Assembly (NCBI GenBank): GCA_000002445.1
Contig: CP000067.1
Coordinates: 1,152,001-1,216,000 of the forward strand
Source of the DNA: Trypanosoma brucei
Taxonomy: Eukaryota
Reading direction: 5' to 3'
DNA: 64,000 bases
Shown: positions 1 to 64,000 of the stretch, in pieces
How the letters are laid out: the number at the start of each line of letters is the position of its first letter
How positions within the stretch are numbered: position 1 is the first letter of the stretch
Translations under genes and position numbers: made by a program
Notes under the pieces: generated by a model
What the model saw: only the letters and a program-made list of their open reading frames with translations
What the model was told of the DNA's origin: nothing
Databases searched by the model: none

Positions 1-1147
1 TCTCCAGTACCATTTCTTCGAGTTTTCTCATTTCTACCAAAAGGTTCTCCAGCTCAGGTGGGAGATCCTCTTCCTCGACAAATCTCTTAGACTGAAGAGA
101 ATCGGATTCCTTACCTTCGGAAAGAAAACAATCACGCGCCTTTGCTCCTCGTGTGCTTCGTCTATCAGAGCTTACATCGGAACGACTGTCATTGCCGCGG
201 AGGTACGCATCACAGAACGGTCCATCCCTAGTGATCACATAATATGCCTTGTCAACTCGGCGCAACATCTCCTGCTCGCTAAGCGAACCCTCACGCATGG
301 GCTCTCCGAACCGTGGTGCAAGGTTCATAGGCATATGACACTGTGTGGCCCTCTCTGCCACACGCAGTGAGCCACACCACAAGAGCCACAGCCGATCTTT
401 CCCATCGCTCTTAAAGTACAAAACCATGCGTGTAATATATTTGTGCTCCGCGTGAAAGAAGTGCTTGATTATCTCCGCGCAAACGTTCTTTACCTCAAAT
501 GCTACGTGAGCGGAGACACCGCTCTCCTCGCTAAGGTACTCCGGCCCCTCATACGTCACTGTAACGACGAAGGGATCACTCTCAGCACGCTTTCTGTCTT
601 TAATGGGGTACTTGTTTGTACGTCGTTGAATCATGGCTATACGCGGGCTCCAGACAACTTTGATCACACTGTTGTGGTAACCCTTAGGGAAGACAAATCG
701 CTGAAGTATGCCGTTGCTCTTGTTTTTTCGTGCGACAAAAGCACCAATGTCGTCCTTGTTCAACACCTGCACCCGTGTTGTTGTCTCCGTTACGCCGTTG
801 TCCAAAATTTCTTCGTGGATGGACAAGTACGTGGCCACTATGGGAAAATTCTCCGCGACTTCGCGGCTGAAGCCGAACTCAATTGTGGCTGCATCCAAGT
901 CCTTTCCCTGCCGCCGCACGATTTCCTGGCCCCTCACATCAGTTGTGTACCATCCACGAGGAAAGTTATGTTCGTATACCACTGTGTCAGGAACAAAGAC
1001 ATTTCGGCATGGTTTCATTGTTTTGGGATCTCGTTTACACAAAAGATCATAGAAGGAGGTGATGATGTCGTCACCTTCCATGGGATGGTTCTTCATCCAT
1101 GACTTTACCCTCCTGCGGTTGCTCTTAGCTGTAAAGGCGTTTTTCAT
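1..1147 (-). CDS. 5' part of a protein-coding gene whose C-terminus lies beyond the left edge; conserved hypothetical protein, function not recognised
   Basis: Manual translation of the minus strand gives an unbroken frame of more than 380 codons from an ATG at 1147 (alternative in-frame ATG at 1096) down to position 1. It reads MKNAFTAKSNRRRVKSWMKNHPMEGDDIITSFYDLLCKRDPKTMKPCRNVFVPDTVVYEHNFPRGWYTTDVRGQEIV...LYFKSDGKDRLWLLWCGSLRVAERATQCHMPMNLAPRFGEPMREGSLSEQEMLRRVDKAYYVITRDGPF... It is absent from the ORF track only because it has no stop inside the window. A pyrimidine tract plus AG lies directly upstream on the minus strand (1150-1245). The listed + ORF 443-1102 is the antisense shadow of this gene. 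Confidence 0.55.
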   Translation of the reverse strand, partial: MKNAFTAKSNRRRVKSWMKNHPMEGDDIITSFYDLLCKRDPKTMKPCRNVFVPDTVVYEHNFPRGWYTTDVRGQEIVRRQGKDLDAATIEFGFSREVAENFPIVATYLSIHEEILDNGVTETTTRVQVLNKDDIGAFVARKNKSNGILQRFVFPKGYHNSVIKVVWSPRIAMIQRRTNKYPIKDRKRAESDPFVVTVTYEGPEYLSEESGVSAHVAFEVKNVCAEIIKHFFHAEHKYITRMVLYFKSDGKDRLWLLWCGSLRVAERATQCHMPMNLAPRFGEPMREGSLSEQEMLRRVDKAYYVITRDGPFCDAYLRGNDSRSDVSSDRRSTRGAKARDCFLSEGKESDSLQSKRFVEEEDLPPELENLLVEMRKLEEMVLE

Positions 1148-1149
1148 GT

Positions 1150-1245
1150 TTCCAGAATTGGTCTCTTGCGACCTACCCAATTTAAATAAAAAACAAAGCA
1201 GAAACTGAGAGAAAAACAAAGAGAAAATCCGGCAGATCGGCGAAG
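1150..1245 (-). promoter_or_regulatory. pyrimidine tract plus AG, candidate trans-splice acceptor region for the left-edge gene
   Basis: The minus strand reads ...ttttcttctctttgtttttctctcagtttctgctttgttttttatttaaattgggtaggtcgcaagag just upstream of the ATG at 1147. Confidence 0.45.
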
Positions 1246-3026
1246 ACACGGTGGGGCAAATGAGCATACAAACTTGGGCATGGGGCTCTACGAATATGTG
1301 TGCGCGCTCCGTACAGATATACGTTAACGACAAAGGAGCTCGAGATTACTTACTCGCTGGGTATTGGTATTCACTCCCTGATATTAACCTCATCTATTGC
1401 ACATACACACAAAAATGTCTTGTGTCTGATATGTTGTTCAGCGGCATGCTAGTCCCTCAACGATGGAAGTGAAAATGCTGATTGCTACTCGCTGTTCAAG
1501 CCTTCCTTTTCCTCCTCTGAAACCGCCACGGCCCGAGCCTAAACTCACCTTCTGCAGCTGAGTTGTTGACAAAGATGCTGCTGCTCCACACGCCGATTAA
1601 AATGGGCACCACTTCAAGACAACGGCGTCACACGCCCGTTGGACCACGGTCAAGCACCAATTCGTTGGAGCCCGAACACAGATCTGCCACAACGCCTGTG
1701 AAGGAAAAAGAGACACAGAACCATTGTGCTCCTCATGCCTTTCTGCGTTTCATTTGTATTTGAGTCGGCGGATCCTTCTGCGTCGATGACATCAACAACT
1801 ACGGACGCGATTAGTACGAATTCCTTGCCCTTGCGATGTCGGACGACCCTCCCCCATCCCACGCCTTTACGCAGTACCTATCTCAATTTCGTGACCTCAT
1901 TTTCCTTCCCCCCTCATTGTGTTCTGCCTCTACTTCGTTAGTCACTGGCGCACATCTTTGAAAACATGGGGCGCGACGCTACGCTCCGGTTATCAGTAAG
2001 GAAAAAGAGAGGGTGGGAAGAGAGTCAAATCGCAAAGAAATCACCGGGCATTTTTTTTTTTGAGAATGTCAATCACAGTGGTACGATATGCGAGGTGTAC
2101 AGCCACCCCATTACACCACACGCAAATCCGTCACACGAATGACAGAGATTAGTAACATTTTTCAAACGCACGCTACGAACAACACACACCCCGTAATAAA
2201 TATCAACGACATTATTACGTGTCTCGTTTCTTAGTGCATTAATGTGAGCGTGGATGTTCAACACAGGCACACACACATCGTTAGTATTAAAAGATGGGGG
2301 CGTAGGAAGACGGTGATAAGATAATCTAAGGGGTGAAACAATCCTCCCAATGAAATCTCACAGAATGAAATGGTCTGTAAAAGGAGGCTTATCATTAACC
2401 TCATACTAAAATTCACGGCATCAGCTTCGTTTCCCAACTCTATCGTTTCACCCACTCATTTCCCTTCCGTTACATTTCATGGTTTCCCCCCCCTCCCCCT
2501 GGTGACAGGGGATAAGAGCGGGTTGGTAAGCGCAAAGTGTTATGAAATGAACGGTGTATGCGCAACAGACTGTCACCTTTCGTTATCCAATTTCAAGTGA
2601 ACATATACCCTTCCCTGTTTTTGTACTCTTCTCTCCTCTTTCCCCTCCTCAATGCTTCCCTTGCCTTCCCTTTCTTCTCGCGTCTTACTGTTTTGTTTTA
2701 TGTTTCCGTTTTGTTACACTTATTTTTTATCTTCTTTTTTCGTTCCTCACGATAAATATAATATTGATAGAAGCGCCCAATGGAGGTCAAACGACCGAAG
2801 TCCCATTCGCGAAAAGCAATTTGTCTTGCTTCGTCTCCTCTCAGTTGCTTCAGCCGTAACAAGCCTCGTTCTGTTCTTATGTTTACCTGTTTTTTATGAG
2901 ATAATTTACGTCCCCTTCGTTTCTTCCACACCCTCCTATTCGACGATACATGACTGTTTTATCCCTTATATTCACATCGCTCCGCCAACCGTCGAAGCGA
3001 AGGTCGCATCAAACTTAGCAGTAGCT

Positions 3027-5507
3027 TTACTTCACCAGAAGCCCTCCCAGCTTGGACTGCACAACCGGGGCGAACACTACTGAAATGATGGCCATTAACT
3101 TCACAAGAATATTCAGCGCTGGACCCGACGTGTCCTTCAGTGGGTCTCCAACCGTATCGCCAATCACCGCAGCCGCGTGCTGAGGCGAACCTTTTCCTTT
3201 ACTCTTGTCACGTAGGCCACCCTTCTCAATATATTTCTTTGCGTTATCCCACGCCCCACCAGTGTTGGAGGCGCTGATGGCCACTTGCACACCAGAGACA
3301 AGTGCACCAGGAAGCAGCCCTGCAAGTGTGTAACGGCCAAACAAAATGCCAGTCACAATTGGAGCGAGCATCACCAGGCAAGCGGGGGCCACCATCTGCT
3401 GCAGTGCCGCACCCGTTGCAATGTTCACGCAACTCTCATAATCGGGCTCCTTCGTTCCAGCAGCCACGGCTGGATCCTGGAACTGGCGGCGGATCTCATT
3501 CACCATATCCATCGCTGCTACACCCACTGACTTCATCGTAAGGGCGGAAAACCAGTAAGGAAGCATGGCACCAAGGAGCAGGCCAGCCATCACTCGAGCA
3601 TCCAACAAATTAACAGTGGAGATGCCAACACGTGACACGTACGCTCCATACAGAGCCAACGCCACAAAAGCAGCGGAACCAATGGCAAAACCCTTTCCTA
3701 TTGCAGCGGTGGTATTACCTGCAGCGTCAAGCGCGTCAGTGATCTCACGGATTTCATGTCCCATGTGAGCCATTTCAGCAATGCCACCGGCATTGTCAGA
3801 AATGGGGCCGTAGGCATCAATTGTCAGCGCAATAGACATGGTGGACAGAATGCCCAGCGCAGCAAGCGCATATCCGTACAAACCCGCACAGTGGTGCGAA
3901 AGGTAAATCGTGAAAGCCATAGCCAGAATAGGAGGGAGCACCGAAATGTAACCGAGTGAAAGGCCGTAGATGATGTTCGTAGCGGCACCCGTTTCACACG
4001 ACTCTGCGATCTCCTGCACAGGACGATAGCTGTTGGAAGTGAAGTACTCAGTGGAGTAACCAATAAGAAGACCAGACCACAAACCGCATAGAACGCACAC
4101 CATTGCCCTCCACTTGGTAGTTTCTACTGCTCCAACGGTAAAGGCATCTGGAAGTGAGTAAGCCGTTATGAACACAAGCACAACCGTTGCGCCAATGGTT
4201 GACACCAGCAGCTGATGCTTGAGTGTGGGCTCGATGTCCTCAGCCCATTTCACACCACTGTTAGTTGCCGCAAGAAGTGCGGTACCAATACAAACGAAGA
4301 TACCACCGGCAGTGATCAAAAGCGGGTACATCATGCAGGTGAAGTCTGCGCTGAGCTCGGCGGAGCTTGCAGCAATAACCAGCGCCGCGCATGTCGCCTC
4401 ACCAAAGCTTCCAAAGAGATCAGAGCCCATGCCGGCAATATCACCAACGTTGTCACCGATGCAGTCGGCGATCACACCGGGGTTACGTGCGTCATCCTCG
4501 GGAATGTTCTTTTCCACTTTCCCTACAAGGTCGGCACCAACATCAGCGGCTTTGGTGTAAATACCACCTCCCACACGGCCGAAGCACGCCACGGATGACC
4601 CGCCCAATCCAAAAGCAGCGACACACTCGAACAATTCCGGCAACCTCTCGGCCGAGTCGCCAAAGTACGTCTGCATCAGTTTCACCGTGCAGAAGAGAGC
4701 AAACAGACCAATGGATGTGAGTGCGAAACCCATTGTGATGCCACCTCGGAACGCTGTTTGGAACGCCAAAGCGTAACCCCGAGATTGGCTGCCATTTGCC
4801 AACACGTCATCGTCGCTCCCACCGCTTCCTACAGTCGCCATGACGGCGGTGCGGGAGTTGGTATACACCGCAATGCGCATTCCAATCCAACCGGCAAGCA
4901 CAGACGTGAAGGCTCCAATAACAAATGCGTAAAGGGAAAATGCAGCATTCACCCACGGGGCCTCCACGGCCACCGGAGGCCGGCCGTCTTTCCCTTCGCC
5001 CTGCGGTGAGGACATGGCCACGCCAAGTAGGAAATAGAGCAAAGCACCGAACCCAAGCATAAATATGCCCATGTACCGATACTCTGCAAAAAGAAATGCG
5101 TTGGCACCGTCAGATACTCGCTTACTAATCACGTAGACGTTCCGCATCACCTCGTCAGTGAGATGAGCGTTACGCATGATATTACCCTTGCCAGGGGTGA
5201 TTTTAATGTCAGATGCAACATACCACCAGTACATGGCAAAACTGAAACCAAACGCACTAGCTAAGAAAATGATAGCAGTAGCTGTCGTGACACTCATCAC
5301 TTTAATACCACTTGTGATGGATACCGCGTCACCGGGTGCAATCGGTGAATCCACCTTGCCTCTTCCCCCCAGCTCCTGTTGGTAAGTTGTGGCATTTTCG
5401 ATTGGTTTGGGTGCTGTCTGCTCTTCAACCGTTGTGGCAACAGCAAGGCTGCATAAACATGCCGTCACTACGGCTGCTTTTAGAAGCAGCGGTGACATTT
5501 TAATCAT
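3027..5507 (-). CDS. VP1: vacuolar-type H+-translocating inorganic pyrophosphatase (V-PPase, acidocalcisome/vacuolar proton pump), 826 aa
   Basis: It is a long polytopic membrane protein carrying the H+-PPase diagnostic motifs. These include the PPi-binding loop GGGIYTKAADVGADLVGKVEKNIPEDDARNPGVIADCIGDNVGDIAGMGSDLFGSFGEATCAAL and the conserved C-terminal AIGDTVGDPLKDTSGPALNILVKLMAIISVVFAP. There are many hydrophobic helices. The symbol follows the T. brucei naming (TbVP1) and is tentative. Confidence 0.93.
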   Translation of the reverse strand: MIKMSPLLLKAAVVTACLCSLAVATTVEEQTAPKPIENATTYQQELGGRGKVDSPIAPGDAVSITSGIKVMSVTTATAIIFLASAFGFSFAMYWWYVASDIKITPGKGNIMRNAHLTDEVMRNVYVISKRVSDGANAFLFAEYRYMGIFMLGFGALLYFLLGVAMSSPQGEGKDGRPPVAVEAPWVNAAFSLYAFVIGAFTSVLAGWIGMRIAVYTNSRTAVMATVGSGGSDDDVLANGSQSRGYALAFQTAFRGGITMGFALTSIGLFALFCTVKLMQTYFGDSAERLPELFECVAAFGLGGSSVACFGRVGGGIYTKAADVGADLVGKVEKNIPEDDARNPGVIADCIGDNVGDIAGMGSDLFGSFGEATCAALVIAASSAELSADFTCMMYPLLITAGGIFVCIGTALLAATNSGVKWAEDIEPTLKHQLLVSTIGATVVLVFITAYSLPDAFTVGAVETTKWRAMVCVLCGLWSGLLIGYSTEYFTSNSYRPVQEIAESCETGAATNIIYGLSLGYISVLPPILAMAFTIYLSHHCAGLYGYALAALGILSTMSIALTIDAYGPISDNAGGIAEMAHMGHEIREITDALDAAGNTTAAIGKGFAIGSAAFVALALYGAYVSRVGISTVNLLDARVMAGLLLGAMLPYWFSALTMKSVGVAAMDMVNEIRRQFQDPAVAAGTKEPDYESCVNIATGAALQQMVAPACLVMLAPIVTGILFGRYTLAGLLPGALVSGVQVAISASNTGGAWDNAKKYIEKGGLRDKSKGKGSPQHAAAVIGDTVGDPLKDTSGPALNILVKLMAIISVVFAPVVQSKLGGLLVK

Positions 5508-5834
5508 CGCACACCTCCTTTTCTCACTTTTCTTGTCGCTTTGATATTACCTTTAAATCCCTTTTTTTAAAGGTCAGCTACGCCTACCCGCGTGATAATT
5601 TGGAAGTCTGACGAGACCAAATACGAAATAAGAATAGTCGTAAACAATAAATAGAGGAGCAAATGAATTAGAAGCAGTGAAAAAATCCCCTTTGTTCCTT
5701 CCCTACACTTCTCTTGCTGATGGATGAACCAAGACTGAGGTTACTCCACTGATATGTGAGACAAAATTAGGCACGTAAAAAAAAAAAGATACCCGGTGAT
5801 ACCGTAACGTTAAAGATTTAACGGCATAATTGAG

Positions 5835-5905
5835 AAAAATAGCAACCCACGAAAGAAGGGCAGAAAAAGATGTAGTAAATGGAATGCAAAATGAAAAAGA
5901 AGTGC
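5835..5905 (-). promoter_or_regulatory. pyrimidine tract, candidate splice-acceptor region for the V-PPase mRNA (5' UTR of about 300-350 nt)
   Basis: The plus strand at 5840-5900 is purine-rich (gaaagaagggcagaaaaagatgtagtaaatggaatgcaaaatgaaaaagaagtgccagaaggaaggagatgag), so the minus strand is pyrimidine-rich upstream of the ATG at 5507. Confidence 0.4.
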
Positions 5906-6796
5906 CAGAAGGAAGGAGATGAGCTCCAACATGAGCATAACTGCCGCAACGGTTACTGAATTAAAGGGGAAAAGGCAAAATCGTTATCAATACAGGTAAC
6001 TTTACATTGAGAGAAGTGCCTTTAAGTACGTGTTGCGGAGGCCACTGGTCAAAACACCAAGTACAACACAACAACGTTATTTCATGTCGTGTACTCTCGG
6101 TAAATGGGCAGCACCCGCAACTACCAGTAATTCGGTGTCATGTCTCTGTTCCATTCCTTCTAACCCTTGTGAAAAAAAAAGTAAACAAACAAATTGACTC
6201 CTCACCCATTTTTTCTTTTGGACAGTCACTAATGAAACTTTTTTGAGCAGGTAAAGCAAATAAACAAAAGAGACATAGCGGCAACAACTCCACAGCATAT
6301 CCCCCAAAGTATATTAAAAACTAACGATCAAGCGAAAAAATACAAGAACAGAGATACAAGACAAATATTTGAAAGTTATTAAAAGATGATGTAAAGCAAT
6401 ATCATAATGCATTATATTCAAATGATGGCGAAACATCAACCATACATGTGTACTCATGTATGAACCAACACAAGAAATAAGTTCAACGTAACCCAATGAT
6501 TGTTTCATTCGGTGCAACCACGGACATGGAGGCAAAAAAGGCAACCATAGTTAAAAAGAGGGAAAACGAAAAAGAAGAAAACAAGTATGTAACTACGCAA
6601 AGGATGTTGTTCAAATATTGTAGAGGTTGAAGAAATAGACGCACATGATGAAAAACGTTCCAGGTAAAGAGGGAGGGGGGCAACAAGCAGACATAAGTAC
6701 ACAGTGATGTGTTTATGTGTCGATTTCCGTGTTGGAGTGATTGCGCCCCCTGGGATGCACCACGCAATACGTCACCACGCGCTACCTGAATGATGT

Positions 6797-6822
6797 AATA
6801 TATATATATATACGTATATACA
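6797..6822. repeat. (TA)n microsatellite
   Basis: taatatatatatatatacgtatatacat. Confidence 0.9.
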
Positions 6823-8451
6823 TCGATATTCCCAGAGACTTCTCTGCGATTATAGTTTTGCAGTAGCGGCCTCGTGATCATTTGCTGTAGAGAAATACGA
6901 CATAGAGCTTTTCGATATCCCGATTCCCCTTCCCTCAAGGGAGATTGGTTGTGGGACGGTTCGTTCTCACCGCTTCTACCCGGATATTCATGCCGTTTCT
7001 GTGAGTCATTGTGATTCTGCCTATTTACGTCCTCCATTTTAAGACTGTTCAGTTATGTAATCTGTACCATCTATCAACCACTTGCTACTCACTGCTGCTG
7101 CCTCTGTTCTCAACCTGTGCAGGACTTCAGTGATCCTCCGCACTCAATACCGATGCTTGCTCACCCGTTGATACAGCCGGATCCCACTTGTCGTGTGTGG
7201 TGTGTTCGTCGTTATTTCCTTTTATTATGCCAATTTACTCATATGAGTCCGCATTATCGGCATCCAAATCAGGGAACTCAGTTTCATCTTGAGATAAGGC
7301 AGCTGTCCTGTTGGACAGATAGGAGCGGTCTCTCCTTCCATGAAACTTATTACCCACTATGGGTAGCGTAACCTCTAGGTGGTGCGCATCTCTCTCCTTA
7401 ACCGAACACTTTCCCCCATCATTCGTCTCAAGAAACTAGGAGCCTTGAAAGGCTCTCACGTATGCCAGGGCAGAGAAAACGTCAGGTACGGCCTCCACCT
7501 ACTGAATAACTGAAACCGTTGAGGCAGAAGCAGCCTCTGCTCCAAAGCGGTGCGACGCGATGTTTCTGCTGACATACCTGAACCGAGCGCTTCGACGGGC
7601 ATATTTTTGATAGTGGTGTTACAATCTCCTTCCTGCAGCGTGAAATCTGTTTCCACACTCCTATATCTCCGTATAACCAACGGCAAGGGACCCATTCACA
7701 CCAGTGGAGGCGTGCACTTCCCCACAGTCAGAAATGGAAAGGGTTTCCGTGCTTTTCCAATCTGCAGGCGACCCGGCGCAGCACATTTTGCACCAGAGAT
7801 ATTTCCCGACACCCCCTCATGTGCTGCAACTCATTTATTGGGGGTTGTGTATGAAGAAAAGCAGCCACTAATTCCTTCACATTATTTTCTAAGGAATGGG
7901 GAGGCAGTTTCTTCAGGGAAACCACCCATGATACATCGAGAGCCTCTTGCCCAGCACTTTGTTGCTTCACTTCAGCGGTCTCCTCATGCAAGATAACGTT
8001 TGCTTGCGTGTTGCCGCCTTTTTAGCTCGGCATGACCCTGTTGAGTAATTGGTAACATTTTTTTTCCCCTTTCTATCTCACTCTTTCCTCTCGTCTTGCA
8101 CGGTAAAGCTTTTCACCCCCTTTCCCCCTGTTTTCCACTCCTGTTGTGGTGCGTATAACTGACATAGTACAATATCCGTGTAGCCTCTGCAGGGAAACGT
8201 CAATTTGGGACGCTCACATCCCGGTCTTATTTATTTGTAAAGACATGTACAGAATTTTAATTTCCTTCTGTTATGTGCTTGTATATCTCCTTTGCCTTCC
8301 TTCGTTTTGTTTTTTACTTAAAAAATTAAAAGATAGTACCGTAAAATCCTTTCACTCTCTTGAAGATGTTTCTGACGCTTAACAGATGTGGTTTAACGGA
8401 CTCACCCGACCATGAGGTCTGCTCTCGCCTTCATCGTACGATTTTTATACA

Positions 8452-8500
8452 TTATATATACATATATACATACATGTATTTTTTTTTTTTTGGGGGGGGG
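8452..8500. repeat. compound simple repeat (TA/CA)n-T13-G9
   Basis: ttatatatacatatatacatacatgtatttttttttttttggggggggg. Confidence 0.9.
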
Positions 8501-8772
8501 TTATCAGATGACGCAAGTACACAAAAAGAAAGAATGAAGAAAAAATTTAGCCATAAAAAGTAATCAAAACATGATAGATACATGTACATACACATTAATA
8601 TAATGCAAAACATACATATACATGAAGAAGTTGTGCTTTGACAACATAAAAAAAAAATATGGCAGCGCCGACAGAACGCTGATATGACAGCCTAAGGCAC
8701 TGAAGCGTAAACTCCATAAGTTCGTGTGTATATTAAGAGACCTCATGAAAGTCGATTGTCACCAGCCGGCGC

Positions 8773-8805
8773 ATATATATATATATATATATATTTTTTT
8801 TTTTT
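8773..8805. repeat. (AT)n followed by a T12 homopolymer
   Basis: atatatatatatatatatatatatttttttttttt. Confidence 0.9.
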
Positions 8806-9943
8806 GTTTATATGGGGAAGGACTAAATGAATAAGTTAGGGACGAAGGGAATATTAGTTGCATTAACTCGCCACAGAAAAAAAAAAGTGGCCCCCGACCA
8901 ACATCTCTTCACTATACCACATGAATCTCTTCTTTTTATTTTTTCCAGGACAGGATTGAGCCGGTTGAAAGGGCGTGTGAAGACGTCATTCACAATATGC
9001 CGCGCCTCCCAAGCGGTAGAAAAGAAATCGCGAGAAGCGGTTGCCGAAATAAAATAATCAAAAATGCAAGAAAGCGAAGTGACGTAACAAACTCCAATTG
9101 AGGGAGGCACATACACGTGCGCGCACACCGCAATACCAACGTAAAAACACATGTAGGAACGGGAATAAAAGTGCTCTAAAACCCTGTTCAGTAATGTCTC
9201 GTAAAAGTGTGGAACATCAAACGAGAGTTCATGTGCTTTGCGCTTACCCGCGGATAATTGAGCAGATGCATGATAGGATCTCAAAAAGGCACATAGTTGT
9301 AGAAAAAAAAGAATAAAATCAGTTCCGAAGTTAATGAAAAAGTCTACGCATGTATATGTTGAAAACGTCAACAAATGCATGACCACAACGTTCCTGTGGC
9401 CAACTATATGGCATGATGGAGCAAGCGTGGCTATACAAGCACACCCTCCTCATAGCAAACAATAGTAATGTCAACAATAGGGGGGAGGCGGTACCTTTTT
9501 TAAAAAGAGGAGCAAAAGACAGAGGAGATGCAAGAACAGAATGGCGCCTTTTCTTCTCTTTGCTCAGCCCTTCGATCCACCGTTCTCCACGTGCGCCCCC
9601 TCCCTCTAAGGGTTTCCCCTTTACACTGCCAGACGATCCACCCGACACAAAATGTAGATATGCGAAAATGAACGAACAAATACATATGCGCAGTAAACAA
9701 GGAAAGGGCCGCATGATGGCTGCACCCACTCATTTATATATTCCCTTCCTGCCCACACCAACGTCTGGTGGTGTCTTGATATATGGAATAACGACATCAG
9801 TATATGAAAATAACATGCAAAACCATGCACACCGTGATGCGAAAGTATTCACATAAGAATGTTCTCTGAGAGTGTTCCGGTGACCTCAGACAAAAGACCA
9901 AAGAAATACGCACCACCCCCTTTTCTCCTTCTTTTCCGTTTAG

Positions 9944-12900
9944 CTACTCTCTAGCAACTGCGTTGGCTTCACACACCTGCTGAATGCTCTTGCACATCTT
10001 TTGAGGGATCAGAGTTCCCTCCACACGCACCGTTAACAGGTGTGGCCTCATTTGCACTAACCGCAGGAGCGCTGCACCACCCACAGTAGAAATGGGATTG
10101 TTTGACAAATCCAAATGGCCCAGCGAGGCTCCACATTCCGTCAGCAAAACCTGGACAAGTTCCACCACTTCATTATTCTCCATGTTGTTGTGACTTAAGT
10201 TGAGATACTCCAATCCGCTATTCAGTCGCAGCACTTGCACGACTGGGAGTATGCCCTTTGGTCCAATATAATTCATGGACGTATCAACACGAGACACGAA
10301 AATACCGGGCTTGTCAGGAAAGTAACGCATCAACACACTGTTGGGTTTAACGCATGCGCGGCGACAGTAGGCGACATACTGTTGGCGAAGGCCCAGTAAA
10401 TTCATTTCAACAGCATCTAACTCCTCCTCCTGCCCGCGGCAGATTGGGGAGTCAAATTTAGCCGCAGGAATCAGCCGTGGAAGAAAGGAGTTATTGTGTT
10501 CCCCTCGGGACGCACCGGCCGAGCAAGAGAAGGAAAAGGAATTAAGAGGTGCTGGGTCCGACTGGGGGCCGGATAAATCGACGGAATTACCCCACGGTAT
10601 TTGCTTATTTTGTGGAGTCTTCGGCTTGTAAATGGGGTCAATTGACGTTCCCCGACTAGCAGCAACAGAAACGGCTGGAAGTAGTCCCTTCGCCTCTTCC
10701 GGCTCCTCTTCACTGCTCACGCTCGCGCGGGAATATTTGGGAATGACGTCAGTGTCCTTGAAGCACAACGTGCCACTGGTGCCTGACACCTTCTTCAATG
10801 AGGGTTGGATGATACCAAGGTCACAGGAACGCTTTTTGTCGCTACCACTGGTTACCTTAGAGGATTCTCCCCATTGCTTCTGTTCCCTCTTTTCAGCCCC
10901 CCCCACTCCTACTGCACTTTCCACGCAGGTTCCCCTATCTTCACTTCCTTTCCCCCATTTTGTCACGACAGTGTCCTGGCCCCTTTGTCCACAGAAACGA
11001 GTGGTGTTGTGGAGGGTGTCGGACGTCGCGCTCGTGTTAAGCCTTAAACCAGCACATGAGGAAGTTGTGGGGACTCCGCTAGCAAAACGCCCTGCCAACG
11101 ACACTTGCGACAATACTTTGTGGTTGAGAGGCTGCCCCAGCTGCGTCGATTCCTGGGTTCTCCGTGATGGCGTCGGTGTTTTCTCTACCGATGATGATAT
11201 CTTGGGGGACTGTGAGCGACATTCCCCTGTGCTAAGTGTTGGTGGGGCACCTGGCGATGTACTCAGGGTGTTTGGAGCCCCAAACTCTGACGTCTTTTGC
11301 TTAGAATCACTCAATGCAGAATCGCAACCGTTGGCCACCGGTCGGCGCGCTGCCGTCGTTTCCCCCAGACGCATACTCTTATCCATCGAGTTTCCCGTTG
11401 TTGCATCAAAGTGGGCCGTTTTGGCGGTTTTGAGCTGCTCTCCTCCCTTCAGTTCCCCAGGGTCGTGAGACGCCTCGCACGCAAGCGAGTCTACAGAAAA
11501 AATCAGGCTTTCTTGCCTGACTATCGGCAACGGTGCGCTCGAAGGTTGTCTTTTATTATTCACCGCAGCCGGGGCTGCAGTACCGCTCTTCACTGAACTA
11601 GGGGGGTGTAGATGTGAACGATGTACCTCTTCACAAATAAGCCTTTTACCTTCAAGAGCCCTTCTTTCCAACAATACAGTTTCTCCCGCGCACGTAAAGT
11701 GTTTCTGAGAAGCGTTTCCTTCCGTTAGTTTGTTGAGCTCCGTGCATAACTGCGTGGAACTGGAACACGGTATTCCAGGGGAAGGGGTTGAATGCCAGGG
11801 AGGCAGTAATTCCCTTCCTTGGGCTATAGAGGTGGTGTTCGAGCTGGCCTTATCCCTATTTACGCAAATGCCCGGTGTACATGGCGTTGGGGGATGTTCC
11901 TGCACATGAACATTGCGGACGAAGCGGCCTGGCGGTGCAGTCTCTCCTGACTTTCCATTTAATGAAGAAGGCGGCAGCGGTGGGGGCAGGTTCGGCATCC
12001 CCACCCGTTCTGTGAGCTTGGATGTATCTAGGCAAGGGGTTGGTGTGCCGCTTCTGCGGTATCGGTCACCTGATGGCGTTTCAGACCCTTGCGACGTCTC
12101 CTGTTGGTCCCAGTCACCAGCCAGTTCGTTACGAGGAGCACCGCATCCAATCTTCTGTGGAAGACCAAGCATGTATCCCTTGTGACGCTCAACAGGCACA
12201 ACATAGGGTGAACTCTTAGCTAACATTTCAGCGCGAGCGCGTAGGCATTGCTCGATGCTCCTAACGAAGCCTCTTTCCCTTTGAGAAGAACGGTAAAGAG
12301 CCTCGAGCCACTGAAACTCGTTGTCCACATTCAGAACCTGAAGGTTCCCTAGGAGCACACCGCAAACACGACTCTCCAGAAAGGGAAAGCGCGAGAGCAT
12401 GCCGAGGGTCATCGCAGCCAACTCCTCCGCAAGCAGTTTAACCACAGAGCTAACAGACTCCTCGACAACTGCGACCTCCCTGCGGTCGCCCACCGCGGCA
12501 TTTTCACGTACTGCTTGTAGCCGGCTTATAAGGGTTTCCAGTCGTGGGTCTGATACGTCGATATCTTCGATAAAGACACCTTCGCATGGCATGTCATGCA
12601 GGGACGGCATCAGCTTCTTGAAAGCCTGAACACGGTCTTCTGATGTCTTAATAGCACTCAGATTAAAGGGATGTAGCTCCTGTTCACACTTTAACTCCCC
12701 GTAGGTGGCGTCACTTGATATATGTACACCAACCTCCGGCACTTTGCGACCCATTTGCGCTGCACAAATAGAGACTTCATTGACAGCTGATGGCAATTCC
12801 TCAAACACACCAGAACCTGCTTCGTTGCTAATTGTACCCACGTACCGGGTGGTCTGTTTCCCTACATCCGTGTCGGTTAATGCGTGACCTTTGTTCCAGA

Positions 12901-15178
12901 AAGGCTTCACGAGCGTTGAAGACATAGCGTTGCTGTCACTTTTCCGTGAGACTGCGATCTTTTGCTTGTTGATGAGGGAACAAAACGTCTCCCCTGACGA
13001 AACGGGACGCGCTGTCGCATTGCTTCGGTGCGACGAGAGCGTGCAATCAATGCTAGATGTAGGGCATGGTACTCGTCGGTGACCAATACTTGTGTCGACA
13101 ACCCCTTCTGCCGTGTTATTTCCTCCGGATGACCCCACTGCTGCGGGAGTGCCATCGGCAACACCAACCGCCACCGCTACCTGCTTGTCGCACTGTTGTT
13201 CACTTGTGATTCTCTCACGACGCTCAGTGAGTTCCTGCGGCAGTGCAGACGACGTGCCCTCTTCACAGATCGACCTCCTCTTCCCGTCGCTTGGTTGGCG
13301 CTGTTTTACACCATGTGCGCAGACCGTCGCGGAATGCGGAGGTGGCAATTCTTTGTTCCTCAGCTTCGCCTCCTCCAAATCTATTGACAAACGGACCACA
13401 CACTGCAAACTGTTACTGTCCCTCAAAGAAGTTACAGCTTCGGCTACGATTTGCTCGCTTTCGGCATTCACAATGTGTGGCATGGCAACTGGGCCGGCGG
13501 TGGGCTCAGAGAGAGGCGCTACAGCAGCTGCTTTGTCGGTAAAGTCTCTAGTAGTCAAGCGTTGCCTTTTCTGCAGCACCGTTAACTCACTACGCACACG
13601 ATTTTCGTCTTGCCTTTGATCATCGATAAAACGTGAGACGCTGGCCCATGGATCTGGCACTCCGTCATACTTCCCCGGATCCTTTCGTCGTCGGCAAAAA
13701 GCTTCCATAAGCACATTGTGGAAGTACGAAGAAGGATCCATGTCAGTTTTTTCTCTTAATGCTTTCATACGTGCCGCCGTTATCGTCTCCCCACCGAGTG
13801 CATCGGTGCCTTCAGACTCATTTTTGAGATTCTTGAGGGCAGCTTCCACCTTCTCTGTAACAACCTGAGAAAGATAATCTCTGCATATCATGAGTGCACC
13901 TGGGCCAACAGACAGTACAGGATGTTCTAAAGAAGTTCGCATTCCTTTGCGCACCTCCTCCAACTGCTGGTAGGTCATCTGATGGAATTCACTCCCACTG
14001 GAAAAGTAAAAACTATACAATTCTGTCAGGTCCTGCAGTGAATCCTGGAGCTCACTACATCTCTGGCCTATTGCAAAGTGAATCGCATCCCACATTCGCT
14101 TTACTTTGAATTCATCCAACAGCCTGTTGCGTAGTGTGGCCCGCCGCGTCCATGATGCGCTGGGCACCTGTCGCTTGATTATATGATTAAGGTCAAGCTC
14201 CGGAACAACACTCCAAATGAGCTCTTTCTTTACCCGATCCATTAGGCGCTCCTGGACCTCTGAGGCTGCCGGGCTCAGTGAAACGCTGCGGTTACCATAT
14301 TGCCAGAATGCCTTCAGTGTGAAAATCGGATGACCCGCGAATACACCACCTCCAACGAAACACTGATGTACACTCCACAAAATAAACTCCACAACATCTG
14401 TCACCACAGCATCAAAGGCACTCTCTACCATAAATACCAATTCCGCCCACAGCGAATCGCATCCTTCGCCACTATAATCGTCAATCACGCGCCCAAAGCG
14501 TCCATCACCGAGACCGTTTAGAGCTGACACCAAATCTTTCTGCACTTCACCCACAACATCGCCGACGCGCTGCAGCGCCGCAGCCATAGACGCGTCCCAT
14601 TGTTCAAAAGAAGGAGGTAAAGTGCATGCCCCTTTCAATCTGCCTCCCTTTCCCGCACCTATCTCCTTGTTGAAGAAGAAGTTTATCCATTCCCACGAAG
14701 CAGTACCACCGTGGGTCTTACTTCCACACCTTGTTCCTACAAACTTCGCAACATCCGGGCCACCTTCTTCGGTCACCGATGACAACGGCATCTTGCTCAT
14801 GTTAGCCGTGCATAACTTGCCGTCGCTCCCGGACAACATGGCACAAACGGGCAGCACCTTGCAGACACCTACAAGCGAGCCAACAACAGATTCCCTCATA
14901 AAAAGAACAAAATCGTCAGAGACCTTAATACACTCAGCATTGGAGCGATCTTCAAAAACAGGATAAAGAAAGCGCCTCACGATTGCTGAATAGATTTCTT
15001 GCTCTCTACACCTTATCCATTTCACTACCTCCACGTCCTCCTGCTCCAACTTAGAACACAACTCCTCAGCAACAAAACCACGCAACCGCTGTCTTAATTC
15101 GTAGAAGTGACACCAGCCCTTCAATTCCAGCAGCGCACACACCGGACTCATCATGAAACACGACAACGCAACTAGCAA
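9944..15178 (-). CDS. large (1744 aa) hypothetical protein with C-terminal ribonuclease-inhibitor-type leucine-rich repeats and a long Ser/Thr/Pro-rich low-complexity central region
   Basis: A single 5.2-kb uninterrupted ORF. The C-terminus shows LRR consensus (LxxLxLxxN): ...LRLNSGLEYLNLSHNNMENNEVVELVQVLLTECGASLGHLDLSNNPISTVGGAALLRLVQMRPHLLTVRVEGTLIP. The centre (about aa 600-1350) is S/T/P/G-rich and looks disordered. A purine-rich tract on the plus strand (minus-strand pyrimidine tract) sits upstream at 15180-15265. The start codon is uncertain because several in-frame Met lie near the N-terminus. Confidence 0.75.
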   Translation of the reverse strand: MLVALSCFMMSPVCALLELKGWCHFYELRQRLRGFVAEELCSKLEQEDVEVVKWIRCREQEIYSAIVRRFLYPVFEDRSNAECIKVSDDFVLFMRESVVGSLVGVCKVLPVCAMLSGSDGKLCTANMSKMPLSSVTEEGGPDVAKFVGTRCGSKTHGGTASWEWINFFFNKEIGAGKGGRLKGACTLPPSFEQWDASMAAALQRVGDVVGEVQKDLVSALNGLGDGRFGRVIDDYSGEGCDSLWAELVFMVESAFDAVVTDVVEFILWSVHQCFVGGGVFAGHPIFTLKAFWQYGNRSVSLSPAASEVQERLMDRVKKELIWSVVPELDLNHIIKRQVPSASWTRRATLRNRLLDEFKVKRMWDAIHFAIGQRCSELQDSLQDLTELYSFYFSSGSEFHQMTYQQLEEVRKGMRTSLEHPVLSVGPGALMICRDYLSQVVTEKVEAALKNLKNESEGTDALGGETITAARMKALREKTDMDPSSYFHNVLMEAFCRRRKDPGKYDGVPDPWASVSRFIDDQRQDENRVRSELTVLQKRQRLTTRDFTDKAAAVAPLSEPTAGPVAMPHIVNAESEQIVAEAVTSLRDSNSLQCVVRLSIDLEEAKLRNKELPPPHSATVCAHGVKQRQPSDGKRRSICEEGTSSALPQELTERRERITSEQQCDKQVAVAVGVADGTPAAVGSSGGNNTAEGVVDTSIGHRRVPCPTSSIDCTLSSHRSNATARPVSSGETFCSLINKQKIAVSRKSDSNAMSSTLVKPFWNKGHALTDTDVGKQTTRYVGTISNEAGSGVFEELPSAVNEVSICAAQMGRKVPEVGVHISSDATYGELKCEQELHPFNLSAIKTSEDRVQAFKKLMPSLHDMPCEGVFIEDIDVSDPRLETLISRLQAVRENAAVGDRREVAVVEESVSSVVKLLAEELAAMTLGMLSRFPFLESRVCGVLLGNLQVLNVDNEFQWLEALYRSSQRERGFVRSIEQCLRARAEMLAKSSPYVVPVERHKGYMLGLPQKIGCGAPRNELAGDWDQQETSQGSETPSGDRYRRSGTPTPCLDTSKLTERVGMPNLPPPLPPSSLNGKSGETAPPGRFVRNVHVQEHPPTPCTPGICVNRDKASSNTTSIAQGRELLPPWHSTPSPGIPCSSSTQLCTELNKLTEGNASQKHFTCAGETVLLERRALEGKRLICEEVHRSHLHPPSSVKSGTAAPAAVNNKRQPSSAPLPIVRQESLIFSVDSLACEASHDPGELKGGEQLKTAKTAHFDATTGNSMDKSMRLGETTAARRPVANGCDSALSDSKQKTSEFGAPNTLSTSPGAPPTLSTGECRSQSPKISSSVEKTPTPSRRTQESTQLGQPLNHKVLSQVSLAGRFASGVPTTSSCAGLRLNTSATSDTLHNTTRFCGQRGQDTVVTKWGKGSEDRGTCVESAVGVGGAEKREQKQWGESSKVTSGSDKKRSCDLGIIQPSLKKVSGTSGTLCFKDTDVIPKYSRASVSSEEEPEEAKGLLPAVSVAASRGTSIDPIYKPKTPQNKQIPWGNSVDLSGPQSDPAPLNSFSFSCSAGASRGEHNNSFLPRLIPAAKFDSPICRGQEEELDAVEMNLLGLRQQYVAYCRRACVKPNSVLMRYFPDKPGIFVSRVDTSMNYIGPKGILPVVQVLRLNSGLEYLNLSHNNMENNEVVELVQVLLTECGASLGHLDLSNNPISTVGGAALLRLVQMRPHLLTVRVEGTLIPQKMCKSIQQVCEANAVARE

Positions 15179-15179
15179 A

Positions 15180-15265
15180 AGGAAAATACCTGATCATCAA
15201 AAAAAGGAAGGGGGAAAATGAGAAGACAAAAAAGACAATTTCCAACCATTCAGACACATAATCAA
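15180..15265 (-). promoter_or_regulatory. pyrimidine tract, candidate splice-acceptor region for the LRR-protein mRNA
   Basis: The plus strand reads aggaaaatacctgatcatcaaaaaaaggaagggggaaaatgagaagacaaaaaagacaatttcc immediately above the ATG at 15178. This is a pyrimidine run on the coding strand. Confidence 0.4.
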
Positions 15266-16173
15266 AACTGCCTCCATCGCCTCTCCACACACATCATCAT
15301 TCATGTATCCGATACAAAAACATAAAACATCACTAGGCACAAGAGTAAATGTGTAAATAGAGCATTATAATATCATAGACTGGATGCCAGTAACAAAAAC
15401 AAAGCACACTAGCAGTCACAGTTAACATTCAACTGGCAACAGCATGGCAGACATTGTTCAGTTTCATATTCCTTGGTTGTCTAAAGGTAAAATAGAAAGA
15501 ATGGGTCTGAGGGAATATGAGGAAAGTTACAATAAGCATATGGAAACATGCAGGAAGCTATGCACAGGTATTAGATGTTGTAAATAGTTGTCGGCAGCAG
15601 TTTCATTTGAGAAGTACCTCTCACAAGCCAAAATCTCCAAAGGAGAAATGTAAAAAGGGATTGAAGCAAACACGGAAAATAAACACCAGATGATAGTTTT
15701 ACTTCATGGCAACCCCCACTTCACGGGTTTCACCTTCTTATCGTACACATCTTTAGGTGTATGAACACAACTGATAACAACACTTTAAGGATAGAGAAAG
15801 TCACATAGCAACCCAAACAAAATTAATTAATAAAATCGATTGAAAACTTAACACTGAAAAAAAAAAGATAATAAAAAACTGTAAAAACATATGTGTTTCC
15901 ATCCAATTCCACACCAAAAACAAGAAGATTTGCGATCTTCAAACACAGTTCTCAAAAGGAGAGTACCCATGTCAGAAATGGAAAGCGTCTTTATCTACAG
16001 AGATATTTTAAGCACCCACCATATGAGGAGATTATTGCGTACACAAAAAAGAAAAAAATTAATGGCCACTTTATACAAAATAAATCTAAAGAAAAGATTG
16101 CACACATGATGTAAAATAACTTATTCATTCACTTCAATAGCAAAGCGCACATATAGCAATGTTACGGGGAATA

Positions 16174-19100
16174 TTAGCTGGCAGCGCTAACATTATCCAA
16201 GTCAATCAATTGCACGCCGCTACAATCACCTTCACCGCAGAAGGAATTGGAGGATGAAGAAAGCATTATAGCAGCTGCAACCCCCCCGAGTGAGAAGAAA
16301 CTTCCGCCCCTTTCAAAGGAAGGCACACTACCAGAGGTATTTCTCGTTCCAAAATCCATAACACAACCCACCTTCGCAGCAATCCGACGAGTGACACAGC
16401 GGCAACTGGCTTCATTCCAAGCATCCATACCTGGGGGTTTCTTAACACGCCAACGCTCACAAAAAGTTGCAAGCATCTTCTGTCGCTGGGTAGCAGGGAA
16501 TGTGCCAAGCAGAGCATCAATACAACCAGCAACTTGTTGGGCAGTGGCAGTTAAACCACGTTCAGGAGATCCCGACCCACTGGTGATACTACCAGTTACA
16601 TTATCTTCTTCCTCCTCAAATTCACGGTCAAGGCGCAGAGCAGCAAAGGTACGGCCAGGTACAGCATTCAACTGGTACATTTCCACAGGCTTCGGCACAC
16701 CACGTAGCGGCACATCACCCAAAGGCGTTACATTAAGTTGCTCACGCTCTTCACCACTCAGTGACAGGTATGTTGAGCGCGTCATCAGCACCTGACCACC
16801 GTTACCAACACTCTCCGTGCGTGCTGCCATGTTGGATGTGCGTCCATAATAGTCGTAACCTTTCGTTACTTCATCATGACGAATATCACACAATCCAGTA
16901 TGAATCCCCACACGTACACGCAACCCATTCCACAGTTGCCGATAAACCTCAGGGTCCAGGCTCGCAGTTGGTGGTGTGTAATCACTGTCATCTTCCGCAC
17001 GCTTTCGTTCGAATTCACGGTAAGACTCATCAAGCTCAGTGGTCTTCCAGTCATGGTTTAGAAAATCACGTTGCAAGTCACATGCGAGTTGTGCAGCAGC
17101 GAAGGGACTTTTACACGCAATCATAAAAGAGTCTCCAACAGTTTTCACTTCGTAGCACTCATACCGTGTGATGAGGGAGCGGATCAAACGGTGATGTGTT
17201 GCCACAAGGTCAGGCATTTGCTCAGGGTGTGCTGCCCACTGCGCTGTACTGCTCTCGATGTCAGTGAATATTAATGTTACGGGGTCTGTTGGTTCCTTGG
17301 GAGCATTATTATTGTCACGGGCGTTCCGGCGTGATGCCGATACAAGTACCAGAACCGTAACAAACAGTGCCAATACAACAACGCAGCTGACTGCAATAGC
17401 AGCAATGTGTCCTCTCTTAAGTCGAAACCCTTCTGTGTCACCGTATTTCATCGAGGGTGTGACGTGAGTCACCACAGGAGACACGGAAGGATTCAGAACA
17501 CGTGACATCGACCATACAGAAATATGCGTCGCACCATAGTTCACAGCACAGTGTTTCTCTTCAAATGAAGCCCCGTTAGTACACTTGTCATCAAAAGGAC
17601 CATATCGCATATCATCAACTGTAATGACAGATTGGCTGAAGATGGCGTCTACAAGTTCCTCCGGCGTTACATGTCCCATACGTTGCAGGATATTTATCAT
17701 TGCACGTGCGGTGACATATCCAAGTAATGACAATGGCTTCCACTTCGACTCATCTCGTACAACTCTGTGGAACTCACGTACCATATCGGATTTTGTGTTC
17801 TTATCTCCCCAATGTGGCAGATTCGTTGCGAATAGCAGACGGTCAGCAAATGGCTTGTCACGGAAGGCACTCACAAGTTCATCATAGAGTAACGCAACAT
17901 CAAAGAACGGGACAAAGATACGCACATTATGGTGTTTGCCAAGGTGAGAGAGGATTATGGGGATATCATCTGAGATGAGACCTGCAACTAATACCTCACC
18001 TGCAGTCGGTAGCTTGTCTCTCAAAGTAGAACCTTCACCACTCGCAACAAAGGAGCTTAATGACGATTCAAAGAAGTCAAGTGTTTTTTGCAACACTTTC
18101 CTAACTCCTCTCGTATCACCACTACGCACAATGGCATGCATCTTTCCAGCACCATTTTGTATGATATGCTCAACTATCACGAATAGTTGTTGCTCAAGTG
18201 TTGGTGACAGGTGGATCACATTCCTTCTGGGGTTACTCAGTTGTGGTGTGAGTGTTATGGGATCGATGAATGCCATACCCTTCGTCGACAGTAACGAATC
18301 ATCCACAACACCAAACACAGCAGTTACAACTCGCTTCTCCACTTCATCATACAGAGCTGTAGAAGTGTCATGAGATTTCGAGGATAGCCAGTGTAAAAAG
18401 AATCTATCAGAGTGACCAAGTTGACCCTTTCCAACAACATAAAAGGCACCATCGTATATTGCCTCTGCAGTACGCAGTGCCTTTGGGTCATCAGTTAGTT
18501 TAAACATGATGCCACTCAATGGGGCGTACAGCTGTGACAGGTCTCTATAGCAGCGAGATGAAGTAAGAGCTAATACACCTTCCTTCATAGGGTACAGACG
18601 GAGATCCTTTCCCATCTTCTTCATGTACACCACATTCCCACCCTGATTACATAAACATGATGCACCCCGCTCACCCGCCATACCACGGCACTCACCACCA
18701 AAGTCACCAACAACAATATCATCAATTACATAACGACGTTGATTGTAAAGTGATGTAATAAATGCATCCCTGCTAGTTAGCCATTCGCGACAACTCAGTG
18801 CTTGTTTCAATACCTCTCCAGCAATCCATCCGTCAACCATCAGCTCAGCTTCAGTGTCTTGCTCGGTGAAGTTGCTTTCGTCAACATTTAGGTTAACATT
18901 CCATTGTCCAGTGCCACTCAGAATATCTTTCTTTTCCTTCAGGTACTTTGCCATATCACCCTTGAATCGTTTGATTGCATCATAGCCATCATCCTTCGCA
19001 AGTGGATTAGTCCCAGTTATTATTATCTTATCAGGCACAAACCTGTCTCTACCCAATTCCTTTTCCCACTTATTCTCAATGACATATTGGAGTGTAGAGG

Positions 19101-19908
19101 GTATGAGCAAATATCCACCTTTTGTCCTTTCATCTTCTAATGATTTCATTAGGAATTTCTTCGTATCATTGATTGGAGAGCCAAATACAATCACACCCTG
19201 AGGTCGAGTATTTGCAAACTTATTCCACTCCGCACTGAAGCTACTGTCATCCGATTCCTTACCAATTTGACTCTTCAATGCAAAAACACCGCACAGTTTG
19301 CGATCCATCCGTGTTGTCAATTCCACAGCAAGCTCATATTCATCATCACCATAAGAAACATCTTTCAAGTACATGAAACCCAGCCGATGTAACCGTAACT
19401 GAGTGATAGCATAACGGAGAAGAGCAAGCATCTCAGCAGCGGGTGATGCTGTCAGGAAGTACAGATTAGGATTCCAACTGCGTACCTTACTGGATCCTGT
19501 GAGGGGTGAGAAACTAATCACATTCTTTTCTTTGAAATATTTCAAGAGACCTAGAGTGTTTTTATCACCCACAGGTCCCAGTATAACAGGGAGTTCCTTA
19601 CCATCATGGGTTGTCATGTGTTTCCCGAGATAGTCAGCATATTTAGAATCATCCATGGGGGGAACATATACCACTTCCACATTAGCACCCGACGGCGTGT
19701 TTCCGTTGGTAATGGATGCGTTGAAGCCTGCAGTAATAGGATCATATATCTTTGCTGAAATCTTGTTACTGTATAACATGTTGTATACCTTCACCTGTAT
19801 TTTATCATTTGCAAGTGATGATGCAGTCAGCACCTGTAGTAACAGAGAAAACACTAGGTAAGTGAATGCACCATCTCTAACATACAATTCACGCATGAAG
19901 GTAACCAT
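16174..19908 (-). CDS. GRESAG4: receptor-type adenylate cyclase, ESAG4/GRESAG4 family, array copy 1 (last copy in transcription order), 1244 aa
   Basis: Architecture is N-terminal signal peptide (MVTFMRELYVRDGAFTYLVFSLLLQVLTASSLA), an extracellular domain of about 840 aa, a single TM helix (HIAAIAVSCVVVLALFVTVLVLV, nt about 17340-17412) and a class III cyclase domain (nt about 16670-17270). The cyclase domain carries metal-binding motifs LIFTDIESST and KTVGDSFMIA plus GLRVRVGIHTG...GYDYYGRTSNMAARTES. These are hallmarks of trypanosome receptor adenylate cyclases. Confidence 0.95.
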   Translation of the reverse strand: MVTFMRELYVRDGAFTYLVFSLLLQVLTASSLANDKIQVKVYNMLYSNKISAKIYDPITAGFNASITNGNTPSGANVEVVYVPPMDDSKYADYLGKHMTTHDGKELPVILGPVGDKNTLGLLKYFKEKNVISFSPLTGSSKVRSWNPNLYFLTASPAAEMLALLRYAITQLRLHRLGFMYLKDVSYGDDEYELAVELTTRMDRKLCGVFALKSQIGKESDDSSFSAEWNKFANTRPQGVIVFGSPINDTKKFLMKSLEDERTKGGYLLIPSTLQYVIENKWEKELGRDRFVPDKIIITGTNPLAKDDGYDAIKRFKGDMAKYLKEKKDILSGTGQWNVNLNVDESNFTEQDTEAELMVDGWIAGEVLKQALSCREWLTSRDAFITSLYNQRRYVIDDIVVGDFGGECRGMAGERGASCLCNQGGNVVYMKKMGKDLRLYPMKEGVLALTSSRCYRDLSQLYAPLSGIMFKLTDDPKALRTAEAIYDGAFYVVGKGQLGHSDRFFLHWLSSKSHDTSTALYDEVEKRVVTAVFGVVDDSLLSTKGMAFIDPITLTPQLSNPRRNVIHLSPTLEQQLFVIVEHIIQNGAGKMHAIVRSGDTRGVRKVLQKTLDFFESSLSSFVASGEGSTLRDKLPTAGEVLVAGLISDDIPIILSHLGKHHNVRIFVPFFDVALLYDELVSAFRDKPFADRLLFATNLPHWGDKNTKSDMVREFHRVVRDESKWKPLSLLGYVTARAMINILQRMGHVTPEELVDAIFSQSVITVDDMRYGPFDDKCTNGASFEEKHCAVNYGATHISVWSMSRVLNPSVSPVVTHVTPSMKYGDTEGFRLKRGHIAAIAVSCVVVLALFVTVLVLVSASRRNARDNNNAPKEPTDPVTLIFTDIESSTAQWAAHPEQMPDLVATHHRLIRSLITRYECYEVKTVGDSFMIACKSPFAAAQLACDLQRDFLNHDWKTTELDESYREFERKRAEDDSDYTPPTASLDPEVYRQLWNGLRVRVGIHTGLCDIRHDEVTKGYDYYGRTSNMAARTESVGNGGQVLMTRSTYLSLSGEEREQLNVTPLGDVPLRGVPKPVEMYQLNAVPGRTFAALRLDREFEEEEDNVTGSITSGSGSPERGLTATAQQVAGCIDALLGTFPATQRQKMLATFCERWRVKKPPGMDAWNEASCRCVTRRIAAKVGCVMDFGTRNTSGSVPSFERGGSFFSLGGVAAAIMLSSSSNSFCGEGDCSGVQLIDLDNVSAAS
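16670..17270 (-). other. class III nucleotidyl cyclase catalytic domain of copy 1 (approximate bounds)
   Basis: Conserved motifs run from PVTLIFTDIESSTAQWAAHPE through KTVGDSFMIACKSP to GLRVRVGIHTGLCDIRHDEVTKGYDYYGRTSNMAARTESVGNGGQVLMT. Confidence 0.8.
17340..17412 (-). other. single transmembrane helix of cyclase copy 1 (HIAAIAVSCVVVLALFVTVLVLV); equivalent segment in every copy
   Basis: The reverse complement of aaccgtaacaaacagtgccaatacaacaacgcagctgactgcaatagcagcaatgtg translates to HIAAIAVSCVVVLALFVTV. The helix is flanked by basic residues (SRRNARDNNN) on the cytosolic side. Confidence 0.8.
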
Positions 19909-19924
19909 GATACTGGTAACTCAA

Positions 19925-19995
19925 CGTAATCCAACGTGAAAACTACAAGACAAAAAGGGAATAATAACAAAGTATTGGTACAGGATTAAGAGACT
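19925..19995 (-). promoter_or_regulatory. pyrimidine tract upstream of cyclase copy 1, repeated in every unit (about 24770-24840, 29620-29690, 34485-34555, 39335-39405, 43760-43830); candidate splice-acceptor region
   Basis: The plus strand reads aaaactacaagacaaaaagggaataataacaaagtattgg, so the minus strand reads ccaatactttgttattattccctttttgtcttgtagtttt 20-90 nt upstream of each ATG. Confidence 0.45.
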
Positions 19996-21024
19996 GCATA
20001 TGTACAGATATGTTGGATTGTGACACAATAAGAGTCCATATGATAATTGTATATAAGAGTGTAGGAAAGGGAACTATTATGATGGATAGCGTTATATAAA
20101 CCATAACAGTGAGAAAGTAATTCAACATACATTCCCCTATACACACATCATTCATGTATCCGATACAAAAACGTAAAACATCACTAGGCACAAGAGTAAA
20201 TGTGTAAATAGAGCATTATAATATCATAGACTGGATGCCAGTAACAAAAACAAAGCACACTAGCAGTCACAGTTAACATTCAACTGGCAACAGCATGGCA
20301 GACATTGTTCAGTTTCATATTCCTTGGTTGTCTAAAGGTAAAATAGAAAGAATGGGTCTGAGGGAATATGAGGAAAGTTACAATAAGCATATGAAAACAT
20401 GCAGGAAGCTATGCACAGGTATTAGATGTTGCAAATAGTTGTCGGCAGCAGTTTCATTTGAGAGATACCTCTCACAAGCCAAAATCTCCAAAGGAGAAAT
20501 GTAAAAAGGGATTGAAGCAAACACGGAAAATAAACACCAGATGATAGTTTTACTTCATGGCAACCCCCACTTCACGGGTTTCACCTTCTTATCGTACACA
20601 TCTTTAGGTGTATGAACACAACTGATAACAACACATTAGAGGTAGAACCTCACTTGACCACAGCACACACAAACGGCAATTTAAGCTTATTTAACTAATA
20701 AATGTATTATTTAAAAGAGTGAGATAATCAAAAGTGGTATGGGTGCTCACATCCAATTCCACACCAAAAACAAGAAGATTTGCGATCTTCAAACACAGCT
20801 ATCAAAAGGAGAGTACCCATGTCAGAAATAGAAAGCGTCTTTATCACAAAGATATTTAAATCACCCACCATATGAGGAGATTCTTGTATTTACAAAAGTA
20901 AAAAAAAAATTAATGGCCACTTTATACAAAATAAATCTAAAGAAAAGATTGCACACATGATGTAAAACAACTTATTCATTCACTTCAATAGCAAAGCGCA
21001 CATACAGCAATGTTACGGGGAATA

Positions 21025-24000
21025 TTAGCTGGCAGCGCTAACATTATGAGGGTCAATCAATTGCACGGTACCGCGCCGTACCTCAACGCAGAAGGAACTT
21101 GAGGATGAAGCAAGCATTATAGCAGCTGCTCCTCCAGGTGAGAAGAGACTTCCGCCCCTTTCAAAAGAAGCCACACTACCAGAGGTATTTCTCGTTCCAA
21201 AATCCATAACACAACCCACCTTCGCAGCAATCCGACGAGTGACACAGCGGCAACTGGCTTCATTCCAAGCATCCATACCTGGGGGTTTCTTAACACGCCA
21301 ACGCTCACAAAAAGTTGCAAGCATCTTCTGTCGCTGGGTAGCAGGGAATGTGCCAAGCAGAGCATCAATACAACCAGCAACTTGTTGGGCAGTGGCATTT
21401 AAACCATGTGCAAGAGAGCTCGACTCACTGGTGATACTACCAGTTCCAATATCTTCTTCCTCCTCAAATTCACGGTCAAGGCGCAGAGCAGCAAAGGTAC
21501 GGCCAGGTACAGCATTCAACTGGTACATTTCCACAGGCTTCGGCACACCACGTAGCGGCACATCACCCAAAGGCGTTACATTAAGTTGCTCACGCTCTTC
21601 ACCACTCAGTGACAGGTATGTTGAGCGCGTCATCAGCACCTGACCACCGTTACCAACACTCTCCGTGCGTGCTGCCATGTTGGATGTGCGTCCATAATAG
21701 TCGTAACCTTTCGTTACTTCATCATGACGAATATCACACAATCCAGTATGAATCCCCACACGTACACGCAACCCATTCCACAGTTGCCGATAAACCTCAG
21801 GGTCCAGGCTCGCAGTTGGTGGTGTGTAATCACTGTCATCTTCCGCACGCTTTCGTTCGAATTCACGGTAAGACTCATCAAGCTCAGTGGTCTTCCAGTC
21901 ATGGTTTAGAAAATCACGTTGCAAGTCACATGCGAGTTGTGCAGCAGCGAAGGGACTTTTACACGCAATCATAAAAGAGTCTCCAACAGTTTTCACTTCG
22001 TAGCACTCATACCGTGTGATGAGGGAGCGGATCAAACGGTGATGTGTTGCCACAAGGTCAGGCATTTGCTCAGGGTGTGCTGCCCACTGCGCTGTACTGC
22101 TCTCGATGTCAGTGAATATTAATGTTACGGGGTCTGTTGGTTCCTTGGGAGCATTATTATTGTCACGGGCGTTCCGGCGTGATGCCGATACAAGTACCAG
22201 AACCGTAACAAACAGTGCCAATACAACAACGCAGCTGACTGCAATAGCAGCAATGTGTCCTCTCTTAAGTCGAAACCCTTCTGTGTCACCGTATTTCATC
22301 GAGGGTGTGACGTGAGTCACCACAGGAGACACGGAAGGATTCAGAACACGTGACATCGACCATACAGAAATATGCGTCGCACCATAGTTCACAGCACAGT
22401 GTTTCTCTTCAAATGAAGCCCCGTTAGTACACTTGTCATCAAAAGGACCATATCGCATATCATCAACTGTAATGACAGATTGGCTGAAGATGGCGTCTAC
22501 AAGTTCCTCCGGCGTTACATGTCCCATACGTTGCAGGATATTTATCATTGCACGTGCGGTGACATATCCAAGTAATGACAATGGCTTCCACTTCGACTCA
22601 TCTCGTACAACTCTGTGGAACTCACGTACCAAATCGGATTTTGTGTTCTTATCTCCCCAATGTGGCAGATTCGTTGCGAATAGCAGACGGTCAGCAAATG
22701 GCTTGTTACGGAAGGCACTCACAAGTTCATCATAGAGTAACGCAACATCAAAGAACGGGACAAAGATACGCACATTATGGTGTTTGCCAAGGTGAGAGAG
22801 GATTATGGGGATATCATCTGAGATGAGACCTGCAACCAACACCTCACCTGCAGTCGGTAGCTTGTCTCTCAAAGTAGAACCTTCACCACTCGCAACAAAG
22901 GAGCTTAATGACGCGTTAAAATATTTAAGAGTCTTCTGCAACACTTTCCTAACTCCTCTCGTATCACCACTACGCACAATGGCATGCATCTTTCCTGCAC
23001 CATTTTGTATGATATGCTCAACTATCACGAATAGTTGTTGCTCAAGTGTTGGTGACAGGTGGATCACATTCCTTCTGGGGTTACTCAGTTGTGGTGTGAG
23101 TGTTATAGGATCGATGAATGCCATACCCTTCGTGGACAGTAACGAATCATCCACAACACCAAACACAGCAGTTACAACTCGCTTCTCCACTTCATCATAC
23201 AGAGCTGTAGAAGTGTCATGAGATTTCGAGGATAGCCAGTGTAAAAAGAATCTATCAGAGTGACCAAGTTGACCCTTTCCAACAACATAAAAGGCACCAT
23301 CGTATATTGCCTCTGCAGTACGCAGTGCCTTTGGGTCATCAGTTAGTTTAAACATGATGCCACTCAATGGGGCGTACAGCTGTGACAGGTCTCTATAGCA
23401 GCGAGATGAAGTAAGAGCTAATACACCTTCCTTCATAGGGTACAGACGGAGATCCTTTCCCATCTTCTTATGTACACCACATTCCCACCCTGATTACATA
23501 AACATGATGCACCCCGCTCACCCGCCATACCACGGCACTCACCACCAAAGTCACCAACAACAATATCATCAATTACATAACGACGTTGATTGTAAAGTGA
23601 TGTAATAAATGCATCCCTGCTAGTTAGCCATTCGCGACAACTCAGTGCTTGTTTCAATACCTCTCCAGCAATCCATCCACTCACCATCAGCTCACCTTCA
23701 GTGTCTTGCTCGGTGAAGTTGCTTTCGTCAACATTTAAGTTAACATTCCAATTATCTTTCGAAAAATTATTTCCGTGTACCCTTAGGAACTTTGCCATAT
23801 CATCCCTAAAACGTTTGATTGCATCATAACCATCATCCTTCGCAAGTGGATTAGTCCCAGTTATTATTATCTTATCAGGCACAAACCTGTCTCTACCCAA
23901 TTCCTTTGCCCACTTATTCTTGATGACATATTGGAGTGTAGAGGGTATGAGCAAATATCCACCTTTTGTCCTGCGGTCATCTAATGATTTCATTAGAAAT

Positions 24001-24752
24001 CTTTTCGTATCAGGGATTGGAGAGCCAAATACAATCACACCCTGAGGTCGAGTATTTGCAAACTTATTCCACTCTGCACTGAAGCTACTGTCATCCGATT
24101 CCTTACCAATTTGACTCTTCAATGCAAAAACACCGCACAGTTTGCGATCCATCCGTGTTGTCAATTCCACAGCAAGCTCATATTCATCATCACCATAAGA
24201 AACATCTTTCAAGTACATGAAACCCAGCCGATGTAACCGTAACTGAGTGATAGCATAACGGAGAAGAGCAAGCATCTCAGCAGCGGGTGATGCTGTCAGG
24301 AAGTACAGATTAGGATTCCAACTGCGTACCTTACTGGATCCTGTGAAGGGTGAGAAACTAATCACATTCTTTTCTTTGAAATATTTCAAGAGACCTAGAG
24401 TGTTTTTATCACCCACAGGTCCCAGTATAACAGGGAGTTCCTTACCATCATGGGTTGTCATGTGTTTCCCGATATAGTCAGCATATTTAGAATCATCCAT
24501 GGGCGGAACATATACCACTTCCACATTAGCACCTGACGGCGGGTTTCCGTTGGTAATGGATGCGTTGAAGCCTGCAATAATAGGATCATATATCTTTGCT
24601 GAAATCTTGTTACTGTATAACATGTTGTATACCTTCACCTGTATTTTATCATTTGCAAGTGATGATGCAGTCAGCACCTGTAGTAACAGAGAAAACACTA
24701 GGTAAGTGAATGCGCCATCTCTAACATACAATTCACGCATGAAGGTAACCAT
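21025..24752 (-). pseudogene. GRESAG4: receptor-type adenylate cyclase GRESAG4-like, array copy 2, interrupted by a 1-bp frameshift (N-terminal 439-aa ORF 23433-24752 and C-terminal 812-aa ORF 21025-23463)
   Basis: At 23463-23470 the plus strand reads cttcttatgtac where all other copies read cttcttcatgtac, so one C is missing. Upstream of this point the protein ends ...GGNVVYIRRWERISVCTL*. The remaining 812 codons (MGKDLRLYPM...) are intact but in the -1 frame. Everything else is co-linear with the other copies. It is either a genuine pseudogene or an assembly or sequencing error in a collapsed repeat. Confidence 0.8.
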
Positions 24753-25871
24753 GATACTGGTAACTCAACGTAATCCAACGTGAAAACTACAAGACAAAAA
24801 GGGAATAATAACAAAGTATTGGTACAGGATTAAGAGACTGCATATGTACAGATATGTTGGATTGTGACACAATAAGAGTCCATATGATAATTGTATATAA
24901 GAGTGTAGGAAAGGGAACTATTATAATGGATAGCGTTATATAAACCATAACAGTGAGAAAGTAATTCAACATACATTTCCCTATACACACATCATTCATG
25001 TATCCGATACAAAAACAGAAAACATCACTAGGCACAAGAGTAAATGTGTAAATAGAGCATTATAATATCATAGACTGGATGCCAGTAACAAAAACAAAGC
25101 ACACTAGCAGTCACAGTTAACATTCAACTGGCAACAGCATGGCAGACATTGTTCAGTTTCATATTCCTTGGTTGTCTAAAGGTAAAATAGAAAGAATGGG
25201 TCTGAGGGAATATGAGGAAAGTTACAATAAGCATATGAAAACATGCAGGAAGCTATGCACAGGTATTAGATGTTGTAAATAGTTGTCGGCAGCAGTTTCA
25301 TTTGAGAAGTACCTCTCACAAGCCAAAATCTCCAAAGGAGAAATGTAAAAAGGGATTGAAGCAAACACGGAAAATAAACACCAGATGATAGTTTTACTTC
25401 ATGGCAACCCCCACTTCACGGGTTTCACCTTCTTATCGTACACATCTTTAGGTGTATGAACACAACTGATAACAACACATTAGAGGTAGAGAACCTCACT
25501 TGACCACAGCACACACAAACGGCAATTTAAGCTTATTGAACTAATAAATATATTATTTAAAAGAGTGAGATAATCAAAAGTGGTGTAGGTGCTCACATCC
25601 AATTCCACACCAAAAACAAGAAGATTTGCGATCTTCAAACACAGCTATCAAAAGGAGAGTACCCATGTCAGAAATGGAAAGCGTCTTTATCTACAGAGAT
25701 ATTTTAAGCACCCACCATATGAGGAGATTCTTGTATTTACAAAAGTAAAAAAAAAATTAATGGCCACTTTATACAAAATAAATCTAAAGAAAAGATTGCA
25801 CACATGATGTAAAACAACTTATTCATTCACTTCAATAGCAAAGCGCACATACAGCAATGTTACGGGGAATA

Positions 25872-28800
25872 TTAGCTGGCAGCGCTAACATTTTCCTGTT
25901 CAATCAATTGCACGGTACCACAGCGTCCCTCAACGCAGGAGGAACTTGAGGATGAAGAAAGCGTTACGGCAGCTGCTCCTCGGGGAGAGAAGAGACTTCC
26001 GCCCCTTTCAAAAGATCCACCGCTACCAGAGGTATTTCTCGTTCCAAAATCCATAACACAACCCACCTTCGCAGCAATCCGACGAGTGACACAGCGGCAA
26101 CTGGCTTCATTCCAAGCATCCATACCTGGGGGTTTCTTAACACGCCAACGCTCACAAAAAGTTGCAAGCATCTTCTGTCGCTGGGTAGCAGGGAATGTGC
26201 CAAGCAGAGCATCAATACAACCAGCAACTTGTTGGGCAGTGGCATTTAAACCATGTGCGAAAGATCCCGACTCACTGGTGATACTACCAGTTACATTATC
26301 TTCTTCCTCCTCAGCTTCACGGTCAAGGCGCAGAGCAGCAAAGGTACGGCCAGGTACAGCATTCAACTGGTACATTTCCACAGGCTTCGGCACACCACGT
26401 AGCGGCACATCACCCAAAGGCGTTACATTAAGTTGCTCACGCTCTTCACCACTCAGTGACAGGTATGTTGAGCGCGTCATCAGCACCTGACCACCGTTAC
26501 CAACACTCTCCGTGCGTGCTGCCATGTTGGATGTGCGTCCATAATAGTCGTAACCTTTCGTTACTTCATCATGACGAATATCACACAATCCAGTATGAAT
26601 CCCCACACGTACACGCAACCCATTCCACAGTTGCCGATAAACCTCAGGGTCCAGGCTCGCAGTTGGTGGTGTGTAATCACTGTCATCTTCCGCACGCTTT
26701 CGTTCGAATTCACGGTAAGACTCATCAAGCTCAGTGGTCTTCCAGTCATGGTTTAGAAAATCACGTTGCAAGTCACATGCGAGTTGTGCAGCAGCGAAGG
26801 GACTTTTACACGCAATCATAAAAGAGTCTCCAACAGTTTTCACTTCGTAGCACTCATACCGTGTGATGAGGGAGCGGATCAAACGGTGATGTGTTGCCAC
26901 AAGGTCAGGCATTTGCTCAGGGTGTGCTGCCCACTGCGCTGTACTGCTCTCGATATCAGTGAATATTAATGTTACGGGGTCTGTTGGTTCCTTGGGAGCA
27001 TTATTATTGTCACGGGCGTTCCGGCGTGATGATCTTATGACAAGTACCAGAACCGTAACAAACAGTGCCAATACAACAACGCAGCTGACTGCAATAGCAG
27101 CAATGTGTCCTCTCTTAAGTCGAAACCCTTCTGTGTCACCGTATTTCATCGAGGGTGTGACGTGAGTCACCACAGGAGACACGGAAGGATTCAGGACACG
27201 TGACATCGACCATACAGAAATATGCGTCGCACCATAGTTCACAGCACACTGCTTCTTACCGAACAAACTTTTTTTAGTACACTTGTCATCAAAAGGACCA
27301 TATCGCATATCATCAACTGTAATGACAGATTGGCTGAAGATGGCGTCTACAAGCTCCTCCGGTGTTACATGTCCCATACGTTGCAGGACATTTATCATTG
27401 CACGTGCGGCGACATATCCAAGTAATGACAATGGCTTCCACTTCGACTCATCTCGTACAACTCTGTGGAACTCACGTACCATATCGGATTTTGTGTTCTT
27501 ATCTCCCCAATGTGGCAGATTCGTTGCGAATAGCAGACGGTCAGCAAATGGCTTGTCACGGAAGGCACTCACAAGTTCATCATAGAGTAACGCAACATCA
27601 AAGAACGGGACGAAGATACGCACATTATGGTGTTTGCCAAGGTGAGAGAGGATTATGGGGATATCATCTGAGATGAGACCTGCAACTAATACCTCACCTG
27701 CAGTCGGTAGCTTGTCTCTCAAAGTAGAACCTTCACCACTCGCAACAAAGGAGCTTAATGACGCGTTAAAATATTTAAGAGTCTTCTGCAACACTTTCCT
27801 AACTCCTCTCGTATCACCACTACGCACAATGGCATGCATCTTTCCTGCACCATTTTGTATGATATGCTCAACTATCACGAATAGTTGTTGCTCAAGTGTT
27901 GGTGACAGGTGGATCACATTCCTTCTGGGGTTACTCAGTTGTGGTGTGAGTGTTATAGGATCGATGAATGCCATACCCTTCGTCGACAGTAACGAATCAT
28001 CCACAACACCAAACACAGCAGTTACAACTCGCTTCTCCACTTCATCATACAGAGCTGTAGAAGTGTCATGAGATTTCGAGGATAGCCAGTGTAAAAAGAA
28101 TCTATCAGAGTGACCAAGTTGACCCTTTCCAACAACATAAAAGGCACCATCGTATATTGCCTCTGCAGTACGCAGTGCCTTTGGGTCATCAGTTAGTTTA
28201 AACATGATGCCACTCAATGGGGCGTACAGCTGTGACAGGTCTCGATAGCAGCGAGATGAAGTAAGAGCTAATACACCTTCCTTCATAGGGTACAGACGGA
28301 GATCCTTTCCCATCTTCTTCATGTACACCACATTCCCACCCTGATTACATAAACATGATGCACCCCGCTCACCCGCCATACCACGGCACTCACCACCAAA
28401 GTCACCAACAACAATATCATCAATTACATAACGACGTTGATTGTAAAGTGATGTAATAAATGCATCCCTGCTAGTTAGCCATTCGCGACAACTCAGTGCT
28501 TGTTTCAATACCTCTCCAGCAATCCATCCGTCAACCATCAGCTCAGCTTCAGTGTCTTGCTCGGTGAAGTTGCTTTCGTCAACATTTAAGTTAACATTCC
28601 AATTATCTTTCGAAAAATTATTTCTGTTAAGTTTCAGGTACTTTGCCATATCATCCTTGAATCGTTTGATTGCATCATAGCCATCATCCTTCGCAAGTGG
28701 ATTAGTCCCAGTTATTATTATCTTATCAGGCACAAACCTGTCTCTACCCAATTCCTTTGCCCACTTGTTCTTGATGACATATTGGAGTGTAGAGGGTATG

Positions 28801-29603
28801 AGCAAATATCCACCTTTTGTCCTTTCATCTTCTAATGATTTCATTAGGAATTTCTTCGTATCAGGGATTGGAGAGCCAAATACAATCACACCCTGAGGTC
28901 GAGCATTTGCAAACTTATTCCACTCCGCACTGAAGCTACTGTCATCCGATTCCTTACCAATTTGACTCTTCAATGCAAAAACACCGCACAGTTTGCGATC
29001 CATCCGTGTTGTCAATTCCACAGCAAGCTTATATTCATCATCACCATAAGAAACATCTTTCAAGTACATGAAACCCAGCCGATGTAACCGTAACTGAGTG
29101 ATAGCATAACGGAGAAGAGCAAGCATCTCAGCAGCGGGTGATGCTGTCAGGAAGTACAGATTAGGATTCCAACTGCGTACCTTACTGGATCCTGTGAAGG
29201 GTGAGAAACTAGTCACATTCTTTTCTTTGAAATATTTCAAGAGACCTAGAGTGTTTTTATCACCCACAGGTCCCAGTATAACAGGGAGTTCCTTACCATC
29301 ATTGGTTGTCATGTGTTTCCCGAGATAGTCAGCATATTTAGAATCATCCATGGGCGGAACATATACCACTTCCACATTAGCACCTGACGGCGGGTTTCCG
29401 TTGGTAATGGATGCGTTGAAGCCTGCAATAATAGGATCATATATCTTTGCTGAAATCTTGTTACTGTATAACATGTTGTATACCTTCACCTGTATTTTAT
29501 CATTTGCAAGTGATGATGCAGTCAGCACCTGTAGTAACAGAGAAAACACTAGGTAAGTGACTGCGCCATCTCTAACATACAATTCACGCATGAAGGTAAC
29601 CAT
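25872..29603 (-). CDS. GRESAG4: receptor-type adenylate cyclase GRESAG4-like, array copy 3, 1243 aa
   Basis: Full-length and co-linear with copy 1. It has the same signal peptide, TM helix and cyclase motifs. It differs in patches, for example KYLKLNRNNFSKDNW, KCTKKSLFGKKQC and LDREAEEEEDN. Confidence 0.95.
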   Translation of the reverse strand: MVTFMRELYVRDGAVTYLVFSLLLQVLTASSLANDKIQVKVYNMLYSNKISAKIYDPIIAGFNASITNGNPPSGANVEVVYVPPMDDSKYADYLGKHMTTNDGKELPVILGPVGDKNTLGLLKYFKEKNVTSFSPFTGSSKVRSWNPNLYFLTASPAAEMLALLRYAITQLRLHRLGFMYLKDVSYGDDEYKLAVELTTRMDRKLCGVFALKSQIGKESDDSSFSAEWNKFANARPQGVIVFGSPIPDTKKFLMKSLEDERTKGGYLLIPSTLQYVIKNKWAKELGRDRFVPDKIIITGTNPLAKDDGYDAIKRFKDDMAKYLKLNRNNFSKDNWNVNLNVDESNFTEQDTEAELMVDGWIAGEVLKQALSCREWLTSRDAFITSLYNQRRYVIDDIVVGDFGGECRGMAGERGASCLCNQGGNVVYMKKMGKDLRLYPMKEGVLALTSSRCYRDLSQLYAPLSGIMFKLTDDPKALRTAEAIYDGAFYVVGKGQLGHSDRFFLHWLSSKSHDTSTALYDEVEKRVVTAVFGVVDDSLLSTKGMAFIDPITLTPQLSNPRRNVIHLSPTLEQQLFVIVEHIIQNGAGKMHAIVRSGDTRGVRKVLQKTLKYFNASLSSFVASGEGSTLRDKLPTAGEVLVAGLISDDIPIILSHLGKHHNVRIFVPFFDVALLYDELVSAFRDKPFADRLLFATNLPHWGDKNTKSDMVREFHRVVRDESKWKPLSLLGYVAARAMINVLQRMGHVTPEELVDAIFSQSVITVDDMRYGPFDDKCTKKSLFGKKQCAVNYGATHISVWSMSRVLNPSVSPVVTHVTPSMKYGDTEGFRLKRGHIAAIAVSCVVVLALFVTVLVLVIRSSRRNARDNNNAPKEPTDPVTLIFTDIESSTAQWAAHPEQMPDLVATHHRLIRSLITRYECYEVKTVGDSFMIACKSPFAAAQLACDLQRDFLNHDWKTTELDESYREFERKRAEDDSDYTPPTASLDPEVYRQLWNGLRVRVGIHTGLCDIRHDEVTKGYDYYGRTSNMAARTESVGNGGQVLMTRSTYLSLSGEEREQLNVTPLGDVPLRGVPKPVEMYQLNAVPGRTFAALRLDREAEEEEDNVTGSITSESGSFAHGLNATAQQVAGCIDALLGTFPATQRQKMLATFCERWRVKKPPGMDAWNEASCRCVTRRIAAKVGCVMDFGTRNTSGSGGSFERGGSLFSPRGAAAVTLSSSSSSSCVEGRCGTVQLIEQENVSAAS

Positions 29604-30722
29604 GATACTGGTAACTCAACGTAATCCAACGTGAAAACTACAAGACAAAAAGGGAATAATAACAAAGTATTGGTACAGGATTAAGAGACTGCATATGTAC
29701 AGATATGTTGGATTGTGACACAATAAGAGTCCATATGATAATTGTATATAAGAGTGTAGGAAAGGGAACTATTATGATGGATAGCGTTATATAAACCATA
29801 ACAGTGAGAAAGTAATTCAACATACATTTCCCTATACACACATCATTCATGTATCCGATACAAAAACATAAAACATCACTAGGCACAAGAGTAAATGTGT
29901 AAATAGAGCATTATAATATCATAGACTGGATGCCAGTAACAAAAACAAAGCACACTAGCAGTCACAGTTAACATTCAACTGGCAACAGCATGGCAGACAT
30001 TGTTCAGTTTCATATTCCTTGGTTGTCTAAAGGTAAAATAGAAAGAATGGGTCTGAGGGAATATGAGGAAAGTTACAATAAGCATATGAAAACATGCAGG
30101 AAGCTATGCACAGGTATTAGATGTTGCAAATAGTTGTCGGCAGCAGTTTCATTTGAGAAGTACCTCTCACAAGCCAAAATCTCCAAAGGAGAAATGTAAA
30201 AAGGGATTGAAGCAAACACGGAAAATAAACACCAGATGATAGTTTTACTTCATGGCAACCCCCACTTCACGGGTTTCACCTTCTTATCGTACACGTCTTT
30301 AGGTGTATGAACACAACTGATAACAACACATTAGAGGTAGAGAACCTCACTTGACCACAGCACACACAAACGGCAATTTAAGCTTATTTAACTAATAAAT
30401 ATATTATTTAAAAGAGTGAGATAATCAAAAGTGGTATGGGTGCTCACATCCAATTCCACACCAAAAACAAGAAGATTTGCGATCTTCAAACACAGCTATC
30501 AAAAGGAGATTACCCATGTCAGAAATAAGGAGCACATTAGTGCATGGAGGTGGTTAAAATCCACAACATATCATTTTATTACATGCACAACAAAAGAAAA
30601 GGGACAATTAGTCGCCACTTTATACAAAATAAATCTAAAGAAAAGATTGCACACATGATGTAAAATAACTTATTCATTCACTTCAATAGCAAAGCGCACA
30701 TACAGCAATGTTACGGGGAATA

Positions 30723-33700
30723 TTAGCTGGCAGCGCTAACATTTTCCTGTTCAATCAATTGCACGGTACCACAGCGTCCCTCAACGCAGGAGGAACTTGA
30801 GGATGAAGCAAGCATTATAGCAGCTGCTCCTCCAGGTGAGAAGAGACTTCCGCCCCTTTCAAAAGAAGCCACACTACCAGAGGTATTTCTCGTTCCAAAA
30901 TCCATAACACAACCCACCTTCGCAGCAATCCGACGAGTGACACAGCGGCAACTGGCTTCATTCCAAGCATCCATACCTGGGGGTTTCTTAACACGCCAAC
31001 GCTCACAAAAAGTTGCAAGCATCTTCTGTCGCTGGGTAGCAGGGAATGTGCCAAGCAGAGCATCAATGCAACCAGCAACTTGTTGGGCAGTGGCAGTTAA
31101 ACCACGTTCAGGAGATCCCGACCCACTGGTGATACTACCAGTTACATTATCTTCTTCCTCCTCAAATTCACGGTCAAGGCGCAGAGCAGCAAAGGTACGG
31201 CCAGGTACAGCATTCAACTGGTACATTTCCACAGGCTTCGGCACACCACGTAGCGGCACATCACCCAAAGGCGTTACATTAATTTGCTCACGCTCTTTAC
31301 CACTCAGTGACAGGTATGTTGAGCGCGTCATCAGCACCTGACCACCGTTACCAACACTCTCCGTGCGTGCTGCCATGTTGGATGTGCGTCCATAATAGTC
31401 GTAACCTTTCGTTACTTCATCATGACGAATATCACACAATCCAGTATGAATCCCCACACGTACACGCAACCCATTCCACAGTTGCCGATAAACCTCAGGG
31501 TCCAGGCTCGCAGTTGGTGGTGTGTAATCACTGTCATCTTCCGCACGCTTTCGTTCGAATTCACGGTAAGACTCATCAAGCTCAGTGGTCTTCCAGTCAT
31601 GGTTTAGAAAATCACGTTGCAAGTCACATGCGAGTTGTGCAGCAGCGAAGGGACTTTTACACGCAATCATAAAAGAGTCTCCAACAGTTTTCACTTCGTA
31701 GCACTCATACCGTGTGATGAGGGAGCGGATCAAACGGTGATGTGTTGCCACAAGGTCAGGCATTTGCTCAGGGTGTGCTGCCCACTGCGCTGTACTGCTC
31801 TCGATATCAGTGAATATTAATGTTACGGGGTCTGTTGGTTCCTTGGGAGCATTATTATTGTCACGGGCGTTCCGGCGTGATGATCTTATGACAAGTACCA
31901 GAACCGTAACAAACAGTGCCAATACAACAACGCAGCTGACTGCTACAGCAGCAATATGCTTATATATTAGTCGAATCCATTTTGGTTCATCATACTTCAT
32001 CGAGGGTGTGACGTGAGTCACCACAGGAGACACGGAAGGATTCAGAACACGTGACATCGACCATACAGAAATATGCGTCGCACCATAGTTCACAGCACAG
32101 TGTTTCTCTTCAAATGAAGCTCCGTTAGTACACTTGTCATCAAAAGGACCATATCGCATATCATCAACTGTAATGACAGATTGGCTGAAGATGGCGTCTA
32201 CAAGCTCCTCCGGCGTTACATGTCCCATACGTTGCAGGACATTTATCATTGCACGTGCGGTGACATATCCAAGTAATGACAATGGCTTCCACTTCGACTC
32301 ATCTCGTACAACTCTGTGGAACTCACGTACCAAATCGGATTCCGTGTTCTTATCTCCCCAATGTGGCAGATTCGTTGCGAATAGCAGACGGTCAGCAAAT
32401 GGCTTGTCACGGAAGGCACTCACAAGTTCATCATAGAGTAACGCAACATCAAAGAACGGGACAAAGATACGCACATTATGGTGTTTGCCAAGGTGAGAGA
32501 GGATTATGGGGATATCATCTGAGATGAGACCTGCAACTAATACCTCACCTGCAGTCGGTAGCTTGTCTCTCAAAGTAGAACCTTCACCACTCGCAACAAA
32601 GGAGCTTAATGACGCAAAAAAGTAGTCAAGTGTTTTGTTCAGCATCTCTCCAATATCTTTCGTATCACCACTACGCACAATGGCATGCATCTTTCCAGCA
32701 CCATTTTGTATGATATGCTCAACTATCACGAATAGTTGTTGCTCAAGTGTTGGTGACAGGTGGATCACATTCCTTCTGGGGTTACTCAGTTGTGGTGTGA
32801 GTGTTATGGGATCGATGAATGCCATACCCTTCGTCGACAGTAACGAATCATCCACAACACCAAACACAGCAGTTACAACTCGCTTCTCCACTTCATCATA
32901 CAGAGCTGTAGAAGTATCATGAGATTTCGAGGATAGCCAGTGTAAAAAGAATCTATCAGAGTGACCAAGTTGACCCTTTCCAACAACATAAAAGGCACCA
33001 TCGTATATTGCCTCTGCAGTACGCAGTGCCTTTGGGTCATCAGTTAGTTTAAACATGATGCCACTCAATGGGGCGTACAGCTGTGACAGGTCTCTATAGC
33101 AGCGAGATGAAGTAAGAGCTAATACACCTTCCTTCATAGGGTACAGACGGAGATCCTTTCCCATCTTCTTCATGTACACCACATTCCCACCCTGATTACA
33201 TAAACATGATGCACCCCGCTCACCCGCCATACCACGGCACTCACCACCAAAGTCACCAACAACAATATCATCAATTACATAACGACGTTGATTGTAAAGT
33301 GATGTAATAAATGCATCCCTGCTAGTCAGCCATTCGCGACAACTCAGTGCTTGTTTCAATACCTCTCCAGCAATCCATCCGTCAACCATCAGCTCAGCTT
33401 CAGTGTCTTGCTCGGTGAAGTTGCTTTCGTCAACATTTAGGTTAACATTCCATTGTCCAGTGCCACTCAGAATATCTTTCTTTTCCTTCAGGTACTTTGC
33501 CATATCACCCTTGAATCGTTTGATTGCATCATAGCCATCATCCTTCGCAAGTGGATTAGTCCCAGTTATTATTATCTTATCAGGCACAAACCTGTCTCTA
33601 CCCAATTCCTTTTCCCACTTATTCTCAATGACATATTGGAGTGTAGAGGGTATGAGCAAATATCCACCTTTTGTCCTTTCATCTTCTAATGATTTCATTA

Positions 33701-34466
33701 GGAATTTCTTCGTATCATTGATTGGAGAGCCAAATACAATCACACCCTGAGGTCGAGTATTTGCAAACTTATCCCACTCCGCACTGAAGCTACTGTCATC
33801 CGATTCCTTACCAATTTGACTCTTCAATGCAAAAACACCGCACAGTTTGCGATCCATCCGTGTTGTCAATTCCACAGCAAGCTTATATTCATCATCACCA
33901 TAAGAAACATCTTTCAAGTACATGAAACCCAGCCGATGTAACCGTAACTGAGTGATAGCATAACGGAGAAGAGCAAGCATCTCAGCAGCGGGTGATGCTG
34001 TCAGGAAGTACAGATTAGGATTCCAACTGCGTACCTTACTGGATCCTGTGAAGGGTGAGAAACTAATCACATTCTTTTCTTTGAAATATTTCAAGAGACC
34101 TAGAGTGTTTTTATCACCCACAGGTCCCAGTATAACAGGGAGTTCCTCACCATTATTGTCGTTGCTAAAGGACGTTTCGCTATTTAAATGACCAACATAA
34201 TCTGAATCATTCTTCGGTGGAACATATACCACTTCCACATTAGCACCTGACGGCGGGTTCCCGTTGGTAATGGATGCGTTGAAGCCTGCAATAATAGGAT
34301 CATATATCTTTGCTGAAATCTTGTTACTGTATAACATGTTGTATACCTTCACCTGTATTTTATCATTTGCAAGTGATGATGCAGTCAGCACCTGTAGTAA
34401 CAGAGAAAACACTAGGTAAGTGACTGCGCCATCTCTAACATACAATTCACGCATGAAGGTAACCAT
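30723..34466 (-). CDS. GRESAG4: receptor-type adenylate cyclase GRESAG4-like, array copy 4, 1247 aa
   Basis: Full-length paralogue. It carries a unique patch with a 4-aa insertion near the N-terminus (VPPKNDSDYVGHLNSETSFSNDNNGEELPV), and the patches TKDIGEMLNKTLDYFFAS and PSMKYDEPKWIRLIYKHIAAVAVS next to the TM helix. Confidence 0.95.
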   Translation of the reverse strand: MVTFMRELYVRDGAVTYLVFSLLLQVLTASSLANDKIQVKVYNMLYSNKISAKIYDPIIAGFNASITNGNPPSGANVEVVYVPPKNDSDYVGHLNSETSFSNDNNGEELPVILGPVGDKNTLGLLKYFKEKNVISFSPFTGSSKVRSWNPNLYFLTASPAAEMLALLRYAITQLRLHRLGFMYLKDVSYGDDEYKLAVELTTRMDRKLCGVFALKSQIGKESDDSSFSAEWDKFANTRPQGVIVFGSPINDTKKFLMKSLEDERTKGGYLLIPSTLQYVIENKWEKELGRDRFVPDKIIITGTNPLAKDDGYDAIKRFKGDMAKYLKEKKDILSGTGQWNVNLNVDESNFTEQDTEAELMVDGWIAGEVLKQALSCREWLTSRDAFITSLYNQRRYVIDDIVVGDFGGECRGMAGERGASCLCNQGGNVVYMKKMGKDLRLYPMKEGVLALTSSRCYRDLSQLYAPLSGIMFKLTDDPKALRTAEAIYDGAFYVVGKGQLGHSDRFFLHWLSSKSHDTSTALYDEVEKRVVTAVFGVVDDSLLSTKGMAFIDPITLTPQLSNPRRNVIHLSPTLEQQLFVIVEHIIQNGAGKMHAIVRSGDTKDIGEMLNKTLDYFFASLSSFVASGEGSTLRDKLPTAGEVLVAGLISDDIPIILSHLGKHHNVRIFVPFFDVALLYDELVSAFRDKPFADRLLFATNLPHWGDKNTESDLVREFHRVVRDESKWKPLSLLGYVTARAMINVLQRMGHVTPEELVDAIFSQSVITVDDMRYGPFDDKCTNGASFEEKHCAVNYGATHISVWSMSRVLNPSVSPVVTHVTPSMKYDEPKWIRLIYKHIAAVAVSCVVVLALFVTVLVLVIRSSRRNARDNNNAPKEPTDPVTLIFTDIESSTAQWAAHPEQMPDLVATHHRLIRSLITRYECYEVKTVGDSFMIACKSPFAAAQLACDLQRDFLNHDWKTTELDESYREFERKRAEDDSDYTPPTASLDPEVYRQLWNGLRVRVGIHTGLCDIRHDEVTKGYDYYGRTSNMAARTESVGNGGQVLMTRSTYLSLSGKEREQINVTPLGDVPLRGVPKPVEMYQLNAVPGRTFAALRLDREFEEEEDNVTGSITSGSGSPERGLTATAQQVAGCIDALLGTFPATQRQKMLATFCERWRVKKPPGMDAWNEASCRCVTRRIAAKVGCVMDFGTRNTSGSVASFERGGSLFSPGGAAAIMLASSSSSSCVEGRCGTVQLIEQENVSAAS

Positions 34467-35585
34467 GATACTGGTAACTCAACGTAATCCAACGTGAAAA
34501 CTACAAGACAAAAAGGGAATAATAACAAAGTATTGGTACAGGATTAAGAGACTGCATATGTACAGATATGTTGGATTGTGACACAATAAGAGTCCATATG
34601 ATAATTGTATATAAGAGTGTAGGAAAGGGAACTATTATGATGGATAGCGTTATATAAACCATAACAGTGAGAAAGTAATTCAACATACATTCCCCTATAC
34701 ACACATCATTCATGTATCCGATACAAAAACAGAAAACATCACTAGGCACAAGAGTAAATGTGTAAATAGAGCATTATAATATCATAGACTGGATGCCAGT
34801 AATAAAAACAAAGCACACTAGCAGTCACAGTTAACATTCAACTGACAACAGCATGGCAGACATTGTTCAGTTTCATATTCCTTGGTTGTCTAAAGGTAAA
34901 ATAGAAAGAATGGGTCTGAGGGAATATGAGGAAAGTTACAATAAGCATATGAAAACATGCAGGAAGCTATGCACAGGTATTAGATGTTGTAAATAGTTGT
35001 CGGCAGCAGTTTCATTTGAGAAGTACCTCTCACAAGCCAAAATCTCCAAAGGAGAAATGTAAAAAGGGATTGAAGCAAACACGGAAAATAAACACCAGAT
35101 GATAGTTTTACTTCATGGCAACCCCCACTTCACGGGTTTCACCTTCTTATCGTACACATCTTTAGGTGTATGAACACAACTGATAACAACACATTAGAGG
35201 TAGAGAACCTCACTTGACCACAGCACACACAAACGGCAATTTAAGCTTATTGAACTAATAAATATATTATTTAAAAGAGTGAGATAATCAAAAGTGGTGT
35301 AGGTGCTCACATCCAATTCCACACCAAAAACAAGAAGATTTGCGATCTTCAAACACAGTTCTCAAAAGGAGATTACCCATGTCAGAAATAAGGAGCGCAT
35401 TAGTGCATGGAGGTGGTTAAAATCCACAACATATCACTTTATTACATGCACAACAAAAGGAAAGGTACAATGGATAGCCACTTTATACAAAATAAATCTA
35501 AAGAAAAGATTGCACACATGATGTAAAACAACTTATTCATTCACTTCAATAGCAAAGCGCACATATAGCAATGTTACGGGGAATA

Positions 35586-38500
35586 TTAGCTGGCAGCGCT
35601 AACATTTTCCAAGTCAATCAATTGTACGCCGCTACAATCACCTTCACCGCAGAAGGAACTTGAGGATGAAGCAAGCATTATAGCAGCTGCTCCTCCAGGT
35701 GAGAAGAGACTTCCGCCCCTTTCAAAAGATCCACCGCTACCAGAGGTATTTCTCGTTCCAAAATCCATAACACAACCCACCTTCGCAGCAATCCGACGAG
35801 TGACACAGCGGCAACTGGCTTCATTCCAAGCATCCATACCTGGGGGTTTCTTAACACGCCAACGCTCACAAAAAGTTGCAAGCATCTTCTGTCGCTGGGT
35901 AGCAGGGAATGTGCCAAGCAGAGCATCAATACAACCAGCAACTTGTTGGGCAGTGGCAGTTAAACCATGTGCGAAAGATCCCGACCCACTGGTGATACTA
36001 CCAGTTACATTATCTTCTTCCTCCTCAGCTTCACGGTCAAGGCGCAGAGCAGCAAAGGTACGGCCAGGTACAGCATTCAACTGGTACATTTCCACAGGCT
36101 TCGGCACACCACGTAGCGGCACATCACCCAAAGGCGTTACATTAAGTTGCTCACGCTCTTCACCACTCAGTGACAGGTATGTTGAGCGCGTCATCAGCAC
36201 CTGACCACCGTTACCAACACTCTCCGTGCGTGCTGCCATGTTGGATGTGCGTCCATAATAGTCGTAACCTTTCGTTACTTCATCATGACGAATATCACAC
36301 AATCCAGTATGAATCCCCACACGTACACGCAACCCATTCCACAGTTGCCGATAAACCTCAGGGTCCAGGCTCGCAGTTGGTGGTGTGTAATCACTGTCAT
36401 CTTCCGCACGCTTTCGTTCGAATTCACGGTAAGACTCATCAAGCTCAGTGGTCTTCCAGTCATGGTTTAGAAAATCACGTTGCAAGTCACATGCGAGTTG
36501 TGCAGCAGCGAAGGGACTTTTACACGCAATCATAAAAGAGTCTCCAACAGTTTTCACTTCGTAGCACTCATACCGTGTGATGAGGGAGCGGATCAAACGG
36601 TGATGTGTTGCCACAAGGTCAGGCATTTGCTCAGGGTGTGCTGCCCACTGCGCTGTACTGCTCTCGATATCAGTGAATATTAATGTTACGGGGTCTGTTG
36701 GTTCCTTGGGAGCATTATTATTGTCACGGGCGTTCCGGCGTGATGATCTTATGACAAGTACCAGAACCGTAACAAACAGTGCCAATACAACAGCGCAGCT
36801 GACTGCAATAGCAGCAATGTGTCCTCTCTTAAGTCGAAACCCTTCTGTGTCACCGTATTTCATCGAGGGTGTGACGTGAGTCACCACAGGAGACACGAAA
36901 GGATTCAGGACACGTGACATCGACCATACAGAAATATGCGTCGCACCATAGTTCACAGCACAGTGTTTCTCTTCAAATGAAGCTCCGTTAGTACACTTGT
37001 CATCAAAAGGACCATATCGCATATCATCAACTGTAATGACAGATTGGCTGAAGATGGCGTCTACAAGCTCCTCCGGCGTTACATGTCCCATACGTTGCAG
37101 GACATTTATCATTGCACGTGCGGTGACATATCCAAGTAATGACAATGGCTTCCACTTCGACTCATCTCGTACAACTCTGTGGAACTCACGTACCAAATCG
37201 GATTCCGTGTTCTTATCTCCCCAATGTGGCAGATTCGTTGCGAATAGCAGACGGTCAGCAAATGGCTTGTCACGGAAGGCACTCACAAGTTCATCATAGA
37301 GTAACGCAACATCAAAGAACGGGACAAAGATACGCACATTATGGTGTTTGCCAAGGTGAGAGAGGATTATGGGGATATCATCTGAGATGAGACCTGCAAC
37401 CAACACCTCACCTGCAGTCGGTAGCTTGTCTCTCAAAGTAGAACCTTCACCACTCGCAACAAAGGAGCTTAATGACGCGTTAAAGATATCAAGTGTTTTT
37501 TGCAACACTTTCCTAACTCCTCTCGTATCACCACTACGCACAATGGCATGCATCTTTCCTGCACCATTTTGTATGATATGCTCAACTATCACGAATAGTT
37601 GTTGCTCAAGTGTTGGTGACAGGTGGATCACATTCCTTCTGGGGTTACTCAGTTGTGGTGTGAGTGTTATAGGATCGATGAATGCCATACCCTTCGTCGA
37701 CAGTAACGAATCATCCACAACACCAAACACAGCAGTTACAACTCGCTTCTCCACTTCATCATACAGAGCTGTAGAAGTATCATGAGATTTCGAGGATAGC
37801 CAGTGTAAAAAGAATCTATCAGAGTGACCAAGTTGACCCTTTCCAACAACATAAAAGGCACCATCGTATATTGCCTCTGCAGTACGCAGTGCCTTTGGGT
37901 CATCAGTTAGTTTAAACATGATGCCACTCAATGGGGCGTACAGCTGTGACAGATCTCTATAGCAGCGAGATGAAGTAAGAGCTAATACACCTTCCTTCAT
38001 AGGGTACAGACGATGATCCTCTTCCATCTTCTTCATGTACACCACATTCCCACCCTGATTACATAAACATGATGCACCCCGCTCACCCGCCATACCACGG
38101 CACTCACCACCAAAGTCACCAACAACAATATCATCAATTACATAACGACGTTGATTGTAAAGTGATGTAATAAATGCATCCCTGCTAGTTAGCCATTCGC
38201 GACAACTCAGTGCTTGTTTCAATACCTCTCCAGCAATCCATCCACTCACCATCAGCTCACCTTCAGTGTCTTGCTCGGTGAAGTTGCTTTCGTCAACATT
38301 TAAGTTAACATTCCAATTATCTTTCGAAAAATTATTTCTGTTAAGTTTCAGGTACTTTGCCATATCATCCTTGGATCGTTTGATTGCATCATAGCCATCA
38401 TCCTTCGCAAGTGGATTAGTCCCAGTTATTATTATCTTATCAGGCACAAACCTGTCTCTACCCAATTCCTTTGCCCACTTATTCTCAATGACATATTGGA

Positions 38501-39317
38501 GTGTAGAGGGTATGAGCAAATATCCACCTTTTGTCCTTTCATCTTCTAATGATTTAATTAGGAATTTCTTCGTATCAGGGATTGGAGAGCCAAATACAAT
38601 CACACCCTGAGGTCGAGCATTTGCAAACTTATCCCACTCCGCACTGAAGCTACTGTCATCCGATTCCTTACCAATTTGACTCTTCAATGCAAAAACACCG
38701 CACAGTTTGCGATCCATCCGTGTTGTCAATTCCACAGCAAGCTTATATTCATCATCACCATAAGAAACATCTTTCAAGTACATGAAACCCAGCCGATGTA
38801 ACCGTAACTGAGTGATAGCATAACGGAGAAGAGCAAGCATCTCAGCAGCGGGTGATGCTGTCAGGAAGTACAGATTAGGATTCCAACTGCGTACCTTACT
38901 GGATCCTGTGAAGGGTGAGAAACTAGTCACATTCTTTTCTTTGAAATATTTCAAGAGACCTAGAGTGTTTTTATCACCCACAGGTCCCAGTATAACAGGG
39001 AGTTCCTTACCATCATGGGTTGTCATGTGTTTCCCGAGATAGTCAGCATATTTAGAATCATCCATGGTTGGAACATATACCACTTCCACATTAGCACCTG
39101 ACGGCGGGTTTCCGTTGGTAATGGATGCGTTGAAGCCTGCAATAATAGGATCATATATCTTTGCTGAAATCTTGTTACTGTATAACATGTTGTATACCTT
39201 CACCTGTATTTTATCATTTGCAAGTGATGATGCAGTCAGCACCTGTAGTAACAGAGAAAACACTAGGTAAGTGACTGCGCCATCTCTAACATACAATTCA
39301 CGCATGAAGGTAACCAT
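35586..39317 (-). CDS. GRESAG4: receptor-type adenylate cyclase GRESAG4-like, array copy 5, 1243 aa
   Basis: Full-length paralogue with the same domain order. Variant patches include KKMEEDHRLYPM (also found in copy 6) and LDREAEEEEDN. Confidence 0.95.
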   Translation of the reverse strand: MVTFMRELYVRDGAVTYLVFSLLLQVLTASSLANDKIQVKVYNMLYSNKISAKIYDPIIAGFNASITNGNPPSGANVEVVYVPTMDDSKYADYLGKHMTTHDGKELPVILGPVGDKNTLGLLKYFKEKNVTSFSPFTGSSKVRSWNPNLYFLTASPAAEMLALLRYAITQLRLHRLGFMYLKDVSYGDDEYKLAVELTTRMDRKLCGVFALKSQIGKESDDSSFSAEWDKFANARPQGVIVFGSPIPDTKKFLIKSLEDERTKGGYLLIPSTLQYVIENKWAKELGRDRFVPDKIIITGTNPLAKDDGYDAIKRSKDDMAKYLKLNRNNFSKDNWNVNLNVDESNFTEQDTEGELMVSGWIAGEVLKQALSCREWLTSRDAFITSLYNQRRYVIDDIVVGDFGGECRGMAGERGASCLCNQGGNVVYMKKMEEDHRLYPMKEGVLALTSSRCYRDLSQLYAPLSGIMFKLTDDPKALRTAEAIYDGAFYVVGKGQLGHSDRFFLHWLSSKSHDTSTALYDEVEKRVVTAVFGVVDDSLLSTKGMAFIDPITLTPQLSNPRRNVIHLSPTLEQQLFVIVEHIIQNGAGKMHAIVRSGDTRGVRKVLQKTLDIFNASLSSFVASGEGSTLRDKLPTAGEVLVAGLISDDIPIILSHLGKHHNVRIFVPFFDVALLYDELVSAFRDKPFADRLLFATNLPHWGDKNTESDLVREFHRVVRDESKWKPLSLLGYVTARAMINVLQRMGHVTPEELVDAIFSQSVITVDDMRYGPFDDKCTNGASFEEKHCAVNYGATHISVWSMSRVLNPFVSPVVTHVTPSMKYGDTEGFRLKRGHIAAIAVSCAVVLALFVTVLVLVIRSSRRNARDNNNAPKEPTDPVTLIFTDIESSTAQWAAHPEQMPDLVATHHRLIRSLITRYECYEVKTVGDSFMIACKSPFAAAQLACDLQRDFLNHDWKTTELDESYREFERKRAEDDSDYTPPTASLDPEVYRQLWNGLRVRVGIHTGLCDIRHDEVTKGYDYYGRTSNMAARTESVGNGGQVLMTRSTYLSLSGEEREQLNVTPLGDVPLRGVPKPVEMYQLNAVPGRTFAALRLDREAEEEEDNVTGSITSGSGSFAHGLTATAQQVAGCIDALLGTFPATQRQKMLATFCERWRVKKPPGMDAWNEASCRCVTRRIAAKVGCVMDFGTRNTSGSGGSFERGGSLFSPGGAAAIMLASSSSSFCGEGDCSGVQLIDLENVSAAS

Positions 39318-39875
39318 GATACTGGTAACTCAACGTAATCCAACGTGAAAACTACAAGACAAAAAGGGAATAATAACAAAGTATTGGTACAGGATTAAGA
39401 GACTGCATATGTACAGATATGTTGGATTGTGACACAATAAGAGTCCATATGATAATTGTATATAAGAGTGTAGGAAAGGGAACTATTATAATGGATAGCG
39501 TTATATAAACCATAACAGTGAGAAAGTAATTCAACACACATTTCCCTATACACACATCATTCATGTATCCGATACAAAAACATAAAACATCACTAGGCAC
39601 AAGAGTAAATGTGTAAATAGAGCATTATAATATCATAGACTGGATGCCAGTAACAAAAACAAAGCACACTAGCAGTCACAGTTAACATTCAACTGGCAAC
39701 AGCATGGGAGACATTGTTCAGTTTCATATTCCTTGGTTGTCTAAAGGTAAAAGAGAAAGAATGGGTGTGAGGGAATATGAGGAAAGTTACAATAAGCATA
39801 TGGAAACATGCAGGAAGCGATGCACAGGTATTAGATGTTGCTAGTATTTGTCTCCAACAATATGATGTCGATATT

Positions 39876-42800
39876 TCAACTATTTTTTCCATTGTCCCCG
39901 AGAGATGTGCCAAATAATGGTTCACGTGAATCAAATTTCTCCAAGGTGCCGTTAAACATATTAATATCTATTGTACTACAAGAGTATATCGAAAAGTCGA
40001 ATTTGTCAGTCGGTGACATACATAGGTATTCTTTTACTTCCATCGGTGTGTGAAAGCGAACGGAAGGTAGTGGATGCTGCCGTCCTAACTGGCTAACATC
40101 GCAAATGCTATGAGATAAAGCAAATGAACTTCTTTCCGTTGATAAAGCTGTACCTGTGCTATTACGTATAACGACATTCATAATTGGTCCAGCTCTTACT
40201 GCAATGTGATGCACAGCGAGCCGGAATGTTGCCTTATCCCACCTATTCTTCACACTTTTAGGTGGAGGGACACGCCAGCGTTCACAAATAGATGTGAGCA
40301 TCCTCTGTCGCTGGGTAGCAGGGAGTGTGCCAAGTACAGTCTCAAGGGACTGTGCAACATGCAACGAGGAACCACATAACTCATGTGTAGAAGAGCAGAT
40401 ATCGCTTACATCAGTAAATATTCCTTCACTTTCTTCATTTTCCTCATCCTCAACGTCACGGTCAAGGCGCAGAGCAGCAAAGGTACGGCCAGGTACAGCA
40501 TTCAACTGGTACATTTCCACAGGCTTCGGCACACCACGTAGCGGCACATCACCCAAAGGCGTTACATTAATTTGCTCACGCTCTTTACCACTCAGTGACA
40601 GGTATGTTGAGCGCGTCATCAGCACCTGACCACCGTTACCAACACTCTCCGTGCGTGCTGCCATGTTGGATGTGCGTCCATAATAGTCGTAACCTTTCGT
40701 TACTTCATCATGACGAATATCACACAATCCAGTATGAATCCCCACACGTACACGCAACCCATTCCACAGTTGCCGATAAACCTCAGGGTCCAGGCTCGCA
40801 GTTGGTGGTGTGTAATCACTGTCATCTTCCGCACGCTTTCGTTCGAATTCACGGTAAGACTCATCAAGCTCAGTGGTCTTCCAGTCATGGTTTAGAAAAT
40901 CACGTTGCAAGTCACATGCGAGTTGTGCAGCAGCGAAGGGACTTTTACACGCAATCATAAAAGAGTCTCCAACAGTTTTCACTTCGTAGCACTCATACCG
41001 TGTGATGAGGGAGCGGATCAAACGGTGATGTGTTGCCACAAGGTCAGGCATTTGCTCAGGGTGTGCTGCCCACTGCGCTGTACTGCTCTCGATATCAGTG
41101 AATATTAATGTTACGGGGTCTGTTGGTTCCTTGGGAGCATTATTATTGTCACGGGCGTTCCGGCGTGATGATCTTATGACAAGTAACAGAACCGTAACAA
41201 ACAGTGCCAATACAACAACGCAGCTGACTGCAATAGCAGCAATGTGTCCTCTCTTAAGTCGAAACCATTTAGCGTAACCATCCATCATCAATGGTGTGAC
41301 GTGAGTCACCACAGGAGACACGGAAGGATTCAGAACACGTGACATCGACCATACAGAAATATGCGTCGCACCATAGTTCACAGCACAGTGTTTCTCTTCA
41401 AATGAAGCTCCGTTAGTACACTTGTCATCAAAAGGACCATATCGCATATCATCAACTGTAATGACAGATTGGCTGAAGATGGCGTCTACAAGGTCCTCCG
41501 GCGTTACATGTCCCATACGTTGCAGGACATTTATCATTGCACGTGCGGTGACATATCCAAGTAATGACAATGGCTTCCACTTCGACTCATTCTGTACAAC
41601 TCTGTGGAACTCACGTACCAAATCGGATTCCGTGTTCTTATCTCCCCAATGTGGCAGATTCGTTGCGAATAGCAGACGGTCAGCAAATGGCTTGTCACGG
41701 AAGGCACTCACAAGTTCATCATAGAGTAACGCAACATCAAAGAACGGGACAAAGATACGCACATTATGGTGTTTGCCAAGGTGAGAGAGGATTATGGGGA
41801 TATCATCTGAGATGAGACCTGCAACTAATACCTCACCTGCAGTCGGTAGCTTGTCTCTCAAAGTAGAACCTTCACCACTCGCAACAAAGGAGCTTAATGA
41901 CGATTCAAAGAAGTCAAGTGTTTTGTTCAGCATCTCTCCAATATCTTTCGTATCACCACTACGCACAATGGCATGCATCTTTCCAGCACCATTTTGTATG
42001 ATATGCTCAACTATCACGAATAGTTGTTGCTCAAGTGTTGGTGACAGGTGGATCACATTCCTTCTGGGGTTACTCAGTTGTGGTGTGAGTGTTATGGGAT
42101 CGATGAATGCCATACCCTTCGTCGACAGTAACGAATCATCCACAACACCAAACACAGCAGTTACAACTCGCTTCTCCACTTCATCATACAGAGCTGTAGA
42201 AGTATCATGAGATTTCGAGGATAGCCAGTGTAAAAAGAATCTATCAGAGTGACCAAGTTGACCCTTTCCAACAACATAAAAGGCACCATCGTATATTGCC
42301 TCTGCAGTACGCAGTGCCTTTGGGTCATCAGTTAGTTTAAACATGATGCCACTCAATGGGGCGTACAGCTGTGACAGGTCTCTATAGCAGCGAGATGAAG
42401 TAAGAGCTAATACACCTTCCTTCATAGGGTACAGACGATGATCCTCTTCCATCTTCTTCATGTACACCACATTCCCACCCTGATTACATAAACATGATGC
42501 ACCCCGCTCACCCGCCATACCACGGCACTCACCACCAAAGTCACCAACAACAATATCATCAATTACATAACGACGTTGATTGTAAAGTGATGTAATAAAT
42601 GCATCCCTGCTAGTTAGCCATTCGCGACAACTCAGTGCCTGTTTCAATACCTCTCCAGCAATCCATCCACTCACCATCAGCTCACCTTCAGTGTCTTGCT
42701 CGGTGAAGTTGTTTTCGTTAGCATTTAGGGTAACATTCCAATTATCTTTCGAAAAATTATTTCCGTTTACCTTTAGGAAGTTAGCTAGTTCACCCCTAAA

Positions 42801-43742
42801 ACGTTTGATTGCATCATAGCCATCATCCTTCGCAAGTGGATTAGTCCCAGTTATTATTATCTTACCAGGCACAAACCTGTCTCTACCCAATTCTTCTGAC
42901 CACTTGTTCTTGATGACATATTGGAGTGTAGAGGGTATGAGCAAATATCCACCTTTTGTCCTTTCATCTTCTAATGATTTAATTAGGAATTTCTTCGTAT
43001 CAGGGATTGGAGAGCCAAATACAATCACACCCTGAGGTCGAGTATTTGCAAACTTATTCCACTCCGCACTGAAGCTACTGTCATCCGATTCCTTTTCAAT
43101 TTGACTCTTCAATGCAAAAACACCGCACAGTTTGCGATCCATCCGTGTTGTCAATTCCACAGCAAGCTTATATTCATCATCACCATAAGAGACATCTTTC
43201 AAGTACATGAAACCCAGCCGATGTAACCGTAACTGAGTGATAGCATAACGGAGAAGAGCAAGCATCTCAGCAGCGGGTGATGCTGTCAGGAAGTACAGAT
43301 TAGGATTCCAACTGCGTACTTTACTGGATCCTGTGAAGGGTGAGAAACTAGTCACATTCTTTTCTTTGAAATATTTCAAGAGACCTAGAGTATTTTGGTC
43401 ACCCACAGGTCCCAGTATAATAGATATTTTATTGTTTTCGCCAAATGATGTTTCGTTATTCAGAAAGTCAGCATATTTAGAATCATCCATGGGGGGAACA
43501 TATACCACTTCCACATTAGCACCTGACGGCGGGTTTCCGTTGGTAATGGATGCGTTGAAGCCTGCAATAATAGGATCATATATCTTTGCTGAAATCTTGT
43601 TACTGTATAACATGTTGTATACCTTCACCTGTATTTTATCATTTGCAAGTGATGATGCAGTCAGCACCTGTAGTAACAGAGAAAACACTACGTAAGTGAC
43701 TGCGCCATCCCTAACATACAATTCACGCATGAAGGTAACCAT
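39876..43742 (-). CDS. GRESAG4: receptor-type adenylate cyclase GRESAG4-like, array copy 6, 1288 aa, with an alternative, longer C-terminal tail
   Basis: It is identical in plan to copies 1-5 through the cyclase domain. After ...ALRLDR (nt about 40455) it diverges into a tail of about 195 aa: DVEDEENEESEGIFTDVSDICSSTHELCGSS...LGTLPATQRQRMLTSICERWRVPPPKSVKNRW...FGTSLGDNGKNS. This tail is only about 50% identical to the standard tail, and the stop lies about 560 bp closer to the next gene. Confidence 0.93.
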   Translation of the reverse strand: MVTFMRELYVRDGAVTYVVFSLLLQVLTASSLANDKIQVKVYNMLYSNKISAKIYDPIIAGFNASITNGNPPSGANVEVVYVPPMDDSKYADFLNNETSFGENNKISIILGPVGDQNTLGLLKYFKEKNVTSFSPFTGSSKVRSWNPNLYFLTASPAAEMLALLRYAITQLRLHRLGFMYLKDVSYGDDEYKLAVELTTRMDRKLCGVFALKSQIEKESDDSSFSAEWNKFANTRPQGVIVFGSPIPDTKKFLIKSLEDERTKGGYLLIPSTLQYVIKNKWSEELGRDRFVPGKIIITGTNPLAKDDGYDAIKRFRGELANFLKVNGNNFSKDNWNVTLNANENNFTEQDTEGELMVSGWIAGEVLKQALSCREWLTSRDAFITSLYNQRRYVIDDIVVGDFGGECRGMAGERGASCLCNQGGNVVYMKKMEEDHRLYPMKEGVLALTSSRCYRDLSQLYAPLSGIMFKLTDDPKALRTAEAIYDGAFYVVGKGQLGHSDRFFLHWLSSKSHDTSTALYDEVEKRVVTAVFGVVDDSLLSTKGMAFIDPITLTPQLSNPRRNVIHLSPTLEQQLFVIVEHIIQNGAGKMHAIVRSGDTKDIGEMLNKTLDFFESSLSSFVASGEGSTLRDKLPTAGEVLVAGLISDDIPIILSHLGKHHNVRIFVPFFDVALLYDELVSAFRDKPFADRLLFATNLPHWGDKNTESDLVREFHRVVQNESKWKPLSLLGYVTARAMINVLQRMGHVTPEDLVDAIFSQSVITVDDMRYGPFDDKCTNGASFEEKHCAVNYGATHISVWSMSRVLNPSVSPVVTHVTPLMMDGYAKWFRLKRGHIAAIAVSCVVVLALFVTVLLLVIRSSRRNARDNNNAPKEPTDPVTLIFTDIESSTAQWAAHPEQMPDLVATHHRLIRSLITRYECYEVKTVGDSFMIACKSPFAAAQLACDLQRDFLNHDWKTTELDESYREFERKRAEDDSDYTPPTASLDPEVYRQLWNGLRVRVGIHTGLCDIRHDEVTKGYDYYGRTSNMAARTESVGNGGQVLMTRSTYLSLSGKEREQINVTPLGDVPLRGVPKPVEMYQLNAVPGRTFAALRLDRDVEDEENEESEGIFTDVSDICSSTHELCGSSLHVAQSLETVLGTLPATQRQRMLTSICERWRVPPPKSVKNRWDKATFRLAVHHIAVRAGPIMNVVIRNSTGTALSTERSSFALSHSICDVSQLGRQHPLPSVRFHTPMEVKEYLCMSPTDKFDFSIYSCSTIDINMFNGTLEKFDSREPLFGTSLGDNGKNS

Positions 43743-44300
43743 GATACTGGTAACTCAACGTAATCCAACGTGAAAACTACAAGACAAAAAGGGAATAATA
43801 ACAAAGTATTGGTACAGGATTAAGAGACTGCATATGTACAGATATGTTGGATTGTGACACAATAAGAGTCCATATGATAATTGTATATAAGAGTGTAGGA
43901 AAGGGAACTATTATAATGGATAGCGTTATATAAACCATAACAGTGAGAAAGTAATTCAACACACATTTCCCTATACACACATCATTCATGTATCCGATAC
44001 AAAAACATAAAACATCACTAGGCACAAGAGTAAATGTGTAAATAGAGCATTATAATATCATAGACTGGATGCCAGTAACAAAAACAAAGCACACTAGCAG
44101 TCACAGTTAACATTCAACTGGCAACAGCATGGGAGACATTGTTCAGTTTCATATTCCTTGGTTGTCTAAAGGTAAAAGAGAAAGAATGGGTGTGAGGGAA
44201 TATGAGGAAAGTTACAATAAGCATATGGAAACATGCAGGAAGCGATGCACAGGTATTAGATGTTGCTAGTATTTGTCTCCAACAATATGATGTCGATATT

Positions 44301-47300
44301 TCAACTATTTTTTCCATTGTCCCCGAGAGATGTGCCAAATAATGGTTCACGTGAATCAAATTTCTCCAAGGTGCCGTTAAACATATTAATATCTATTGTA
44401 CTACAAGAGTATATCGAAAAGTCGAATTTGTCAGTCGGTGACATACATAGGTATTCTGTTACTTCCATCGGTGCTTCAATTCGAACGGAAGGTAGTGGAT
44501 GCTGCCGTCCTAACTGGCTAACATCGCAAATGCTATGAGATGGAGGACACGGCTTTCTTTCCGCGCATACTGCTGCAGCTGCGGCATTGCGTATATTGAC
44601 ACTCATTACCGGCCCAGCTCTTACTGCAATATGACGTATAACGAGCCGGAATGTTGCTTTATCCCACCTATTCTTCACACTTTTAGGTGGAGGGACACGC
44701 CAGCGTTCACAAATAGATGTGAGCATCCTCTGTCGCTGGGTAGCAGGGAGAGTACTAAAAACAGTGTCAAGGGACTGTGCAACATGCAACGAGGAACCAC
44801 ATAACTCATGTGTAGAAGAGCAAATATCGCTTACATCAGTAAATATTCCTTCACTTTCTTTGCCTTCCTCCTCAGCTTCACGGTCAAGGCGCAGAGCAGC
44901 AAAGGTACGGCCAGGTACAGCATTCAACTGGTACATTTCCACAGGCTTCGGCACACCACGTAGCGGCACATCACCCAAAGGCGTTACATTAATTTGCTCA
45001 CGTTCCAAAGTACTTAGTGCATGATACGCCGCAAGGGTCATCAGCACCTGACCACCGTTACCAACACTCTCCGTGCGTGCTGCCATGTTGGATGTGCGTC
45101 CATAATAGTCGTAACCTTTCGTTACTTCATCATGACGAATATCACACAATCCAGTATGAATCCCCACACGTACACGCAACCCATTCCACAGTTGCCGATA
45201 AACCTCAGGGTCCAGGCTCGCAGTTGGTGGTGTGTAATCACTGTCATCTTCCGCACGCTTTCGTTCGAATTCACGGTAAGACTCATCAAGCTCAGTGGTC
45301 TTCCAGTCATGGTTTAGAAAATCACGTTGCAAGTCACATGCGAGTTGTGCAGCAGCGAAGGGACTTTTACACGCAATCATAAAAGAGTCTCCAACAGTTT
45401 TCACTTCGTAGCACTCATACCGTGTGATGAGGGAGCGGATCAAACGGTGATGTGTTGCCACAAGGTCAGGCATTTGCTCAGGGTGTGCTGCCCACTGCGC
45501 TGTACTGCTCTCGATGTCAGTGAATATTAATGTTACGGGGTCTGTTGGTTCCTTGGGAGCATTATTATTGTCACGGGCGTTCCGGCGTGATGATCTTATG
45601 ACAAGTACCAGAACCGTAACAAACAGTGCCAATACAACAGCGCAGCTGACTGCAATAGCAGCAATGTGTCCCGTCTTCATTGTGGGTCCGCTGTTTTCAT
45701 TTTTTAACATTGCAGGAGTGACCTGAGTCACCACAAGAGACACGGAAGGATTCAGAACACGTGACATCGACCATACAGAAATATGCGTCGCACCATAGTT
45801 CACAGCACAGTGTTTCTCTTCAAATGAAGCTCCGTTAGTACACTTGTCATCAAAAGGACCATATCGCATATCATCAACTGTAATGACAGATTGGCTGAAG
45901 ATGGCGTCTACAAGCTCCTCCGGTGTTACATGTCCCATACGTTGCAGGACATTTATCATTGCACGTGCGGTGACATATCCAAGTAATGACAATGGCTTCC
46001 ACTTCGACTCATTCTGTACAACTCTGTGGAACTCACGTACCAAATCGGATTCCGTGTTCTTATCTCCCCAATGTGGCAGATTCGTTGCGAATAGCAGACG
46101 GTCAGCAAATGGCTTGTCACGGAAGGCACTCACAAGTTCATCATAGAGTAACGCAACATCAAAGAACGGGACAAAGATACGCACATTATGGTGTTTGCCA
46201 AGGTGAGAGAGGATTATGGGGATATCATCTGAGATGAGACCTGCAACCAACACCTCACCTGCAGTCGGTAGCTTGTCTCTCAAAGTAGAACCTTCACCAC
46301 TCGCAACAAAGGAGCTTAATGACGCGTTAAAGATATCAAGCGTTTTTTGCAACACTTTCCTAACTCCTCTCGTATCACCACTACGCACAATGGCATGCAT
46401 CTTTCCTGTACCATTTTGTATGATATGCTCAACTATCACGAATAGTTGTTGCTCAAGTGTTGGTGACAGGTGGATCACATTCCTTCTGGGGTTACTCAGT
46501 TGTGGTGTGAGTGTTATAGGATCGATGAATGCCATACCCTTCGTCGACAGTAACGAATCATCCACAACACCAAACACAGCAGTTACAACTCGCTTCTCCA
46601 CTTCATCATACAGAGCTGTGGAAGTATCATGAGATTTCGAGGATAGCCAGTGTAAAAAGAATCTATCAGAGTGACCAAGTTGACCCTTTCCAACAACATA
46701 AAAGGCACCATCGTATATTGCCTCTGCAGTACGCAGTGCCTTTGGGTCATCAGTTAGTTTAAACATGATGCCACTCAATGGGGCGTACAGCTGTGACAGG
46801 TCTCGATAACAGCGAGATGAAGTAAGAGTTAATACACCTTCCTTCATAGGATGTAGACGGAGATCCTTTCCCATCTTCTTCATGTACACCACATTCCCAC
46901 CCTGATTGCATAAACATGATGCACCCCGCTCACCCGCCATACCACGGCACTCACCACCAAAGTCACCAACAACAATATCATCAATTACATAACGACGTTG
47001 ATTGTAAAGTGATGTAATAAATGCATCCCTGCTAGTTAGCCATTCGGTGTATGTGACCGTCTGTTTCAATACCTCTCCAGCAATCCATCCACTCACCATC
47101 AGCTCAGCTTCAGTGTCTTGCTCGGTGAAGTTGCTTTCGTCAACATTTAAGTTAACATTCCAATGTCCGGTGCCACTCAGAATATCTTTCTTTTCCTTCA
47201 GGTACTTTGCCATATCACCCCTAAAACGTTTGATTGCATCATAGCCATCATCCTTCGCAAGTGGATTAGTCCCAGTTATTATTATCTTATCAGGCACAAA

Positions 47301-48116
47301 CCTGTCTCTACCCAATTCCTTTGCCCACTTGTTCTTGATGACATATTGGAGTGTAGAGGGTATGAGCAAATATCCGCCTCTCGTCCTGCGGTCATCTAAT
47401 GATTTCATTAGAAATCTTTTCGTATCAGGGATTGGAGAGCCAAATACAATCACACCCTGAGGTCGAGTATTTGCAAACTTATTCCACTCTGCACTGAAGC
47501 TACTGTCATCCGATTCCTTACCAATTTGACTCTTCAATGCAAAAACACCACAGAATTTGCGATCCATCCGTGTTGTCAATTCCACAGCAAGCTCATATTC
47601 ATCATCACCATAAGAAACATCTTTCAAGTACATGAAACCCAGCCGATGTAACCGTAACTGAGTGATAGCATAACGGAGAAGAGCAAGCATCTCAGCAGCG
47701 GGTGATGCTGTCAGGAAGTACAGATTAGGATTCCAACTGCGTACTTTACTGGATCCTGTGAAGGGTGAGAAACTAGTCACATTCTTTTCTTTGAAATATT
47801 TCAAGAGACCTAGAGTGTTTTTATCACCCACAGGTCCCAGTATAACAGGGAGTTCCTCACCATCATGGGTTGTCATGTGTTTCTCGAGATAGTCAGCATA
47901 TTTAGAATCATCCATGGGTGGAACATATACCACTTTCACATTAGCACCTAAATGGGACCTTCCGTTGGTAATGGATGCGTTGAAGCCTGCAGTAATAGGA
48001 TCATATATCTTTGCTGAAATCTTGTTACTGTATAACATGTTGTATATATTTACATTAATCTGTGCTGCTGATGCTGTTGTGTGGAAGAGTAATGGCAGTA
48101 GAAGTAATTTAAGCAT
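44301..48116 (-). CDS. GRESAG4: receptor-type adenylate cyclase GRESAG4-like, array copy 7 (first in transcription order), 1271 aa, with a distinct signal peptide and the alternative C-terminal tail
   Basis: The N-terminus is MLKLLLLPLLFHTTASAAQINVNIYNMLYSNKISAKIYDPI..., a different signal peptide that joins the family frame at NMLYSNKISAKIYDP. The sequence upstream of 48060 is unique. The C-terminal tail is the same type as copy 6, diverging after LRLDREAEEEGKESEGIFTDVSD at about 44865. The cyclase motifs are intact, but there is a unique patch VLMTLAAYHALSTLEREQINV. Confidence 0.92.
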   Translation of the reverse strand: MLKLLLLPLLFHTTASAAQINVNIYNMLYSNKISAKIYDPITAGFNASITNGRSHLGANVKVVYVPPMDDSKYADYLEKHMTTHDGEELPVILGPVGDKNTLGLLKYFKEKNVTSFSPFTGSSKVRSWNPNLYFLTASPAAEMLALLRYAITQLRLHRLGFMYLKDVSYGDDEYELAVELTTRMDRKFCGVFALKSQIGKESDDSSFSAEWNKFANTRPQGVIVFGSPIPDTKRFLMKSLDDRRTRGGYLLIPSTLQYVIKNKWAKELGRDRFVPDKIIITGTNPLAKDDGYDAIKRFRGDMAKYLKEKKDILSGTGHWNVNLNVDESNFTEQDTEAELMVSGWIAGEVLKQTVTYTEWLTSRDAFITSLYNQRRYVIDDIVVGDFGGECRGMAGERGASCLCNQGGNVVYMKKMGKDLRLHPMKEGVLTLTSSRCYRDLSQLYAPLSGIMFKLTDDPKALRTAEAIYDGAFYVVGKGQLGHSDRFFLHWLSSKSHDTSTALYDEVEKRVVTAVFGVVDDSLLSTKGMAFIDPITLTPQLSNPRRNVIHLSPTLEQQLFVIVEHIIQNGTGKMHAIVRSGDTRGVRKVLQKTLDIFNASLSSFVASGEGSTLRDKLPTAGEVLVAGLISDDIPIILSHLGKHHNVRIFVPFFDVALLYDELVSAFRDKPFADRLLFATNLPHWGDKNTESDLVREFHRVVQNESKWKPLSLLGYVTARAMINVLQRMGHVTPEELVDAIFSQSVITVDDMRYGPFDDKCTNGASFEEKHCAVNYGATHISVWSMSRVLNPSVSLVVTQVTPAMLKNENSGPTMKTGHIAAIAVSCAVVLALFVTVLVLVIRSSRRNARDNNNAPKEPTDPVTLIFTDIESSTAQWAAHPEQMPDLVATHHRLIRSLITRYECYEVKTVGDSFMIACKSPFAAAQLACDLQRDFLNHDWKTTELDESYREFERKRAEDDSDYTPPTASLDPEVYRQLWNGLRVRVGIHTGLCDIRHDEVTKGYDYYGRTSNMAARTESVGNGGQVLMTLAAYHALSTLEREQINVTPLGDVPLRGVPKPVEMYQLNAVPGRTFAALRLDREAEEEGKESEGIFTDVSDICSSTHELCGSSLHVAQSLDTVFSTLPATQRQRMLTSICERWRVPPPKSVKNRWDKATFRLVIRHIAVRAGPVMSVNIRNAAAAAVCAERKPCPPSHSICDVSQLGRQHPLPSVRIEAPMEVTEYLCMSPTDKFDFSIYSCSTIDINMFNGTLEKFDSREPLFGTSLGDNGKNS

Positions 48117-50555
48117 TCTTCCGCCTTTGCTGCCTATCTTATTCGTTGGGAACCTTTTGTTTTCTATCTTTTTTTAATTTTTTTGTGAGGGATGAGTGGT
48201 AGAGTTAGTAGTGTAGACGATAGAAAGAAGAAAAAGAGCGCTTGTAAAATTAGTGATGTGTCCGTGTTGTTTTGTTGTGCAATTGGGGATTGCTCATTAC
48301 TGTTATCTTATTTTGTTATTTGTAGTGGTTTCTTGTTTTGTTGCGTGTTAATTGAGTAAATCTGTTTTTTTTTTTTAAAACGGCGTCAAGCGTGATGCTA
48401 TATTTGCTCTGTGTTGTTATGAAATTTATGCCGACTCATGGCCTCAGACGTTTTTGGATACTTTGTGTACCGTCTGTGTCTGGTCATATTTTTCGATTTC
48501 TTGTTTTTTTTTTTATCCGACTGTACATTTTACCTTTCTCCTGTTATATTATCATATATCTTTTTCCATCACGAATATTATGTTGGTAATATAGTATGCG
48601 CTACGATGGGGCGCGCCCAAAGACTTGTGTGATGTGTCTGTTTACGTCCATGTCTGTAGCTGTTTATTTGTGGGAGTTTAATTTGTTTTTCACCTGGTAA
48701 GACGCCCTTTCGTGTGCAAAATAGGGGACACTTAGTGACGAACCTCTTCTATTTGGTATTATTGGTAATACCTCATCAAATAATTGCATTGCATTGCGTT
48801 ATTCCTGGTTCTGTAGTTGGTCAGACATGTGGCAATGAGTTGCCCCATCACATGTATCGTGATTTATGAGTATCACATATACATCATCTTAGGTAAAAAT
48901 ACCGCTCATACAGGACCATACATCGATATATGGGGAGGGAGTTTCTTTATGTTGAAGGTCACGACGATATTAATAAAACATTACCTCATACGTTGCACGT
49001 GAGGTGGCACCAACTCCTCCCACAGAAGTTGTCATGTTGCTATTCCGCCTTGAAGTTTAAAGTTCAGTGCATGTAGAATCGGGAAACAAATAGTGACAGC
49101 TTCCAGTTCTCAGCATACATTCGGCACCGCTCGTAGATGGAGGGGGCGGGTGGCACAGTACTCACGTTTTGTCGTTTTATCGTCTATTTTTTTATTTTAG
49201 TCTGTTTTTTTTTCTTTTCTCTGAGCCGTGCTTTTTTGCGAACAAAAAAAGGGGGAAACCTGCGTGCAGGGGTGATCAATAAGCTCAAATAAATCCCAGC
49301 ACTTGCCATTATATCATGAGTCAACGCTAAAATGAATACGAATGCAAACTAATGAAAGCGAGTGGGGATGAAAAAGACGTTTGATGAGCCGTGCGTGATC
49401 TGAAATCCATCAGAGTTGCCAATTTTATTTTTATTTTTTTACTTTTATTTTCCAACACTTACACCGCCAGGGCGTCCACAACCCTTTCCTTTCATTTGCA
49501 TCTGTCTTATAACCGTTTCTTCCTCTTCCTCTTTCTCTCCCTCTTCTCACGTTACACTGCTACTCGCTTTACTAATCCGCTCCTATTCTGGATGCCTCTC
49601 CATTGTAAAAGGGGATCCCATTAATTCTGCAGGTTATAATATCAACAATGTTTCTCCATGAATAATCTTATGTTTTTGCGACATGAAACTTCTTAACTCC
49701 ACGGAGTAACTTCGACTTAATAACGCAACAACTGCATCTTCTTTCTATTCCTTCATGCAGCCTTTTGTGTGAAAATAGGGAAGACACAACAAACTGAGGA
49801 AGAAAGGCAACAACAGTGTGACAAATAGAGAGTTTCAGAGGAGGGGAAAAGAAAAAGAATTCATCACAGAGTGAAGTGTGAGCCCAATACGAATACAAAC
49901 ACACATGCAGTGGGGAAGGGGGGGGGGAAGAGAAAATATGTACAATCACATGATATTACCAGAGTGTATTTTCTTATTATTATTATTATTCTTCCCTTTA
50001 CTTGGCCGTTTATCCGCTAGTCACGAAGTAACAGGAACGTCCCACCTGTGTCCCTCTTTTCCCCCGTCAGTACATCTTTTTTCTTACTTTCTTTTTATGC
50101 CCTAACCAAACCTGTTGACAAAACTGGATAAAAAAAAAAGAAAAGTTGAAAGGCGTGACCGTGAACAATAGAGAAGTAAAGGAAAAAATGAAAATTAAAC
50201 CCACAAAAAGAAAATAAAGTAAAATACGACAACAAACAACTAAGCATGGACGGTAGTAACACCATGGGAAGGGAGCGTTGGAGGACCTCAGTGGTGGTAG
50301 TAATACTCAGCTGAGTCCCAGAATATGCTTACGCCTGCGTGCCCGGGTATGTGCACCCAACACTAAAGTATAAGGAAGGAAAACGAAGAAAAAGAAAAAA
50401 AATCGAAAAGGCGCAGTGTTGTGGAAACAAAAACAAAAAAAAAAGAAAAGGAACGCATTTGCACACGTGAATATCCGCACATATGCACGCATGCACCACG
50501 CGAACCCCACTACGCACGACATTATGGATGAATGGGAAATGTTGTAAGTGCCAAC

Positions 50556-50577
50556 ATATATATATATATATATATAT
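50556..50577. repeat. (AT)n microsatellite
   Basis: atatatatatatatatatatat. Confidence 0.9.
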
Positions 50578-50978
50578 TTGTGAAACAAGAAAATCAGGAG
50601 ATAAACTTCCTTCCCTCTTTTCTCACTCAATTCCATCCATTCACCCCCTTTCACTTCACTTGTGTCGGTTCATCAACATGACGTTCACTACAATATGGCG
50701 CACTGTATGCCACATGAACGCAGAAAGCGAAAAAAAGAAAACAGCAGGCAAAAGAACATTGACAAGTAGCCCGTCCCTCCCCATTTTGTCTCTTTTCTCC
50801 TTACATTTCTTTTCCTGCACGTATTCTCCCTTCTCCCACCCCGCTCTTGCGGTAATTGCGTTATTGCTGCAACACCCTTTCTGAACTCTACTGCACCCTT
50901 CCTCCCATAGAAAGCAAAATGATGTGCTTATATATTTATTTGTGTGTCTAATTGTTTACATGATTTGGAAGGTGACAG

Positions 50979-51007
50979 CGTGTGTGTGTGTTTGTCTGTG
51001 TGTGTTT
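50979..51007. repeat. (GT)n microsatellite
   Basis: gtgtgtgtgtgtttgtctgtgtgtgtttatc. Confidence 0.85.
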
Positions 51008-51923
51008 ATCTTGGGGGTGAGGGAAAATAGATGAGAAAAAAATTCACAACACCTCAAACAAACTTGTGGCCTCGTCAACCTTCCCGCAAAACTCCTTCGA
51101 CTCCTTTTCTTATTTCCCTCTGATTTTCCACCTGTCGTTTTCACGGTGAGAAGAGGGAGGGAGGCGTGCACTTTACTCAATGTTAAGTTAAGTACAAGTG
51201 TTTTCACACCACCATCCATCCCCTCATCACCGATGCACATGCACAGACGTTGTAAAGTGGGCAGGTTAAAAGAGGAGAGTGGAGAGTCGTGACTGCCCAA
51301 CAGAAGGGTGAAAGTAGTGGGAAGGGAATTGCCACGCCACCAGCAATAACAGTAACAATGACGAACAACAATGAGACAATATAATAATGATGACGGTGGT
51401 GGAGGCAGATAGACTGCCGGTGACCGTAAAGTTATCACAATCCGTTACGAAAACCATAGGGGGGAGGGTGGGTGGGGAATGAGAAGCTCCTCTTCAGCCG
51501 GAGCGTATACGCGATCCGCTCGCCAGCAGTTACATAGCACCAGTACATGTAAATACAAATGTATAAGCTGAGGTGTGCTTCTGTGCATGACTATCAGTAT
51601 ACGAATCTTGCTGCTCATAATTCCAGCCCTTTTAAACATAGTGCACGCGGCTGCGATATGTAAATATGAATAAATAAATATATCTAAATGTGTACATCTG
51701 CCGTGACATTCCTCCGCTCCCTCGTTTCTTTACATCCCTAACTCACTTCATTCCTAAAATTTGGCAACAGTGCTGCTAACCACGCACGGCTTCACTACAT
51801 TGCCCTCCCGCATTTCTTCATGCTTTGTTCATGTTCCTGCTACCCGTGCTGCAGCACTCGTTGACTGACCACACACATAAACCGCTATGGCCTCACCGGC
51901 TCAATTCAGTTGCTATCCTCGAG

Positions 51924-54767
51924 TCATCCCTCATGTTGCCGAAGGGCCTCACTGAGTGCATTCTCCAACTTGAGCAAAAGCGCGGTGCGAACTCTACGGA
52001 TTTCAAGCCGCCGCCGTCTCCCCTCCGCACTGCGTTCCTTTTGCTCACGCAGCTGCATGCGGAGTCGCTCAATTTCCCCTTCACATATTGCCTCACGCTG
52101 TCGTTGTCGCTGTAGGTCTCGAATAAACTCAGTGCCGAGGTTATTCCCATCCATGCAACTGCGGTGGCAATGGGAACCTTCCAGTGCGAGCTTCAGTTGG
52201 TACTCCGTGATTTCCAGCTTTTGCCAGACGCTGCGCAGTTCCGCCTGTAGTTGGCGCACAAGCTGCTGAGCCTCGTTCTTGGCGTGCATTTCATTGTTAA
52301 GCCGCTCTTCCGCCTCGCTAACCGCGCATTGTTGCACCTCCAAACTTTGTTGCATGTCGTCTAAGCGTCGCTGCAGGAATACCATTTCCCCCAAACTGCT
52401 GGCGTTATGGCCGAGGTTAGACGCAGCTAAATTGCAAGGGCGAACGGTTGAATCATAAGGAGTTTCTGGTGACTCATTTCCGCTGCCGCTCGCCGATGTA
52501 CAACGAGTGCCATCGTCAGAAGTAGCTCCCATCATGACGGACTCCAGATGTTGAATGCGCGTGTGAGCGGCGCGCAGCTGCTGTTCCAATGCCATTATTG
52601 TCATAATTTCCCCTGAGGCAATCGCTGTAGAGGCATCCTCATCGGTGTTGGCTATGTTGTGATTTAATCTCCTTGCAATGCTCCTTCGTGGCGAGGGGGG
52701 GCCGTCGTAAGCCTCGTACCTTTTCAAGCGTTGTTGAAGTTCATCCCGCTCTTTCCTCAGCTTGTTAACCTCATCCTGCGTTGCTGCTAGTTCATCCCGC
52801 ATCAGCACGAGCTCTACCTCCCCCGGTTGGTTGCTGCATATGTCGCTTAGTTGCTCCTCCAGTTGGTGGACGCGCAGAAGTAGTTTTTCCCTGTCCCGGA
52901 ATACACGAGTAGTCCCCAAGAGACTTACGCCACCGATGGAATTCACAACCTCTGTTGAGCAGCCAAGGCCGTCGCGTGCGGTACTTCCTTCGAGATGGGA
53001 ACCTGGGCCAACCCGTGGGCTGTGACATAACGAGGAGGTCTTAAGCCGCTCAAAACGCTCACGCAGCGACCGTGGTCCCTGCTCAACTTGGTTAAACGAT
53101 GACATGCAAGCCTTAAAGCTGAGTGTTGGTCTCGCAGGATCCGCTTTTAATGACCCTAACCCCCCAGCCGCTAAGGCCGCTTTTGCTCCGAAACGAGGAG
53201 CAGTCGGGCAGCTGTTCTGTAGCCGTCTATTCCGACTCACTTCCTTTCCCGAAGTGCGTGCGGCTCCGAATCGCCCGGCAGCCGCACCCCCTACTTTTTC
53301 CGCCAACTCCCCAGTTTCTCTAATACCACCCGCAACGCTGCCTCTTGGACTGTACAAACTTCCTGGGTTTAAACTTGTGCGATAGTGCCCTTTCGCCCCA
53401 GCCGCTGCTACGTCGGCAACGAGTGCATCAATCGCCCTTATTTCCTCCTGCGCGAGCTGAACATACTCCTCGTTCTCCTCCAGCTCGCGCAGCAGTGCCA
53501 CTCTGTCGGTAACTGGTGTAATATCTGCAGCTCTTGACGCGTCTCTAAGTGTTTTCAACCTGCCAGCAGCCCGGCTTGCGTCAAGCATTGCCTTCACCCA
53601 CTGATGAAGTGGTCCCAAAGTCGGGTGCACACGTGACACACGGAGGTGAGTCCACTGTCGCAAGAATTGTTCAAGCTCCTCTAAGGGCGAGCACCCATTT
53701 ATCTGCGAATCACGCCCCGTCAATTCTGCAATGTTCAGGTATGCGGTCAGTGGCTCGCACCTTATGAGTTGCTGAGGGAGACTCGGCCATCCCCCACTTC
53801 CAAAACTTAGCCTCATGCGTCTAATTCGAGGGAACCCTAGTAATATCAACATAGCGTCCATAACAGCGGCCACCGCCGGTGGTGGTTGCCGAAATCTACG
53901 GATATCCGCCCACAGTGATTGGGGAACAGCAGAAAGGGCGGCATTTGCCAGAGTCAGCTGCAACCTGAACTCTATATACTCCTCCTCAGCAGCATGCAAG
54001 AACAGCAGCGCTTCCTCTTTTCCACTGGTGGTGTCATAATCTTCGGCAAATGTTGGTCTCGCTGTCATTTCATCGTTGTCAACACTTCCGGTAGCACCAT
54101 CACCAACCGCAGCGGCGGAAACAGCAGTAGCGGAGAGAGAATTACTACCCTCACCTGTGGTATTCCTTTGACCAGAGCGGAAGGATTGCGTGAGCAGTTG
54201 CAGTTCCGTAATGCGAGAGAGGGATGTATCAACTCCGTAGCGCAGTTGCTCTCGCCGGCGGCGTAGCTCCTCCACGTCTTTCAGGGTGAGATTCTCCTCT
54301 CTCTTCTTTACAGCGACCCCCGGTTCTCCCTTTGGGTCATTTGCAATATCAGCGGTACTTGCACTAACGATGCTGTTATCGCTATTGTTGTTTCCGGCGT
54401 TGTCGTCCTTGACATTACCACATGTGCTATTCCTCTCTGGAGTCCAGTGATTTTGACCCCGACACGCCTGCTGTCGCTGCGAACGAGCTCTTGGACTCGG
54501 TGTTCTGCAGGAGCGTGGCATTACATCCCTTGTCAACCTGCGTCGTGTTCCCATACAACTATTAGGGCTCCTAGTTCTGATTCCTACGCAACTGAAGGCT
54601 CTGCGGGCAGAGATGGGGCTACTTTTTGTATCTGGAGTTCTGCTACCACGAGTCCCAACACCACTGCGGCGACACGTATCAGGTCCATCCAGAATGTGAA
54701 ACCCTCTTCGTCCGCTCCGACACCGCAAGCTCATTCCGTCACGCTGCTGAGCGCACCGCGTGCTCAT
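51924..54767 (-). CDS. hypothetical protein, 947 aa, Arg/Ser-rich N-terminal region followed by extended coiled-coil segments
   Basis: A single long ORF. Heptad-like, charged coiled-coil stretches include LEEQLSDICSNQPGEVELVLMRDELAATQDEVNKLRKERDELQQRLKRYEA and the C-terminal QLVRQLQAELRSVWQKLEITEYQLKLALE...EIERLRMQLREQKERSAEGRRRRLEIRR. No enzymatic motif was recognised. A purine-rich tract on the plus strand (minus-strand pyrimidine tract) sits upstream at about 54840-54925. Confidence 0.7.
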   Translation of the reverse strand: MSTRCAQQRDGMSLRCRSGRRGFHILDGPDTCRRSGVGTRGSRTPDTKSSPISARRAFSCVGIRTRSPNSCMGTRRRLTRDVMPRSCRTPSPRARSQRQQACRGQNHWTPERNSTCGNVKDDNAGNNNSDNSIVSASTADIANDPKGEPGVAVKKREENLTLKDVEELRRRREQLRYGVDTSLSRITELQLLTQSFRSGQRNTTGEGSNSLSATAVSAAAVGDGATGSVDNDEMTARPTFAEDYDTTSGKEEALLFLHAAEEEYIEFRLQLTLANAALSAVPQSLWADIRRFRQPPPAVAAVMDAMLILLGFPRIRRMRLSFGSGGWPSLPQQLIRCEPLTAYLNIAELTGRDSQINGCSPLEELEQFLRQWTHLRVSRVHPTLGPLHQWVKAMLDASRAAGRLKTLRDASRAADITPVTDRVALLRELEENEEYVQLAQEEIRAIDALVADVAAAGAKGHYRTSLNPGSLYSPRGSVAGGIRETGELAEKVGGAAAGRFGAARTSGKEVSRNRRLQNSCPTAPRFGAKAALAAGGLGSLKADPARPTLSFKACMSSFNQVEQGPRSLRERFERLKTSSLCHSPRVGPGSHLEGSTARDGLGCSTEVVNSIGGVSLLGTTRVFRDREKLLLRVHQLEEQLSDICSNQPGEVELVLMRDELAATQDEVNKLRKERDELQQRLKRYEAYDGPPSPRRSIARRLNHNIANTDEDASTAIASGEIMTIMALEQQLRAAHTRIQHLESVMMGATSDDGTRCTSASGSGNESPETPYDSTVRPCNLAASNLGHNASSLGEMVFLQRRLDDMQQSLEVQQCAVSEAEERLNNEMHAKNEAQQLVRQLQAELRSVWQKLEITEYQLKLALEGSHCHRSCMDGNNLGTEFIRDLQRQRQREAICEGEIERLRMQLREQKERSAEGRRRRLEIRRVRTALLLKLENALSEALRQHEG

Positions 54768-56289
54768 TTGCTAATATGCTGCAACGCGAAAGAGAGGAAG
54801 TGTCTGTGCAGCGAGCGTGAACGTTCAGGGTAGCGCGACACAATACAGGGAATGCGACAGAGAAAATGAAATGATAAAAAGAAAAAAAAAGAGTAATATA
54901 AAATAGAGATTTGCTTGTAACAGCCGACGATGAAGTGGAAGAAGCGCCTAAGGACAACATAAAGTGGTCAACGTGTTAAAATGAACGCGCAAGCACAAGA
55001 CTGTGCAAACGGAAGTGTGTTTTTCTCCGGAACACCAACTAATATGCAGCAAAAAAAAAAAACATTCAAAACGAACATCTTGCTGCTACAATCATGACAC
55101 ACCTCAAACAAGACAGACAAAATCAAACAATAACTGCTGTTACTACCATCACTACTACCGGCATGACGATGTTGTATTCAAAAGGGATGAGGAGGAACCT
55201 ACTCGCTCCGCCCCTGCTGTCTGACTTTACCCTTTATACCGTTACGTGCCTTCGATCCGTGCAAAACATTGGACTCGTTCCCTGGATTTTCCCTCCATTC
55301 CTTCCCTTATTTCCGTCTGGTCTTCCTTTCTTAGAGTTGATTTCAGATTTACCCCTGGTTACCCATTCGACCCTCCCCCTGTTTTCGTGTAGCCGCGACG
55401 CGTACCGTTGGCAGAAATCCCGCAACGTGAGGCTTCGCTTTTAGAAGCATTAACACATGGGTGTGGAGAAATTAAACACTACAACGGCAGTAACCAGAGT
55501 TGCTATTTATCATTATTATTGTACAGTTTCAAGTCATTGTAGGGACCTCTAACCGTGAGTCGTGTGAACAAAAGAGATGATCTGCGATTTGAAGGTTCAA
55601 AAAACGAAGTAAATGGAAGTAACAGAAAGAATTGGGATGGAAAGCCAAACAAACCACAGTACAGACCTCACGCAACCACCATGTGAAACAAAACACGGGA
55701 TTTTGTCATGTTCACTTTGGTGTAACGCCGCTTTGTCTCTTTGCATAATCCAAATATTCCCCAGGTGTGGTTTGTGGCAGTCCACAATTCCCTTCAATCT
55801 TCGCACACATACAATAGTTTGAAGGAAAATCCCCCGACGCATTATTGTCTCCGCATGCATAACAACCCAAAACACGTAGTCCTAATATAATACAGCCTCA
55901 TATGTAAAGGAGAGGCAGAACTATCATGGAACCTTTAGTATACACGTGTGACTTCGCCAATCCGTCCCAACGGAGCACATCAACATAGTTCATCGTATGA
56001 AGAGAGTCGCTGAACCACTCGGTTCCTTTCCATTTTCCTTTTCTTACTTTTGCACCTGAACTTACGACTTGTTTCCCAACTTGTGCTCGCACCATAATCT
56101 GAAAGGACAACACAGAACGTTATTGGAGGAAATACCATTTCAGTCCCACATGTTAACGACTTCCACATGTATTCAAACCACAGTTAGAGGGATGTTTTAC
56201 TTGCCAATGCGTTGCACAGCGTCCCCAAGACGGCTGCTCTTTCTTCAAGTGAATACACCATAGGGCAGTGAGAAGAATCCTGAGGCGAA

Positions 56290-56311
56290 AAATAATAATA
56301 ATAATAATAAT
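56290..56311. repeat. (AAT)n microsatellite; a second (AAT)n lies at 56561-56578
   Basis: aataataataataataataatc. Confidence 0.9.
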
Positions 56312-57002
56312 CGAAGAAAACGATTACATATTCTCTTAAAATAAATTATCGAAAACCACATGCCGGAAGAAAACGACCCGATGGTGCGATGGGTGAAAGT
56401 GTTTAATGTAGATACACCATTATGTGTCAAAGAAAAAACACATGGCCAAACAACCGCAGCACCGACCAATCCCTACCATCCCCACGAAAAGAGGCACAAG
56501 AGAGTAACAAAAGCGCGCACACACACAAAAAAAAAAGAAGCGAAGGTGGCAGACGGACAAAATAATAATAATAATAACAATCACGCATCACGAGATATTC
56601 CCACGCCCCCCCCCAAAAAAAACACATACACACACAAACGTGCCATGTAGTTCCGTCATTTTCTCAAATGATTATTCGCTCACCGGGAGAATAAAAAAAA
56701 ACAAACAAACCGTGACAACGAAGTGCAGAGGCTGTCACTCTGCCAGCTAACTGGAACACTTGCAAGTGCATGCACGTATTAGGTTTTAAAGTAAAGAAGG
56801 GGAATAACAGAACAATAAACTGATACGACAGAGGAAGCAAAAATAACAAAAAGACACTCCAGCGGTTCTGCATCGTTCTGATCCCAGGGGGGGGGGTTTC
56901 ACATAAACACTCAGAAAAAAAAATGGATGTTGTCTACAACGGTAATAAAATTGTTGACGAGAAAAAAAAAGGAAGACCGTGACTGACCCGGATATTAAGC
57001 CG

Positions 57003-57020
57003 ATATATATATATATATAT
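57003..57020. repeat. (AT)n microsatellite in the 3' flank of the ABC gene; a G11 run lies nearby at 56887-56897
   Basis: atatatatatatatatat. Confidence 0.85.
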
Positions 57021-57089
57021 GTACTAACTCGCGTATGTAAGAGAGCTGAAAAGGGATAAGAGACTTGCACACCCTGATCAACACTCCCA

Positions 57090-60000
57090 TTAACGGGGAA
57101 ACGAGTCTCTCTCTGTGGCTTCCATGAAGTTCTTGAGTGCATTTTCCCCCATTGCTGCAACCATCCGGGAGAAGCGAGAGTTTTCATCCATCACCAAATC
57201 TCTTGGGCGTCCAGTCTCCACCACACGTCCGTCCTTCAGTAGTAACAACAAGTCATAGCTGGCCAACGTGTGAAGACGGTGGGCAACGGTTATAACTGTG
57301 TGCGTGACGAAGGTATGACGAATGGCATACTGCAGCTGACGATCCAGTGCGGGATCGATGTTTGCGGTGGCCTCATCCATGAGAACAAACCTACTGTCGC
57401 GGCGAAGCAACGCCCGGGCCATGCATAGTAACTGCCGTTGTCCGACACTGAAGTTGGCTCCACAATCTACTACACGACTTCTCAAACCCTCCGCACTTGA
57501 GGTAATACGGTCCTGCATGCCAACAAGGCGGAGTGTCTCAAAAATCTCCTCGTCACTGCTGGTGTGAAGAGGATCGAGGTTATCACGCAGCGTGCCGTCA
57601 AACAGCACCGGGTCTTGAGGAATCACCGAAAACAGCTGACGGAGCTTACGCAGTCGGTAGGACCGGATGGGATGACCTTCAATGAGGATGTTACCTCCCT
57701 CAATATCCACCATGCGGAGTAGCGTGAGGAGCAACGACGACTTGCCACTACCAGTGCGACCAATGACGCCAACCTTTTGCCCAGTCGTAATCCTAAAGGT
57801 TAGATCCCGCAACACGAGCGGTTGGCCTTGGCGGTACCGCATCGATACATTGCAGAACTCCACGGCTGATGATGTTGTATAATGAAAATGACGGGATGGA
57901 ACGTGGGCAGTTGATGGTTTGTCTGTGCCGCCATTCTCTTCATCGCTCTCAGCACCGCCTGTCACACGGATTGAAACACATGACCCCCTCGCGGCCTCAA
58001 AGTCGTGCCCATTCGGACCACTCATCCCATTAGTGGGACGATTTACTTCAGCACCGTCCGTTCTGTTTTTCCCAGCACTTGCAACACCCTTCTTATTTTT
58101 CTTCCTTTCATTTTTCTCCATTTGTCTGTCACGCTCCTCTTGCTTCTTAATTGCCTTTTCCATATCCTCCATCAGGTCTTCGTGTTCAATGTTGTGGGCG
58201 TAGTGCAGTACCCGCTCCACACTGTTCATATTCGCTTCCACAGTGGCAGCCTGGCCCACCATTGATGTGAGAATCGTGCTGATGTTCACCGCCATCGTCA
58301 AACTCAGCGAAAGGAGCCCGACATCGACGGTACCGAACTGCAACACCAGATAGACACCGAGTCCGGAAATGGCAGTGAGCACCACAGTGACAAGAAGATC
58401 AATGCGGACCGCTAACCAGCAGTTGCAAACCACCTCCACATATGAGCATGCCGACACAACATCGACACGGCGAAGAGCTTCCGTGAGAAAGGAAGGGGTC
58501 TTCCCAAAAGCATCCATGCAGCTGCGACCCGCTAGCATCTCACCGAGAATTGAAAAAACGGGTGAGCTCACGCGATTTGTCACGCGCCGCAACTCACGGT
58601 TAGCGTTGTTGTAAAACAACATCAACCTGTAATAGATAAATCCGCAAGGAATGATGGCCGCGATGACAAGATACTGCGAGGCAACCATCACAGCAACAGA
58701 AGAGGTGAGAGATAAAGCACACTGTACAAGGTATACGATACTATCGGGAATAATTTCGTCGATGTTGGTCATATCTTTAGAGAAGCGGTTAATCACGCGA
58801 CCAAGCGGTGTTGTGTCGAAAAACGACATGGGGGCTGCCACGACGGAGCGCAGCAACCTCTCAAAAAGCCTGTAGGAGCCTGCACGAAGAACCCCATAAC
58901 CGGTAGCCCACCGCAGTGGGGAACAAAGTACGCTGGCGAATACGAGTCCCCCGTACACAAACAGGTACGTATTAACGGGCAAGTTAAACGTCTTCATTGT
59001 AAAAAATGAGAGCCATAGAAAGGGCGAAACCATCACCACCTCAGTCAGCACAAAAAGAATAAGTAGAGGCACACACGTCTTGGCGCCACCGCTGGCCGCT
59101 GCGTACCGCGCATAAACAGCAAATGGCACAGAACCTGTGGCTACCTCTTCGTCTGTCATAAGCTTCCCAGAAACTTCTTTTTTCCCATCCTCCAATGGAC
59201 TCAGTTTTTGGAGTTTGGTGTGTTTCCCATTCGCGGCTCCAGTTTCCGCGGGGCTGTCGTCACAGTAGTCGTCGATAAGGGGACTTTCGCAAGCTGCGAC
59301 GTCACCGCCATTTCCATGACTCGTAGTTTCAACATTATTTAAAGGGTCCCATGTAGTTACCCCGTTATCGCGCTCTCCAGGTCCCATCGTGTCATCACGC
59401 TCCCGTGGCATCTCGGTAGATATGCCTTCGTGGGTCTCATCACAAGCACTGTTATCATTCGCACTTTGACCGTCGTTTACGTCGTCATCCCCGCGATGGG
59501 AGTCTCCGGCTGCTTCCCCGGTGAAGGTTTTGTATTCCTCATAGTTCCCGGTAAAAACAGTGGTTCCTTCGCTGCCTAAAACCACAATCAAATCTGCGTG
59601 CCGAAGGACATGCAGCTGATGGGTAGCAAGTACCCGCGTGGTGCCGCTTAGCTCACCCAGCAAACAGTCCTGCAATACCTTTTCGCCAACATGGACGTCC
59701 AATGCGGAAAGGGGGTCGTCCAGAAGGTATACGTCACGCTCAGCATACAAAGCGCGGGCGAGCCCCACACGTGCCTTTTGCCCACCACTGAGGTTCACAC
59801 CATTTTCCCCAATCTCCGTTTCCACACCGTTGGCCAGCAATTCCAAGTCACAATCGAGCTGTGCGCAGCGGAGCGCCCGGCGGAAACGGGCCTCGTCCAT
59901 GTCGCTGAAGAATAGAATATTTTCCCTGAGCGTTGCGTTCATTATCCATGGCTGCTGCGGGACGTATGCCACCGTCGCTGGAGCCCTCAAGGTGCCGCTC

Positions 60001-62492
60001 GTAATTTCATATCCACCGGGCAACAACGACTCAAGCAACGTCGACTTGCCGCAGCCGGTCTCACCCACGATACACGTGAGGCTTCCTTTCGGAATGCGTA
60101 GCGTGACATTATGCAAGAGCTCTTTCCGGCGTACTTCGTAGTACTCCGTTGTACCATCAGCAGCACCATGGCCATGTCCATGACCGTGCGCGTGTGATTG
60201 GCCGTGACCGTGGCCTCGGCCCCCACCGGCGTTGCCATTGTTATTTTCGGTAGTTTGAATGTCTCCTCTGCCTTCTCTGTCATCCGCATCATCACCGCCT
60301 TCCACACGGTCACCGGTTATACCACCATTACTTTTCCCCTTTTTATTCGCTTTCTTCAGTTCGCTTTCGCAGGGAGGTAGCTTGTGGGGCGCGTACGTAG
60401 ATATCGCAGCGTTCATGAACTCAATCACCGCTGTGCTGTCTCCCCCAATGAGTGACCAACGGATATGGTCTGGCCCCCTTATTTGTCTTCCGTCTCGTTC
60501 ATGTTTTTGCATTTCTAAAAGACCGCTCTCCACGTCGTCATTCTCCAGAAAGGCGGATATGCGCCGCATCGAAACAATGAAACGGCTGAACGCTGACACC
60601 GACACGGGGATCATAATGAATGGCATTTGAATGAGGCGGAACAGGGCAATGGTGGGGAAGACAACAGTAGGTGTTAGCTCATTTCCTAGGACGTGAAAGA
60701 GTACAAACACTGCGGCAACAACCAGCGAAGGGACGGCGTTGGACAAAAAGGCAACGATTATATACATGTGCTGAATCGACCGCAAGGCTTTGAGCTCCTC
60801 CCGTCGCTTCTTCTCGATCTGACAGACAAGTGCTGGCTCCCACGACATGTACTTTGCCACACGGATTCCGGAAAGAAGCTCATTCGTTGCCTTTAGGCGT
60901 TCGTCCCTCAGCCGGGCGATGGTGTTTAGAAACCCAAAGAAACGTCCCATGAGGACCCCCTGCAGTGGCAAAAACACAAGCACAACACCGAGCCCCGCCA
61001 ATGCGCTGAGCCCAACCAATTGATAGAGCAGAAGGGCCCCAACCGCCAACCGCAATGGGGCGCCTACCATTATAGGCAGTAGGGTTGGAAGTGACCGGGC
61101 ACTCCCCACATCGTTGCTAACCATATTTACAATGCGGCCAACACTCATGTCAGGGTGGGCAAGCCCCTTTCGCGCGACTGTAGCGCACTTTGTGAAAAGA
61201 ACAGTAAGCAAGGCATTGTGGAAAGTGAGTCCCACACGACGCGACATCTGTGTAAGCTTATTACCAGCGGCACTTTGCACGAGTGAGAAAAAACAGAGGG
61301 TTGCGACAAGTGCCACTCCACCTTTCCAGTCCTGATCACTCATCTGCACATACTCAATGTACTTTTGCAGTATGACAGGGGCCGCAAGCTGACAAGCATC
61401 CTGCAACATTTGAATAGGGATAAGTATGTACACGCTAGAGCCAAACGTGTCAAAGAGTGCACGGGCAACAGATATGTGCTTGGGTGGCTTTTGTGATGTG
61501 ATGGGCATGAAGATGCCATTTTTGTACGTCTTCCGGGTGGAACCCTGTGGGTTCGACTGCCTTTCCTGTCCTTGTGATTCAAATGGCGAAATAAAGACGA
61601 TGTCGCCGACAGCCTCACACGTTGCGGTGTGGGCCCCGTCCGTGGTAGAAAAGAGGTGCTCTCCATCTATCACGCCATTGTGAAAAGGCATCACATTTTT
61701 CTCGCCGTTTGTATCCAATTCCTCCCCCTTCTTCTCACGTTTCCGCATGCTTCTCCTTTGCTCCCGCACGCGGTGTCGGGGCGCCGACTTCCACTCGACA
61801 CCAGCGTACATTTGTCTCGGACGCCGCAACTGTTGAACCGGTCCCACCCATCGCAGCAGCCCAACACTTTGTCGGTCACGCCTGTGCCGCACGACAGCAG
61901 CATCGTCTCCATCTGCGGTATAGGAATCCCACCCGAAACGTCTGAATTTCTGTTCTTCAAGCGTTTGCAATAGCCGTAGACCGCTATTGAAGGCTCGCAC
62001 ATCACGGGTAGGAAGAGGAATATCCTCCGGGACCAGTGATACGCCACGTGCCGCCAGGGACATCAGCGGCCCCGTCCAAGTGTGGTATAACCTACCGAAC
62101 AAAAAACCGGCACGGTCTTCTGGCCGCAAGGCATACGGCGGTTCCGGTCCAAGCAGTGCGTGAATCTGCGCTTGCCAGAGGTGGCGGCGAGTGTTGAGTT
62201 GCTGCTCAGAGCGCAGAAGAATGTCCATTGTTGGTTTCGGAGTGACGTCCGCTGTAATGTGCACCTCCGTCGTTCCAGCGTCATTGGTGTCGGTGTGGTT
62301 GTTGCTATCGTTACTGTGCCCGCCGCGGAGCAACGGCTCACGTGACTCCTCACCAGAGTCAGCGTTCATGCCCTTGTGCTCACACGTTTCGTATGTTTCG
62401 CCTATTTCTATCGTTCGTTCGCTGCAACTTATTCGTTGTAGTATTTTCTCCACAGACACTTCCTTCTCCTTCTCACTTCCTGCCTGACTCAC
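57090..62492 (-). CDS. ABC transporter, ABCC/MRP (multidrug-resistance-associated protein) family, full transporter TMD-NBD-TMD-NBD, 1800 aa
   Basis: It has two nucleotide-binding domains. NBD1 has Walker A IVGETGCGKSTLLESLL, signature LSGGQKARVGLARAL and Walker B VYLLDDPLSALD. NBD2 has Walker A GVIGRTGSGKSSLLLTLL, signature FSVGQRQLLCMARALL and Walker B FVLMDEATANID followed by H-loop VITVAHRLHT. Two blocks of multiple TM helices are arranged in the MRP-type order. It may correspond to the T. brucei MRPE-type gene, but this was not verified. The splice acceptor region lies at about 62595-62640 (minus-strand pyrimidine tract ending in AG). Confidence 0.92.
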   Translation of the reverse strand: MSQAGSEKEKEVSVEKILQRISCSERTIEIGETYETCEHKGMNADSGEESREPLLRGGHSNDSNNHTDTNDAGTTEVHITADVTPKPTMDILLRSEQQLNTRRHLWQAQIHALLGPEPPYALRPEDRAGFLFGRLYHTWTGPLMSLAARGVSLVPEDIPLPTRDVRAFNSGLRLLQTLEEQKFRRFGWDSYTADGDDAAVVRHRRDRQSVGLLRWVGPVQQLRRPRQMYAGVEWKSAPRHRVREQRRSMRKREKKGEELDTNGEKNVMPFHNGVIDGEHLFSTTDGAHTATCEAVGDIVFISPFESQGQERQSNPQGSTRKTYKNGIFMPITSQKPPKHISVARALFDTFGSSVYILIPIQMLQDACQLAAPVILQKYIEYVQMSDQDWKGGVALVATLCFFSLVQSAAGNKLTQMSRRVGLTFHNALLTVLFTKCATVARKGLAHPDMSVGRIVNMVSNDVGSARSLPTLLPIMVGAPLRLAVGALLLYQLVGLSALAGLGVVLVFLPLQGVLMGRFFGFLNTIARLRDERLKATNELLSGIRVAKYMSWEPALVCQIEKKRREELKALRSIQHMYIIVAFLSNAVPSLVVAAVFVLFHVLGNELTPTVVFPTIALFRLIQMPFIMIPVSVSAFSRFIVSMRRISAFLENDDVESGLLEMQKHERDGRQIRGPDHIRWSLIGGDSTAVIEFMNAAISTYAPHKLPPCESELKKANKKGKSNGGITGDRVEGGDDADDREGRGDIQTTENNNGNAGGGRGHGHGQSHAHGHGHGHGAADGTTEYYEVRRKELLHNVTLRIPKGSLTCIVGETGCGKSTLLESLLPGGYEITSGTLRAPATVAYVPQQPWIMNATLRENILFFSDMDEARFRRALRCAQLDCDLELLANGVETEIGENGVNLSGGQKARVGLARALYAERDVYLLDDPLSALDVHVGEKVLQDCLLGELSGTTRVLATHQLHVLRHADLIVVLGSEGTTVFTGNYEEYKTFTGEAAGDSHRGDDDVNDGQSANDNSACDETHEGISTEMPRERDDTMGPGERDNGVTTWDPLNNVETTSHGNGGDVAACESPLIDDYCDDSPAETGAANGKHTKLQKLSPLEDGKKEVSGKLMTDEEVATGSVPFAVYARYAAASGGAKTCVPLLILFVLTEVVMVSPFLWLSFFTMKTFNLPVNTYLFVYGGLVFASVLCSPLRWATGYGVLRAGSYRLFERLLRSVVAAPMSFFDTTPLGRVINRFSKDMTNIDEIIPDSIVYLVQCALSLTSSVAVMVASQYLVIAAIIPCGFIYYRLMLFYNNANRELRRVTNRVSSPVFSILGEMLAGRSCMDAFGKTPSFLTEALRRVDVVSACSYVEVVCNCWLAVRIDLLVTVVLTAISGLGVYLVLQFGTVDVGLLSLSLTMAVNISTILTSMVGQAATVEANMNSVERVLHYAHNIEHEDLMEDMEKAIKKQEERDRQMEKNERKKNKKGVASAGKNRTDGAEVNRPTNGMSGPNGHDFEAARGSCVSIRVTGGAESDEENGGTDKPSTAHVPSRHFHYTTSSAVEFCNVSMRYRQGQPLVLRDLTFRITTGQKVGVIGRTGSGKSSLLLTLLRMVDIEGGNILIEGHPIRSYRLRKLRQLFSVIPQDPVLFDGTLRDNLDPLHTSSDEEIFETLRLVGMQDRITSSAEGLRSRVVDCGANFSVGQRQLLCMARALLRRDSRFVLMDEATANIDPALDRQLQYAIRHTFVTHTVITVAHRLHTLASYDLLLLLKDGRVVETGRPRDLVMDENSRFSRMVAAMGENALKNFMEATERDSFPR

Positions 62493-62594
62493 CTTGAGTT
62501 ACGAGTATTTTCCAAATAATATTTTTCACCTATCACTCGCCCGATTGAACTTTTTTTTCCCCCCCGTTCCTCCCCTTTTCCTCTTCTTTGTTGT

Positions 62595-62640
62595 TGAGAA
62601 TCTAAAAAGAAAATAAAAGTAGAAAGCACCCAAACAAATG
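62595..62640 (-). promoter_or_regulatory. pyrimidine tract plus AG, candidate splice-acceptor region for the ABC transporter mRNA
   Basis: The minus strand reads catttgtttgggtgctttctacttttattttctttttagattctc about 110-150 nt upstream of the ATG at 62492. Confidence 0.45.
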
Positions 62641-63408
62641 TACAAATGAAGTGATAGGGAAACTTAACCGAAGCATCCGCAAAAAGCAGACGTGAGGGGA
62701 ACGGAGTATTACTGATTTCCACAGCATTTCTTTTTCATCACCTCTTCACTACTTGCCTGAGTGACTACCGCATTTCCCTCCGTGTTGTGTTGCAACATGC
62801 AGAATTTGCATGTCGTCACCACTCGTTACCACTGCTGTAACTCCATACACTATGGTGAACAAATTTGAATGCCAATATTCCAAATTAGTTGTGAGTTCGT
62901 CAGTTCAGTCCCTCTCAGTGCCCTCTATGTGTCTTCCCTGATTATAATTTCCCTTGCCGTCATCGATCCCCAGGTTGGGTGCCCTAACTGGCCACCTTAA
63001 CGCAAATATAACATAATTCAATTCTTTCCCTTATAAATGACAAATTTGAATATCCTCTTCCTACTTTCCTTTGGATGCGGCCTTGACCACAGAAGTGAGA
63101 AAGTCAAGAAGTGTGTGTATGTGTGTGTGTGTAGGGGGGGGGTACTCACACATGAATACATCTCTAAAGACATCGATAGCAGTAGCCTACAACAGTGAAG
63201 ATAAGCAACGTTTACCGTAACGAGAAGACAAACGTCGTTATGCATGTGCGTTTTTTTTTTCTTTTCCCTCTTCTTTCCTATACCCTCACAACCACTGGAA
63301 GGGGTTAAGCGCTGTCCAAACCAGGCCGAAAGACTGCAAAGTACTTATTTTCTCCCTTTTGCCCAACATAGGCAAGTAGTGGGAAACACACAAAAGTACT
63401 GAATACGT

Positions 63409-63412
63409 ATAT

Positions 63413-63455
<43 letters not shown>

Positions 63456-63460
63456 TTGTG
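63409..63460. repeat. compound (TA)n(TG)n microsatellite; related (GT)n-G9 at 63111-63142 and C10-(CA)n at 63579-63610
   Basis: attatatatatatatatatatgtgtgtgtgtgtgtgtgtgtgtgtgtttgtgcgtg. Confidence 0.9.
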
Positions 63461-64000
63461 CGTGTTCATGTGTGTATGCAGAAATAAAGCGATGAGATAC
63501 TGCACATGAACAAATACAGCGCATGAATATAAATACAGACATGTGTATAGACAAAAAAAAATGGAAACTCCAACAACTCCCCCCCCCCGCACACACACAC
63601 ACACACACACTTCCCTTGCCACAGACGATCATCTTTTCCCCAGCTCCTTTTCTTGCTGTGATTATCTCCTTCTCTGTTTCGCCGGCACATTTCAGAGAGT
63701 GTAGGACTGGTTTACGGGAGCGTATGTGTATGGGGTGACGTGTTAGTAAACTGCAAGGGAAAGAAGATATCAACTGGGTAGACGGAGAAAATGGTGCACA
63801 TGTGAATATTTCGCGCATATGTGTTGTGACAGACACACATTGGAGGGGTTGAATAAATAAATACTTGTAAACATATATATATATATCGTATTTATACATG
63901 TTCATACACATGGTACGCATATTTAGACGATTTGCACTGCAGCTGTTGAGATGCTCACCTCCAAGACAGTTAAAAGGGCAACATACACGTTCCCATACCA

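What the first reader, a model, noticed from the sequence alone, without database searches (positions are those of the whole stretch)
15290..48200. Seven-copy head-to-tail array of receptor-type adenylate cyclase genes (about 33 kb, over half the window)
Seven near-identical genes of about 3.7 kb recur with a period of about 4.85 kb on the same strand. Each encodes the signal peptide, large ectodomain, single TM helix and class III cyclase design that is characteristic of trypanosome ESAG4/GRESAG4 receptor cyclases. From established knowledge, this family is massively expanded in African trypanosomes and acts at the host-parasite interface. What the sequence shows directly is a homogeneous array bounded by unique sequence at both ends. 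Copy 7 has its own 5' flank, and the LRR gene starts just below the spacer after copy 1. Near-identical arrays like this are prone to assembly collapse or expansion, so the true copy number deserves a check.
Basis: partly seen in the sequence, partly recalled or inferred. Interest (0 to 1): 0.6.

Follow-up and report, generated by a model that had tools for sequence, protein, structure and literature searches.

The report
Known trypanosome adenylate cyclase gene array

Summary
Seven head-to-tail units lie on the minus strand, with repeat homology from 15289 to 48046 and the copy-7 start codon at 48116. Exact protein look-ups place the window on T. brucei brucei TREU927 chromosome 4. [quoted passage not shown] Each intact copy has an N-terminal hydrophobic leader, two periplasmic-binding-protein-like ectodomains, one TM helix and a class III cyclase domain (E 1e-123 to the GRESAG4.3/4.1 crystal structures).

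- Copy 2 carries a 1-nt deletion and has no protein accession, so it is a likely pseudogene.
- The 4.85-kb period holds only for copies 1-5. The last two intervals are 4.29 and 4.43 kb.
- Copies 6 and 7 have a different C-terminal tail (about 31% identical to the others) and a 558-nt spacer.
- Units are 96-98% identical within copies 1-5, and each is distinguishable.

Variation is patchy and mosaic, and the cyclase core is homogenised even at silent sites, which indicates gene conversion. The gambiense DAL972 assembly also shows 7 units, in a different tail order and with an assembly gap. The T. b. equiperdum IVM-t1 assembly shows 5.

Jackson et al. 2007 and 2010 already describe this array ("array 28, Tb927.4.4470, 7 copies, recombinant"). 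Verdict: already known, low interest.

The parts
15289..48116 (-). Whole tandem array of seven GRESAG4 receptor adenylate cyclase units. Transcription order is c7 to c1. The inferred gene IDs are Tb927.4.4470 down to Tb927.4.4410.
   Evidence: The limits come from blastn self-comparison. Exact protein matches to XP_844591-XP_844596 are. Gene IDs are inferred from gene order and from PMC2212663, PMC2854126 and PMC9505544.
44301..48116 (-). Copy 7, 1271 aa (XP_844596, inferred Tb927.4.4470). It is the first unit transcribed. It has its own short signal peptide (MLKLLLLPLLF...), a unique 5' flank and a type B C-terminal tail.
39876..43742 (-). Copy 6, 1288 aa (XP_844595, inferred Tb927.4.4460), with a type B C-terminal tail. 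It is 93% identical to GenBank AAF69135.1.
35586..39317 (-). Copy 5, 1243 aa (XP_844594), with a type A tail.
30723..34466 (-). Copy 4, 1247 aa (XP_844593), with a type A tail.
25872..29603 (-). Copy 3, 1243 aa (XP_844592), with a type A tail. It serves as the reference unit. Hydrophobic leader at aa 14-28, PBP-like ectodomain about aa 100-822, TM helix aa 838-856 (27036-27092), cyclase homology domain aa 871-1081 (26361-26993), tail aa 1096-1243.
21025..24752 (-). Copy 2 (inferred Tb927.4.4420), with a type A tail. A 1-nt deletion between 23470 and 23469 (codon 428) gives two ORFs: 439 aa (23433-24752) and 812 aa (21025-23463). Restoring the missing base gives a full-length 1242-aa reading frame. 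The copy has no protein accession, so it is a probable pseudogene or a base-call error.
   Evidence: The XP numbers skip this copy.
16174..19908 (-). Copy 1, 1244 aa (XP_844591, inferred Tb927.4.4410), with a type A tail. It is the last unit transcribed.
24753..25275 (-). Shared 523-nt segment directly upstream of the start codon of copies 1-6, about 98-100% identical between units. It holds pyrimidine tracts followed by AG 35-90 nt before the ATG. It is inferred to be the trans-splice acceptor region plus 5' UTR. Other instances are at 39318-39840 and 43743-44265 and, by position within the aligned spacers, about 19909-20431, 29604-30126 and 34467-34989.
   Evidence: The function is an inference.
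25276..25871 (-). The 596-nt segment that follows the stop codon of every type A unit, inferred to be the type A 3' UTR. It is absent after copies 6 and 7.
39318..39875 (-). Short 558-nt spacer after copy 6, made of 35 nt plus the shared 523-nt segment. The spacer after copy 7 (43743-44300) has the same structure.
15289..16173 (-). Terminal partial spacer after copy 1. It holds the type A 3' segment plus 291 nt of the shared segment. Repeat homology ends at 15289.
9944..15154 (-). Downstream flanking gene, 1736 aa (XP_844590, Tb927.4.4400, 'Flagellar Member 4'), with weak LRR matches at the C-terminus. It is not part of the array.
   Evidence: PMC2212663
51924..54767 (-). Upstream flanking gene, 947 aa, conserved hypothetical protein (XP_844597). 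It is separated from copy 7 by 3.8 kb of unique AT-rich sequence. It is not part of the array.

Best explanation
The region is the chromosome-internal GRESAG4 tandem array of Trypanosoma brucei brucei TREU927 chromosome 4 (Tb927.4.4410-4470). It holds six intact genes and one frameshifted copy, all on one strand inside a long same-strand gene run.

Each intact gene encodes a type I membrane protein. The parts are a cleavable leader, a roughly 800-aa ectodomain built from two periplasmic-binding-protein-like modules, one TM helix, a class III cyclase homology domain and a variable C-terminal tail.

By established knowledge of the family, the enzyme is active as a dimer. It sits in the flagellar membrane and makes cAMP in response to still unknown external cues or stress. 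Collectively these cyclases dampen host TNF-alpha production when parasites are phagocytosed.

The array form gives dosage and isoform diversity in an organism without gene-specific promoters (inference). Each unit carries its own inferred splice-acceptor and 5' UTR segment and its own 3' segment.

The array evolves by unequal exchange and gene conversion:
- The catalytic core is kept identical.
- A limited set of ectodomain patch alleles is reshuffled among units.
- Two tail classes, with their own 3' regions, stay distinct behind a sharp boundary at the end of the cyclase domain.
For: Shown by tools:
- Exact identity of six copies and of the flanking genes to TREU927 chromosome 4 proteins on a 1,590,432-bp contig.
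- Domain architecture.
- E 1e-123 to PDB 1fx4 and 1fx2.
- One strong TM segment and all cyclase motifs (FTDIE, KTVGDSF, RVGIHTG, YDYYG, NMAARTES) in all seven copies.
- An N-terminal hydrophobic leader in every copy.
- dN/dS of 0.2-0.8 in nearly all regions and comparisons, reaching 1.0 only in the 40-codon juxtamembrane/TM stretch for c6 versus c7.
- Mosaic structure: 15132 of 40470 pairs of informative sites fail the four-gamete test, and the groupings of copies change from patch to patch.
- Homogenisation: no variable column among the seven copies in alignment columns 2665-3143 and 3188-3302. Silent-site divergence within c1-c5 is 0.004 in the cyclase domain against 0.05 in the ectodomain.
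- Sharp tail boundary: tails are 30-33% identical between classes, against 91-94% for the rest of the protein.
- Patch alleles are shared among three subspecies in different combinations.

From the literature:
- Array 28 (Tb927.4.4470): 7 annotated copies in both T. b. brucei and T. b. gambiense, recombination PHI p<0.001 (PMC2854126; PMC1855330).
- It is paralogous to the chromosome 8 array (PMC2212663).
- Tb927.4.4410, 4440 and 4470 are seen in bloodstream-form proteomics (PMC12816148).
- Tb927.4.4460 was tagged and shows bloodstream-biased translation (PMC7719234).
- Family mechanism and the immune role (PMC6027212).
Against: Nothing contradicts the identification. Several limits remain:
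- Enzyme activity, dimerisation, localisation and ligand are not shown for these particular copies by anything done here.
- The splice-acceptor and UTR assignment of the spacers is inferred from pyrimidine tracts only.
- The mapping of Tb927.4.44x0 identifiers to individual copies rests on gene order and accession order.
- The copy number in the living strain cannot be verified from one assembly.
Confidence: 0.97

Rival explanations
1. The count of seven is an assembly artefact, and the real array has been collapsed or expanded.
For: The T. equiperdum OVI contig stops about 55 nt into the array. DAL972 has a 100-N gap inside one unit, with about 1 kb of CDS missing. The IVM-t1 assembly has 5 units, not 7. 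[quoted passage not shown]
Against: All seven TREU927 units are distinct. The closest pair is about 98% identical, roughly 75 differences per CDS. Five units have a closer match in another subspecies than within their own array: T7-I1 98.8%, T6-D3 98.0%, T5-D4 98.4%, T4-D5 98.7%, T1-I4 98.8%. That is not expected of artefactual duplicates. The window contains no N. Different counts in other subspecies can be real copy-number polymorphism.
Confidence: 0.1
2. The genes are ESAG4 copies that belong to a telomeric VSG expression site rather than GRESAG4 genes.
For: One 90%-identity cluster member (AEX08457.1) was deposited under the name 'expression site-associated protein 4'. The type A tail is 55-56% identical to ESAG4 tails.
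Against: The array lies between housekeeping genes on one strand: V-H+-pyrophosphatase, FLAM4 (the LRR protein), a conserved hypothetical protein and MRPE/ABCC6. The ORF lists, Pfam scans and protein look-ups of the flanks show only these core-type genes. Proteins named ESAG4 are only 46-49% identical. Published work treats this locus as a core-chromosome tandem array.
Confidence: 0.01
3. The array is mostly decaying pseudogenes with no current function.
For: Copy 2 is frameshifted. Frameshifted units also occur in DAL972 (D4, D5) and IVM-t1 (I5). Pseudogenes are common in this family (PMC7719234).
Against: Six of the seven ORFs are intact over 1243-1288 codons. dN/dS is below 1 almost everywhere. 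The catalytic motifs are intact in all copies, including the repaired c2. Products of at least three copies are reported in proteomes. The I5 frameshift is two homopolymer-length changes, typical of long-read error.
Confidence: 0.02

Closest known systems
T. brucei tandem gene array 28 (Tb927.4.4410-4470), as catalogued by Jackson 2007 (PMC1855330) and Jackson et al. 2010 (PMC2854126)
   Same: It is the same locus. The papers list 7 annotated copies in both T. b. brucei and T. b. gambiense, GRESAG4 adenylate cyclase, chromosome 4, sequence mosaics and significant recombination tests. My four-gamete and patch analyses reproduce this.
   Different: Nothing essential differs. Three details were added here that I did not find in the passages I read. 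There is a sharp split into two C-tail and 3'-spacer classes. The tail-class order differs between strains (B-B-A-A-A-A-A in TREU927, A-B-B-A-A-A-A in DAL972). The IVM-t1 assembly has a 5-unit array.
GRESAG4.1 and GRESAG4.3 (PDB 1FX2, 1FX4) and ESAG4 of T. brucei
   Same: The architecture is the same and the cyclase homology domain is highly similar (E 1e-121 to 1e-123). Pfam finds the same domain set in these relatives.
   Different: Full-length identity is only 43-49%. ESAG4 lies in telomeric expression sites, whereas this array is chromosome-internal.
GenBank AAF69135.1 'adenylyl cyclase [T. brucei]', 1290 aa. From memory this is GRESAG4.4B of Naula et al. 2001, which I could not read.
   Same: It is 93% identical to copies 6 and 7 and has the type B tail along its whole length.
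   Different: It is a mosaic of c6-like and c7-like segments, presumably from another strain. The link between the accession and the name GRESAG4.4B is not verified by any tool.
Chromosome 8 GRESAG4 array (Tb927.8.7860 onwards), the duplicon paralogue
   Same: It holds the syntenic position next to the paralogues of the LRR gene and the V-H+-PPase gene (PMC2212663).
   Different: The best chromosome 8 protein is only 57% identical (P0034), so the two arrays no longer exchange sequence.
Mammalian receptor guanylyl cyclases (for example the atrial natriuretic peptide receptor, NPR-A)
   Same: The design is the same: a PBP-like ectodomain, one TM helix, a class III cyclase domain, and activity as a dimer. 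There are weak direct hits to ANP receptor chains (E 2e-5).
   Different: There is no kinase-homology domain. The product is cAMP, not cGMP. No ligand is known.

Membership tests
Trypanosomatid receptor-type adenylate cyclase (ESAG4/GRESAG4 family) | Class III cyclase homology domain with metal-binding Asp residues, substrate Lys/Asp and transition-state Asn/Arg motifs | tested here: met
   PF00211 at E about 1e-43. PDB 1fx4 and 1fx2 at E 1e-123 and 1e-121. FTDIE, KTVGDSF, YDYYG and NMAARTES are present in all seven copies.
Trypanosomatid receptor-type adenylate cyclase (ESAG4/GRESAG4 family) | Large extracellular region made of periplasmic-binding-protein-like modules | tested here: met
   PF25495 (E 1e-57), PF25493 (E 1e-143) and PF13458 (E 1e-14) in the copies tested.
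Trypanosomatid receptor-type adenylate cyclase (ESAG4/GRESAG4 family) | Single transmembrane helix between the ectodomain and the cyclase domain | tested here: met
   Each copy has exactly one 19-mer with Kyte-Doolittle score of 1.8 or more (score 3.1-3.2), at aa 822-860. It is followed by a basic RRNAR stretch.
Trypanosomatid receptor-type adenylate cyclase (ESAG4/GRESAG4 family) | N-terminal signal peptide | tested here: met
   There is a hydrophobic 11-mer scoring 2.3 within the first 30 residues of every copy, followed by small residues (TASSLA or TASAA). No dedicated signal-peptide predictor was available, so this rests on hydropathy and inspection.
Trypanosomatid receptor-type adenylate cyclase (ESAG4/GRESAG4 family) | Adenylate cyclase activity, dimer-dependent, and flagellar membrane location | not testable with these tools
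   Known for family members from the literature (PMC6027212). Tb927.4.4460 was tagged in PMC7719234.
GRESAG4 as opposed to ESAG4 | Located outside telomeric VSG expression sites | tested here: met
   The flanks hold V-H+-PPase, FLAM4/LRR, a conserved hypothetical protein and MRPE, all on the same strand. Proteins named ESAG4 are 46-49% identical.
GRESAG4.4 subfamily (Naula et al. 2001) | Close identity to the GRESAG4.4A/B reference sequences | tested here: inconclusive
   Copies 6 and 7 are 93% identical to AAF69135.1. That this accession is GRESAG4.4B is my recollection. The paper is not held.
Trypanosome tandem gene array under concerted evolution | Head-to-tail same-strand copies with conserved intergenic processing regions | tested here: met
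   Seven units lie on the minus strand. A shared 523-nt upstream segment is about 98-100% identical between units.
Trypanosome tandem gene array under concerted evolution | Sequence mosaics and gene conversion among copies | tested here: met
   37% of informative site pairs fail the four-gamete test, and the groupings of copies change from patch to patch. Silent-site homogenisation is seen in the cyclase core. The published PHI test gives p<0.001.

The most novel reading that the evidence does not exclude
The two C-tail and 3'-region classes are functionally distinct isoform classes, for example differing in life-cycle stage, flagellar sub-domain or regulator binding. Type A is the 148-aa tail with 596 nt of its own downstream sequence. 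Type B is the 193-aa tail whose last ~80 aa match nothing outside its own cluster among the family members retrieved here, with almost no private 3' sequence. On this reading, selection keeps the two classes apart against array-wide gene conversion. Differences between subspecies in unit number and tail order (7 units B-B-A-A-A-A-A; 7 units A-B-B-A-A-A-A; 5 units B-A-A-A-A) would then change the cAMP signalling repertoire.
Probability: 0.25. Interest if true: 0.3.

Novelty: already known. Interest (0 to 1): 0.08.

Why it matters
The locus is part of the expanded adenylate cyclase repertoire that African trypanosomes use for environmental sensing and for suppressing early host TNF-alpha responses. 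Arrays like this are where new isoforms arise by recombination. This particular array is already annotated in the reference genome and has been analysed for recombination in two published studies, so confirming it adds no new biology.

Three practical points remain:
- One of the seven copies is frameshifted.
- The array contains two tail and 3'-region classes that short-read mapping and RNAi or tagging reagents will not separate unless they target the tails.
- Copy number and unit order differ between assemblies of different subspecies.

Tried and rejected
- **Tandem Repeats Finder:** it found nothing, because the 4.3-4.9 kb unit exceeds its 500-nt maximum period. I used blastn self-comparison instead.
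- **Positive selection on the ectodomain:** I tested the idea that the variable ectodomain patches are under positive selection. Region-wise Nei-Gojobori dN/dS is 0.36-0.7 there, so there is no support at this resolution. Per-site tests were not run.
- **Shared pseudogene lesion:** I considered that the c2 frameshift and the nearby I5 frameshift in IVM-t1 mark a common lesion. They are different events. I5 has two homopolymer-length changes typical of long-read error.
- **Independent support for c2:** I looked for the c2 state in the protein collection. Neither the two partial ORFs nor the repaired full-length protein is present, so the question stays open.
- **Non-coding RNA:** an Rfam scan and a tRNA scan of the whole window found nothing.
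- **Flanking spacers:** ORF inspection of 48117-51923 and 1-9943 showed nothing relevant to the array.
- **Naula et al. 2001:** I tried to read the GRESAG4.4B paper, but it is not held.
- **ESAG4 reading:** rejected on genomic context and 46-49% identity.
- **Structure prediction:** not run, because the family, domains and solved catalytic structures already settle the identity.

Full report
**1. Observation**

The window holds seven long minus-strand ORFs or ORF pairs of about 3.7 kb between 16174 and 48116.

blastn of one unit with both its spacers (24753-30722) against the window finds repeat homology from 15289 to 48046 at 89-100% identity.

Start-to-start spacing is 4851, 4847, 4851 and 4863 nt for copies 1-5, but 4290 and 4425 nt for the last two intervals. 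Tandem Repeats Finder is silent only because its maximum period is 500 nt.

**2. Source of the window**

The flanking genes are:
- the vacuolar H+-pyrophosphatase XP_844588 at 3027-5507;
- XP_844590 at 9944-15154, "Flagellar Member 4", published as the leucine-rich-repeat gene Tb927.4.4400;
- the 947-aa hypothetical protein XP_844597;
- the ABC transporter at 57090-62492, which corresponds to the 1759-aa Tb927.4.4490 / XP_844598 / MRPE.

These rest. The 1800-aa GTG-start ORF of the ABC transporter is itself not in the protein collection. Its assignment rests on its position after XP_844597 and on the 1759-aa ABC gene annotated at the same place in L002 and L003.

From gene order and accession order, the copies are Tb927.4.4410 (copy 1) to Tb927.4.4470 (copy 7). 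This mapping is an inference. It is consistent with PMC2212663 and PMC2854126, which name Tb927.4.4470 as the array's sample gene.

**3. Anatomy of a unit**

Pfam finds two trypanosome-cyclase periplasmic-binding-protein-like domains, Peripla_BP_6 and the class III Guanylate_cyc domain in every copy tested.

The cyclase domain matches the crystal structures of GRESAG4.3 (1fx4) and GRESAG4.1 (1fx2) at E 2e-123 and 3e-121.

Each copy has:
- one strong hydrophobic helix at about aa 838-856;
- all the catalytic motifs;
- eight ectodomain cysteines;
- 3-8 N-glycosylation sequons;
- a hydrophobic N-terminal leader.

The spacers contain pyrimidine tracts followed by AG 35-90 nt before each start codon. 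This fits trans-splicing acceptor regions, though that function is an inference.

**4.

*Copy 2.* It lacks one G between window positions 23470 and 23469 (codon 428). This gives overlapping ORFs of 439 and 812 aa. With the base restored the frame is open for 1242 codons. The XP accession series skips this copy, and neither ORF is in the protein collection. This fits annotation as a pseudogene. A base-call error cannot be excluded.

*Two classes of unit.* Copies 1-5 (type A) end in a 148-aa tail followed by 596 nt of their own downstream sequence. Copies 6 and 7 (type B) end in a 193-aa tail followed by only 35 nt before the 523-nt segment that precedes the next gene.
- Tails are 30-33% identical between classes, whereas the rest of the protein is 91-94% identical.
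- The switch is abrupt. No column varies in alignment positions 3188-3302 across all seven copies. Sixty of the next hundred positions vary.
- The type A tail resembles tails of a chromosome 7 paralogue (88%), other GRESAG4s (71%) and ESAG4s (55-56%).
- The last ~80 residues of the type B tail match nothing outside its own 90% cluster among the family members I retrieved.

*Copy 7.* It has its own short leader peptide and a unique upstream flank.

**5. Evolutionary dynamics**

Of 3883 aligned columns, 765 vary, and the variation is strongly clustered.

Copies group differently from patch to patch. 15132 of 40470 pairs of informative sites fail the four-gamete test, so the units are mosaics.

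dN/dS is 0.2-0.8 in nearly all regions and comparisons. The one exception is 1.01 for c6 versus c7 in the 40-codon juxtamembrane/TM stretch.

In the cyclase domain, silent divergence within copies 1-5 is 0.004, against about 0.05 in the ectodomain. That points to homogenisation by gene conversion and not just purifying selection.

**6. Other assemblies**

I fetched the syntenic region from two other assemblies:
- T. b. gambiense DAL972 (L001, L004, L007);
- T. b. equiperdum IVM-t1 (L003, L005, L006; I take it to be a long-read assembly, which I did not verify).

*DAL972* has seven units in the tail order A-B-B-A-A-A-A. The first unit has the copy-7-type 5' end but a type A tail. The second is interrupted by a 100-N gap with about 1 kb of CDS missing. 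Two further units have frameshifts.

*IVM-t1* has five units, B-A-A-A-A. The end of its array was fixed from record coordinates and a match of the terminal spacer. Its fifth unit has two homopolymer-length deletions that look like sequencing errors.

*T. equiperdum OVI* (L002): this contig ends about 55 nt into the array.

Several TREU927 units have a closer partner in another subspecies (98.0-98.8%) than within their own array (94-98%). Patch alleles recur across subspecies in different combinations. The units are therefore old, individually recognisable and partly positionally orthologous.

That argues against the seven TREU927 units being assembly duplicates. It also shows that unit number and order are not fixed in the species, or at least not in its assemblies.

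**7. Function**

Nothing here tests function directly. The family literature says the following:
- The enzymes need dimerisation of the cyclase domain for activity. This was shown with the GRESAG4.4B catalytic domain fused to a leucine zipper.
- They sit in the flagellar membrane.
- C-terminal segments of some isoforms carry targeting information.
- Collectively the cyclases produce a cAMP burst that inhibits TNF-alpha synthesis in myeloid cells that engulf parasites (PMC6027212).

For this array specifically:
- Tb927.4.4460 was tagged, was weakly expressed in procyclic forms and shows bloodstream-biased translation (PMC7719234).
- Tb927.4.4410, 4440 and 4470 appear in bloodstream-form proteome data (PMC12816148).

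**8. Novelty**

The array is entry 28 in Jackson's catalogue of T. brucei tandem arrays (PMC1855330).

It appears in Table 2 of the T. b. gambiense genome paper as "Adenylate cyclase, GRESAG4, Tb927.4.4470, chromosome 4". The entry gives 7 copies in T. b. brucei, 7 in T. b. gambiense, 5 shared isoforms, PHI p<0.001 and multiple breakpoints (PMC2854126).

It is also treated as the paralogue of the chromosome 8 array in the chromosome 4/8 duplicon study (PMC2212663).

The finding is therefore a correct reading of a known, annotated and published locus. The tail-class structure and the strain differences in unit order are modest refinements, not a new kind of feature.

Noticed in passing
window 9944-15154 (-): The gene directly downstream of the cyclase array (Tb927.4.4400, XP_844590, 'Flagellar Member 4', weak C-terminal LRR hits) is listed in the APEX2 proximity proteome of the flagellar-tip cyclase AC1. 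TrypTag localises it to distal points of the flagellum (PMC8141408). Its chromosome 8 paralogue Tb927.8.7950 also lies close to the chromosome 8 GRESAG4 array, judging by gene numbering in PMC2212663. This could be a functional link, or merely synteny retained from the duplication.
   Followed up: partly
window 23469-23470 (copy 2): A single-base deletion (CATGAAG to CAT-AAG), not in a homopolymer run, is the only lesion in an otherwise full-length cyclase ORF. It is either a very recent pseudogene or a base-call error in the reference.
   Followed up: partly
window 39876-48116 compared with GenBank AAF69135.1: The independently cloned 1290-aa T. brucei adenylyl cyclase AAF69135.1 is 93% identical to both copy 6 and copy 7. 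It alternates between c6-like and c7-like segments, so it looks like a recombinant of the two type B units in another strain.
   Followed up: partly
L001 8283-8382 (DAL972); L002 end (T. equiperdum OVI): A 100-N gap replaces about 1 kb of CDS in the second DAL972 unit. The OVI contig ends about 55 nt into the array. Both show that assemblies fail at this locus.
   Followed up: yes
L001 1621-5304 (DAL972 first unit): The first DAL972 unit combines the copy-7-type leader and 5' flank with a type A tail, whereas TREU927 copy 7 has a type B tail. Tail class has therefore been exchanged between units since the subspecies split.
   Followed up: partly
window 48117-51923: This is a 3.8-kb AT-rich stretch (GC 0.39) between copy 7 and the 947-aa gene. 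No ORF there looks real (none shows any sign of conservation), and there are no Rfam or tRNA hits. It contains the only 2-kb bin of the window with positive GC skew. It is probably a long UTR or processing region.
   Followed up: partly
window 3027-5507 (-): The vacuolar H+-pyrophosphatase gene has a paralogue on another TREU927 contig (2.48 Mb, chromosome 8) within the same 90%-identity cluster. The neighbouring cyclase arrays on the two chromosomes are only 57% identical. Divergence after the chromosome 4/8 duplication has been very uneven.
   Followed up: no
window 57090-62492 (-) and 63429-63465: The ABC transporter MRPE (Tb927.4.4490) contains a His/Gly-rich run (HGHGQSHAHGHGHGHG). A (TG)18 microsatellite lies upstream of it. 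Kolev et al. 2010 report a separate transcript from within the 3' UTR of this gene, which would lie at about 54768-57089.
   Followed up: no

What the first reader, a model, noticed from the sequence alone, without database searches (positions are those of the whole stretch)
18900..19660. Patchwork (mosaic) variation between array copies concentrated in short ectodomain segments, a gene-conversion signature
The copies are about 95-99% identical overall, but differences cluster in a few short patches whose variants are shared in different combinations.
- Patch A (copy 1 nt about 19585-19660, aa 84-108): PPMDDSKYADYLGKHMTTHDGKELPV in copies 1, 2, 3 and 5; PPKNDSDYVGHLNSETSFSNDNNGEELPV in copy 4; PPMDDSKYADFLNNETSFGENNKISI in copy 6.
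- Patch B (nt about 18900-18972, aa 313-336): KRFKGDMAKYLKEKKDILSGTGQW in copies 1, 4 and 7; K..DDMAKYLKLNRNNFSKDNW in copies 3 and 5; RDDMAKFLRVHGNNFSKDNW in copy 2; RGELANFLKVNGNNFSKDNWNVTLNANENNF in copy 6.
- Patch C (about aa 615-630): TRGVRKVLQKTLDFFESS in copy 1; ...KYFNAS in copies 2 and 3; TKDIGEMLNKTLDYFFAS in copy 4; TKDIGEMLNKTLDFFESS in copy 6; ...DIFNAS in copies 5 and 7.
- Patch D (next to the TM helix): PSMKYGDTEGFRLKRGH in most copies; PSMKYDEPKWIRLIYKH in copy 4; PLMMDGYAKWFRLKRGH in copy 6; PAMLKNENSGPTMKTGH in copy 7.
The reshuffled combinations are what segmental gene conversion between paralogues would produce. The clustering in surface-exposed ectodomain segments suggests diversifying selection on a ligand- or host-facing surface.
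Basis: seen in the sequence. Interest (0 to 1): 0.65.

Follow-up and report, generated by a model that had tools for sequence, protein, structure and literature searches.

The report
Mosaic trypanosome adenylate-cyclase gene array
Seven tandem copies of a Trypanosoma brucei surface receptor gene are nearly identical except for short, very divergent patches that recombination has shuffled between copies; the pattern is real, but it has already been published for this exact gene array.

Summary
The window is T. brucei brucei TREU927 chromosome 4. It carries seven tandem GRESAG4 receptor-type adenylate cyclase genes on the minus strand; six translate exactly to GenBank proteins AAZ11032-37.

Seven short patches cover 13.6% of the ectodomain columns but hold 65% of its variable columns. 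Recombination signal is strong: PHI p<1/2000, Rmin 26 in the ectodomain, Sawyer test p<0.001, and nearest neighbours that switch along the gene. Seventeen copies from three subspecies show 17 different patch combinations, built from 2-7 alleles per patch.

Diversifying selection is not shown. Synonymous change in the patches is about 9-fold higher than outside them, and local dN/dS is about 0.6. Alleles differ by about 26% at nucleotide level. Within an allele, divergence between subspecies (1.55%) equals the background (1.35%).

The best reading is that the whole repeat unit is homogenised, while old, discrete alleles persist in loop regions and are shuffled between copies.

The finding is real but already known.

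The parts
16174..19908 (-). Copy 1, GRESAG4 receptor-type adenylate cyclase, 1244 aa (AAZ11032)
   Evidence: ORF. Pfam PF25495, PF25493, PF13458 and PF00211. Catalytic domain matches 1fx4/1fx2 at E about 1e-122. Exact match to the TREU927 protein.
21025..24752 (-). Copy 2, interrupted by a 1-nt deletion between window 23470 and 23469 (the G of an ATG codon); probable pseudogene
   Evidence: Split ORFs. Single-column gap in the alignment. No matching protein entry.
25872..29603 (-). Copy 3, 1243 aa (AAZ11033); carries the private patch E allele KKSLFGKKQ at 27249-27275
30723..34466 (-). Copy 4, 1247 aa (AAZ11034). Distinct alleles at A (34137-34220), C (32610-32660) and D (31956-32003); the C and D alleles are like those of the chromosome 7 sister array
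35586..39317 (-). Copy 5, 1243 aa (AAZ11035)
39876..43742 (-). Copy 6, 1288 aa (AAZ11036). Distinct alleles at A (43422-43496), B (42717-42800) and D (41244-41291); alternative C-terminal tail
44301..48116 (-). Copy 7, 1271 aa (AAZ11037), first in the direction of transcription. Unique N-terminus, patch F (47046-47060), patch D (45666-45713), catalytic-domain patch (44991-45035) and alternative C-terminal tail
19588..19662 (-). Patch A in copy 1 (aa 83-107): loop, short helix, loop after strand 2 of the first PBP-like lobe. Three allele classes; indel site
   Evidence: 62% of columns variable. Structure from the AlphaFold model.
18880..18966 (-). Patch B in copy 1 (aa 315-343): end of a helix plus a low-confidence loop. 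Five alleles in this genome, seven across three genomes; indel site
18787..18801 (-). Patch F position in copy 1 (aa 370-374); the variant allele is in copy 7 only
18601..18612 (-). Patch G position in copy 1 (aa 433-436): beta-hairpin turn. Copies 5 and 6 carry EEDH instead of GKDL
18061..18111 (-). Patch C in copy 1 (aa 600-616): a confidently modelled helix of the second PBP-like module. Two sub-patches recombine independently
17551..17577 (-). Patch E position in copy 1 (aa 778-786): low-confidence loop between two cysteines
17407..17454 (-). Patch D in copy 1 (aa 819-834): juxtamembrane linker just before the TM helix. Four alleles; 75% of columns variable
19909..21024 (-). Inter-copy spacer (1116-1119 nt between copies 1-5), 95-99% identical among units
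39318..39875 (-). Short 558-nt spacer between copies 6 and 5, 100% identical to the spacer at 43743-44300

Best explanation
This is the seven-copy GRESAG4 receptor-type adenylate cyclase array of T. brucei chromosome 4. Each protein has a signal peptide, two periplasmic-binding-protein-like modules, one TM helix and a class III cyclase domain.

Shown here: the whole repeat unit of about 4.85 kb, both coding sequence and spacer, is kept at about 95-100% identity. Short islands of 12-90 nt are the exception. They lie mostly in loops of the ectodomain and in the juxtamembrane linker, and they carry discrete alleles that differ by about 26% at nucleotide level.

Shown here: recombination between copies has placed these alleles in different combinations in every copy examined, with breakpoints between patches and sometimes inside them.

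Inferred: the homogenising process is inter-copy gene conversion or unequal crossing-over, as in other T. brucei arrays.

Inferred and unresolved: the islands persist because conversion through them is rare. One possible cause is that strongly mismatched heteroduplex is rejected. The other is that selection removes copies that lose a distinct receptor or antigenic surface.
For: Identity of the locus: Pfam and PDB matches, six exact TREU927 proteins on a 1,590,432-bp contig, and an LIVBP/Venus-flytrap fold for the ectodomain.

Homogeneity: spacers are 95-100% identical. Non-patch ectodomain pS is 0.039.

Clustering of variation.

Recombination:
- PHI p<1/2000, 51% of informative pairs incompatible and Rmin 26 in the ectodomain.
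- Sawyer SSCF of 427,810 against a permutation mean of 82,693.
- Nearest-neighbour switches along the gene.
- 17 of 17 copies in three genomes have different patch combinations.
- GenBank clone Q9NHA3 has a breakpoint inside patch A.

Old, discrete alleles:
- Synonymous changes per site are 0.86-0.98 in patches and 0.10 outside.
- Between-allele divergence is 25.6%. Within-allele divergence across subspecies is 1.55%, against a background of 1.35%.
- One allele per patch matches the chromosome 7 sister array at the background level: C 0.82 and D 0.88, against 0.87 for non-patch sequence.

Literature: Jackson et al. 2010, Table 2, array 28, reports PHI p<0.001 and 11 LRT breakpoints. Jackson 2007 proposes that less conserved regions escape conversion.
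Against: No nucleotide sequence of an outgroup paralogue could be fetched. Allele ages therefore rest on protein comparison and saturated synonymous counts.

Within-genome divergence outside the patches (median 1.40%) is no lower than between subspecies (1.35%). Homogenisation is therefore not visible on the subspecies time scale; it is inferred from the contrast with the patches and with the chromosome 7 array.

Several alleles have no relative among 78 family representatives, so their origin is unexplained. These include D of copies 1, 6 and 7, E of copy 3 and F of copy 7.

Allele classes were defined with a 4% cut-off, which caps within-class divergence.

The gambiense assembly has a gap and frameshifts in this array.
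Confidence: 0.75

Rival explanations
1. The patches were created in place by repeated amino-acid-changing point mutations under diversifying selection on a ligand- or host-facing surface. Recombination only reshuffles the products.
For: Emes & Yang 2008 inferred omega2 = 4.8 for 6.6% of sites in this cluster, at residues in patches A, B, C and D. Patches lie in loops and family-wide variable segments (entropy 2.2-3.1 against 1.81). Local dN/dS is higher than outside (0.6 against 0.3).
Against: Synonymous change is raised about 9-fold in the same patches, and local dN/dS is 0.59-0.64, even though the patches were chosen for amino-acid differences. PAML site models assume one dS per gene and are known to be misled by recombination; this is general knowledge, and Emes & Yang themselves cite Anisimova 2003. 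Alleles have not diverged faster than the background since the subspecies split. Many family-wide variable segments, such as aa 46-60 and 436-525, are invariant in the array.
Confidence: 0.1
2. The patch alleles were imported recently by short-tract ectopic gene conversion from diverged GRESAG4/ESAG4 genes or pseudogenes elsewhere. Candidates are the chromosome 7 array and subtelomeric copies.
For: The copy 4 alleles at C and D, and the copy 4/6 alleles at A and B, resemble the chromosome 7 paralogues P0003 and P0096 much more than the majority alleles do. P0089 from T. b. gambiense looks like a hybrid of the chromosome 4 and chromosome 7 types.
Against: Identity of those alleles to chromosome 7 (0.50-0.88) is no higher than the background 0.87, as expected for retained ancestral sequence rather than recent transfer. 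The other alleles have no donor among 78 family representatives; the best matches score 0.33-0.60 of the self score. Jackson 2007 found ectopic conversion to be rare in T. brucei arrays. Unannotated pseudogenes could not be searched here.
Confidence: 0.13
3. The mosaic is an assembly artefact: chimeric joining of reads from near-identical repeats.
For: The repeats are 95-98% identical. The gambiense assembly of the same array has an N gap and frameshifts.
Against: The same alleles occur in three independent assemblies and in a separately cloned gene, AAF69135. Patches are dense enough (up to 75% variable columns) to anchor reads. Allele combinations b4~g3, b6~g5 and b7~g7 are largely reproduced between subspecies.
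Confidence: 0.02

Closest known systems
T. brucei tandem array 28 (sample identifier Tb927.4.4470) as analysed by Jackson 2007 (BMC Evol Biol 7:54) and Jackson et al. 2010 (PLoS Negl Trop Dis 4:e658)
   Same: This is the same locus: chromosome 4, seven GRESAG4 copies. Those papers report sequence mosaics, PHI p<0.001, 11 LRT and at least 4 GARD breakpoints, and five isoforms shared with T. b. gambiense. My PHI, Rmin and cross-subspecies results agree.
   Different: Nothing essential differs. I add a patch-by-patch allele table, local dS and dN, comparison with the chromosome 7 sister array, and a structure model.
[quoted passage not shown]
   Same: Their selected sites are G95, H97, H104, G106, E328, S334, T336, G337, Q338, F615, E617, T828 and R835. 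These match residue for residue the copy 1 sequence in my alignment numbering and fall in patches A, B, C and D. They also mapped the ectodomain to leucine-binding protein, as my fold search does.
   Different: They concluded adaptive evolution (omega2 = 4.8). With dS measured locally, the same patches give dN/dS of about 0.6 and a 9-fold excess of synonymous change. The omega>1 signal may therefore reflect recombination and older coalescence.
Islands of divergence in paralogues undergoing concerted evolution (Teshima & Innan model; mosaic MHC and immunoglobulin genes). From general knowledge.
   Same: A homogenised background with short peaks of divergence, at silent sites as well, and alleles exchanged between copies.
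   Different: No selected function or ligand is known for the patches. Ligands of trypanosome receptor cyclases are still unidentified (Durante et al. 2020).
VSG mosaic formation by segmental gene conversion in T. brucei
   Same: The organism is the same. Short-tract conversion between related surface-protein genes produces mosaics.
   Different: No silent archive or expression-site mechanism is evident. Alleles are few (2-7 per patch), stable across subspecies and encoded in an ordinary polycistronic chromosome-core array.

Membership tests
Trypanosomatid receptor-type adenylate cyclase (ESAG4/GRESAG4) | Class III cyclase catalytic domain | tested here: met
   PF00211, E = 8.6e-43. Residues 865-1095 match 1fx4 and 1fx2 at E = 2e-123 and 8e-122.
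Trypanosomatid receptor-type adenylate cyclase (ESAG4/GRESAG4) | Large N-terminal extracellular region with a periplasmic-binding-protein-like fold | tested here: met
   PF25493, PF25495 and PF13458. AlphaFold model with pLDDT 83.9. Foldseek hits to LIVBP and Venus-flytrap domains, probability 1.00.
Trypanosomatid receptor-type adenylate cyclase (ESAG4/GRESAG4) | A single transmembrane helix between the ectodomain and the cyclase domain | tested here: met
   Hydrophobic stretch IAAIAVSCVVVLALFVTVLVLV. It is modelled as a helix, model residues 802-829. No dedicated TM predictor was run.
Trypanosomatid receptor-type adenylate cyclase (ESAG4/GRESAG4) | Identity with annotated family members | tested here: met
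Trypanosomatid receptor-type adenylate cyclase (ESAG4/GRESAG4) | Adenylate cyclase activity and flagellar surface location | not testable with these tools
   Requires experiment.
Tandem array with inter-copy gene conversion (mosaic paralogues) | Head-to-tail repeats homogeneous in both coding and non-coding sequence | tested here: met
   CDS identity is 96-98% for copies 1-5. Spacers are 95-100% identical.
Tandem array with inter-copy gene conversion (mosaic paralogues) | Phylogenetically incompatible sites, with compatibility decaying with distance | tested here: met
   PHI observed 0.19 against 0.51, p<1/2000. In the ectodomain, 3284 of 6441 pairs are incompatible and Rmin is 26.
Tandem array with inter-copy gene conversion (mosaic paralogues) | Shared fragments longer than chance (Sawyer/GENECONV criterion) | tested here: met
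   SSCF and maximum condensed fragment both exceed all 1000 permutations.
Tandem array with inter-copy gene conversion (mosaic paralogues) | Copies within a genome more alike than orthologues in another taxon (cladistic criterion for concerted evolution) | tested here: inconclusive
   Not met between subspecies: within-genome median 1.40% against cross-subspecies 1.35%. All seven copies are equidistant (0.87 identity) from the chromosome 7 array outside the patches, which fits. No other species carries the array.
Diversifying (positive) selection on a receptor surface | dN/dS above 1 in the variable segments | tested here: not met
   dN/dS is 0.59 (NG86, all pairs) and 0.62-0.64 (tree counts). 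Every single patch lies between 0.34 and 0.75.
Diversifying (positive) selection on a receptor surface | Variable sites on the exposed or ligand-binding surface | tested here: inconclusive
   Patches B, E and D coincide with pLDDT<50 loops, A is loop-helix-loop and C is a helix. No coordinates were available to compute exposure or distance to the cleft.
Diversifying (positive) selection on a receptor surface | Long-lived alleles shared across taxa (balancing-selection signature) | tested here: met
   Identical or near-identical alleles occur in T. b. brucei, T. b. gambiense and T. b. equiperdum. Recent common ancestry of the subspecies would give the same result.
VSG-type segmental conversion from a silent archive | Identifiable donor sequences outside the expressed locus | tested here: not met
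   No donor was found among 78 family representatives for the derived alleles. Genome DNA and pseudogenes could not be searched.

The most novel reading that the evidence does not exclude
The patches form a combinatorial specificity or antigenic code. A handful of ancient alleles at seven or more surface loops are kept by balancing selection and re-dealt among array copies by short-tract conversion, possibly also drawing on unannotated subtelomeric GRESAG4/ESAG4 pseudogenes. Each strain would then express a different repertoire of receptor cyclases, an MHC-like or VSG-like diversity system in a signalling receptor. The evidence does not exclude this. Alleles are old, discrete, shared across subspecies and differently combined in all 17 copies examined, and several alleles have no known source.
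Probability: 0.12. Interest if true: 0.5.

Novelty: already known. Interest (0 to 1): 0.18.

Why it matters
Receptor-type adenylate cyclases are the largest family of candidate environmental sensors on the trypanosome surface, and their ligands are still unidentified. How their ectodomains vary bears on host sensing and immune modulation.

For this array, both the mosaic structure and the concentration of variation in the ectodomain are already published. The finding adds no new biology.

The one useful refinement is methodological. The published inference of positive selection at these sites is probably confounded by recombination, because synonymous divergence is raised just as strongly in the same patches.

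Tried and rejected
- DNA of the chromosome 7 sister paralogues (P0003, P0096) was not on record. There was therefore no nucleotide outgroup, and dating and polarity rest on protein comparison.
- A donor search for each patch allele among all 78 family representatives found only the chromosome 7 proteins for one allele per patch. It found nothing convincing for the others.
- The collections searchable for DNA here hold viral, metagenome, bacterial, archaeal, phage, plasmid and E. coli sequence. They were not used, because no trypanosome genome can be queried for pseudogene donors.
- I tested the idea that the patches are simply the least constrained segments of the family. They are more variable than average (MWU p = 9e-10), but many equally variable family segments are invariant in the array. 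Relaxed constraint alone does not explain the pattern.
- tRNA, Rfam and tandem-repeat scans of the whole window found nothing.
- The structure tool returns no coordinates, so solvent accessibility and distance to the binding cleft could not be computed.
- The Salmon 2018 review does not mention this array.
- PAML, GARD and RDP are not installed. I used my own PHI, four-gamete, Sawyer and Nei-Gojobori implementations instead.


Full report
**What the window is**

All large ORFs lie on the minus strand. Seven ORFs of about 1240-1290 aa repeat every 4.3-4.9 kb between 16174 and 48116.

Copy 1 has two adenylate-cyclase-specific periplasmic-binding-protein-like domains (PF25495, PF25493), a general PF13458 match and a class III cyclase domain, PF00211. 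Its residues 865-1095 match the crystallised catalytic domains of T. brucei GRESAG4.3 and GRESAG4.1 (1fx4, 1fx2) at E of about 1e-122.

[quoted passage not shown] Six of the seven translations are exact matches to AAZ11032-AAZ11037. The window is therefore T. b. brucei TREU927 chromosome 4, in a polycistronic unit. It is flanked by a vacuolar H+-pyrophosphatase (3027-5507) and an ABC transporter (57090-62492).

Copy 2 has a single-base deletion at 23469/23470 and no protein entry.

**Checking the observation**

A nucleotide alignment of the seven coding sequences shows long invariant stretches broken by dense clusters of differences.

Coordinates in copy 1 are:
- A: 19588-19662
- B: 18880-18966
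- D: 17407-17454

Three further ectodomain patches exist (E, F, G). There is also an indel next to the TM helix, a patch in the catalytic domain of copy 7, and two different C-terminal tails.

The seven patches cover 13.6% of ectodomain columns and hold 65% of the variable columns. The index of dispersion is 8.57, against at most 1.43 in 5000 permutations.

**Is it a mosaic?**

In the ectodomain, 3284 of 6441 pairs of informative sites are incompatible with a single tree. PHI is 0.19 against a permutation mean of 0.51 (p<1/2000), and at least 26 recombination events are needed. The result holds for copies 1-5 alone.

Sawyer's condensed-fragment statistics exceed all 1000 permutations. The closest relative of each copy changes along the gene. 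For example, copy 1 is closest to copy 4 over nt 331-1794, to copy 6 in the second half of patch C, and to copy 2 from nt 1851 to 3290.

I retrieved the orthologous arrays of T. b. gambiense DAL972 and T. b. equiperdum. Each patch has only 2-7 alleles, yet all 17 copies carry different combinations. A separately cloned gene, AAF69135, has another combination with a breakpoint inside patch A. This independent recurrence also rules out assembly chimeras as the main cause.

**Selection or history?**

Nei-Gojobori counts give pS = 0.30 and pN = 0.20 in the patches (dN/dS 0.59). The rest of the ectodomain gives pS = 0.039 and pN = 0.012 (dN/dS 0.31).

Counting changes on minimum spanning trees gives 0.86-0.98 synonymous changes per synonymous site in the patches, against 0.10 outside. 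No individual patch has a ratio above 0.75. This includes C, D, E and F, which have no indels, so alignment error is not the cause.

Patch alleles differ by 25.6% at nucleotide level. The same allele in different subspecies differs by 1.55%, no more than the non-patch background of 1.35%.

The patches are therefore old, discrete alleles. They are not sites of continuing amino-acid turnover.

**Origin of the alleles**

The closest paralogues outside the array are two chromosome 7 genes, P0003 and P0096 (84% identity over the full length to copy 1; 87% in the non-patch ectodomain). For each patch, one allele resembles the chromosome 7 sequence at about that background level: copy 4's C at 0.82, copy 4's D at 0.88, and the majority E and F alleles at about 0.8. 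The alternative alleles are only 0.1-0.47 identical.

So some majority alleles, such as C and D of copy 1, are the odd ones out. No convincing donor for them exists among 78 family representatives. Retention of ancestral alleles fits better than recent import. Unannotated pseudogenes could not be searched, and the chromosome 7 DNA was not retrievable.

**Structure**

An AlphaFold model of residues 31-860 (pLDDT 83.9) has the expected two PBP-like modules and a TM helix. It matches leucine-binding proteins and Venus-flytrap receptor domains.
- Patches B, E and D coincide with three of the five segments with pLDDT below 50.
- Patch A is loop-helix-loop of moderate confidence.
- Patch G is a hairpin turn.
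- Patch C is a confident helix.

The patches are more variable than average across the whole family, and A, B and E are indel sites. However, many other family-variable segments are invariant within the array. Loop location is supported. A ligand-facing position could not be tested.

**Most likely mechanism**

The whole unit, including the 95-100% identical spacers, is homogenised by recombination between copies. Short, strongly diverged islands are rarely converted through, so they persist as alleles that recombination deals into new combinations.

Two causes could keep the islands. One is rejection of mismatched heteroduplex. The other is selection against loss of distinct surfaces. These data do not separate them. 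Raised silent divergence around a selected difference is expected under the second cause as well (general knowledge of the Teshima-Innan model).

**Comparison with the literature**

Jackson (2007) analysed T. brucei tandem arrays, GRESAG4 arrays among them. That paper described concerted evolution with partial gene conversion, and suggested that less conserved regions escape conversion and diverge.

Jackson et al. (2010), Table 2, lists array 28: 'Adenylate cyclase, GRESAG4, Tb927.4.4470', chromosome 4, seven copies in each subspecies, five shared isoforms, PHI p<0.001, 11 LRT breakpoints and at least 4 GARD breakpoints.

Emes & Yang (2008) reported positive selection in a receptor-cyclase cluster whose selected sites are G95, H97, H104, G106, E285, E328, S334, T336, G337, Q338, D362, F615, E617, T828 and R835. 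These match copy 1 residue for residue in my alignment numbering; all but E285 and D362 lie in patches A-D. They also mapped the ectodomain to leucine-binding protein.

My only addition is that the omega>1 inference is probably confounded, because local dS is raised as much as dN.

**Verdict**

The feature is real and the observation accurate. The gene-conversion reading is supported and the diversifying-selection reading is not demonstrated. The finding is already known, so interest is low.

Noticed in passing
window 23469-23470 (copy 2, 21025-24752): Copy 2 lacks one base, the G of an ATG codon at CDS nt 1284. This splits it into two ORFs. It is the only copy without a matching GenBank protein, so it is probably a pseudogene, or possibly a sequencing error.
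   Followed up: partly
window 39876-40350 and 44301-44800 (3' ends of copies 6 and 7); spacers 39318-39875 and 43743-44300: Copies 6 and 7 have a different and longer C-terminal tail from about aa 1100 onwards. Their spacers are 558 nt and 100% identical to each other. Copies 1-5 have spacers of 1116-1119 nt.
   Followed up: partly
window 47990-48116 and upstream 48117-49300: Copy 7 has a different signal peptide (MLKLLLLPLLFHTTASAAQ...), and its upstream flank is unrelated to the inter-copy spacers (about 42% identity). The 5' boundary of the repeat therefore lies inside the first 110 nt or so of the coding sequence.
   Followed up: partly
window 44991-45035 (copy 7); equivalent 16735-16779 in copy 1: There is a patch inside the catalytic domain. 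Copy 7 reads LAAYHALSTL, which is close to the family consensus. Copies 1-6 read RSTYLSLSGE or RSTYLSLSGK, so here the majority allele is the derived one.
   Followed up: partly
L001 1621-5304 (T. b. gambiense, P0002): The gambiense copy at the position of copy 7 has copy 7's N-terminus and patches F and D. Its C-terminal tail is the copy 1-5 type. The two tail types have therefore been exchanged between subspecies.
   Followed up: partly
P0089 (AEX08457, T. b. gambiense 'ESAG4', 1083 aa): This sequence looks like a hybrid. Its first two thirds are the chromosome 4 array type. From about aa 740, including patch D and the TM helix, it is like the chromosome 7 type. It is either an ectopic recombinant or a PCR chimera.
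   Followed up: no
window 17329-17345 (copy 1) and equivalents: There is a 3-nt indel with flanking substitutions just after the TM helix. Copies 1 and 2 read LV-SAS and copies 3-7 read LVIRSS. In gambiense and equiperdum it is combined with other patch alleles.
   Followed up: partly
window 48117-51923: A 3.8-kb stretch between copy 7 and the next large ORF has no long ORF. It has the lowest G+C in the window (0.386) and the only positive GC skew in the window (48001-50000). No tRNA, Rfam family or tandem repeat was found there.
   Followed up: partly
L001 about 8282-8383, 14429-18156 and 19274-23013: The T. b. gambiense DAL972 assembly of this array has a run of N inside one copy. Two further copies have frameshifts and are labelled 'low quality protein' at NCBI. 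Its copy-by-copy combinations should be treated with caution.
   Followed up: no
P0018: A protein annotated 'receptor-type adenylate cyclase, putative [Schistosoma mansoni]' on a 20-kb contig is 50% identical to copy 1. Its domain set is the full set typical of trypanosome receptor cyclases. It is probably trypanosomatid contamination of that assembly.
   Followed up: no
window 9944-15178 and 51924-54767: Two large minus-strand ORFs (1744 aa and 947 aa) flank the array and have no significant Pfam domain. The first has only a sub-threshold DUF7623 hit. A 1736-aa counterpart sits at the same position in T. b. gambiense (L002 14744-19954).
   Followed up: no

What the first reader, a model, noticed from the sequence alone, without database searches (positions are those of the whole stretch)
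23433..23475. Single-base deletion splits cyclase copy 2 into a 439-aa ectodomain ORF and an out-of-frame 812-aa remainder
The plus strand reads cttcttatgtac at 23463-23474, where copy 1 at 18615-18627 reads cttcttcatgtac. Copy 1 and the other intact copies translate as ...VVYMKKMGKDLRLYPM... at this point. In copy 2 the frame shifts, giving ...VVYIRRWERISVCTL* followed by an intact but out-of-frame cyclase half. This is either a young pseudogene inside an otherwise conserved array, or a consensus error in a collapsed repeat. If real, it would make a secreted or truncated ectodomain-only product.
Basis: seen in the sequence. Interest (0 to 1): 0.5.

Follow-up and report, generated by a model that had tools for sequence, protein, structure and literature searches.

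The report
Frameshifted adenylate cyclase pseudogene, trypanosome array
One of seven tandem receptor adenylate cyclase genes on Trypanosoma brucei chromosome 4 carries a single missing base that breaks its reading frame, which is an ordinary, apparently already-catalogued pseudogene and not a new biological feature.

Summary
The window is T. brucei brucei TREU927 chromosome 4 (about 1,152,001-1,216,000). It holds the seven-copy GRESAG4 receptor adenylate cyclase array Tb927.4.4410-4470 on the minus strand. Copy 2 (21025-24752, Tb927.4.4420 by position and numbering) lacks one base between 23469 and 23470, the G of an ATG codon on the coding strand. The six paralogues and nine copies from T. 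b. gambiense and T. equiperdum all have that base. It is the only frame-breaking change in copy 2. Translation gives 427 native residues, 12 frameshifted residues and a stop. The 812-aa remainder is intact, and its transmembrane and catalytic segments are 100% identical to copy 1. The first ORF covers only the N-terminal of two binding-protein-like ectodomain modules. The remainder holds the second module, the membrane helix and the cyclase. Copy 2 has no deposited protein and is skipped in every protein-coding gene list I could read, which fits an annotated pseudogene. A collapsed repeat is unlikely, because copy 2 differs from every other copy at 95 or more coding positions. A base-call error or a single-haplotype allele cannot be excluded. 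I judge it a young, strain-specific pseudogene. Interest is low.

The parts
21025..24752 (-). GRESAG4 copy 2, a frameshifted receptor-type adenylate cyclase gene. It is Tb927.4.4420 by position and numbering (chr4 about 1,173,025-1,176,752).
   Evidence: Window offset of 1,152,000. No deposited protein.
23469..23470 (-). Site of the 1-nt deletion. The G of an ATG codon (Met428 equivalent) is missing between these two bases.
23433..24752 (-). First ORF of 439 aa: 427 native residues, then 12 frameshifted residues (IRRWERISVCTL), then TGA at 23433-23435.
24654..24713 (-). Hydrophobic N-terminal segment (aa 14-33), the presumed signal peptide.
   Evidence: hydropathy. It is identical to the same segment of copy 1.
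23856..24281 (-). Core of the N-terminal PBP-like ectodomain module (PF25495, aa 158-299 of the first ORF).
   Evidence: E = 5e-57. Model and LIVBP-type fold matches.
21025..23463 (-). Out-of-frame remainder of 812 aa, which begins at an internal ATG. In the native frame it is intact. 47 ATG triplets lie upstream of it in the copy-2 coding sequence.
22291..23379 (-). Second PBP-like ectodomain module (PF25493, aa 29-391 of the remainder).
   Evidence: E = 1e-141.
22171..22269 (-). Transmembrane helix (aa 399-431 of the remainder), identical to that of copy 1.
21514..22146 (-). Class III cyclase catalytic domain (PF00211), with no amino-acid difference from copy 1.
   Evidence: Copy 1 matches PDB 1FX2 and 1FX4.
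23460..23624 (-). Block around the deletion that is invariant among copies 1-5. Pairwise identical tracts to copy 2 are 545 nt (c1), 285 nt (c3), 410 nt (c4) and 321 nt (c5).
24753..25871 (-). Spacer of 1119 nt upstream of copy 2. It has the same length as the neighbouring spacers, and its last ~150 nt are identical to them, including the polypyrimidine tract and AG before the ATG.
16174..19908 (-). Intact copy 1 (Tb927.4.4410, 1244 aa).
25872..29603 (-). Intact copy 3 (Tb927.4.4430, 1243 aa).
30723..34466 (-). Intact copy 4 (1247 aa).
35586..39317 (-). Intact copy 5 (1243 aa).
39876..43742 (-). Intact copy 6 (1288 aa), from the divergent subfamily at about 91% nucleotide identity.
44301..48116 (-). 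Intact copy 7 (1271 aa), from the divergent subfamily.

Best explanation
Copy 2 of the chromosome-4 GRESAG4 array of T. brucei TREU927 is a very young pseudogene, specific to this strain or to one haplotype. It was made by loss of a single G from an ATG codon. Shown: the deletion is there, it is the only frame-breaking change, it is absent from all 15 compared copies, and the gene has no deposited protein. Inferred: the spacer and splice-acceptor region match those of the neighbours, and trypanosome genes are transcribed polycistronically. The copy is therefore probably still transcribed, trans-spliced and polyadenylated. Ribosomes would then read 427 native codons (signal peptide plus the first binding-protein-like module), then 12 wrong codons, and stop. 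The second ectodomain module, the membrane anchor and the catalytic domain would not be made, so the copy contributes no cyclase activity. The fragment would be either degraded or secreted. The six intact paralogues make the loss harmless. The lesion lies in a tract identical to every neighbour, so a single gene-conversion event could erase it.
For: Deletion and ORF structure. Identity of the locus: (Tb927.4.4410 at chr4 1168174-1171908, Tb927.4.4430 starting at 1177872, and seven annotated copies in Table 2 of PMC2854126). Protein accessions run XP_844591 for copy 1 and XP_844592 for copy 3, with nothing for copy 2, and neither ORF product is on record. Tb927.4.4420 is missing from a proteomics protein group that lists the other six and from a gene list that jumps from 4410 to 4430. 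Copy 2 is a distinct copy: it has at least 95 coding mismatches to every other copy, its own mosaic of patches shared with c1, c3, c5, c6 and c7, and a normal spacer. The lesion looks young: there are no other lesions, the TM and catalytic domains are 100% identical to copy 1, only 5 substitutions are private to copy 2, and the deletion is absent from DAL972 and T. equiperdum. Background: 21% of T. b. brucei receptor cyclases are truncated (PMC7719234), and the reference carries 743 annotated pseudogenes (PMC4210626). Recombination in this very array was reported, with PHI p<0.001 (PMC2854126).
Against: No reads, second TREU927 assembly or RNA data could be examined, so the base itself is unverified. 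I never saw the pseudogene annotation itself. It is inferred from the ID gap and from the absence of a protein. A gene with one lesion and no other decay is also what a sequencing error would look like. The broken copies in the DAL972 and T. equiperdum arrays lie at other positions, and those in the T. equiperdum copy look like assembly errors, which shows this array is error-prone in assemblies. Of the private substitutions, 4 of 5 are non-synonymous and lie downstream of the frameshift. This is only a weak hint of relaxed constraint, and it sits in the naturally variable C-terminal tail.
Confidence: 0.7

Rival explanations
1. The deletion is a base-call or consensus error in the finished reference. 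Copy 2 is really an intact eighth... that is, a seventh functional cyclase of about 1243 aa.
For: Apart from this one base the gene is pristine. Its catalytic and TM segments are identical to copy 1, and it has only 5 private substitutions. The site sits in a block of 285-545 nt identical to every other copy, where reads are hardest to assign to one copy. Other assemblies of this array also show isolated 1-nt indels. The two in the T. equiperdum copy shorten GGG and CC runs, and the neighbouring gene there is fragmented as well.
Against: The missing base is not in a homopolymer (ATGAAG becomes ATAAG). The reference chromosome is a finished clone-based sequence, and the annotators left the gene without a protein instead of correcting it. 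Sanger reads of 600-800 nt would span from the site into copy-specific patches on at least one side (nearest differences). From general knowledge of finished-sequence error rates, an error in a 3.7-kb gene is several-fold less likely than a real lesion, given that about a fifth of family members are truncated.
Confidence: 0.22
2. The deletion is real but heterozygous. The diploid TREU927 genome carries one broken and one intact allele of copy 2, and the haploid reference happened to take the broken one.
For: T. brucei is diploid and the reference is a haploid consensus (general knowledge). The youth of the lesion is compatible with a variant that is not fixed.
Against: No data here bear on allele state. 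This is a refinement of the best explanation and not a true alternative, and its probability is counted inside the 0.7 given there.
Confidence: 0.2
3. Collapsed-repeat artefact. Copy 2 is a chimeric consensus of two or more near-identical units merged by the assembler, and the indel is a by-product of that merge.
For: Tandem units of 4.85 kb at 96-98% identity are a classic setting for collapse.
Against: Copy 2 carries long, coherent tracts that each match a single other copy, plus private sites. There are no ambiguous positions, and the unit and spacer lengths are normal at 4847-4851 and 1119 nt. Seven copies agree with the published count.
Confidence: 0.03
4. The frameshift is bypassed or exploited. 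Possible routes are programmed -1 ribosomal frameshifting, internal initiation on the 812-aa ORF, or use of the 427-aa module as a secreted binding protein.
For: The break falls between the two ectodomain modules, after the Cys-rich loop at 402-424. The first module could therefore in principle fold on its own. It keeps its signal peptide.
Against: There is no X XXY YYZ slippery heptamer in the zero frame between the deletion and the stop (read directly from the sequence printed). 47 upstream ATGs precede the second ORF. The sequence around the site is the same as in intact copies, so nothing here has been selected for bypass. The lesion is not conserved in any other strain. The model is of only moderate confidence (pLDDT 65.7).
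Confidence: 0.03

Closest known systems
GRESAG4 / ESAG4 receptor-type adenylate cyclases of Trypanosoma brucei (array Tb927.4.4410-4470; 'GRESAG 4.4' group)
   Same: Copy 2 is 96-97% identical in nucleotides to copies 1 and 3-5. It has the same domain order: signal peptide, PF25495 module, PF25493 module, one TM helix and a PF00211 cyclase domain. It has the same spacer and the same orientation. The catalytic domain of copy 1 matches the solved GRESAG4.1 and 4.3 structures 1FX2 and 1FX4 at E of about 1e-122.
   Different: The reading frame is broken after codon 427, so no full-length receptor can be made. No protein is deposited for it.
Truncated or pseudogenised receptor cyclase genes reported across salivarian trypanosomes (Durante et al. 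2020, PMC7719234; Salmon 2018, PMC6027212)
   Same: It is a member of an expanded, recombining surface-receptor family in which about 21% of T. b. brucei genes are truncated and in which pseudogenes lacking either the binding or the cyclase domain are common.
   Different: Here nothing has been deleted. A single base is missing and both halves are still intact, so this is the earliest possible stage of pseudogenisation, or an error.
Mosaic tandem arrays evolving by gene conversion (Jackson et al. 2010, PMC2854126, array 28)
   Same: Copy 2 is a patchwork of tracts shared with different neighbours, including the divergent copies 6 and 7. The published analysis of this array found significant recombination.
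   Different: The paper does not discuss the frameshift. Whether the broken copy still acts as donor or recipient in conversion is inferred, not shown.
Frame-disrupted copies of the same array in T. b. gambiense DAL972 and T. equiperdum
   Same: One or two copies per assembly carry small indels: DAL972 CBH10754 and CBH10755 ('LOW QUALITY PROTEIN'), and the fourth T. equiperdum copy, which is split into 467 and 803 aa.
   Different: The positions and contexts differ, and none is orthologous to the TREU927 lesion. The T. equiperdum indels shorten GGG and CC runs, and the neighbouring gene is also broken.

Membership tests
Trypanosomatid receptor-type adenylate cyclase (GRESAG4/ESAG4) | Class III adenylate/guanylate cyclase catalytic domain on the cytoplasmic side | tested here: met
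   PF00211, E = 4e-43, in the 812-aa remainder. There is no amino-acid difference from copy 1 across it. Copy 1 matches 1FX2 and 1FX4.
Trypanosomatid receptor-type adenylate cyclase (GRESAG4/ESAG4) | Large extracellular region built of periplasmic-binding-protein-like modules | tested here: met
   PF25495 in the first ORF and PF25493 in the remainder. The model of copy 1 matches LIVBP-type binding proteins and taste-receptor VFT domains.
Trypanosomatid receptor-type adenylate cyclase (GRESAG4/ESAG4) | N-terminal signal sequence and a single transmembrane helix between the ectodomain and the cyclase | tested here: met
   Hydropathy peaks at aa 14-33 and aa 830-862 (copy 1 numbering). Both are present in the copy 2 pieces.
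Trypanosomatid receptor-type adenylate cyclase (GRESAG4/ESAG4) | One uninterrupted ORF joining all domains, as needed for a functional member | tested here: not met
   The 1-nt deletion at 23469/23470 gives a stop after 439 codons.
Trypanosomatid receptor-type adenylate cyclase (GRESAG4/ESAG4) | GRESAG as opposed to ESAG: chromosome-internal location, not a telomeric VSG expression site | tested here: met
   The array is flanked by housekeeping genes: H+-PPase, an LRR protein and an ABC transporter. It lies at chr4 1.17 Mb of 1.59 Mb.
Unitary or young pseudogene | Disabling lesion relative to intact close paralogues or orthologues | tested here: met
   It is the only non-3n indel, and all 15 compared copies have the base.
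Unitary or young pseudogene | Lesion confirmed in independent reads, clones or assemblies of the same strain | not testable with these tools
   No read data were available. The exact-product look-ups were empty. The homology searches were blind to close relatives, because the control failed.
Unitary or young pseudogene | Signs of relaxed constraint, such as extra lesions or an excess of non-synonymous private changes | tested here: inconclusive
   There are 5 private substitutions (1 synonymous, 4 non-synonymous, the latter all in the variable C-tail) against 5 in copy 1 (3 synonymous, 2 non-synonymous). There are no further lesions.
Unitary or young pseudogene | Treated as a pseudogene in the reference annotation | tested here: inconclusive
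   The evidence is indirect only. Protein accessions skip it, and ID 4420 is absent from lists that hold 4410 and 4430-4470. The annotation record itself was not readable.

The most novel reading that the evidence does not exclude
The break falls between the two ectodomain modules and the signal peptide is kept. Copy 2 could therefore be expressed as a soluble, secreted 427-residue ligand-binding module, acting as a decoy or scavenger for the still unknown cyclase ligand, instead of being a dead gene.
Probability: 0.03. Interest if true: 0.5.

Novelty: already known. Interest (0 to 1): 0.08.

Why it matters
It matters very little biologically. The parasite has about 80 such cyclases, and six intact copies sit in the same array. 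The practical value is for curation. The site is a clean test case for whether a reference-genome pseudogene is real. It also illustrates the earliest step of gene death in a recombining surface-receptor array. Only if the truncated binding module proved to be secreted would it bear on the open question of what these receptors sense.

Tried and rejected
(1) Independent sightings of the frameshifted product. Exact look-ups of both ORF products found nothing. A 60-aa query across the junction also found nothing. That search also failed to find the intact 48 residues known to be in the collection, so the tool is blind to close relatives and the negative result says nothing. Likewise, the 439-aa search returned only fragments of at most 749 aa and none of the full-length paralogues.

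(2) Look-up of copy 3 to see the called genes around copy 2 in the source record. It was reported as not on record.

(3) Direct proof of the pseudogene annotation. 'Tb927.4.4420' occurs in no main text and in none of the supplements searched. Only its absence beside its neighbours was informative.

(4) An orthologue of copy 2 in other strains. None exists one-to-one. The nearest copies in DAL972 and T. equiperdum still differ at 97-133 positions.

(5) Programmed frameshifting. No slippery heptamer is present (sequence). Mitochondrial-type U-insertion editing cannot supply a G and does not act on nuclear mRNAs (general knowledge).

(6) Rfam and tandem-repeat scans of the window found nothing.

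Full report
**What the window is.** Six of the seven long minus-strand ORFs between 16 kb and 48 kb are exact matches to deposited proteins of Trypanosoma brucei brucei TREU927. [quoted passage not shown] Supplementary tables place Tb927.4.4410 at Tb927_04_v5.1:1168174-1171908(-) with 1244 aa, and Tb927.4.4430 with a start at 1177872. These match window copies 1 (16174-19908) and 3 (25872-29603) with an offset of 1,152,000.

Flanking genes fit this placement. They are an H+-pyrophosphatase (3027-5507), a 1744-aa protein (9944-15178) that is Tb927.4.4400 by position and numbering, a gene PMC2212663 lists as 'leucine rich repeat', and an ABC transporter (57090-62492). Jackson et al. 2010 list this array (sample ID Tb927.4.4470) as having seven annotated copies and significant recombination. 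By position and numbering, copy 2 is therefore Tb927.4.4420.

**The observation.**
- The + strand of copy 2 reads ...CCCATCTTCTTATGTAC..., where copies 1, 3, 4 and 7 read ...CCCATCTTCTTCATGTAC....
The motif occupies 23464-23475, and the missing C falls between 23469 and 23470.
- On the coding strand, the G of an ATG is lost.
- In an alignment of all seven coding sequences, this is the only indel in copy 2 that is not a multiple of three.
- The resulting ORFs are 23433-24752 (439 aa) and 21025-23463 (812 aa), and they overlap by 31 nt.
- The first ORF is native for 427 residues, then reads IRRWERISVCTL and stops.

**What the two pieces contain.**
- Pfam places PF25495 (the first binding-protein-like module) in the 439-aa ORF.
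- The remainder contains PF25493 (the second module), a strong hydrophobic helix and PF00211 (the cyclase).
- An AlphaFold model of copy 1 residues 1-870 has only moderate confidence (pLDDT 65.7). It shows module 1 at about 37-400, a low-confidence Cys-rich loop at 402-424, a hairpin at 426-447 and module 2 from 464. Its best structural matches are LIVBP-type binding proteins and Venus-flytrap domains.
- The break therefore lies between the two ectodomain modules. The first ORF is half an ectodomain, not 'the ectodomain'. The remainder is more than 'the cyclase half'.
- Only the catalytic domain of this family has solved structures, 1FX2 and 1FX4.

**Is copy 2 a genuine, separately resolved copy?** Yes, on the sequence evidence.
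- It differs from every other copy at 95 or more coding positions.
- It is a coherent mosaic. It has tracts shared only with copy 7 (alignment columns 686-788), with copies 5 and 6 (950-1088), with copy 3 (1661-1854) and with copy 1 (2164-3321), plus a few private sites.
- Its upstream spacer is 1119 nt, as for its neighbours. The last ~150 nt, including the polypyrimidine tract and AG before the ATG, are identical to theirs.

This argues against a collapsed-repeat consensus. It also implies (inference) that the copy is transcribed and processed like the others.

**How old is the lesion?**
- Apart from the deletion, there is no decay. The transmembrane and catalytic segments have no amino-acid difference from copy 1.
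- Only five substitutions are private to copy 2 among 16 compared sequences. One is synonymous and four are non-synonymous, and all four lie in the variable C-terminal tail. Copy 1 also has five (3 synonymous, 2 non-synonymous).
- I fetched the orthologous arrays of T. b. gambiense DAL972 (L002) and T. equiperdum (L001, L003, L004). None of their nine copies has this deletion.
- No copy in those arrays is a one-to-one orthologue of copy 2, as expected under concerted evolution.
- The site lies in a tract identical to each neighbour over 285-545 nt. Any conversion across it would repair it.

The lesion is therefore either very recent or not real.

**Real or error?** I could not reach reads.
- The two ORF products are in no collection.
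- Protein accessions run XP_844591 for copy 1 and XP_844592 for copy 3.
- Tb927.4.4420 is missing from lists that contain all six neighbours.

This is the pattern expected for a gene annotated as a pseudogene, although I never saw the annotation itself.

In favour of a real lesion:
- The context is not a homopolymer.
- The chromosome is a finished clone-based sequence.
- Truncated cyclase genes make up about a fifth of the family.

In favour of an error:
- The gene is otherwise pristine.
- The other two assemblies also show isolated small indels in this array. The T. equiperdum indels shorten GGG and CC runs and sit beside another fragmented gene, which fits assembly error.

I put about 0.7 on a real lesion, possibly heterozygous, and about 0.22 on a base-call error. 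The remainder goes to a collapse artefact or a functional bypass.

**Mechanism.**
- Shown: the frame breaks after codon 427, and the downstream domains are out of frame.
- Inferred from established trypanosome biology (polycistronic transcription, trans-splicing, cap-dependent scanning): the mRNA is made, and translation yields a 439-residue fragment that carries a signal peptide. No cyclase is produced from this copy. The 812-aa ORF is not initiated, because 47 ATGs precede it.
- No slippery heptamer exists for -1 frameshifting between the deletion and the stop (sequence).
- The six intact paralogues make the loss neutral.

**Verdict.** The feature is an ordinary single-lesion pseudogene, or a reference error, in a well-studied gene array, and it is apparently already handled as such in the reference annotation. 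Novelty: already known. Interest: low.

Noticed in passing
L003:14848-18574 (lesions at about 16143 and 16148); L003:19568-21004: The fourth cyclase copy of the T. equiperdum array is split into 467-aa and 803-aa ORFs by two 1-nt deletions (GGG to GG and CC to C). They lie only 10-20 nt downstream of the TREU927 deletion site. The next gene, the LRR protein orthologue, is also fragmented, so these are probably assembly indel errors and not a shared hotspot.
   Followed up: partly
L002:299-4026 (about 3229) and L002:5144-8883 (about 6141-6154): Two of the four DAL972 copies are frame-disrupted. One has a 1-nt deletion in ACACACC, and the other has a non-3n indel patch in the variable region. 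These are the proteins flagged 'LOW QUALITY PROTEIN' in RefSeq. Every assembly examined has at least one broken copy in this array, each at a different place.
   Followed up: partly
window 23440-23462 and the equivalent sites in copies 5 (about 38011) and 6: Immediately 3' of the deletion there is a dimorphic patch. Copies 1-4 and 7 read ATGGGAAAGGATCTCCG (MGKDLR), and copies 5 and 6 read ATGGAAGAGGATCATCG (MEEDHR). Recombinant forms occur in DAL972 (MEEDLR) and T. equiperdum (MGKDHR), so conversion breakpoints fall within about 10 nt here.
   Followed up: partly
window 23973-24075: Copy 2 shares a run of variants (alignment columns 686-788) only with the divergent copy 7. This indicates sequence exchange between the two subfamilies of the array, and it gives a handy copy-2-specific anchor for PCR or read mapping.
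   Followed up: no
window 19909-21024, 24753-25871, 29604-30722, 34467-35585 versus 39318-39875, 43743-44300: Spacers between copies 1-5 are 1116-1119 nt, but only 558 nt between copies 5/6 and 6/7. Within the long spacers, a block of about 90 nt (roughly positions 110-195) exists in two very different versions, one in c1/c2 and one in c3/c4.
   Followed up: no
window 16247-16795, 21239-21643, 26086-26490 and similar: Antisense (+ strand) ORFs of 100-180 aa recur at the same place in every cyclase copy. They are most simply a by-product of repeating the same sequence, and nothing suggests that they are genes.
   Followed up: no
window 48117-51923 and 5508-9943: There are two long stretches without ORFs of 200 aa or more, and 48-50 kb has low GC (0.386). 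No Rfam family or tandem repeat was found anywhere in the window.
   Followed up: partly

What the first reader, a model, noticed from the sequence alone, without database searches (positions are those of the whole stretch)
39876..40455. Copies 6 and 7 are chimeras: standard ectodomain and cyclase fused to a diverged, longer C-terminal tail and a truncated spacer
Immediately after the catalytic domain (ALRLDR), copies 6 (39876-40455) and 7 (44301-44865) switch to a tail of about 195 aa. It reads ...EGIFTDVSDICSSTHELCGSSLHVAQSL[E/D]TV..TLPATQRQRMLTSICERWRVPPPKSVKNRWDKATFRL...DINMFNGTLEKFDSREPLFGTSLGDNGKNS. This tail is homologous to the standard tail of copies 1-5 (...GSITSGSGS...LGTFPATQRQKMLATFCERWRVKKPPGMDAWNEASCRCV..., about 150 aa) but only about 50% identical to it. 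It looks like the tail of a different ESAG4/GRESAG4 subfamily grafted on by recombination, with a sharp junction in otherwise near-identical sequence. The downstream spacer is correspondingly cut to 559 bp, and about 190 bp of new sequence (39689-39875 and 44114-44300) replaces part of the common spacer. The cytosolic C-terminal tail is the region thought to mediate regulation and localisation in this family. Two tail types in one array is therefore functionally suggestive. The breakpoint also marks an old recombination event, or a different origin for the promoter-proximal end of the array.
Basis: seen in the sequence. Interest (0 to 1): 0.6.

Follow-up and report, generated by a model that had tools for sequence, protein, structure and literature searches.

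The report
Tail-swapped adenylate cyclase gene copies
Two of the seven tandem receptor adenylate cyclase genes on Trypanosoma brucei chromosome 4 carry a different, older C-terminal tail bounded by sharp recombination junctions, but this isoform (very likely the published GRESAG4.4B) and the mosaic nature of this array are already described, so the finding is real but ordinary.

Summary
The window is T. b. brucei TREU927 chromosome 4. It holds the seven-gene GRESAG4.4 array, which I assign to Tb927.4.4410-4470 by accession order.

The main observation holds.
- Copies 6 and 7 match the other copies up to the last catalytic-domain codon (…ALRLDR).
- They then switch abruptly to a 193/192-aa tail (B) in place of the 148-149-aa tail (A).
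- Their downstream spacer is 558 bp instead of 1116-1119 bp.

Two details are wrong.
- The tails are 39% identical over a 106-aa core (33% overall), not about 50%.
- The "190 bp of new spacer" is not new. Only about 35 bp after the stop codon is B-specific, and the rest is 96% identical to the common spacer.

The unit is a discrete 0.62-kb cassette that replaces a 1.04-kb one (A tail plus 596 nt of 3'UTR). Tail A groups with the chromosome-8 paralogue and a T. congolense tail; tail B lies outside that group. No donor locus was found.

The B tail is present in T. b. gambiense, T. b. equiperdum and a clone deposited around 2000 (AAF69135), so it is not a misassembly. Its position and copy number differ between strains. 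Published work already documents recombination mosaics in this array. Any functional difference between the tails is untested.

The parts
39876..43742 (-). Copy 6: receptor-type adenylate cyclase with tail B1 (XP_844595.1). It is Tb927.4.4460 by accession order.
   Evidence: ORF of 1288 aa. Exact match to XP_844595.1. Pfam finds a periplasmic-binding-protein-like ectodomain plus Guanylate_cyc.
44301..48116 (-). Copy 7: the first gene of the array in the direction of transcription, with tail B2 (XP_844596.1). It is Tb927.4.4470 by accession order. It has its own N-terminus, MLKLLLL….
   Evidence: ORF of 1271 aa. Exact match to XP_844596.1.
40458..40475 (-). Last six codons of the catalytic domain (ALRLDR) in copy 6. 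The 5' junction lies immediately 3' of position 40458.
   Evidence: All seven copies are identical up to …CTTGACCGT. The crystallised catalytic domains 1FX2 and 1FX4 end at this motif. Coordinates.
40374..40457 (-). Tail B1, acidic and Ser-rich linker, predicted disordered.
   Evidence: AlphaFold2 pLDDT is about 31 for model residues 234-261.
40149..40373 (-). Tail B1, conserved three-helix core (…LGTLPATQRQRML..CERWRV…IAVRAG…). This core is shared by all trypanosome receptor cyclases examined.
   Evidence: Helices at model residues 265-278, 283-296 and 311-339, with block-mean pLDDT mostly 76-90 (one 10-residue block at 65). Core alignment with 21 tails. BLASTP against tail A gives E = 3e-24.
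40270..40345 (-). The only stretch of the B cassette that aligns with the A cassette at the DNA level (84%). It may be a micro-conversion patch.
   Evidence: blastn. All 10 residues shared by A and B1 across LGT.PATQRQ.M use identical codons.
39879..40148 (-). Tail B1, B-specific distal 90 codons. No relative was found outside this gene cluster. Predicted disordered.
   Evidence: No match in the search of 1.84 billion representative proteins. pLDDT 23-32. The frame is stop-free in only 61 of 20000 shuffles, and the other two frames have 3 and 9 stops.
39841..39875 (-). B-specific 3' flank, about 35 nt after the stop codon (39876-39878).
   Evidence: Pairwise alignments. Fixed A/B differences end here, plus one about 24 nt further on.
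39318..39840 (-). Spacer shared with the 3' half of the 1.1-kb spacers. It carries two polypyrimidine-AG tracts upstream of copy 5's ATG.
   Evidence: 96-100% identical to copy 5 positions 34467-34989. Sequence read.
44304..44879 (-). Tail B2 of copy 7. The first 16 nt are still A-type, and the B-specific sequence starts near 44863.
43743..44300 (-). Spacer after copy 7. About 35 nt are B-specific (44266-44300) and 43743-44265 is shared spacer.
45006..45035 (-). Catalytic-domain patch LAAYHALSTL (the other copies have RSTYLSLSG(E/K)E). It travels with the B2 tail in four independent sequences.
34990..36032 (-). The A cassette of copy 5, for comparison: tail A (35589-36032), stop codon, and 596 nt of A-specific 3'UTR (34990-35585) that B units lack.
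   Evidence: The same block is present after copies 1-4.
16174..39317 (-). The five A-type copies: c1 16174-19908, c2 21025-24752 (frameshifted), c3 25872-29603, c4 30723-34466, c5 35586-39317.

Best explanation
The window is the GRESAG4.4 tandem array of receptor-type adenylate cyclases on T. b. brucei TREU927 chromosome 4.

Copies 6 and 7 are the isoform very probably published as GRESAG4.4B. Their ectodomain, transmembrane helix and class III cyclase domain are the same as in the five A-type copies. They differ by a discrete cassette of about 0.62 kb (193-codon tail, stop codon, about 35 nt). This sits where the A-type copies have a 1.04-kb cassette (148-codon tail plus 596 nt of 3'UTR).

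Shown:
- Everything flanking the cassette is kept nearly identical across copies by gene conversion and unequal crossing-over.
- The 5' boundary is the end of the catalytic domain.
- The cassette itself has only a 76-bp island that can be aligned with the A cassette.

Inferred: the cassette is too diverged to be converted.

The B tail lineage is old. It lies outside the clade formed by tail A, the chromosome-8 paralogue and a T. congolense tail.

My preferred reading (inferred, probability about 0.5) is that B is the remnant of a once more diverged array member, whose body has been overwritten by the more numerous A copies. The alternative is an ectopic import of the tail (about 0.3).

The cassette is reassorted between array positions in different strains.

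Inferred function: both tails keep the family-wide three-helix core. The differences lie in the linker, the helix surfaces, the disordered distal segment (about 45 aa in A, 90 aa in B) and the 3'UTR. Any functional difference would therefore concern regulation, sub-flagellar targeting or mRNA control. It would not concern sensing or catalysis.

The confidence of 0.8 applies to the structural and evolutionary account (a recombination-bounded cassette in a concerted-evolution array, already known as an isoform), not to the choice between overwritten old member and import, nor to any functional difference.
For: - Identity of the locus and proteins.
- Domain architecture.
- Sharp 5' junction with identical upstream sequence.
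- Sharp 3' junction about 35 nt after the stop codon.
- Only a 76-bp island aligns between the cassettes.
- The array is a mosaic of incongruent patches. Published recombination tests on this array give PHI p<0.001, 11 LRT breakpoints and at least 4 GARD breakpoints (PMC2854126).
- Tail A groups with the chromosome-8 and T. congolense tails, and B lies outside.
- Synonymous divergence between A and B is about 1.0-1.3, against about 1.0 between A and chromosome 8.
- The start of the A 3'UTR still aligns with the chromosome-8 unit.
- Alleles B1 and B2 are each conserved between TREU927 and DAL972, and T. b. equiperdum carries a B1/B2 recombinant.
- The body of copy 7 occurs with tail A in DAL972 and with tail B in TREU927 and T. 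b. equiperdum.
- A B2-linked patch inside the catalytic domain (45006-45035) suggests that a longer diverged tract once existed.
- Three-helix core and disordered distal part.
Against: - The direction of the event is not resolved, and no donor or outgroup gene with a B-like tail was found.
- The searchable protein sets collapse or omit most full-length T. brucei cyclases. A donor elsewhere in the genome therefore cannot be excluded.
- The DAL972 array contains a 100-N gap inside its second copy, so its copy order is less certain.
- Only three downstream copies of the chromosome-8 array could be inspected.
- Bootstrap support for the A/chromosome-8/T. congolense clade is only 69% on 70 columns.
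- There is no evidence here of a functional difference. RNA-seq levels of all seven genes are alike.
Confidence: 0.8

Rival explanations
1. Ectopic graft. A tail from a different ESAG4/GRESAG4 subfamily was copied onto an A-type gene by one non-allelic conversion event. It was then duplicated to give copies 6 and 7.
For: - Both junctions are sharp, and the cassette is small and discrete.
- Tail B lies outside the A/chromosome-8/T. congolense tail clade.
- All three inspected copies of the chromosome-8 array have A-like tails.
Against: - No donor was found. The best tails outside the cluster are 40% identical (a T. congolense fragment). T. brucei ESAG4, chromosome-10 and chromosome-5 representatives are 33-35% identical. 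The distal 90 aa match nothing.
- A second B-linked patch sits 220 bp upstream, inside the catalytic domain of copy 7. A single tail-only graft does not explain it.
Confidence: 0.3
2. In-situ rapid divergence. Tail B arose from tail A inside the array after the chromosome 4/8 duplication, through relaxed or positive selection.
For: - Tails are the most variable part of the cytosolic region in this family (PMC6027212).
- dN/dS within the B tails is 0.64 and within the A tails 0.41-0.55.
Against: - Synonymous divergence between A and B is saturated (about 1.0-1.3) and at least as large as that between A and chromosome 8.
- DNA cannot be aligned outside a 76-bp island.
- B falls outside the A/chromosome-8/T. 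congolense clade.
- The 3'UTR differs too, by 596 nt.
Confidence: 0.05
3. Assembly artefact. The alternative tail results from a misjoin in a collapsed repeat.
For: Tandem arrays are prone to misassembly. The DAL972 array has a gap.
Against: - Two B copies in the window differ at 8% of positions.
- The same cassette, with the same 3' junction, is present in DAL972 and in T. b. equiperdum.
- It is also present in the separately deposited gene AAF69135.1.
Confidence: 0.01
4. Frameshift or read-through. The longer tail is tail A read in another frame, or read into the 3'UTR, so that copies 6 and 7 are decaying genes.
For: Copy 2 of the same array is frameshifted.
Against: - Neither tail A nor tail B is detectable in the A 3'UTR by tblastn, and the cassettes show no nucleotide similarity outside the island.
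- The B reading frame and stop codon are conserved in all five genomic B copies, and the deposited AAF69135 protein ends at the same C-terminus.
- The distal 90 codons are stop-free in only 0.3% of shuffles.
Confidence: 0.01

Closest known systems
GRESAG4.4B (Naula, Schaub, Leech, Melville and Seebeck 2001, Mol Biochem Parasitol 112:19; protein AAF69135.1 / Q9NHA3)
   Same: AAF69135.1 is 93% identical to both copy 6 and copy 7 and carries the B tail to the same C-terminus (…GTSLGDNGKNS). It also has the LAAYHALSTL patch. It falls in the same 90% cluster as copies 6 and 7.
   Different: It comes from another strain or clone, and its tail is a B2/B1 mosaic. That this accession is the published GRESAG4.4B is my inference from the name, authorship style and date. 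The paper could not be read.
Mosaic tandem gene arrays of T. brucei, array 28 'Adenylate cyclase GRESAG4, Tb927.4.4470' (Jackson 2007, PMC1855330; Jackson et al. 2010, PMC2854126)
   Same: It is the same array. The papers report seven copies in both T. b. brucei and T. b. gambiense, five shared isoforms and significant recombination (PHI p<0.001, 11 LRT and at least 4 GARD breakpoints). My patch map shows the same reticulate pattern.
   Different: The passages I could read do not single out the tail cassette or its linked 3'UTR, and do not mention its relation to the chromosome-8 tails.
Paralogous GRESAG4 array on chromosome 8 (Tb927.8.7860 onward; chromosome 4/8 duplicon, Jackson 2007, PMC2212663)
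   Same: It has the same flanking genes (V-PPase 1 and the Tb927.4.4400/Tb927.8.7950 pair), and its tails are A-like.
   Different: No B-like tail was seen in the three copies inspected. Its spacers carry a 264-bp relic of the junction between the catalytic-domain end and the tail start.
C-terminal targeting in procyclic adenylate cyclases (Saada et al. 2014, as cited in PMC8141408 and PMC6027212)
   Same: The cited work concerns the same protein family and the same region downstream of the cyclase domain. Deleting the last 45 aa of AC1 sends it to the cytoplasm.
   Different: This has not been tested for GRESAG4.4 tails. ESAG4 lacking its last 107-112 residues still reaches the flagellum and still binds CARP3. 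The role of the tail is therefore not general.

Membership tests
Trypanosomatid receptor-type adenylate cyclase (ESAG4/GRESAG4) | Large periplasmic-binding-protein-like ectodomain | tested here: met
   PF25493 (E = 8e-141), PF25495 and PF13458 match copy 6, and copy 5 gives the same result.
Trypanosomatid receptor-type adenylate cyclase (ESAG4/GRESAG4) | Single transmembrane helix between the ectodomain and the cyclase domain | tested here: met
   By inspection only. The hydrophobic stretch IAAIAVSCVVVLALFVTVLLLVI is followed by RSSRRNARD. No transmembrane predictor was run.
Trypanosomatid receptor-type adenylate cyclase (ESAG4/GRESAG4) | Class III cyclase catalytic domain | tested here: met
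   PF00211, E = 5e-43. Match to 1FX4 (GRESAG4.3) at E = 1e-123 and to 1FX2 (GRESAG4.1) at E = 4e-122.
Trypanosomatid receptor-type adenylate cyclase (ESAG4/GRESAG4) | Conserved tail core (LLGTF..QR.K.L..CERWRV…IA.KVG) | tested here: met
   The core is present in both tail A and tail B and in 15 tails from other trypanosome species and loci. It is predicted as three helices.
GRESAG4.4 array, T. b. brucei TREU927 chromosome 4 | Proteins identical to the deposited TREU927 proteins, and annotated as GRESAG 4.4 | tested here: met
   Exact matches to XP_844591-XP_844596 on a 1,590,432-bp contig. 'Adenylyl cyclase (GRESAG 4.4)' is given for Tb927.4.4410 and 4430-4470, and 4420 is listed as a pseudogene. 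The mapping of individual gene IDs to copies is my inference from accession order.
GRESAG4.4B isoform | Same tail as the cloned gene | tested here: met
   AAF69135.1 has the B tail and is 93% identical overall.
GRESAG4.4B isoform | AAF69135.1 is the sequence published under that name | not testable with these tools
   Naula et al. 2001 is not held in the library.
Gene-conversion mosaic in a tandem array | Incongruent groupings of copies along the unit | tested here: met
   Patch patterns change from window to window, for example c7=c5=c2=c1, then c7=c6=c2=c1, then c7..c4 against c3..c1.
Gene-conversion mosaic in a tandem array | Sharp tract boundaries with identical flanks | tested here: met
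Gene-conversion mosaic in a tandem array | Reassortment of the tract between strains | tested here: met
   Order of tail types by strain: TREU927 is B,B,A,A,A,A,A. DAL972 is A,B,B,A,A over the five copies fetched. T. b. equiperdum is B,A,A over the three copies fetched. T. b. equiperdum also carries a B1/B2 recombinant.
Gene-conversion mosaic in a tandem array | Formal recombination tests (PHI, GARD) | not tested
   Not run here. Published for this array in PMC2854126, Table 2.
Ectopic graft from another GRESAG4 subfamily | A donor locus with a B-like tail on a different gene body | tested here: inconclusive
   None was found. However, the searchable sets omit or collapse most full-length T. 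brucei cyclases.
Tail-encoded flagellar or tip targeting signal | The distal tail is required for localisation | not testable with these tools
   This needs tagging experiments. The literature is mixed.

The most novel reading that the evidence does not exclude
The two tail-plus-3'UTR cassettes are a selectively maintained dimorphism. It is older than the split between T. b. brucei and T. b. gambiense, and the B lineage is older than the chromosome 4/8 duplication. Recombination at the catalytic-domain boundary shuffles the cassettes against ectodomain variants. As a result, the same extracellular sensor can be wired to two different cytosolic outputs, localisations or mRNA fates.
Probability: 0.25. 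Interest if true: 0.5.

Novelty: already known. Interest (0 to 1): 0.25.

Why it matters
The array offers a natural tail-swap experiment. Copies 4, 5 and 6 have identical catalytic domains and nearly identical ectodomains, but unrelated distal tails and different 3'UTRs.

If the tail governs sub-flagellar localisation, phospho-regulation or stability, comparing the A and B isoforms would isolate that effect without any engineering.

As a piece of genome biology it is a textbook case of concerted evolution stopping at a block of non-homology. That is already the accepted picture for T. brucei tandem arrays.

Tried and rejected
1. Searching for a donor with the 193-aa tail in the word-indexed protein database found nothing. 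A second search with the catalytic domain plus tail returned only proteins shorter than 750 aa. Full-length trypanosome cyclases therefore seem not to be indexed, and the empty result says little.
2. An exhaustive HMMER search of 1.84 billion cluster representatives gave 11 hits. All match only the conserved core, at 40% identity or less, and none matches the distal 90 aa. Clustering at 50% hides paralogues, so a donor is not excluded.
3. I tested whether the A-specific 3'UTR is a decayed copy of tail B or tail A, or whether tail B is tail A in another frame. There is no similarity by blastn or tblastn.
4. I tried to walk up the chromosome-8 array to look for B-like tails in its first copies.
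5. Naula 2001, Saada 2014 and the supplements of Durante 2020 are not held.
6. I looked for differential expression of A and B units. The RNA-seq table shows similar values: the 'Up in St over EA' ratio (stumpy over early procyclic, on my reading of the sheet name) is 2.1-2.4 for Tb927.4.4460 and 4470, and 2.7-3.0 for the A copies. Near-identical coding regions make these per-gene numbers unreliable.
Full report
WHAT THE WINDOW IS

The twelve long ORFs all lie on the minus strand. Seven of them are receptor-type adenylate cyclases in tandem:
- c1 16174-19908
- c2 21025-24752
- c3 25872-29603
- c4 30723-34466
- c5 35586-39317
- c6 39876-43742
- c7 44301-48116

An exact-sequence look-up identifies them as XP_844591-XP_844596 of Trypanosoma brucei brucei TREU927, on a contig of 1,590,432 bp. 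The neighbouring V-type pyrophosphatase is XP_844588. A published RNA-seq table lists Tb927.4.4410 and 4430-4470 as 'adenylyl cyclase (GRESAG 4.4)' and Tb927.4.4420 as a pseudogene. That fits c2, which is split into two overlapping ORFs. Assigning c6 to Tb927.4.4460 and c7 to Tb927.4.4470 is my inference from the order of accessions. Transcription runs from high to low coordinates, so c7 is the first copy.

CHECK OF THE OBSERVATION

I aligned the seven repeat units. Copy 6 is 97-100% identical to copy 5 over most of the gene, with a few variable patches. Identity falls abruptly to about 50% at window position 40457. The base-level alignment shows all seven copies identical up to …CTTGACCGT, which encodes the last residues (L-D-R) of ALRLDR. 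They diverge from the next base on. Copy 6 has no mismatch to copy 4 in the 729 bp upstream of the junction.

After ALRLDR the tails measure 193 aa (c6) and 192 aa (c7), against 148-149 aa in c1, c3, c4 and c5. The spacers are 558 bp after c6 and c7 and 1116-1119 bp elsewhere.

Two details do not.
- Tail identity is lower than stated. BLASTP gives 39% over 106 residues (E = 3e-24), and the distal parts do not align. Identity over all aligned columns is 33%. At the DNA level only a 76-bp island (40270-40345, coding LGTLPATQRQRML…CERWRV) aligns, at 84%.
- The supposed 190 bp of 'new' spacer is not new. Positions 39689-39840 are 146/152 identical to the common spacer, and only about 35 nt after the stop codon are B-specific. 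Across twelve units from three strains, differences fixed between A and B units stop within about 40 nt of that point.

The real unit of difference is therefore a cassette. In c6 it spans 40457-39841 (617 bp). In c5 the corresponding block spans 36032-34990 (1043 bp) and consists of tail A plus 596 nt of 3'UTR.

WHERE THE JUNCTION LIES IN THE PROTEIN

Pfam finds the periplasmic-binding-protein-like ectodomain and the class III cyclase domain in both types, and no family for either tail. The crystallised catalytic domains of GRESAG4.1 and GRESAG4.3 (1FX2, 1FX4) end at …ALRLDR(EY). The 5' junction is therefore the structural end of the catalytic domain.

An AlphaFold2 model of the catalytic domain plus tail B shows four regions:
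- a confident cyclase fold;
- a disordered acidic and Ser-rich linker;
- three helices, with block-mean pLDDT mostly 76-90 (one block at 65), covering the conserved core;
- a low-confidence distal 90 residues. The alignment is shallow there, so 'disordered' is tentative.

The core motif (LLGTF..QR.K.L..CERWRV…IA.KVG) is present in the tails of cyclases from T. congolense, T. vivax, T. cruzi marinkellei, T. rangeli and T. conorhini, and in other T. brucei loci. Both tails are thus ordinary members of the family's tail domain.

The B-specific distal 90 codons look coding. The frame is stop-free in only 61 of 20000 shuffles, and the other two frames have 3 and 9 stops. The frame and stop codon are conserved in every B copy seen.

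NOT AN ARTEFACT, AND NOT NEW

The 90% cluster that holds c6 and c7 also contains the following:
- T. b. gambiense DAL972 CBH10756 (1289 aa) and two fragments;
- T. b. equiperdum RHW72897 (1272 aa);
- AAF69135.1 / Q9NHA3, 'adenylyl cyclase [Trypanosoma brucei]', 1290 aa.

All carry the B tail. AAF69135.1 is 93% identical to both c6 and c7. It is very probably the GRESAG4.4B of Naula et al. 2001, but I could not read that paper.

The array itself is array 28 in Jackson's surveys of T. brucei tandem arrays. They report seven copies in both subspecies, five shared isoforms, PHI p<0.001, 11 LRT breakpoints and at least 4 GARD breakpoints (PMC2854126; PMC1855330). My own patch map shows the same reticulation, with groupings of the seven copies changing from one 60-column window to the next.

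STRAIN COMPARISON

I fetched the orthologous loci and located every tail.
- TREU927: B2, B1, then A five times.
- DAL972: the first copy has the same MLKLLLL N-terminus as c7 but carries tail A and a 1117-bp spacer. The second copy (interrupted by a 100-N gap) has B2 and the third has B1. The two further copies fetched have A tails.
- T. b. equiperdum: the first copy has a B tail, and the two further copies fetched have A tails.

At base level, c6 is nearly identical to DAL972 copy 3, and c7's cassette to DAL972 copy 2. The T. b. equiperdum B tail is a recombinant, with a B1 junction, a B2 middle and a B1 end.

A sliding comparison shows where TREU927 c7 changes partner. It follows DAL972 copy 1 through the 5' flank and body. 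From shortly upstream of the LAAYHALSTL patch onward, DAL972 copy 1 follows the A-type copies instead, while c7 matches DAL972 copy 2 through to the end of the unit. This is the signature of unequal crossing-over within the array.

The two B alleles therefore predate the brucei/gambiense split. The cassette is not tied to the promoter-proximal position.

HOW OLD IS B, AND WHERE DID IT COME FROM?

The region belongs to the chromosome 4/8 duplicon, in which Tb927.4.4470 pairs with Tb927.8.7860 (PMC2212663). I recovered the downstream end of the chromosome-8 array from T. b. equiperdum. Its tails are A-like (…AAQQVVACVEALLGAFPTAQRKKLL..FCNRWGV…LLAAKVGRVVDFGTKNT).

Identities over the 70-column core:
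- A against chromosome 8: 54%
- A against a T. congolense tail (P0039): 55%
- B against A: 41-43%
- B against chromosome 8: 30%
- B against anything else: 31-40%

In a neighbour-joining tree, A, chromosome 8 and P0039 group together with 69% bootstrap support, and B sits alone on a long branch. Synonymous divergence between the A and B cores is about 1.0-1.3, against about 1.0 between A and chromosome 8. The start of the A 3'UTR still aligns weakly with the chromosome-8 unit. B is therefore not a recent offshoot of A.

Searches for a donor found nothing closer. The best is a T. congolense fragment at 40% identity. T. brucei ESAG4 and the chromosome-10 and chromosome-5 representatives are at 33-35%. 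Nothing matches the distal 90 aa. These searches cannot see most T. brucei paralogues, so a donor is not excluded.

One observation favours an old array member that was overwritten by conversion over a tail-only graft. Copy 7 keeps a second non-A patch (LAAYHALSTL, 45006-45035) inside the catalytic domain, 220 bp upstream of the junction. This patch accompanies the B2 tail in TREU927, DAL972, T. b. equiperdum and AAF69135.

Conversely, the 76-bp island shows A and B1 using identical codons for all ten shared residues across LGT.PATQRQ.M, whereas B2 reads FST at the first three. This hints at a micro-conversion between tail types at the only place where they can pair.

FUNCTION

Nothing here shows a functional difference. 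The sensing and catalytic parts of A and B copies are the same. The differences lie in the linker, the helix surfaces, the distal disordered segment and the 3'UTR.

The literature on the tail is mixed.
- Removal of the last 45 aa of AC1 sends it to the cytoplasm.
- ESAG4 lacking its last 107-112 residues still reaches the flagellum and still binds CARP3, which needs the catalytic domain.
- Tb927.4.4460, tagged at its C-terminus, gave only a weak signal in procyclic forms, but the tagging replaced the 3'UTR.
- RNA-seq values for all seven genes are similar, although reads cannot be assigned reliably among near-identical copies.

The shared spacer holds the polypyrimidine-AG tracts that presumably serve the downstream gene. 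I therefore infer that B-type mRNAs have a short 3'UTR with about 35 B-specific nucleotides, and that A-type mRNAs carry an extra 596 nt. This is inference, not observation.

VERDICT

The isoform and the mosaic nature of the array are already in the literature and in the databases. The finding is a clean example of concerted evolution halted at a block of non-homology. Its modest residual interest is as a natural tail-swap experiment.

Noticed in passing
window 21025-24752 (overlap of the two ORFs at 23433-23463): Copy 2 is split into an 812-aa and a 439-aa ORF by a frameshift. It is listed as 'Tb927.4.4420 adenylyl cyclase, pseudogene' in a published table, yet its RNA-seq values are like those of its neighbours.
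   Followed up: partly
window 45006-45035: Copy 7 encodes LAAYHALSTL in the catalytic domain where the other copies have RSTYLSLSG(E/K)E. The patch accompanies the B2 tail in four independent sequences. Its 'AAY' resembles GRESAG4.1 and GRESAG4.3 (HAAYMSLS).
   Followed up: partly
window 40270-40345: This is a 76-bp island of 84% identity between otherwise unalignable A and B cassettes. A and B1 share identical codons for all ten shared residues, and B2 differs (FST for LGT). It may be a micro-conversion between tail types.
   Followed up: partly
L005 7184-7447 against 5898-6161 (T. b. equiperdum chromosome 8): The spacer examined in the paralogous chromosome-8 array contains a 264-bp, 97% identical relic of the junction between the catalytic-domain end and the tail start. 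A second copy of the same relic tail ORF appears in the upstream spacer. The same domain boundary has therefore been a recombination point there too.
   Followed up: partly
window 9944-15178: A 1744-aa ORF lies immediately downstream of the array. It is Tb927.4.4400 by accession order, and its paralogue flanks the chromosome-8 array. Tb927.4.4400 is reported in the AC1 flagellar-tip proximity proteome (PMC8141408, Table 2). A tip-associated protein thus sits next to the cyclase arrays in both duplicons.
   Followed up: no
window about 48017-48116 and upstream: The first ~100 bp of copy 7's coding sequence (signal peptide MLKLLLLPLLFHTTASAAQ…) and the sequence upstream of it are unrelated to the other copies. 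This marks the upstream edge of the array. At the other edge, the 3'UTR of copy 1 is the most diverged of the A type (84%, 15581-16173), and its spacer leaves the repeat further downstream.
   Followed up: partly
L001 (DAL972) 1621-10000, with a gap at 8283-8382: The DAL972 array starts with a copy-7-like body carrying tail A. Its second copy is interrupted by 100 N. Relative to it, TREU927 copy 7 looks like a crossover product of copies 1 and 2.
   Followed up: partly
window 40057-40157 and 39990-40010 (c6 against c7): The two B alleles differ mainly in one hypervariable patch (…AVHHIAVRAGPIMNVVIRNSTGTALSTERSSFAL… against …VIRHIAVRAGPVMSVNIRNAAAAAVCAERKPCPP…) and at FHTPMEVK against IEAPMEVT. 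dN/dS for the whole tail is 0.64.
   Followed up: partly
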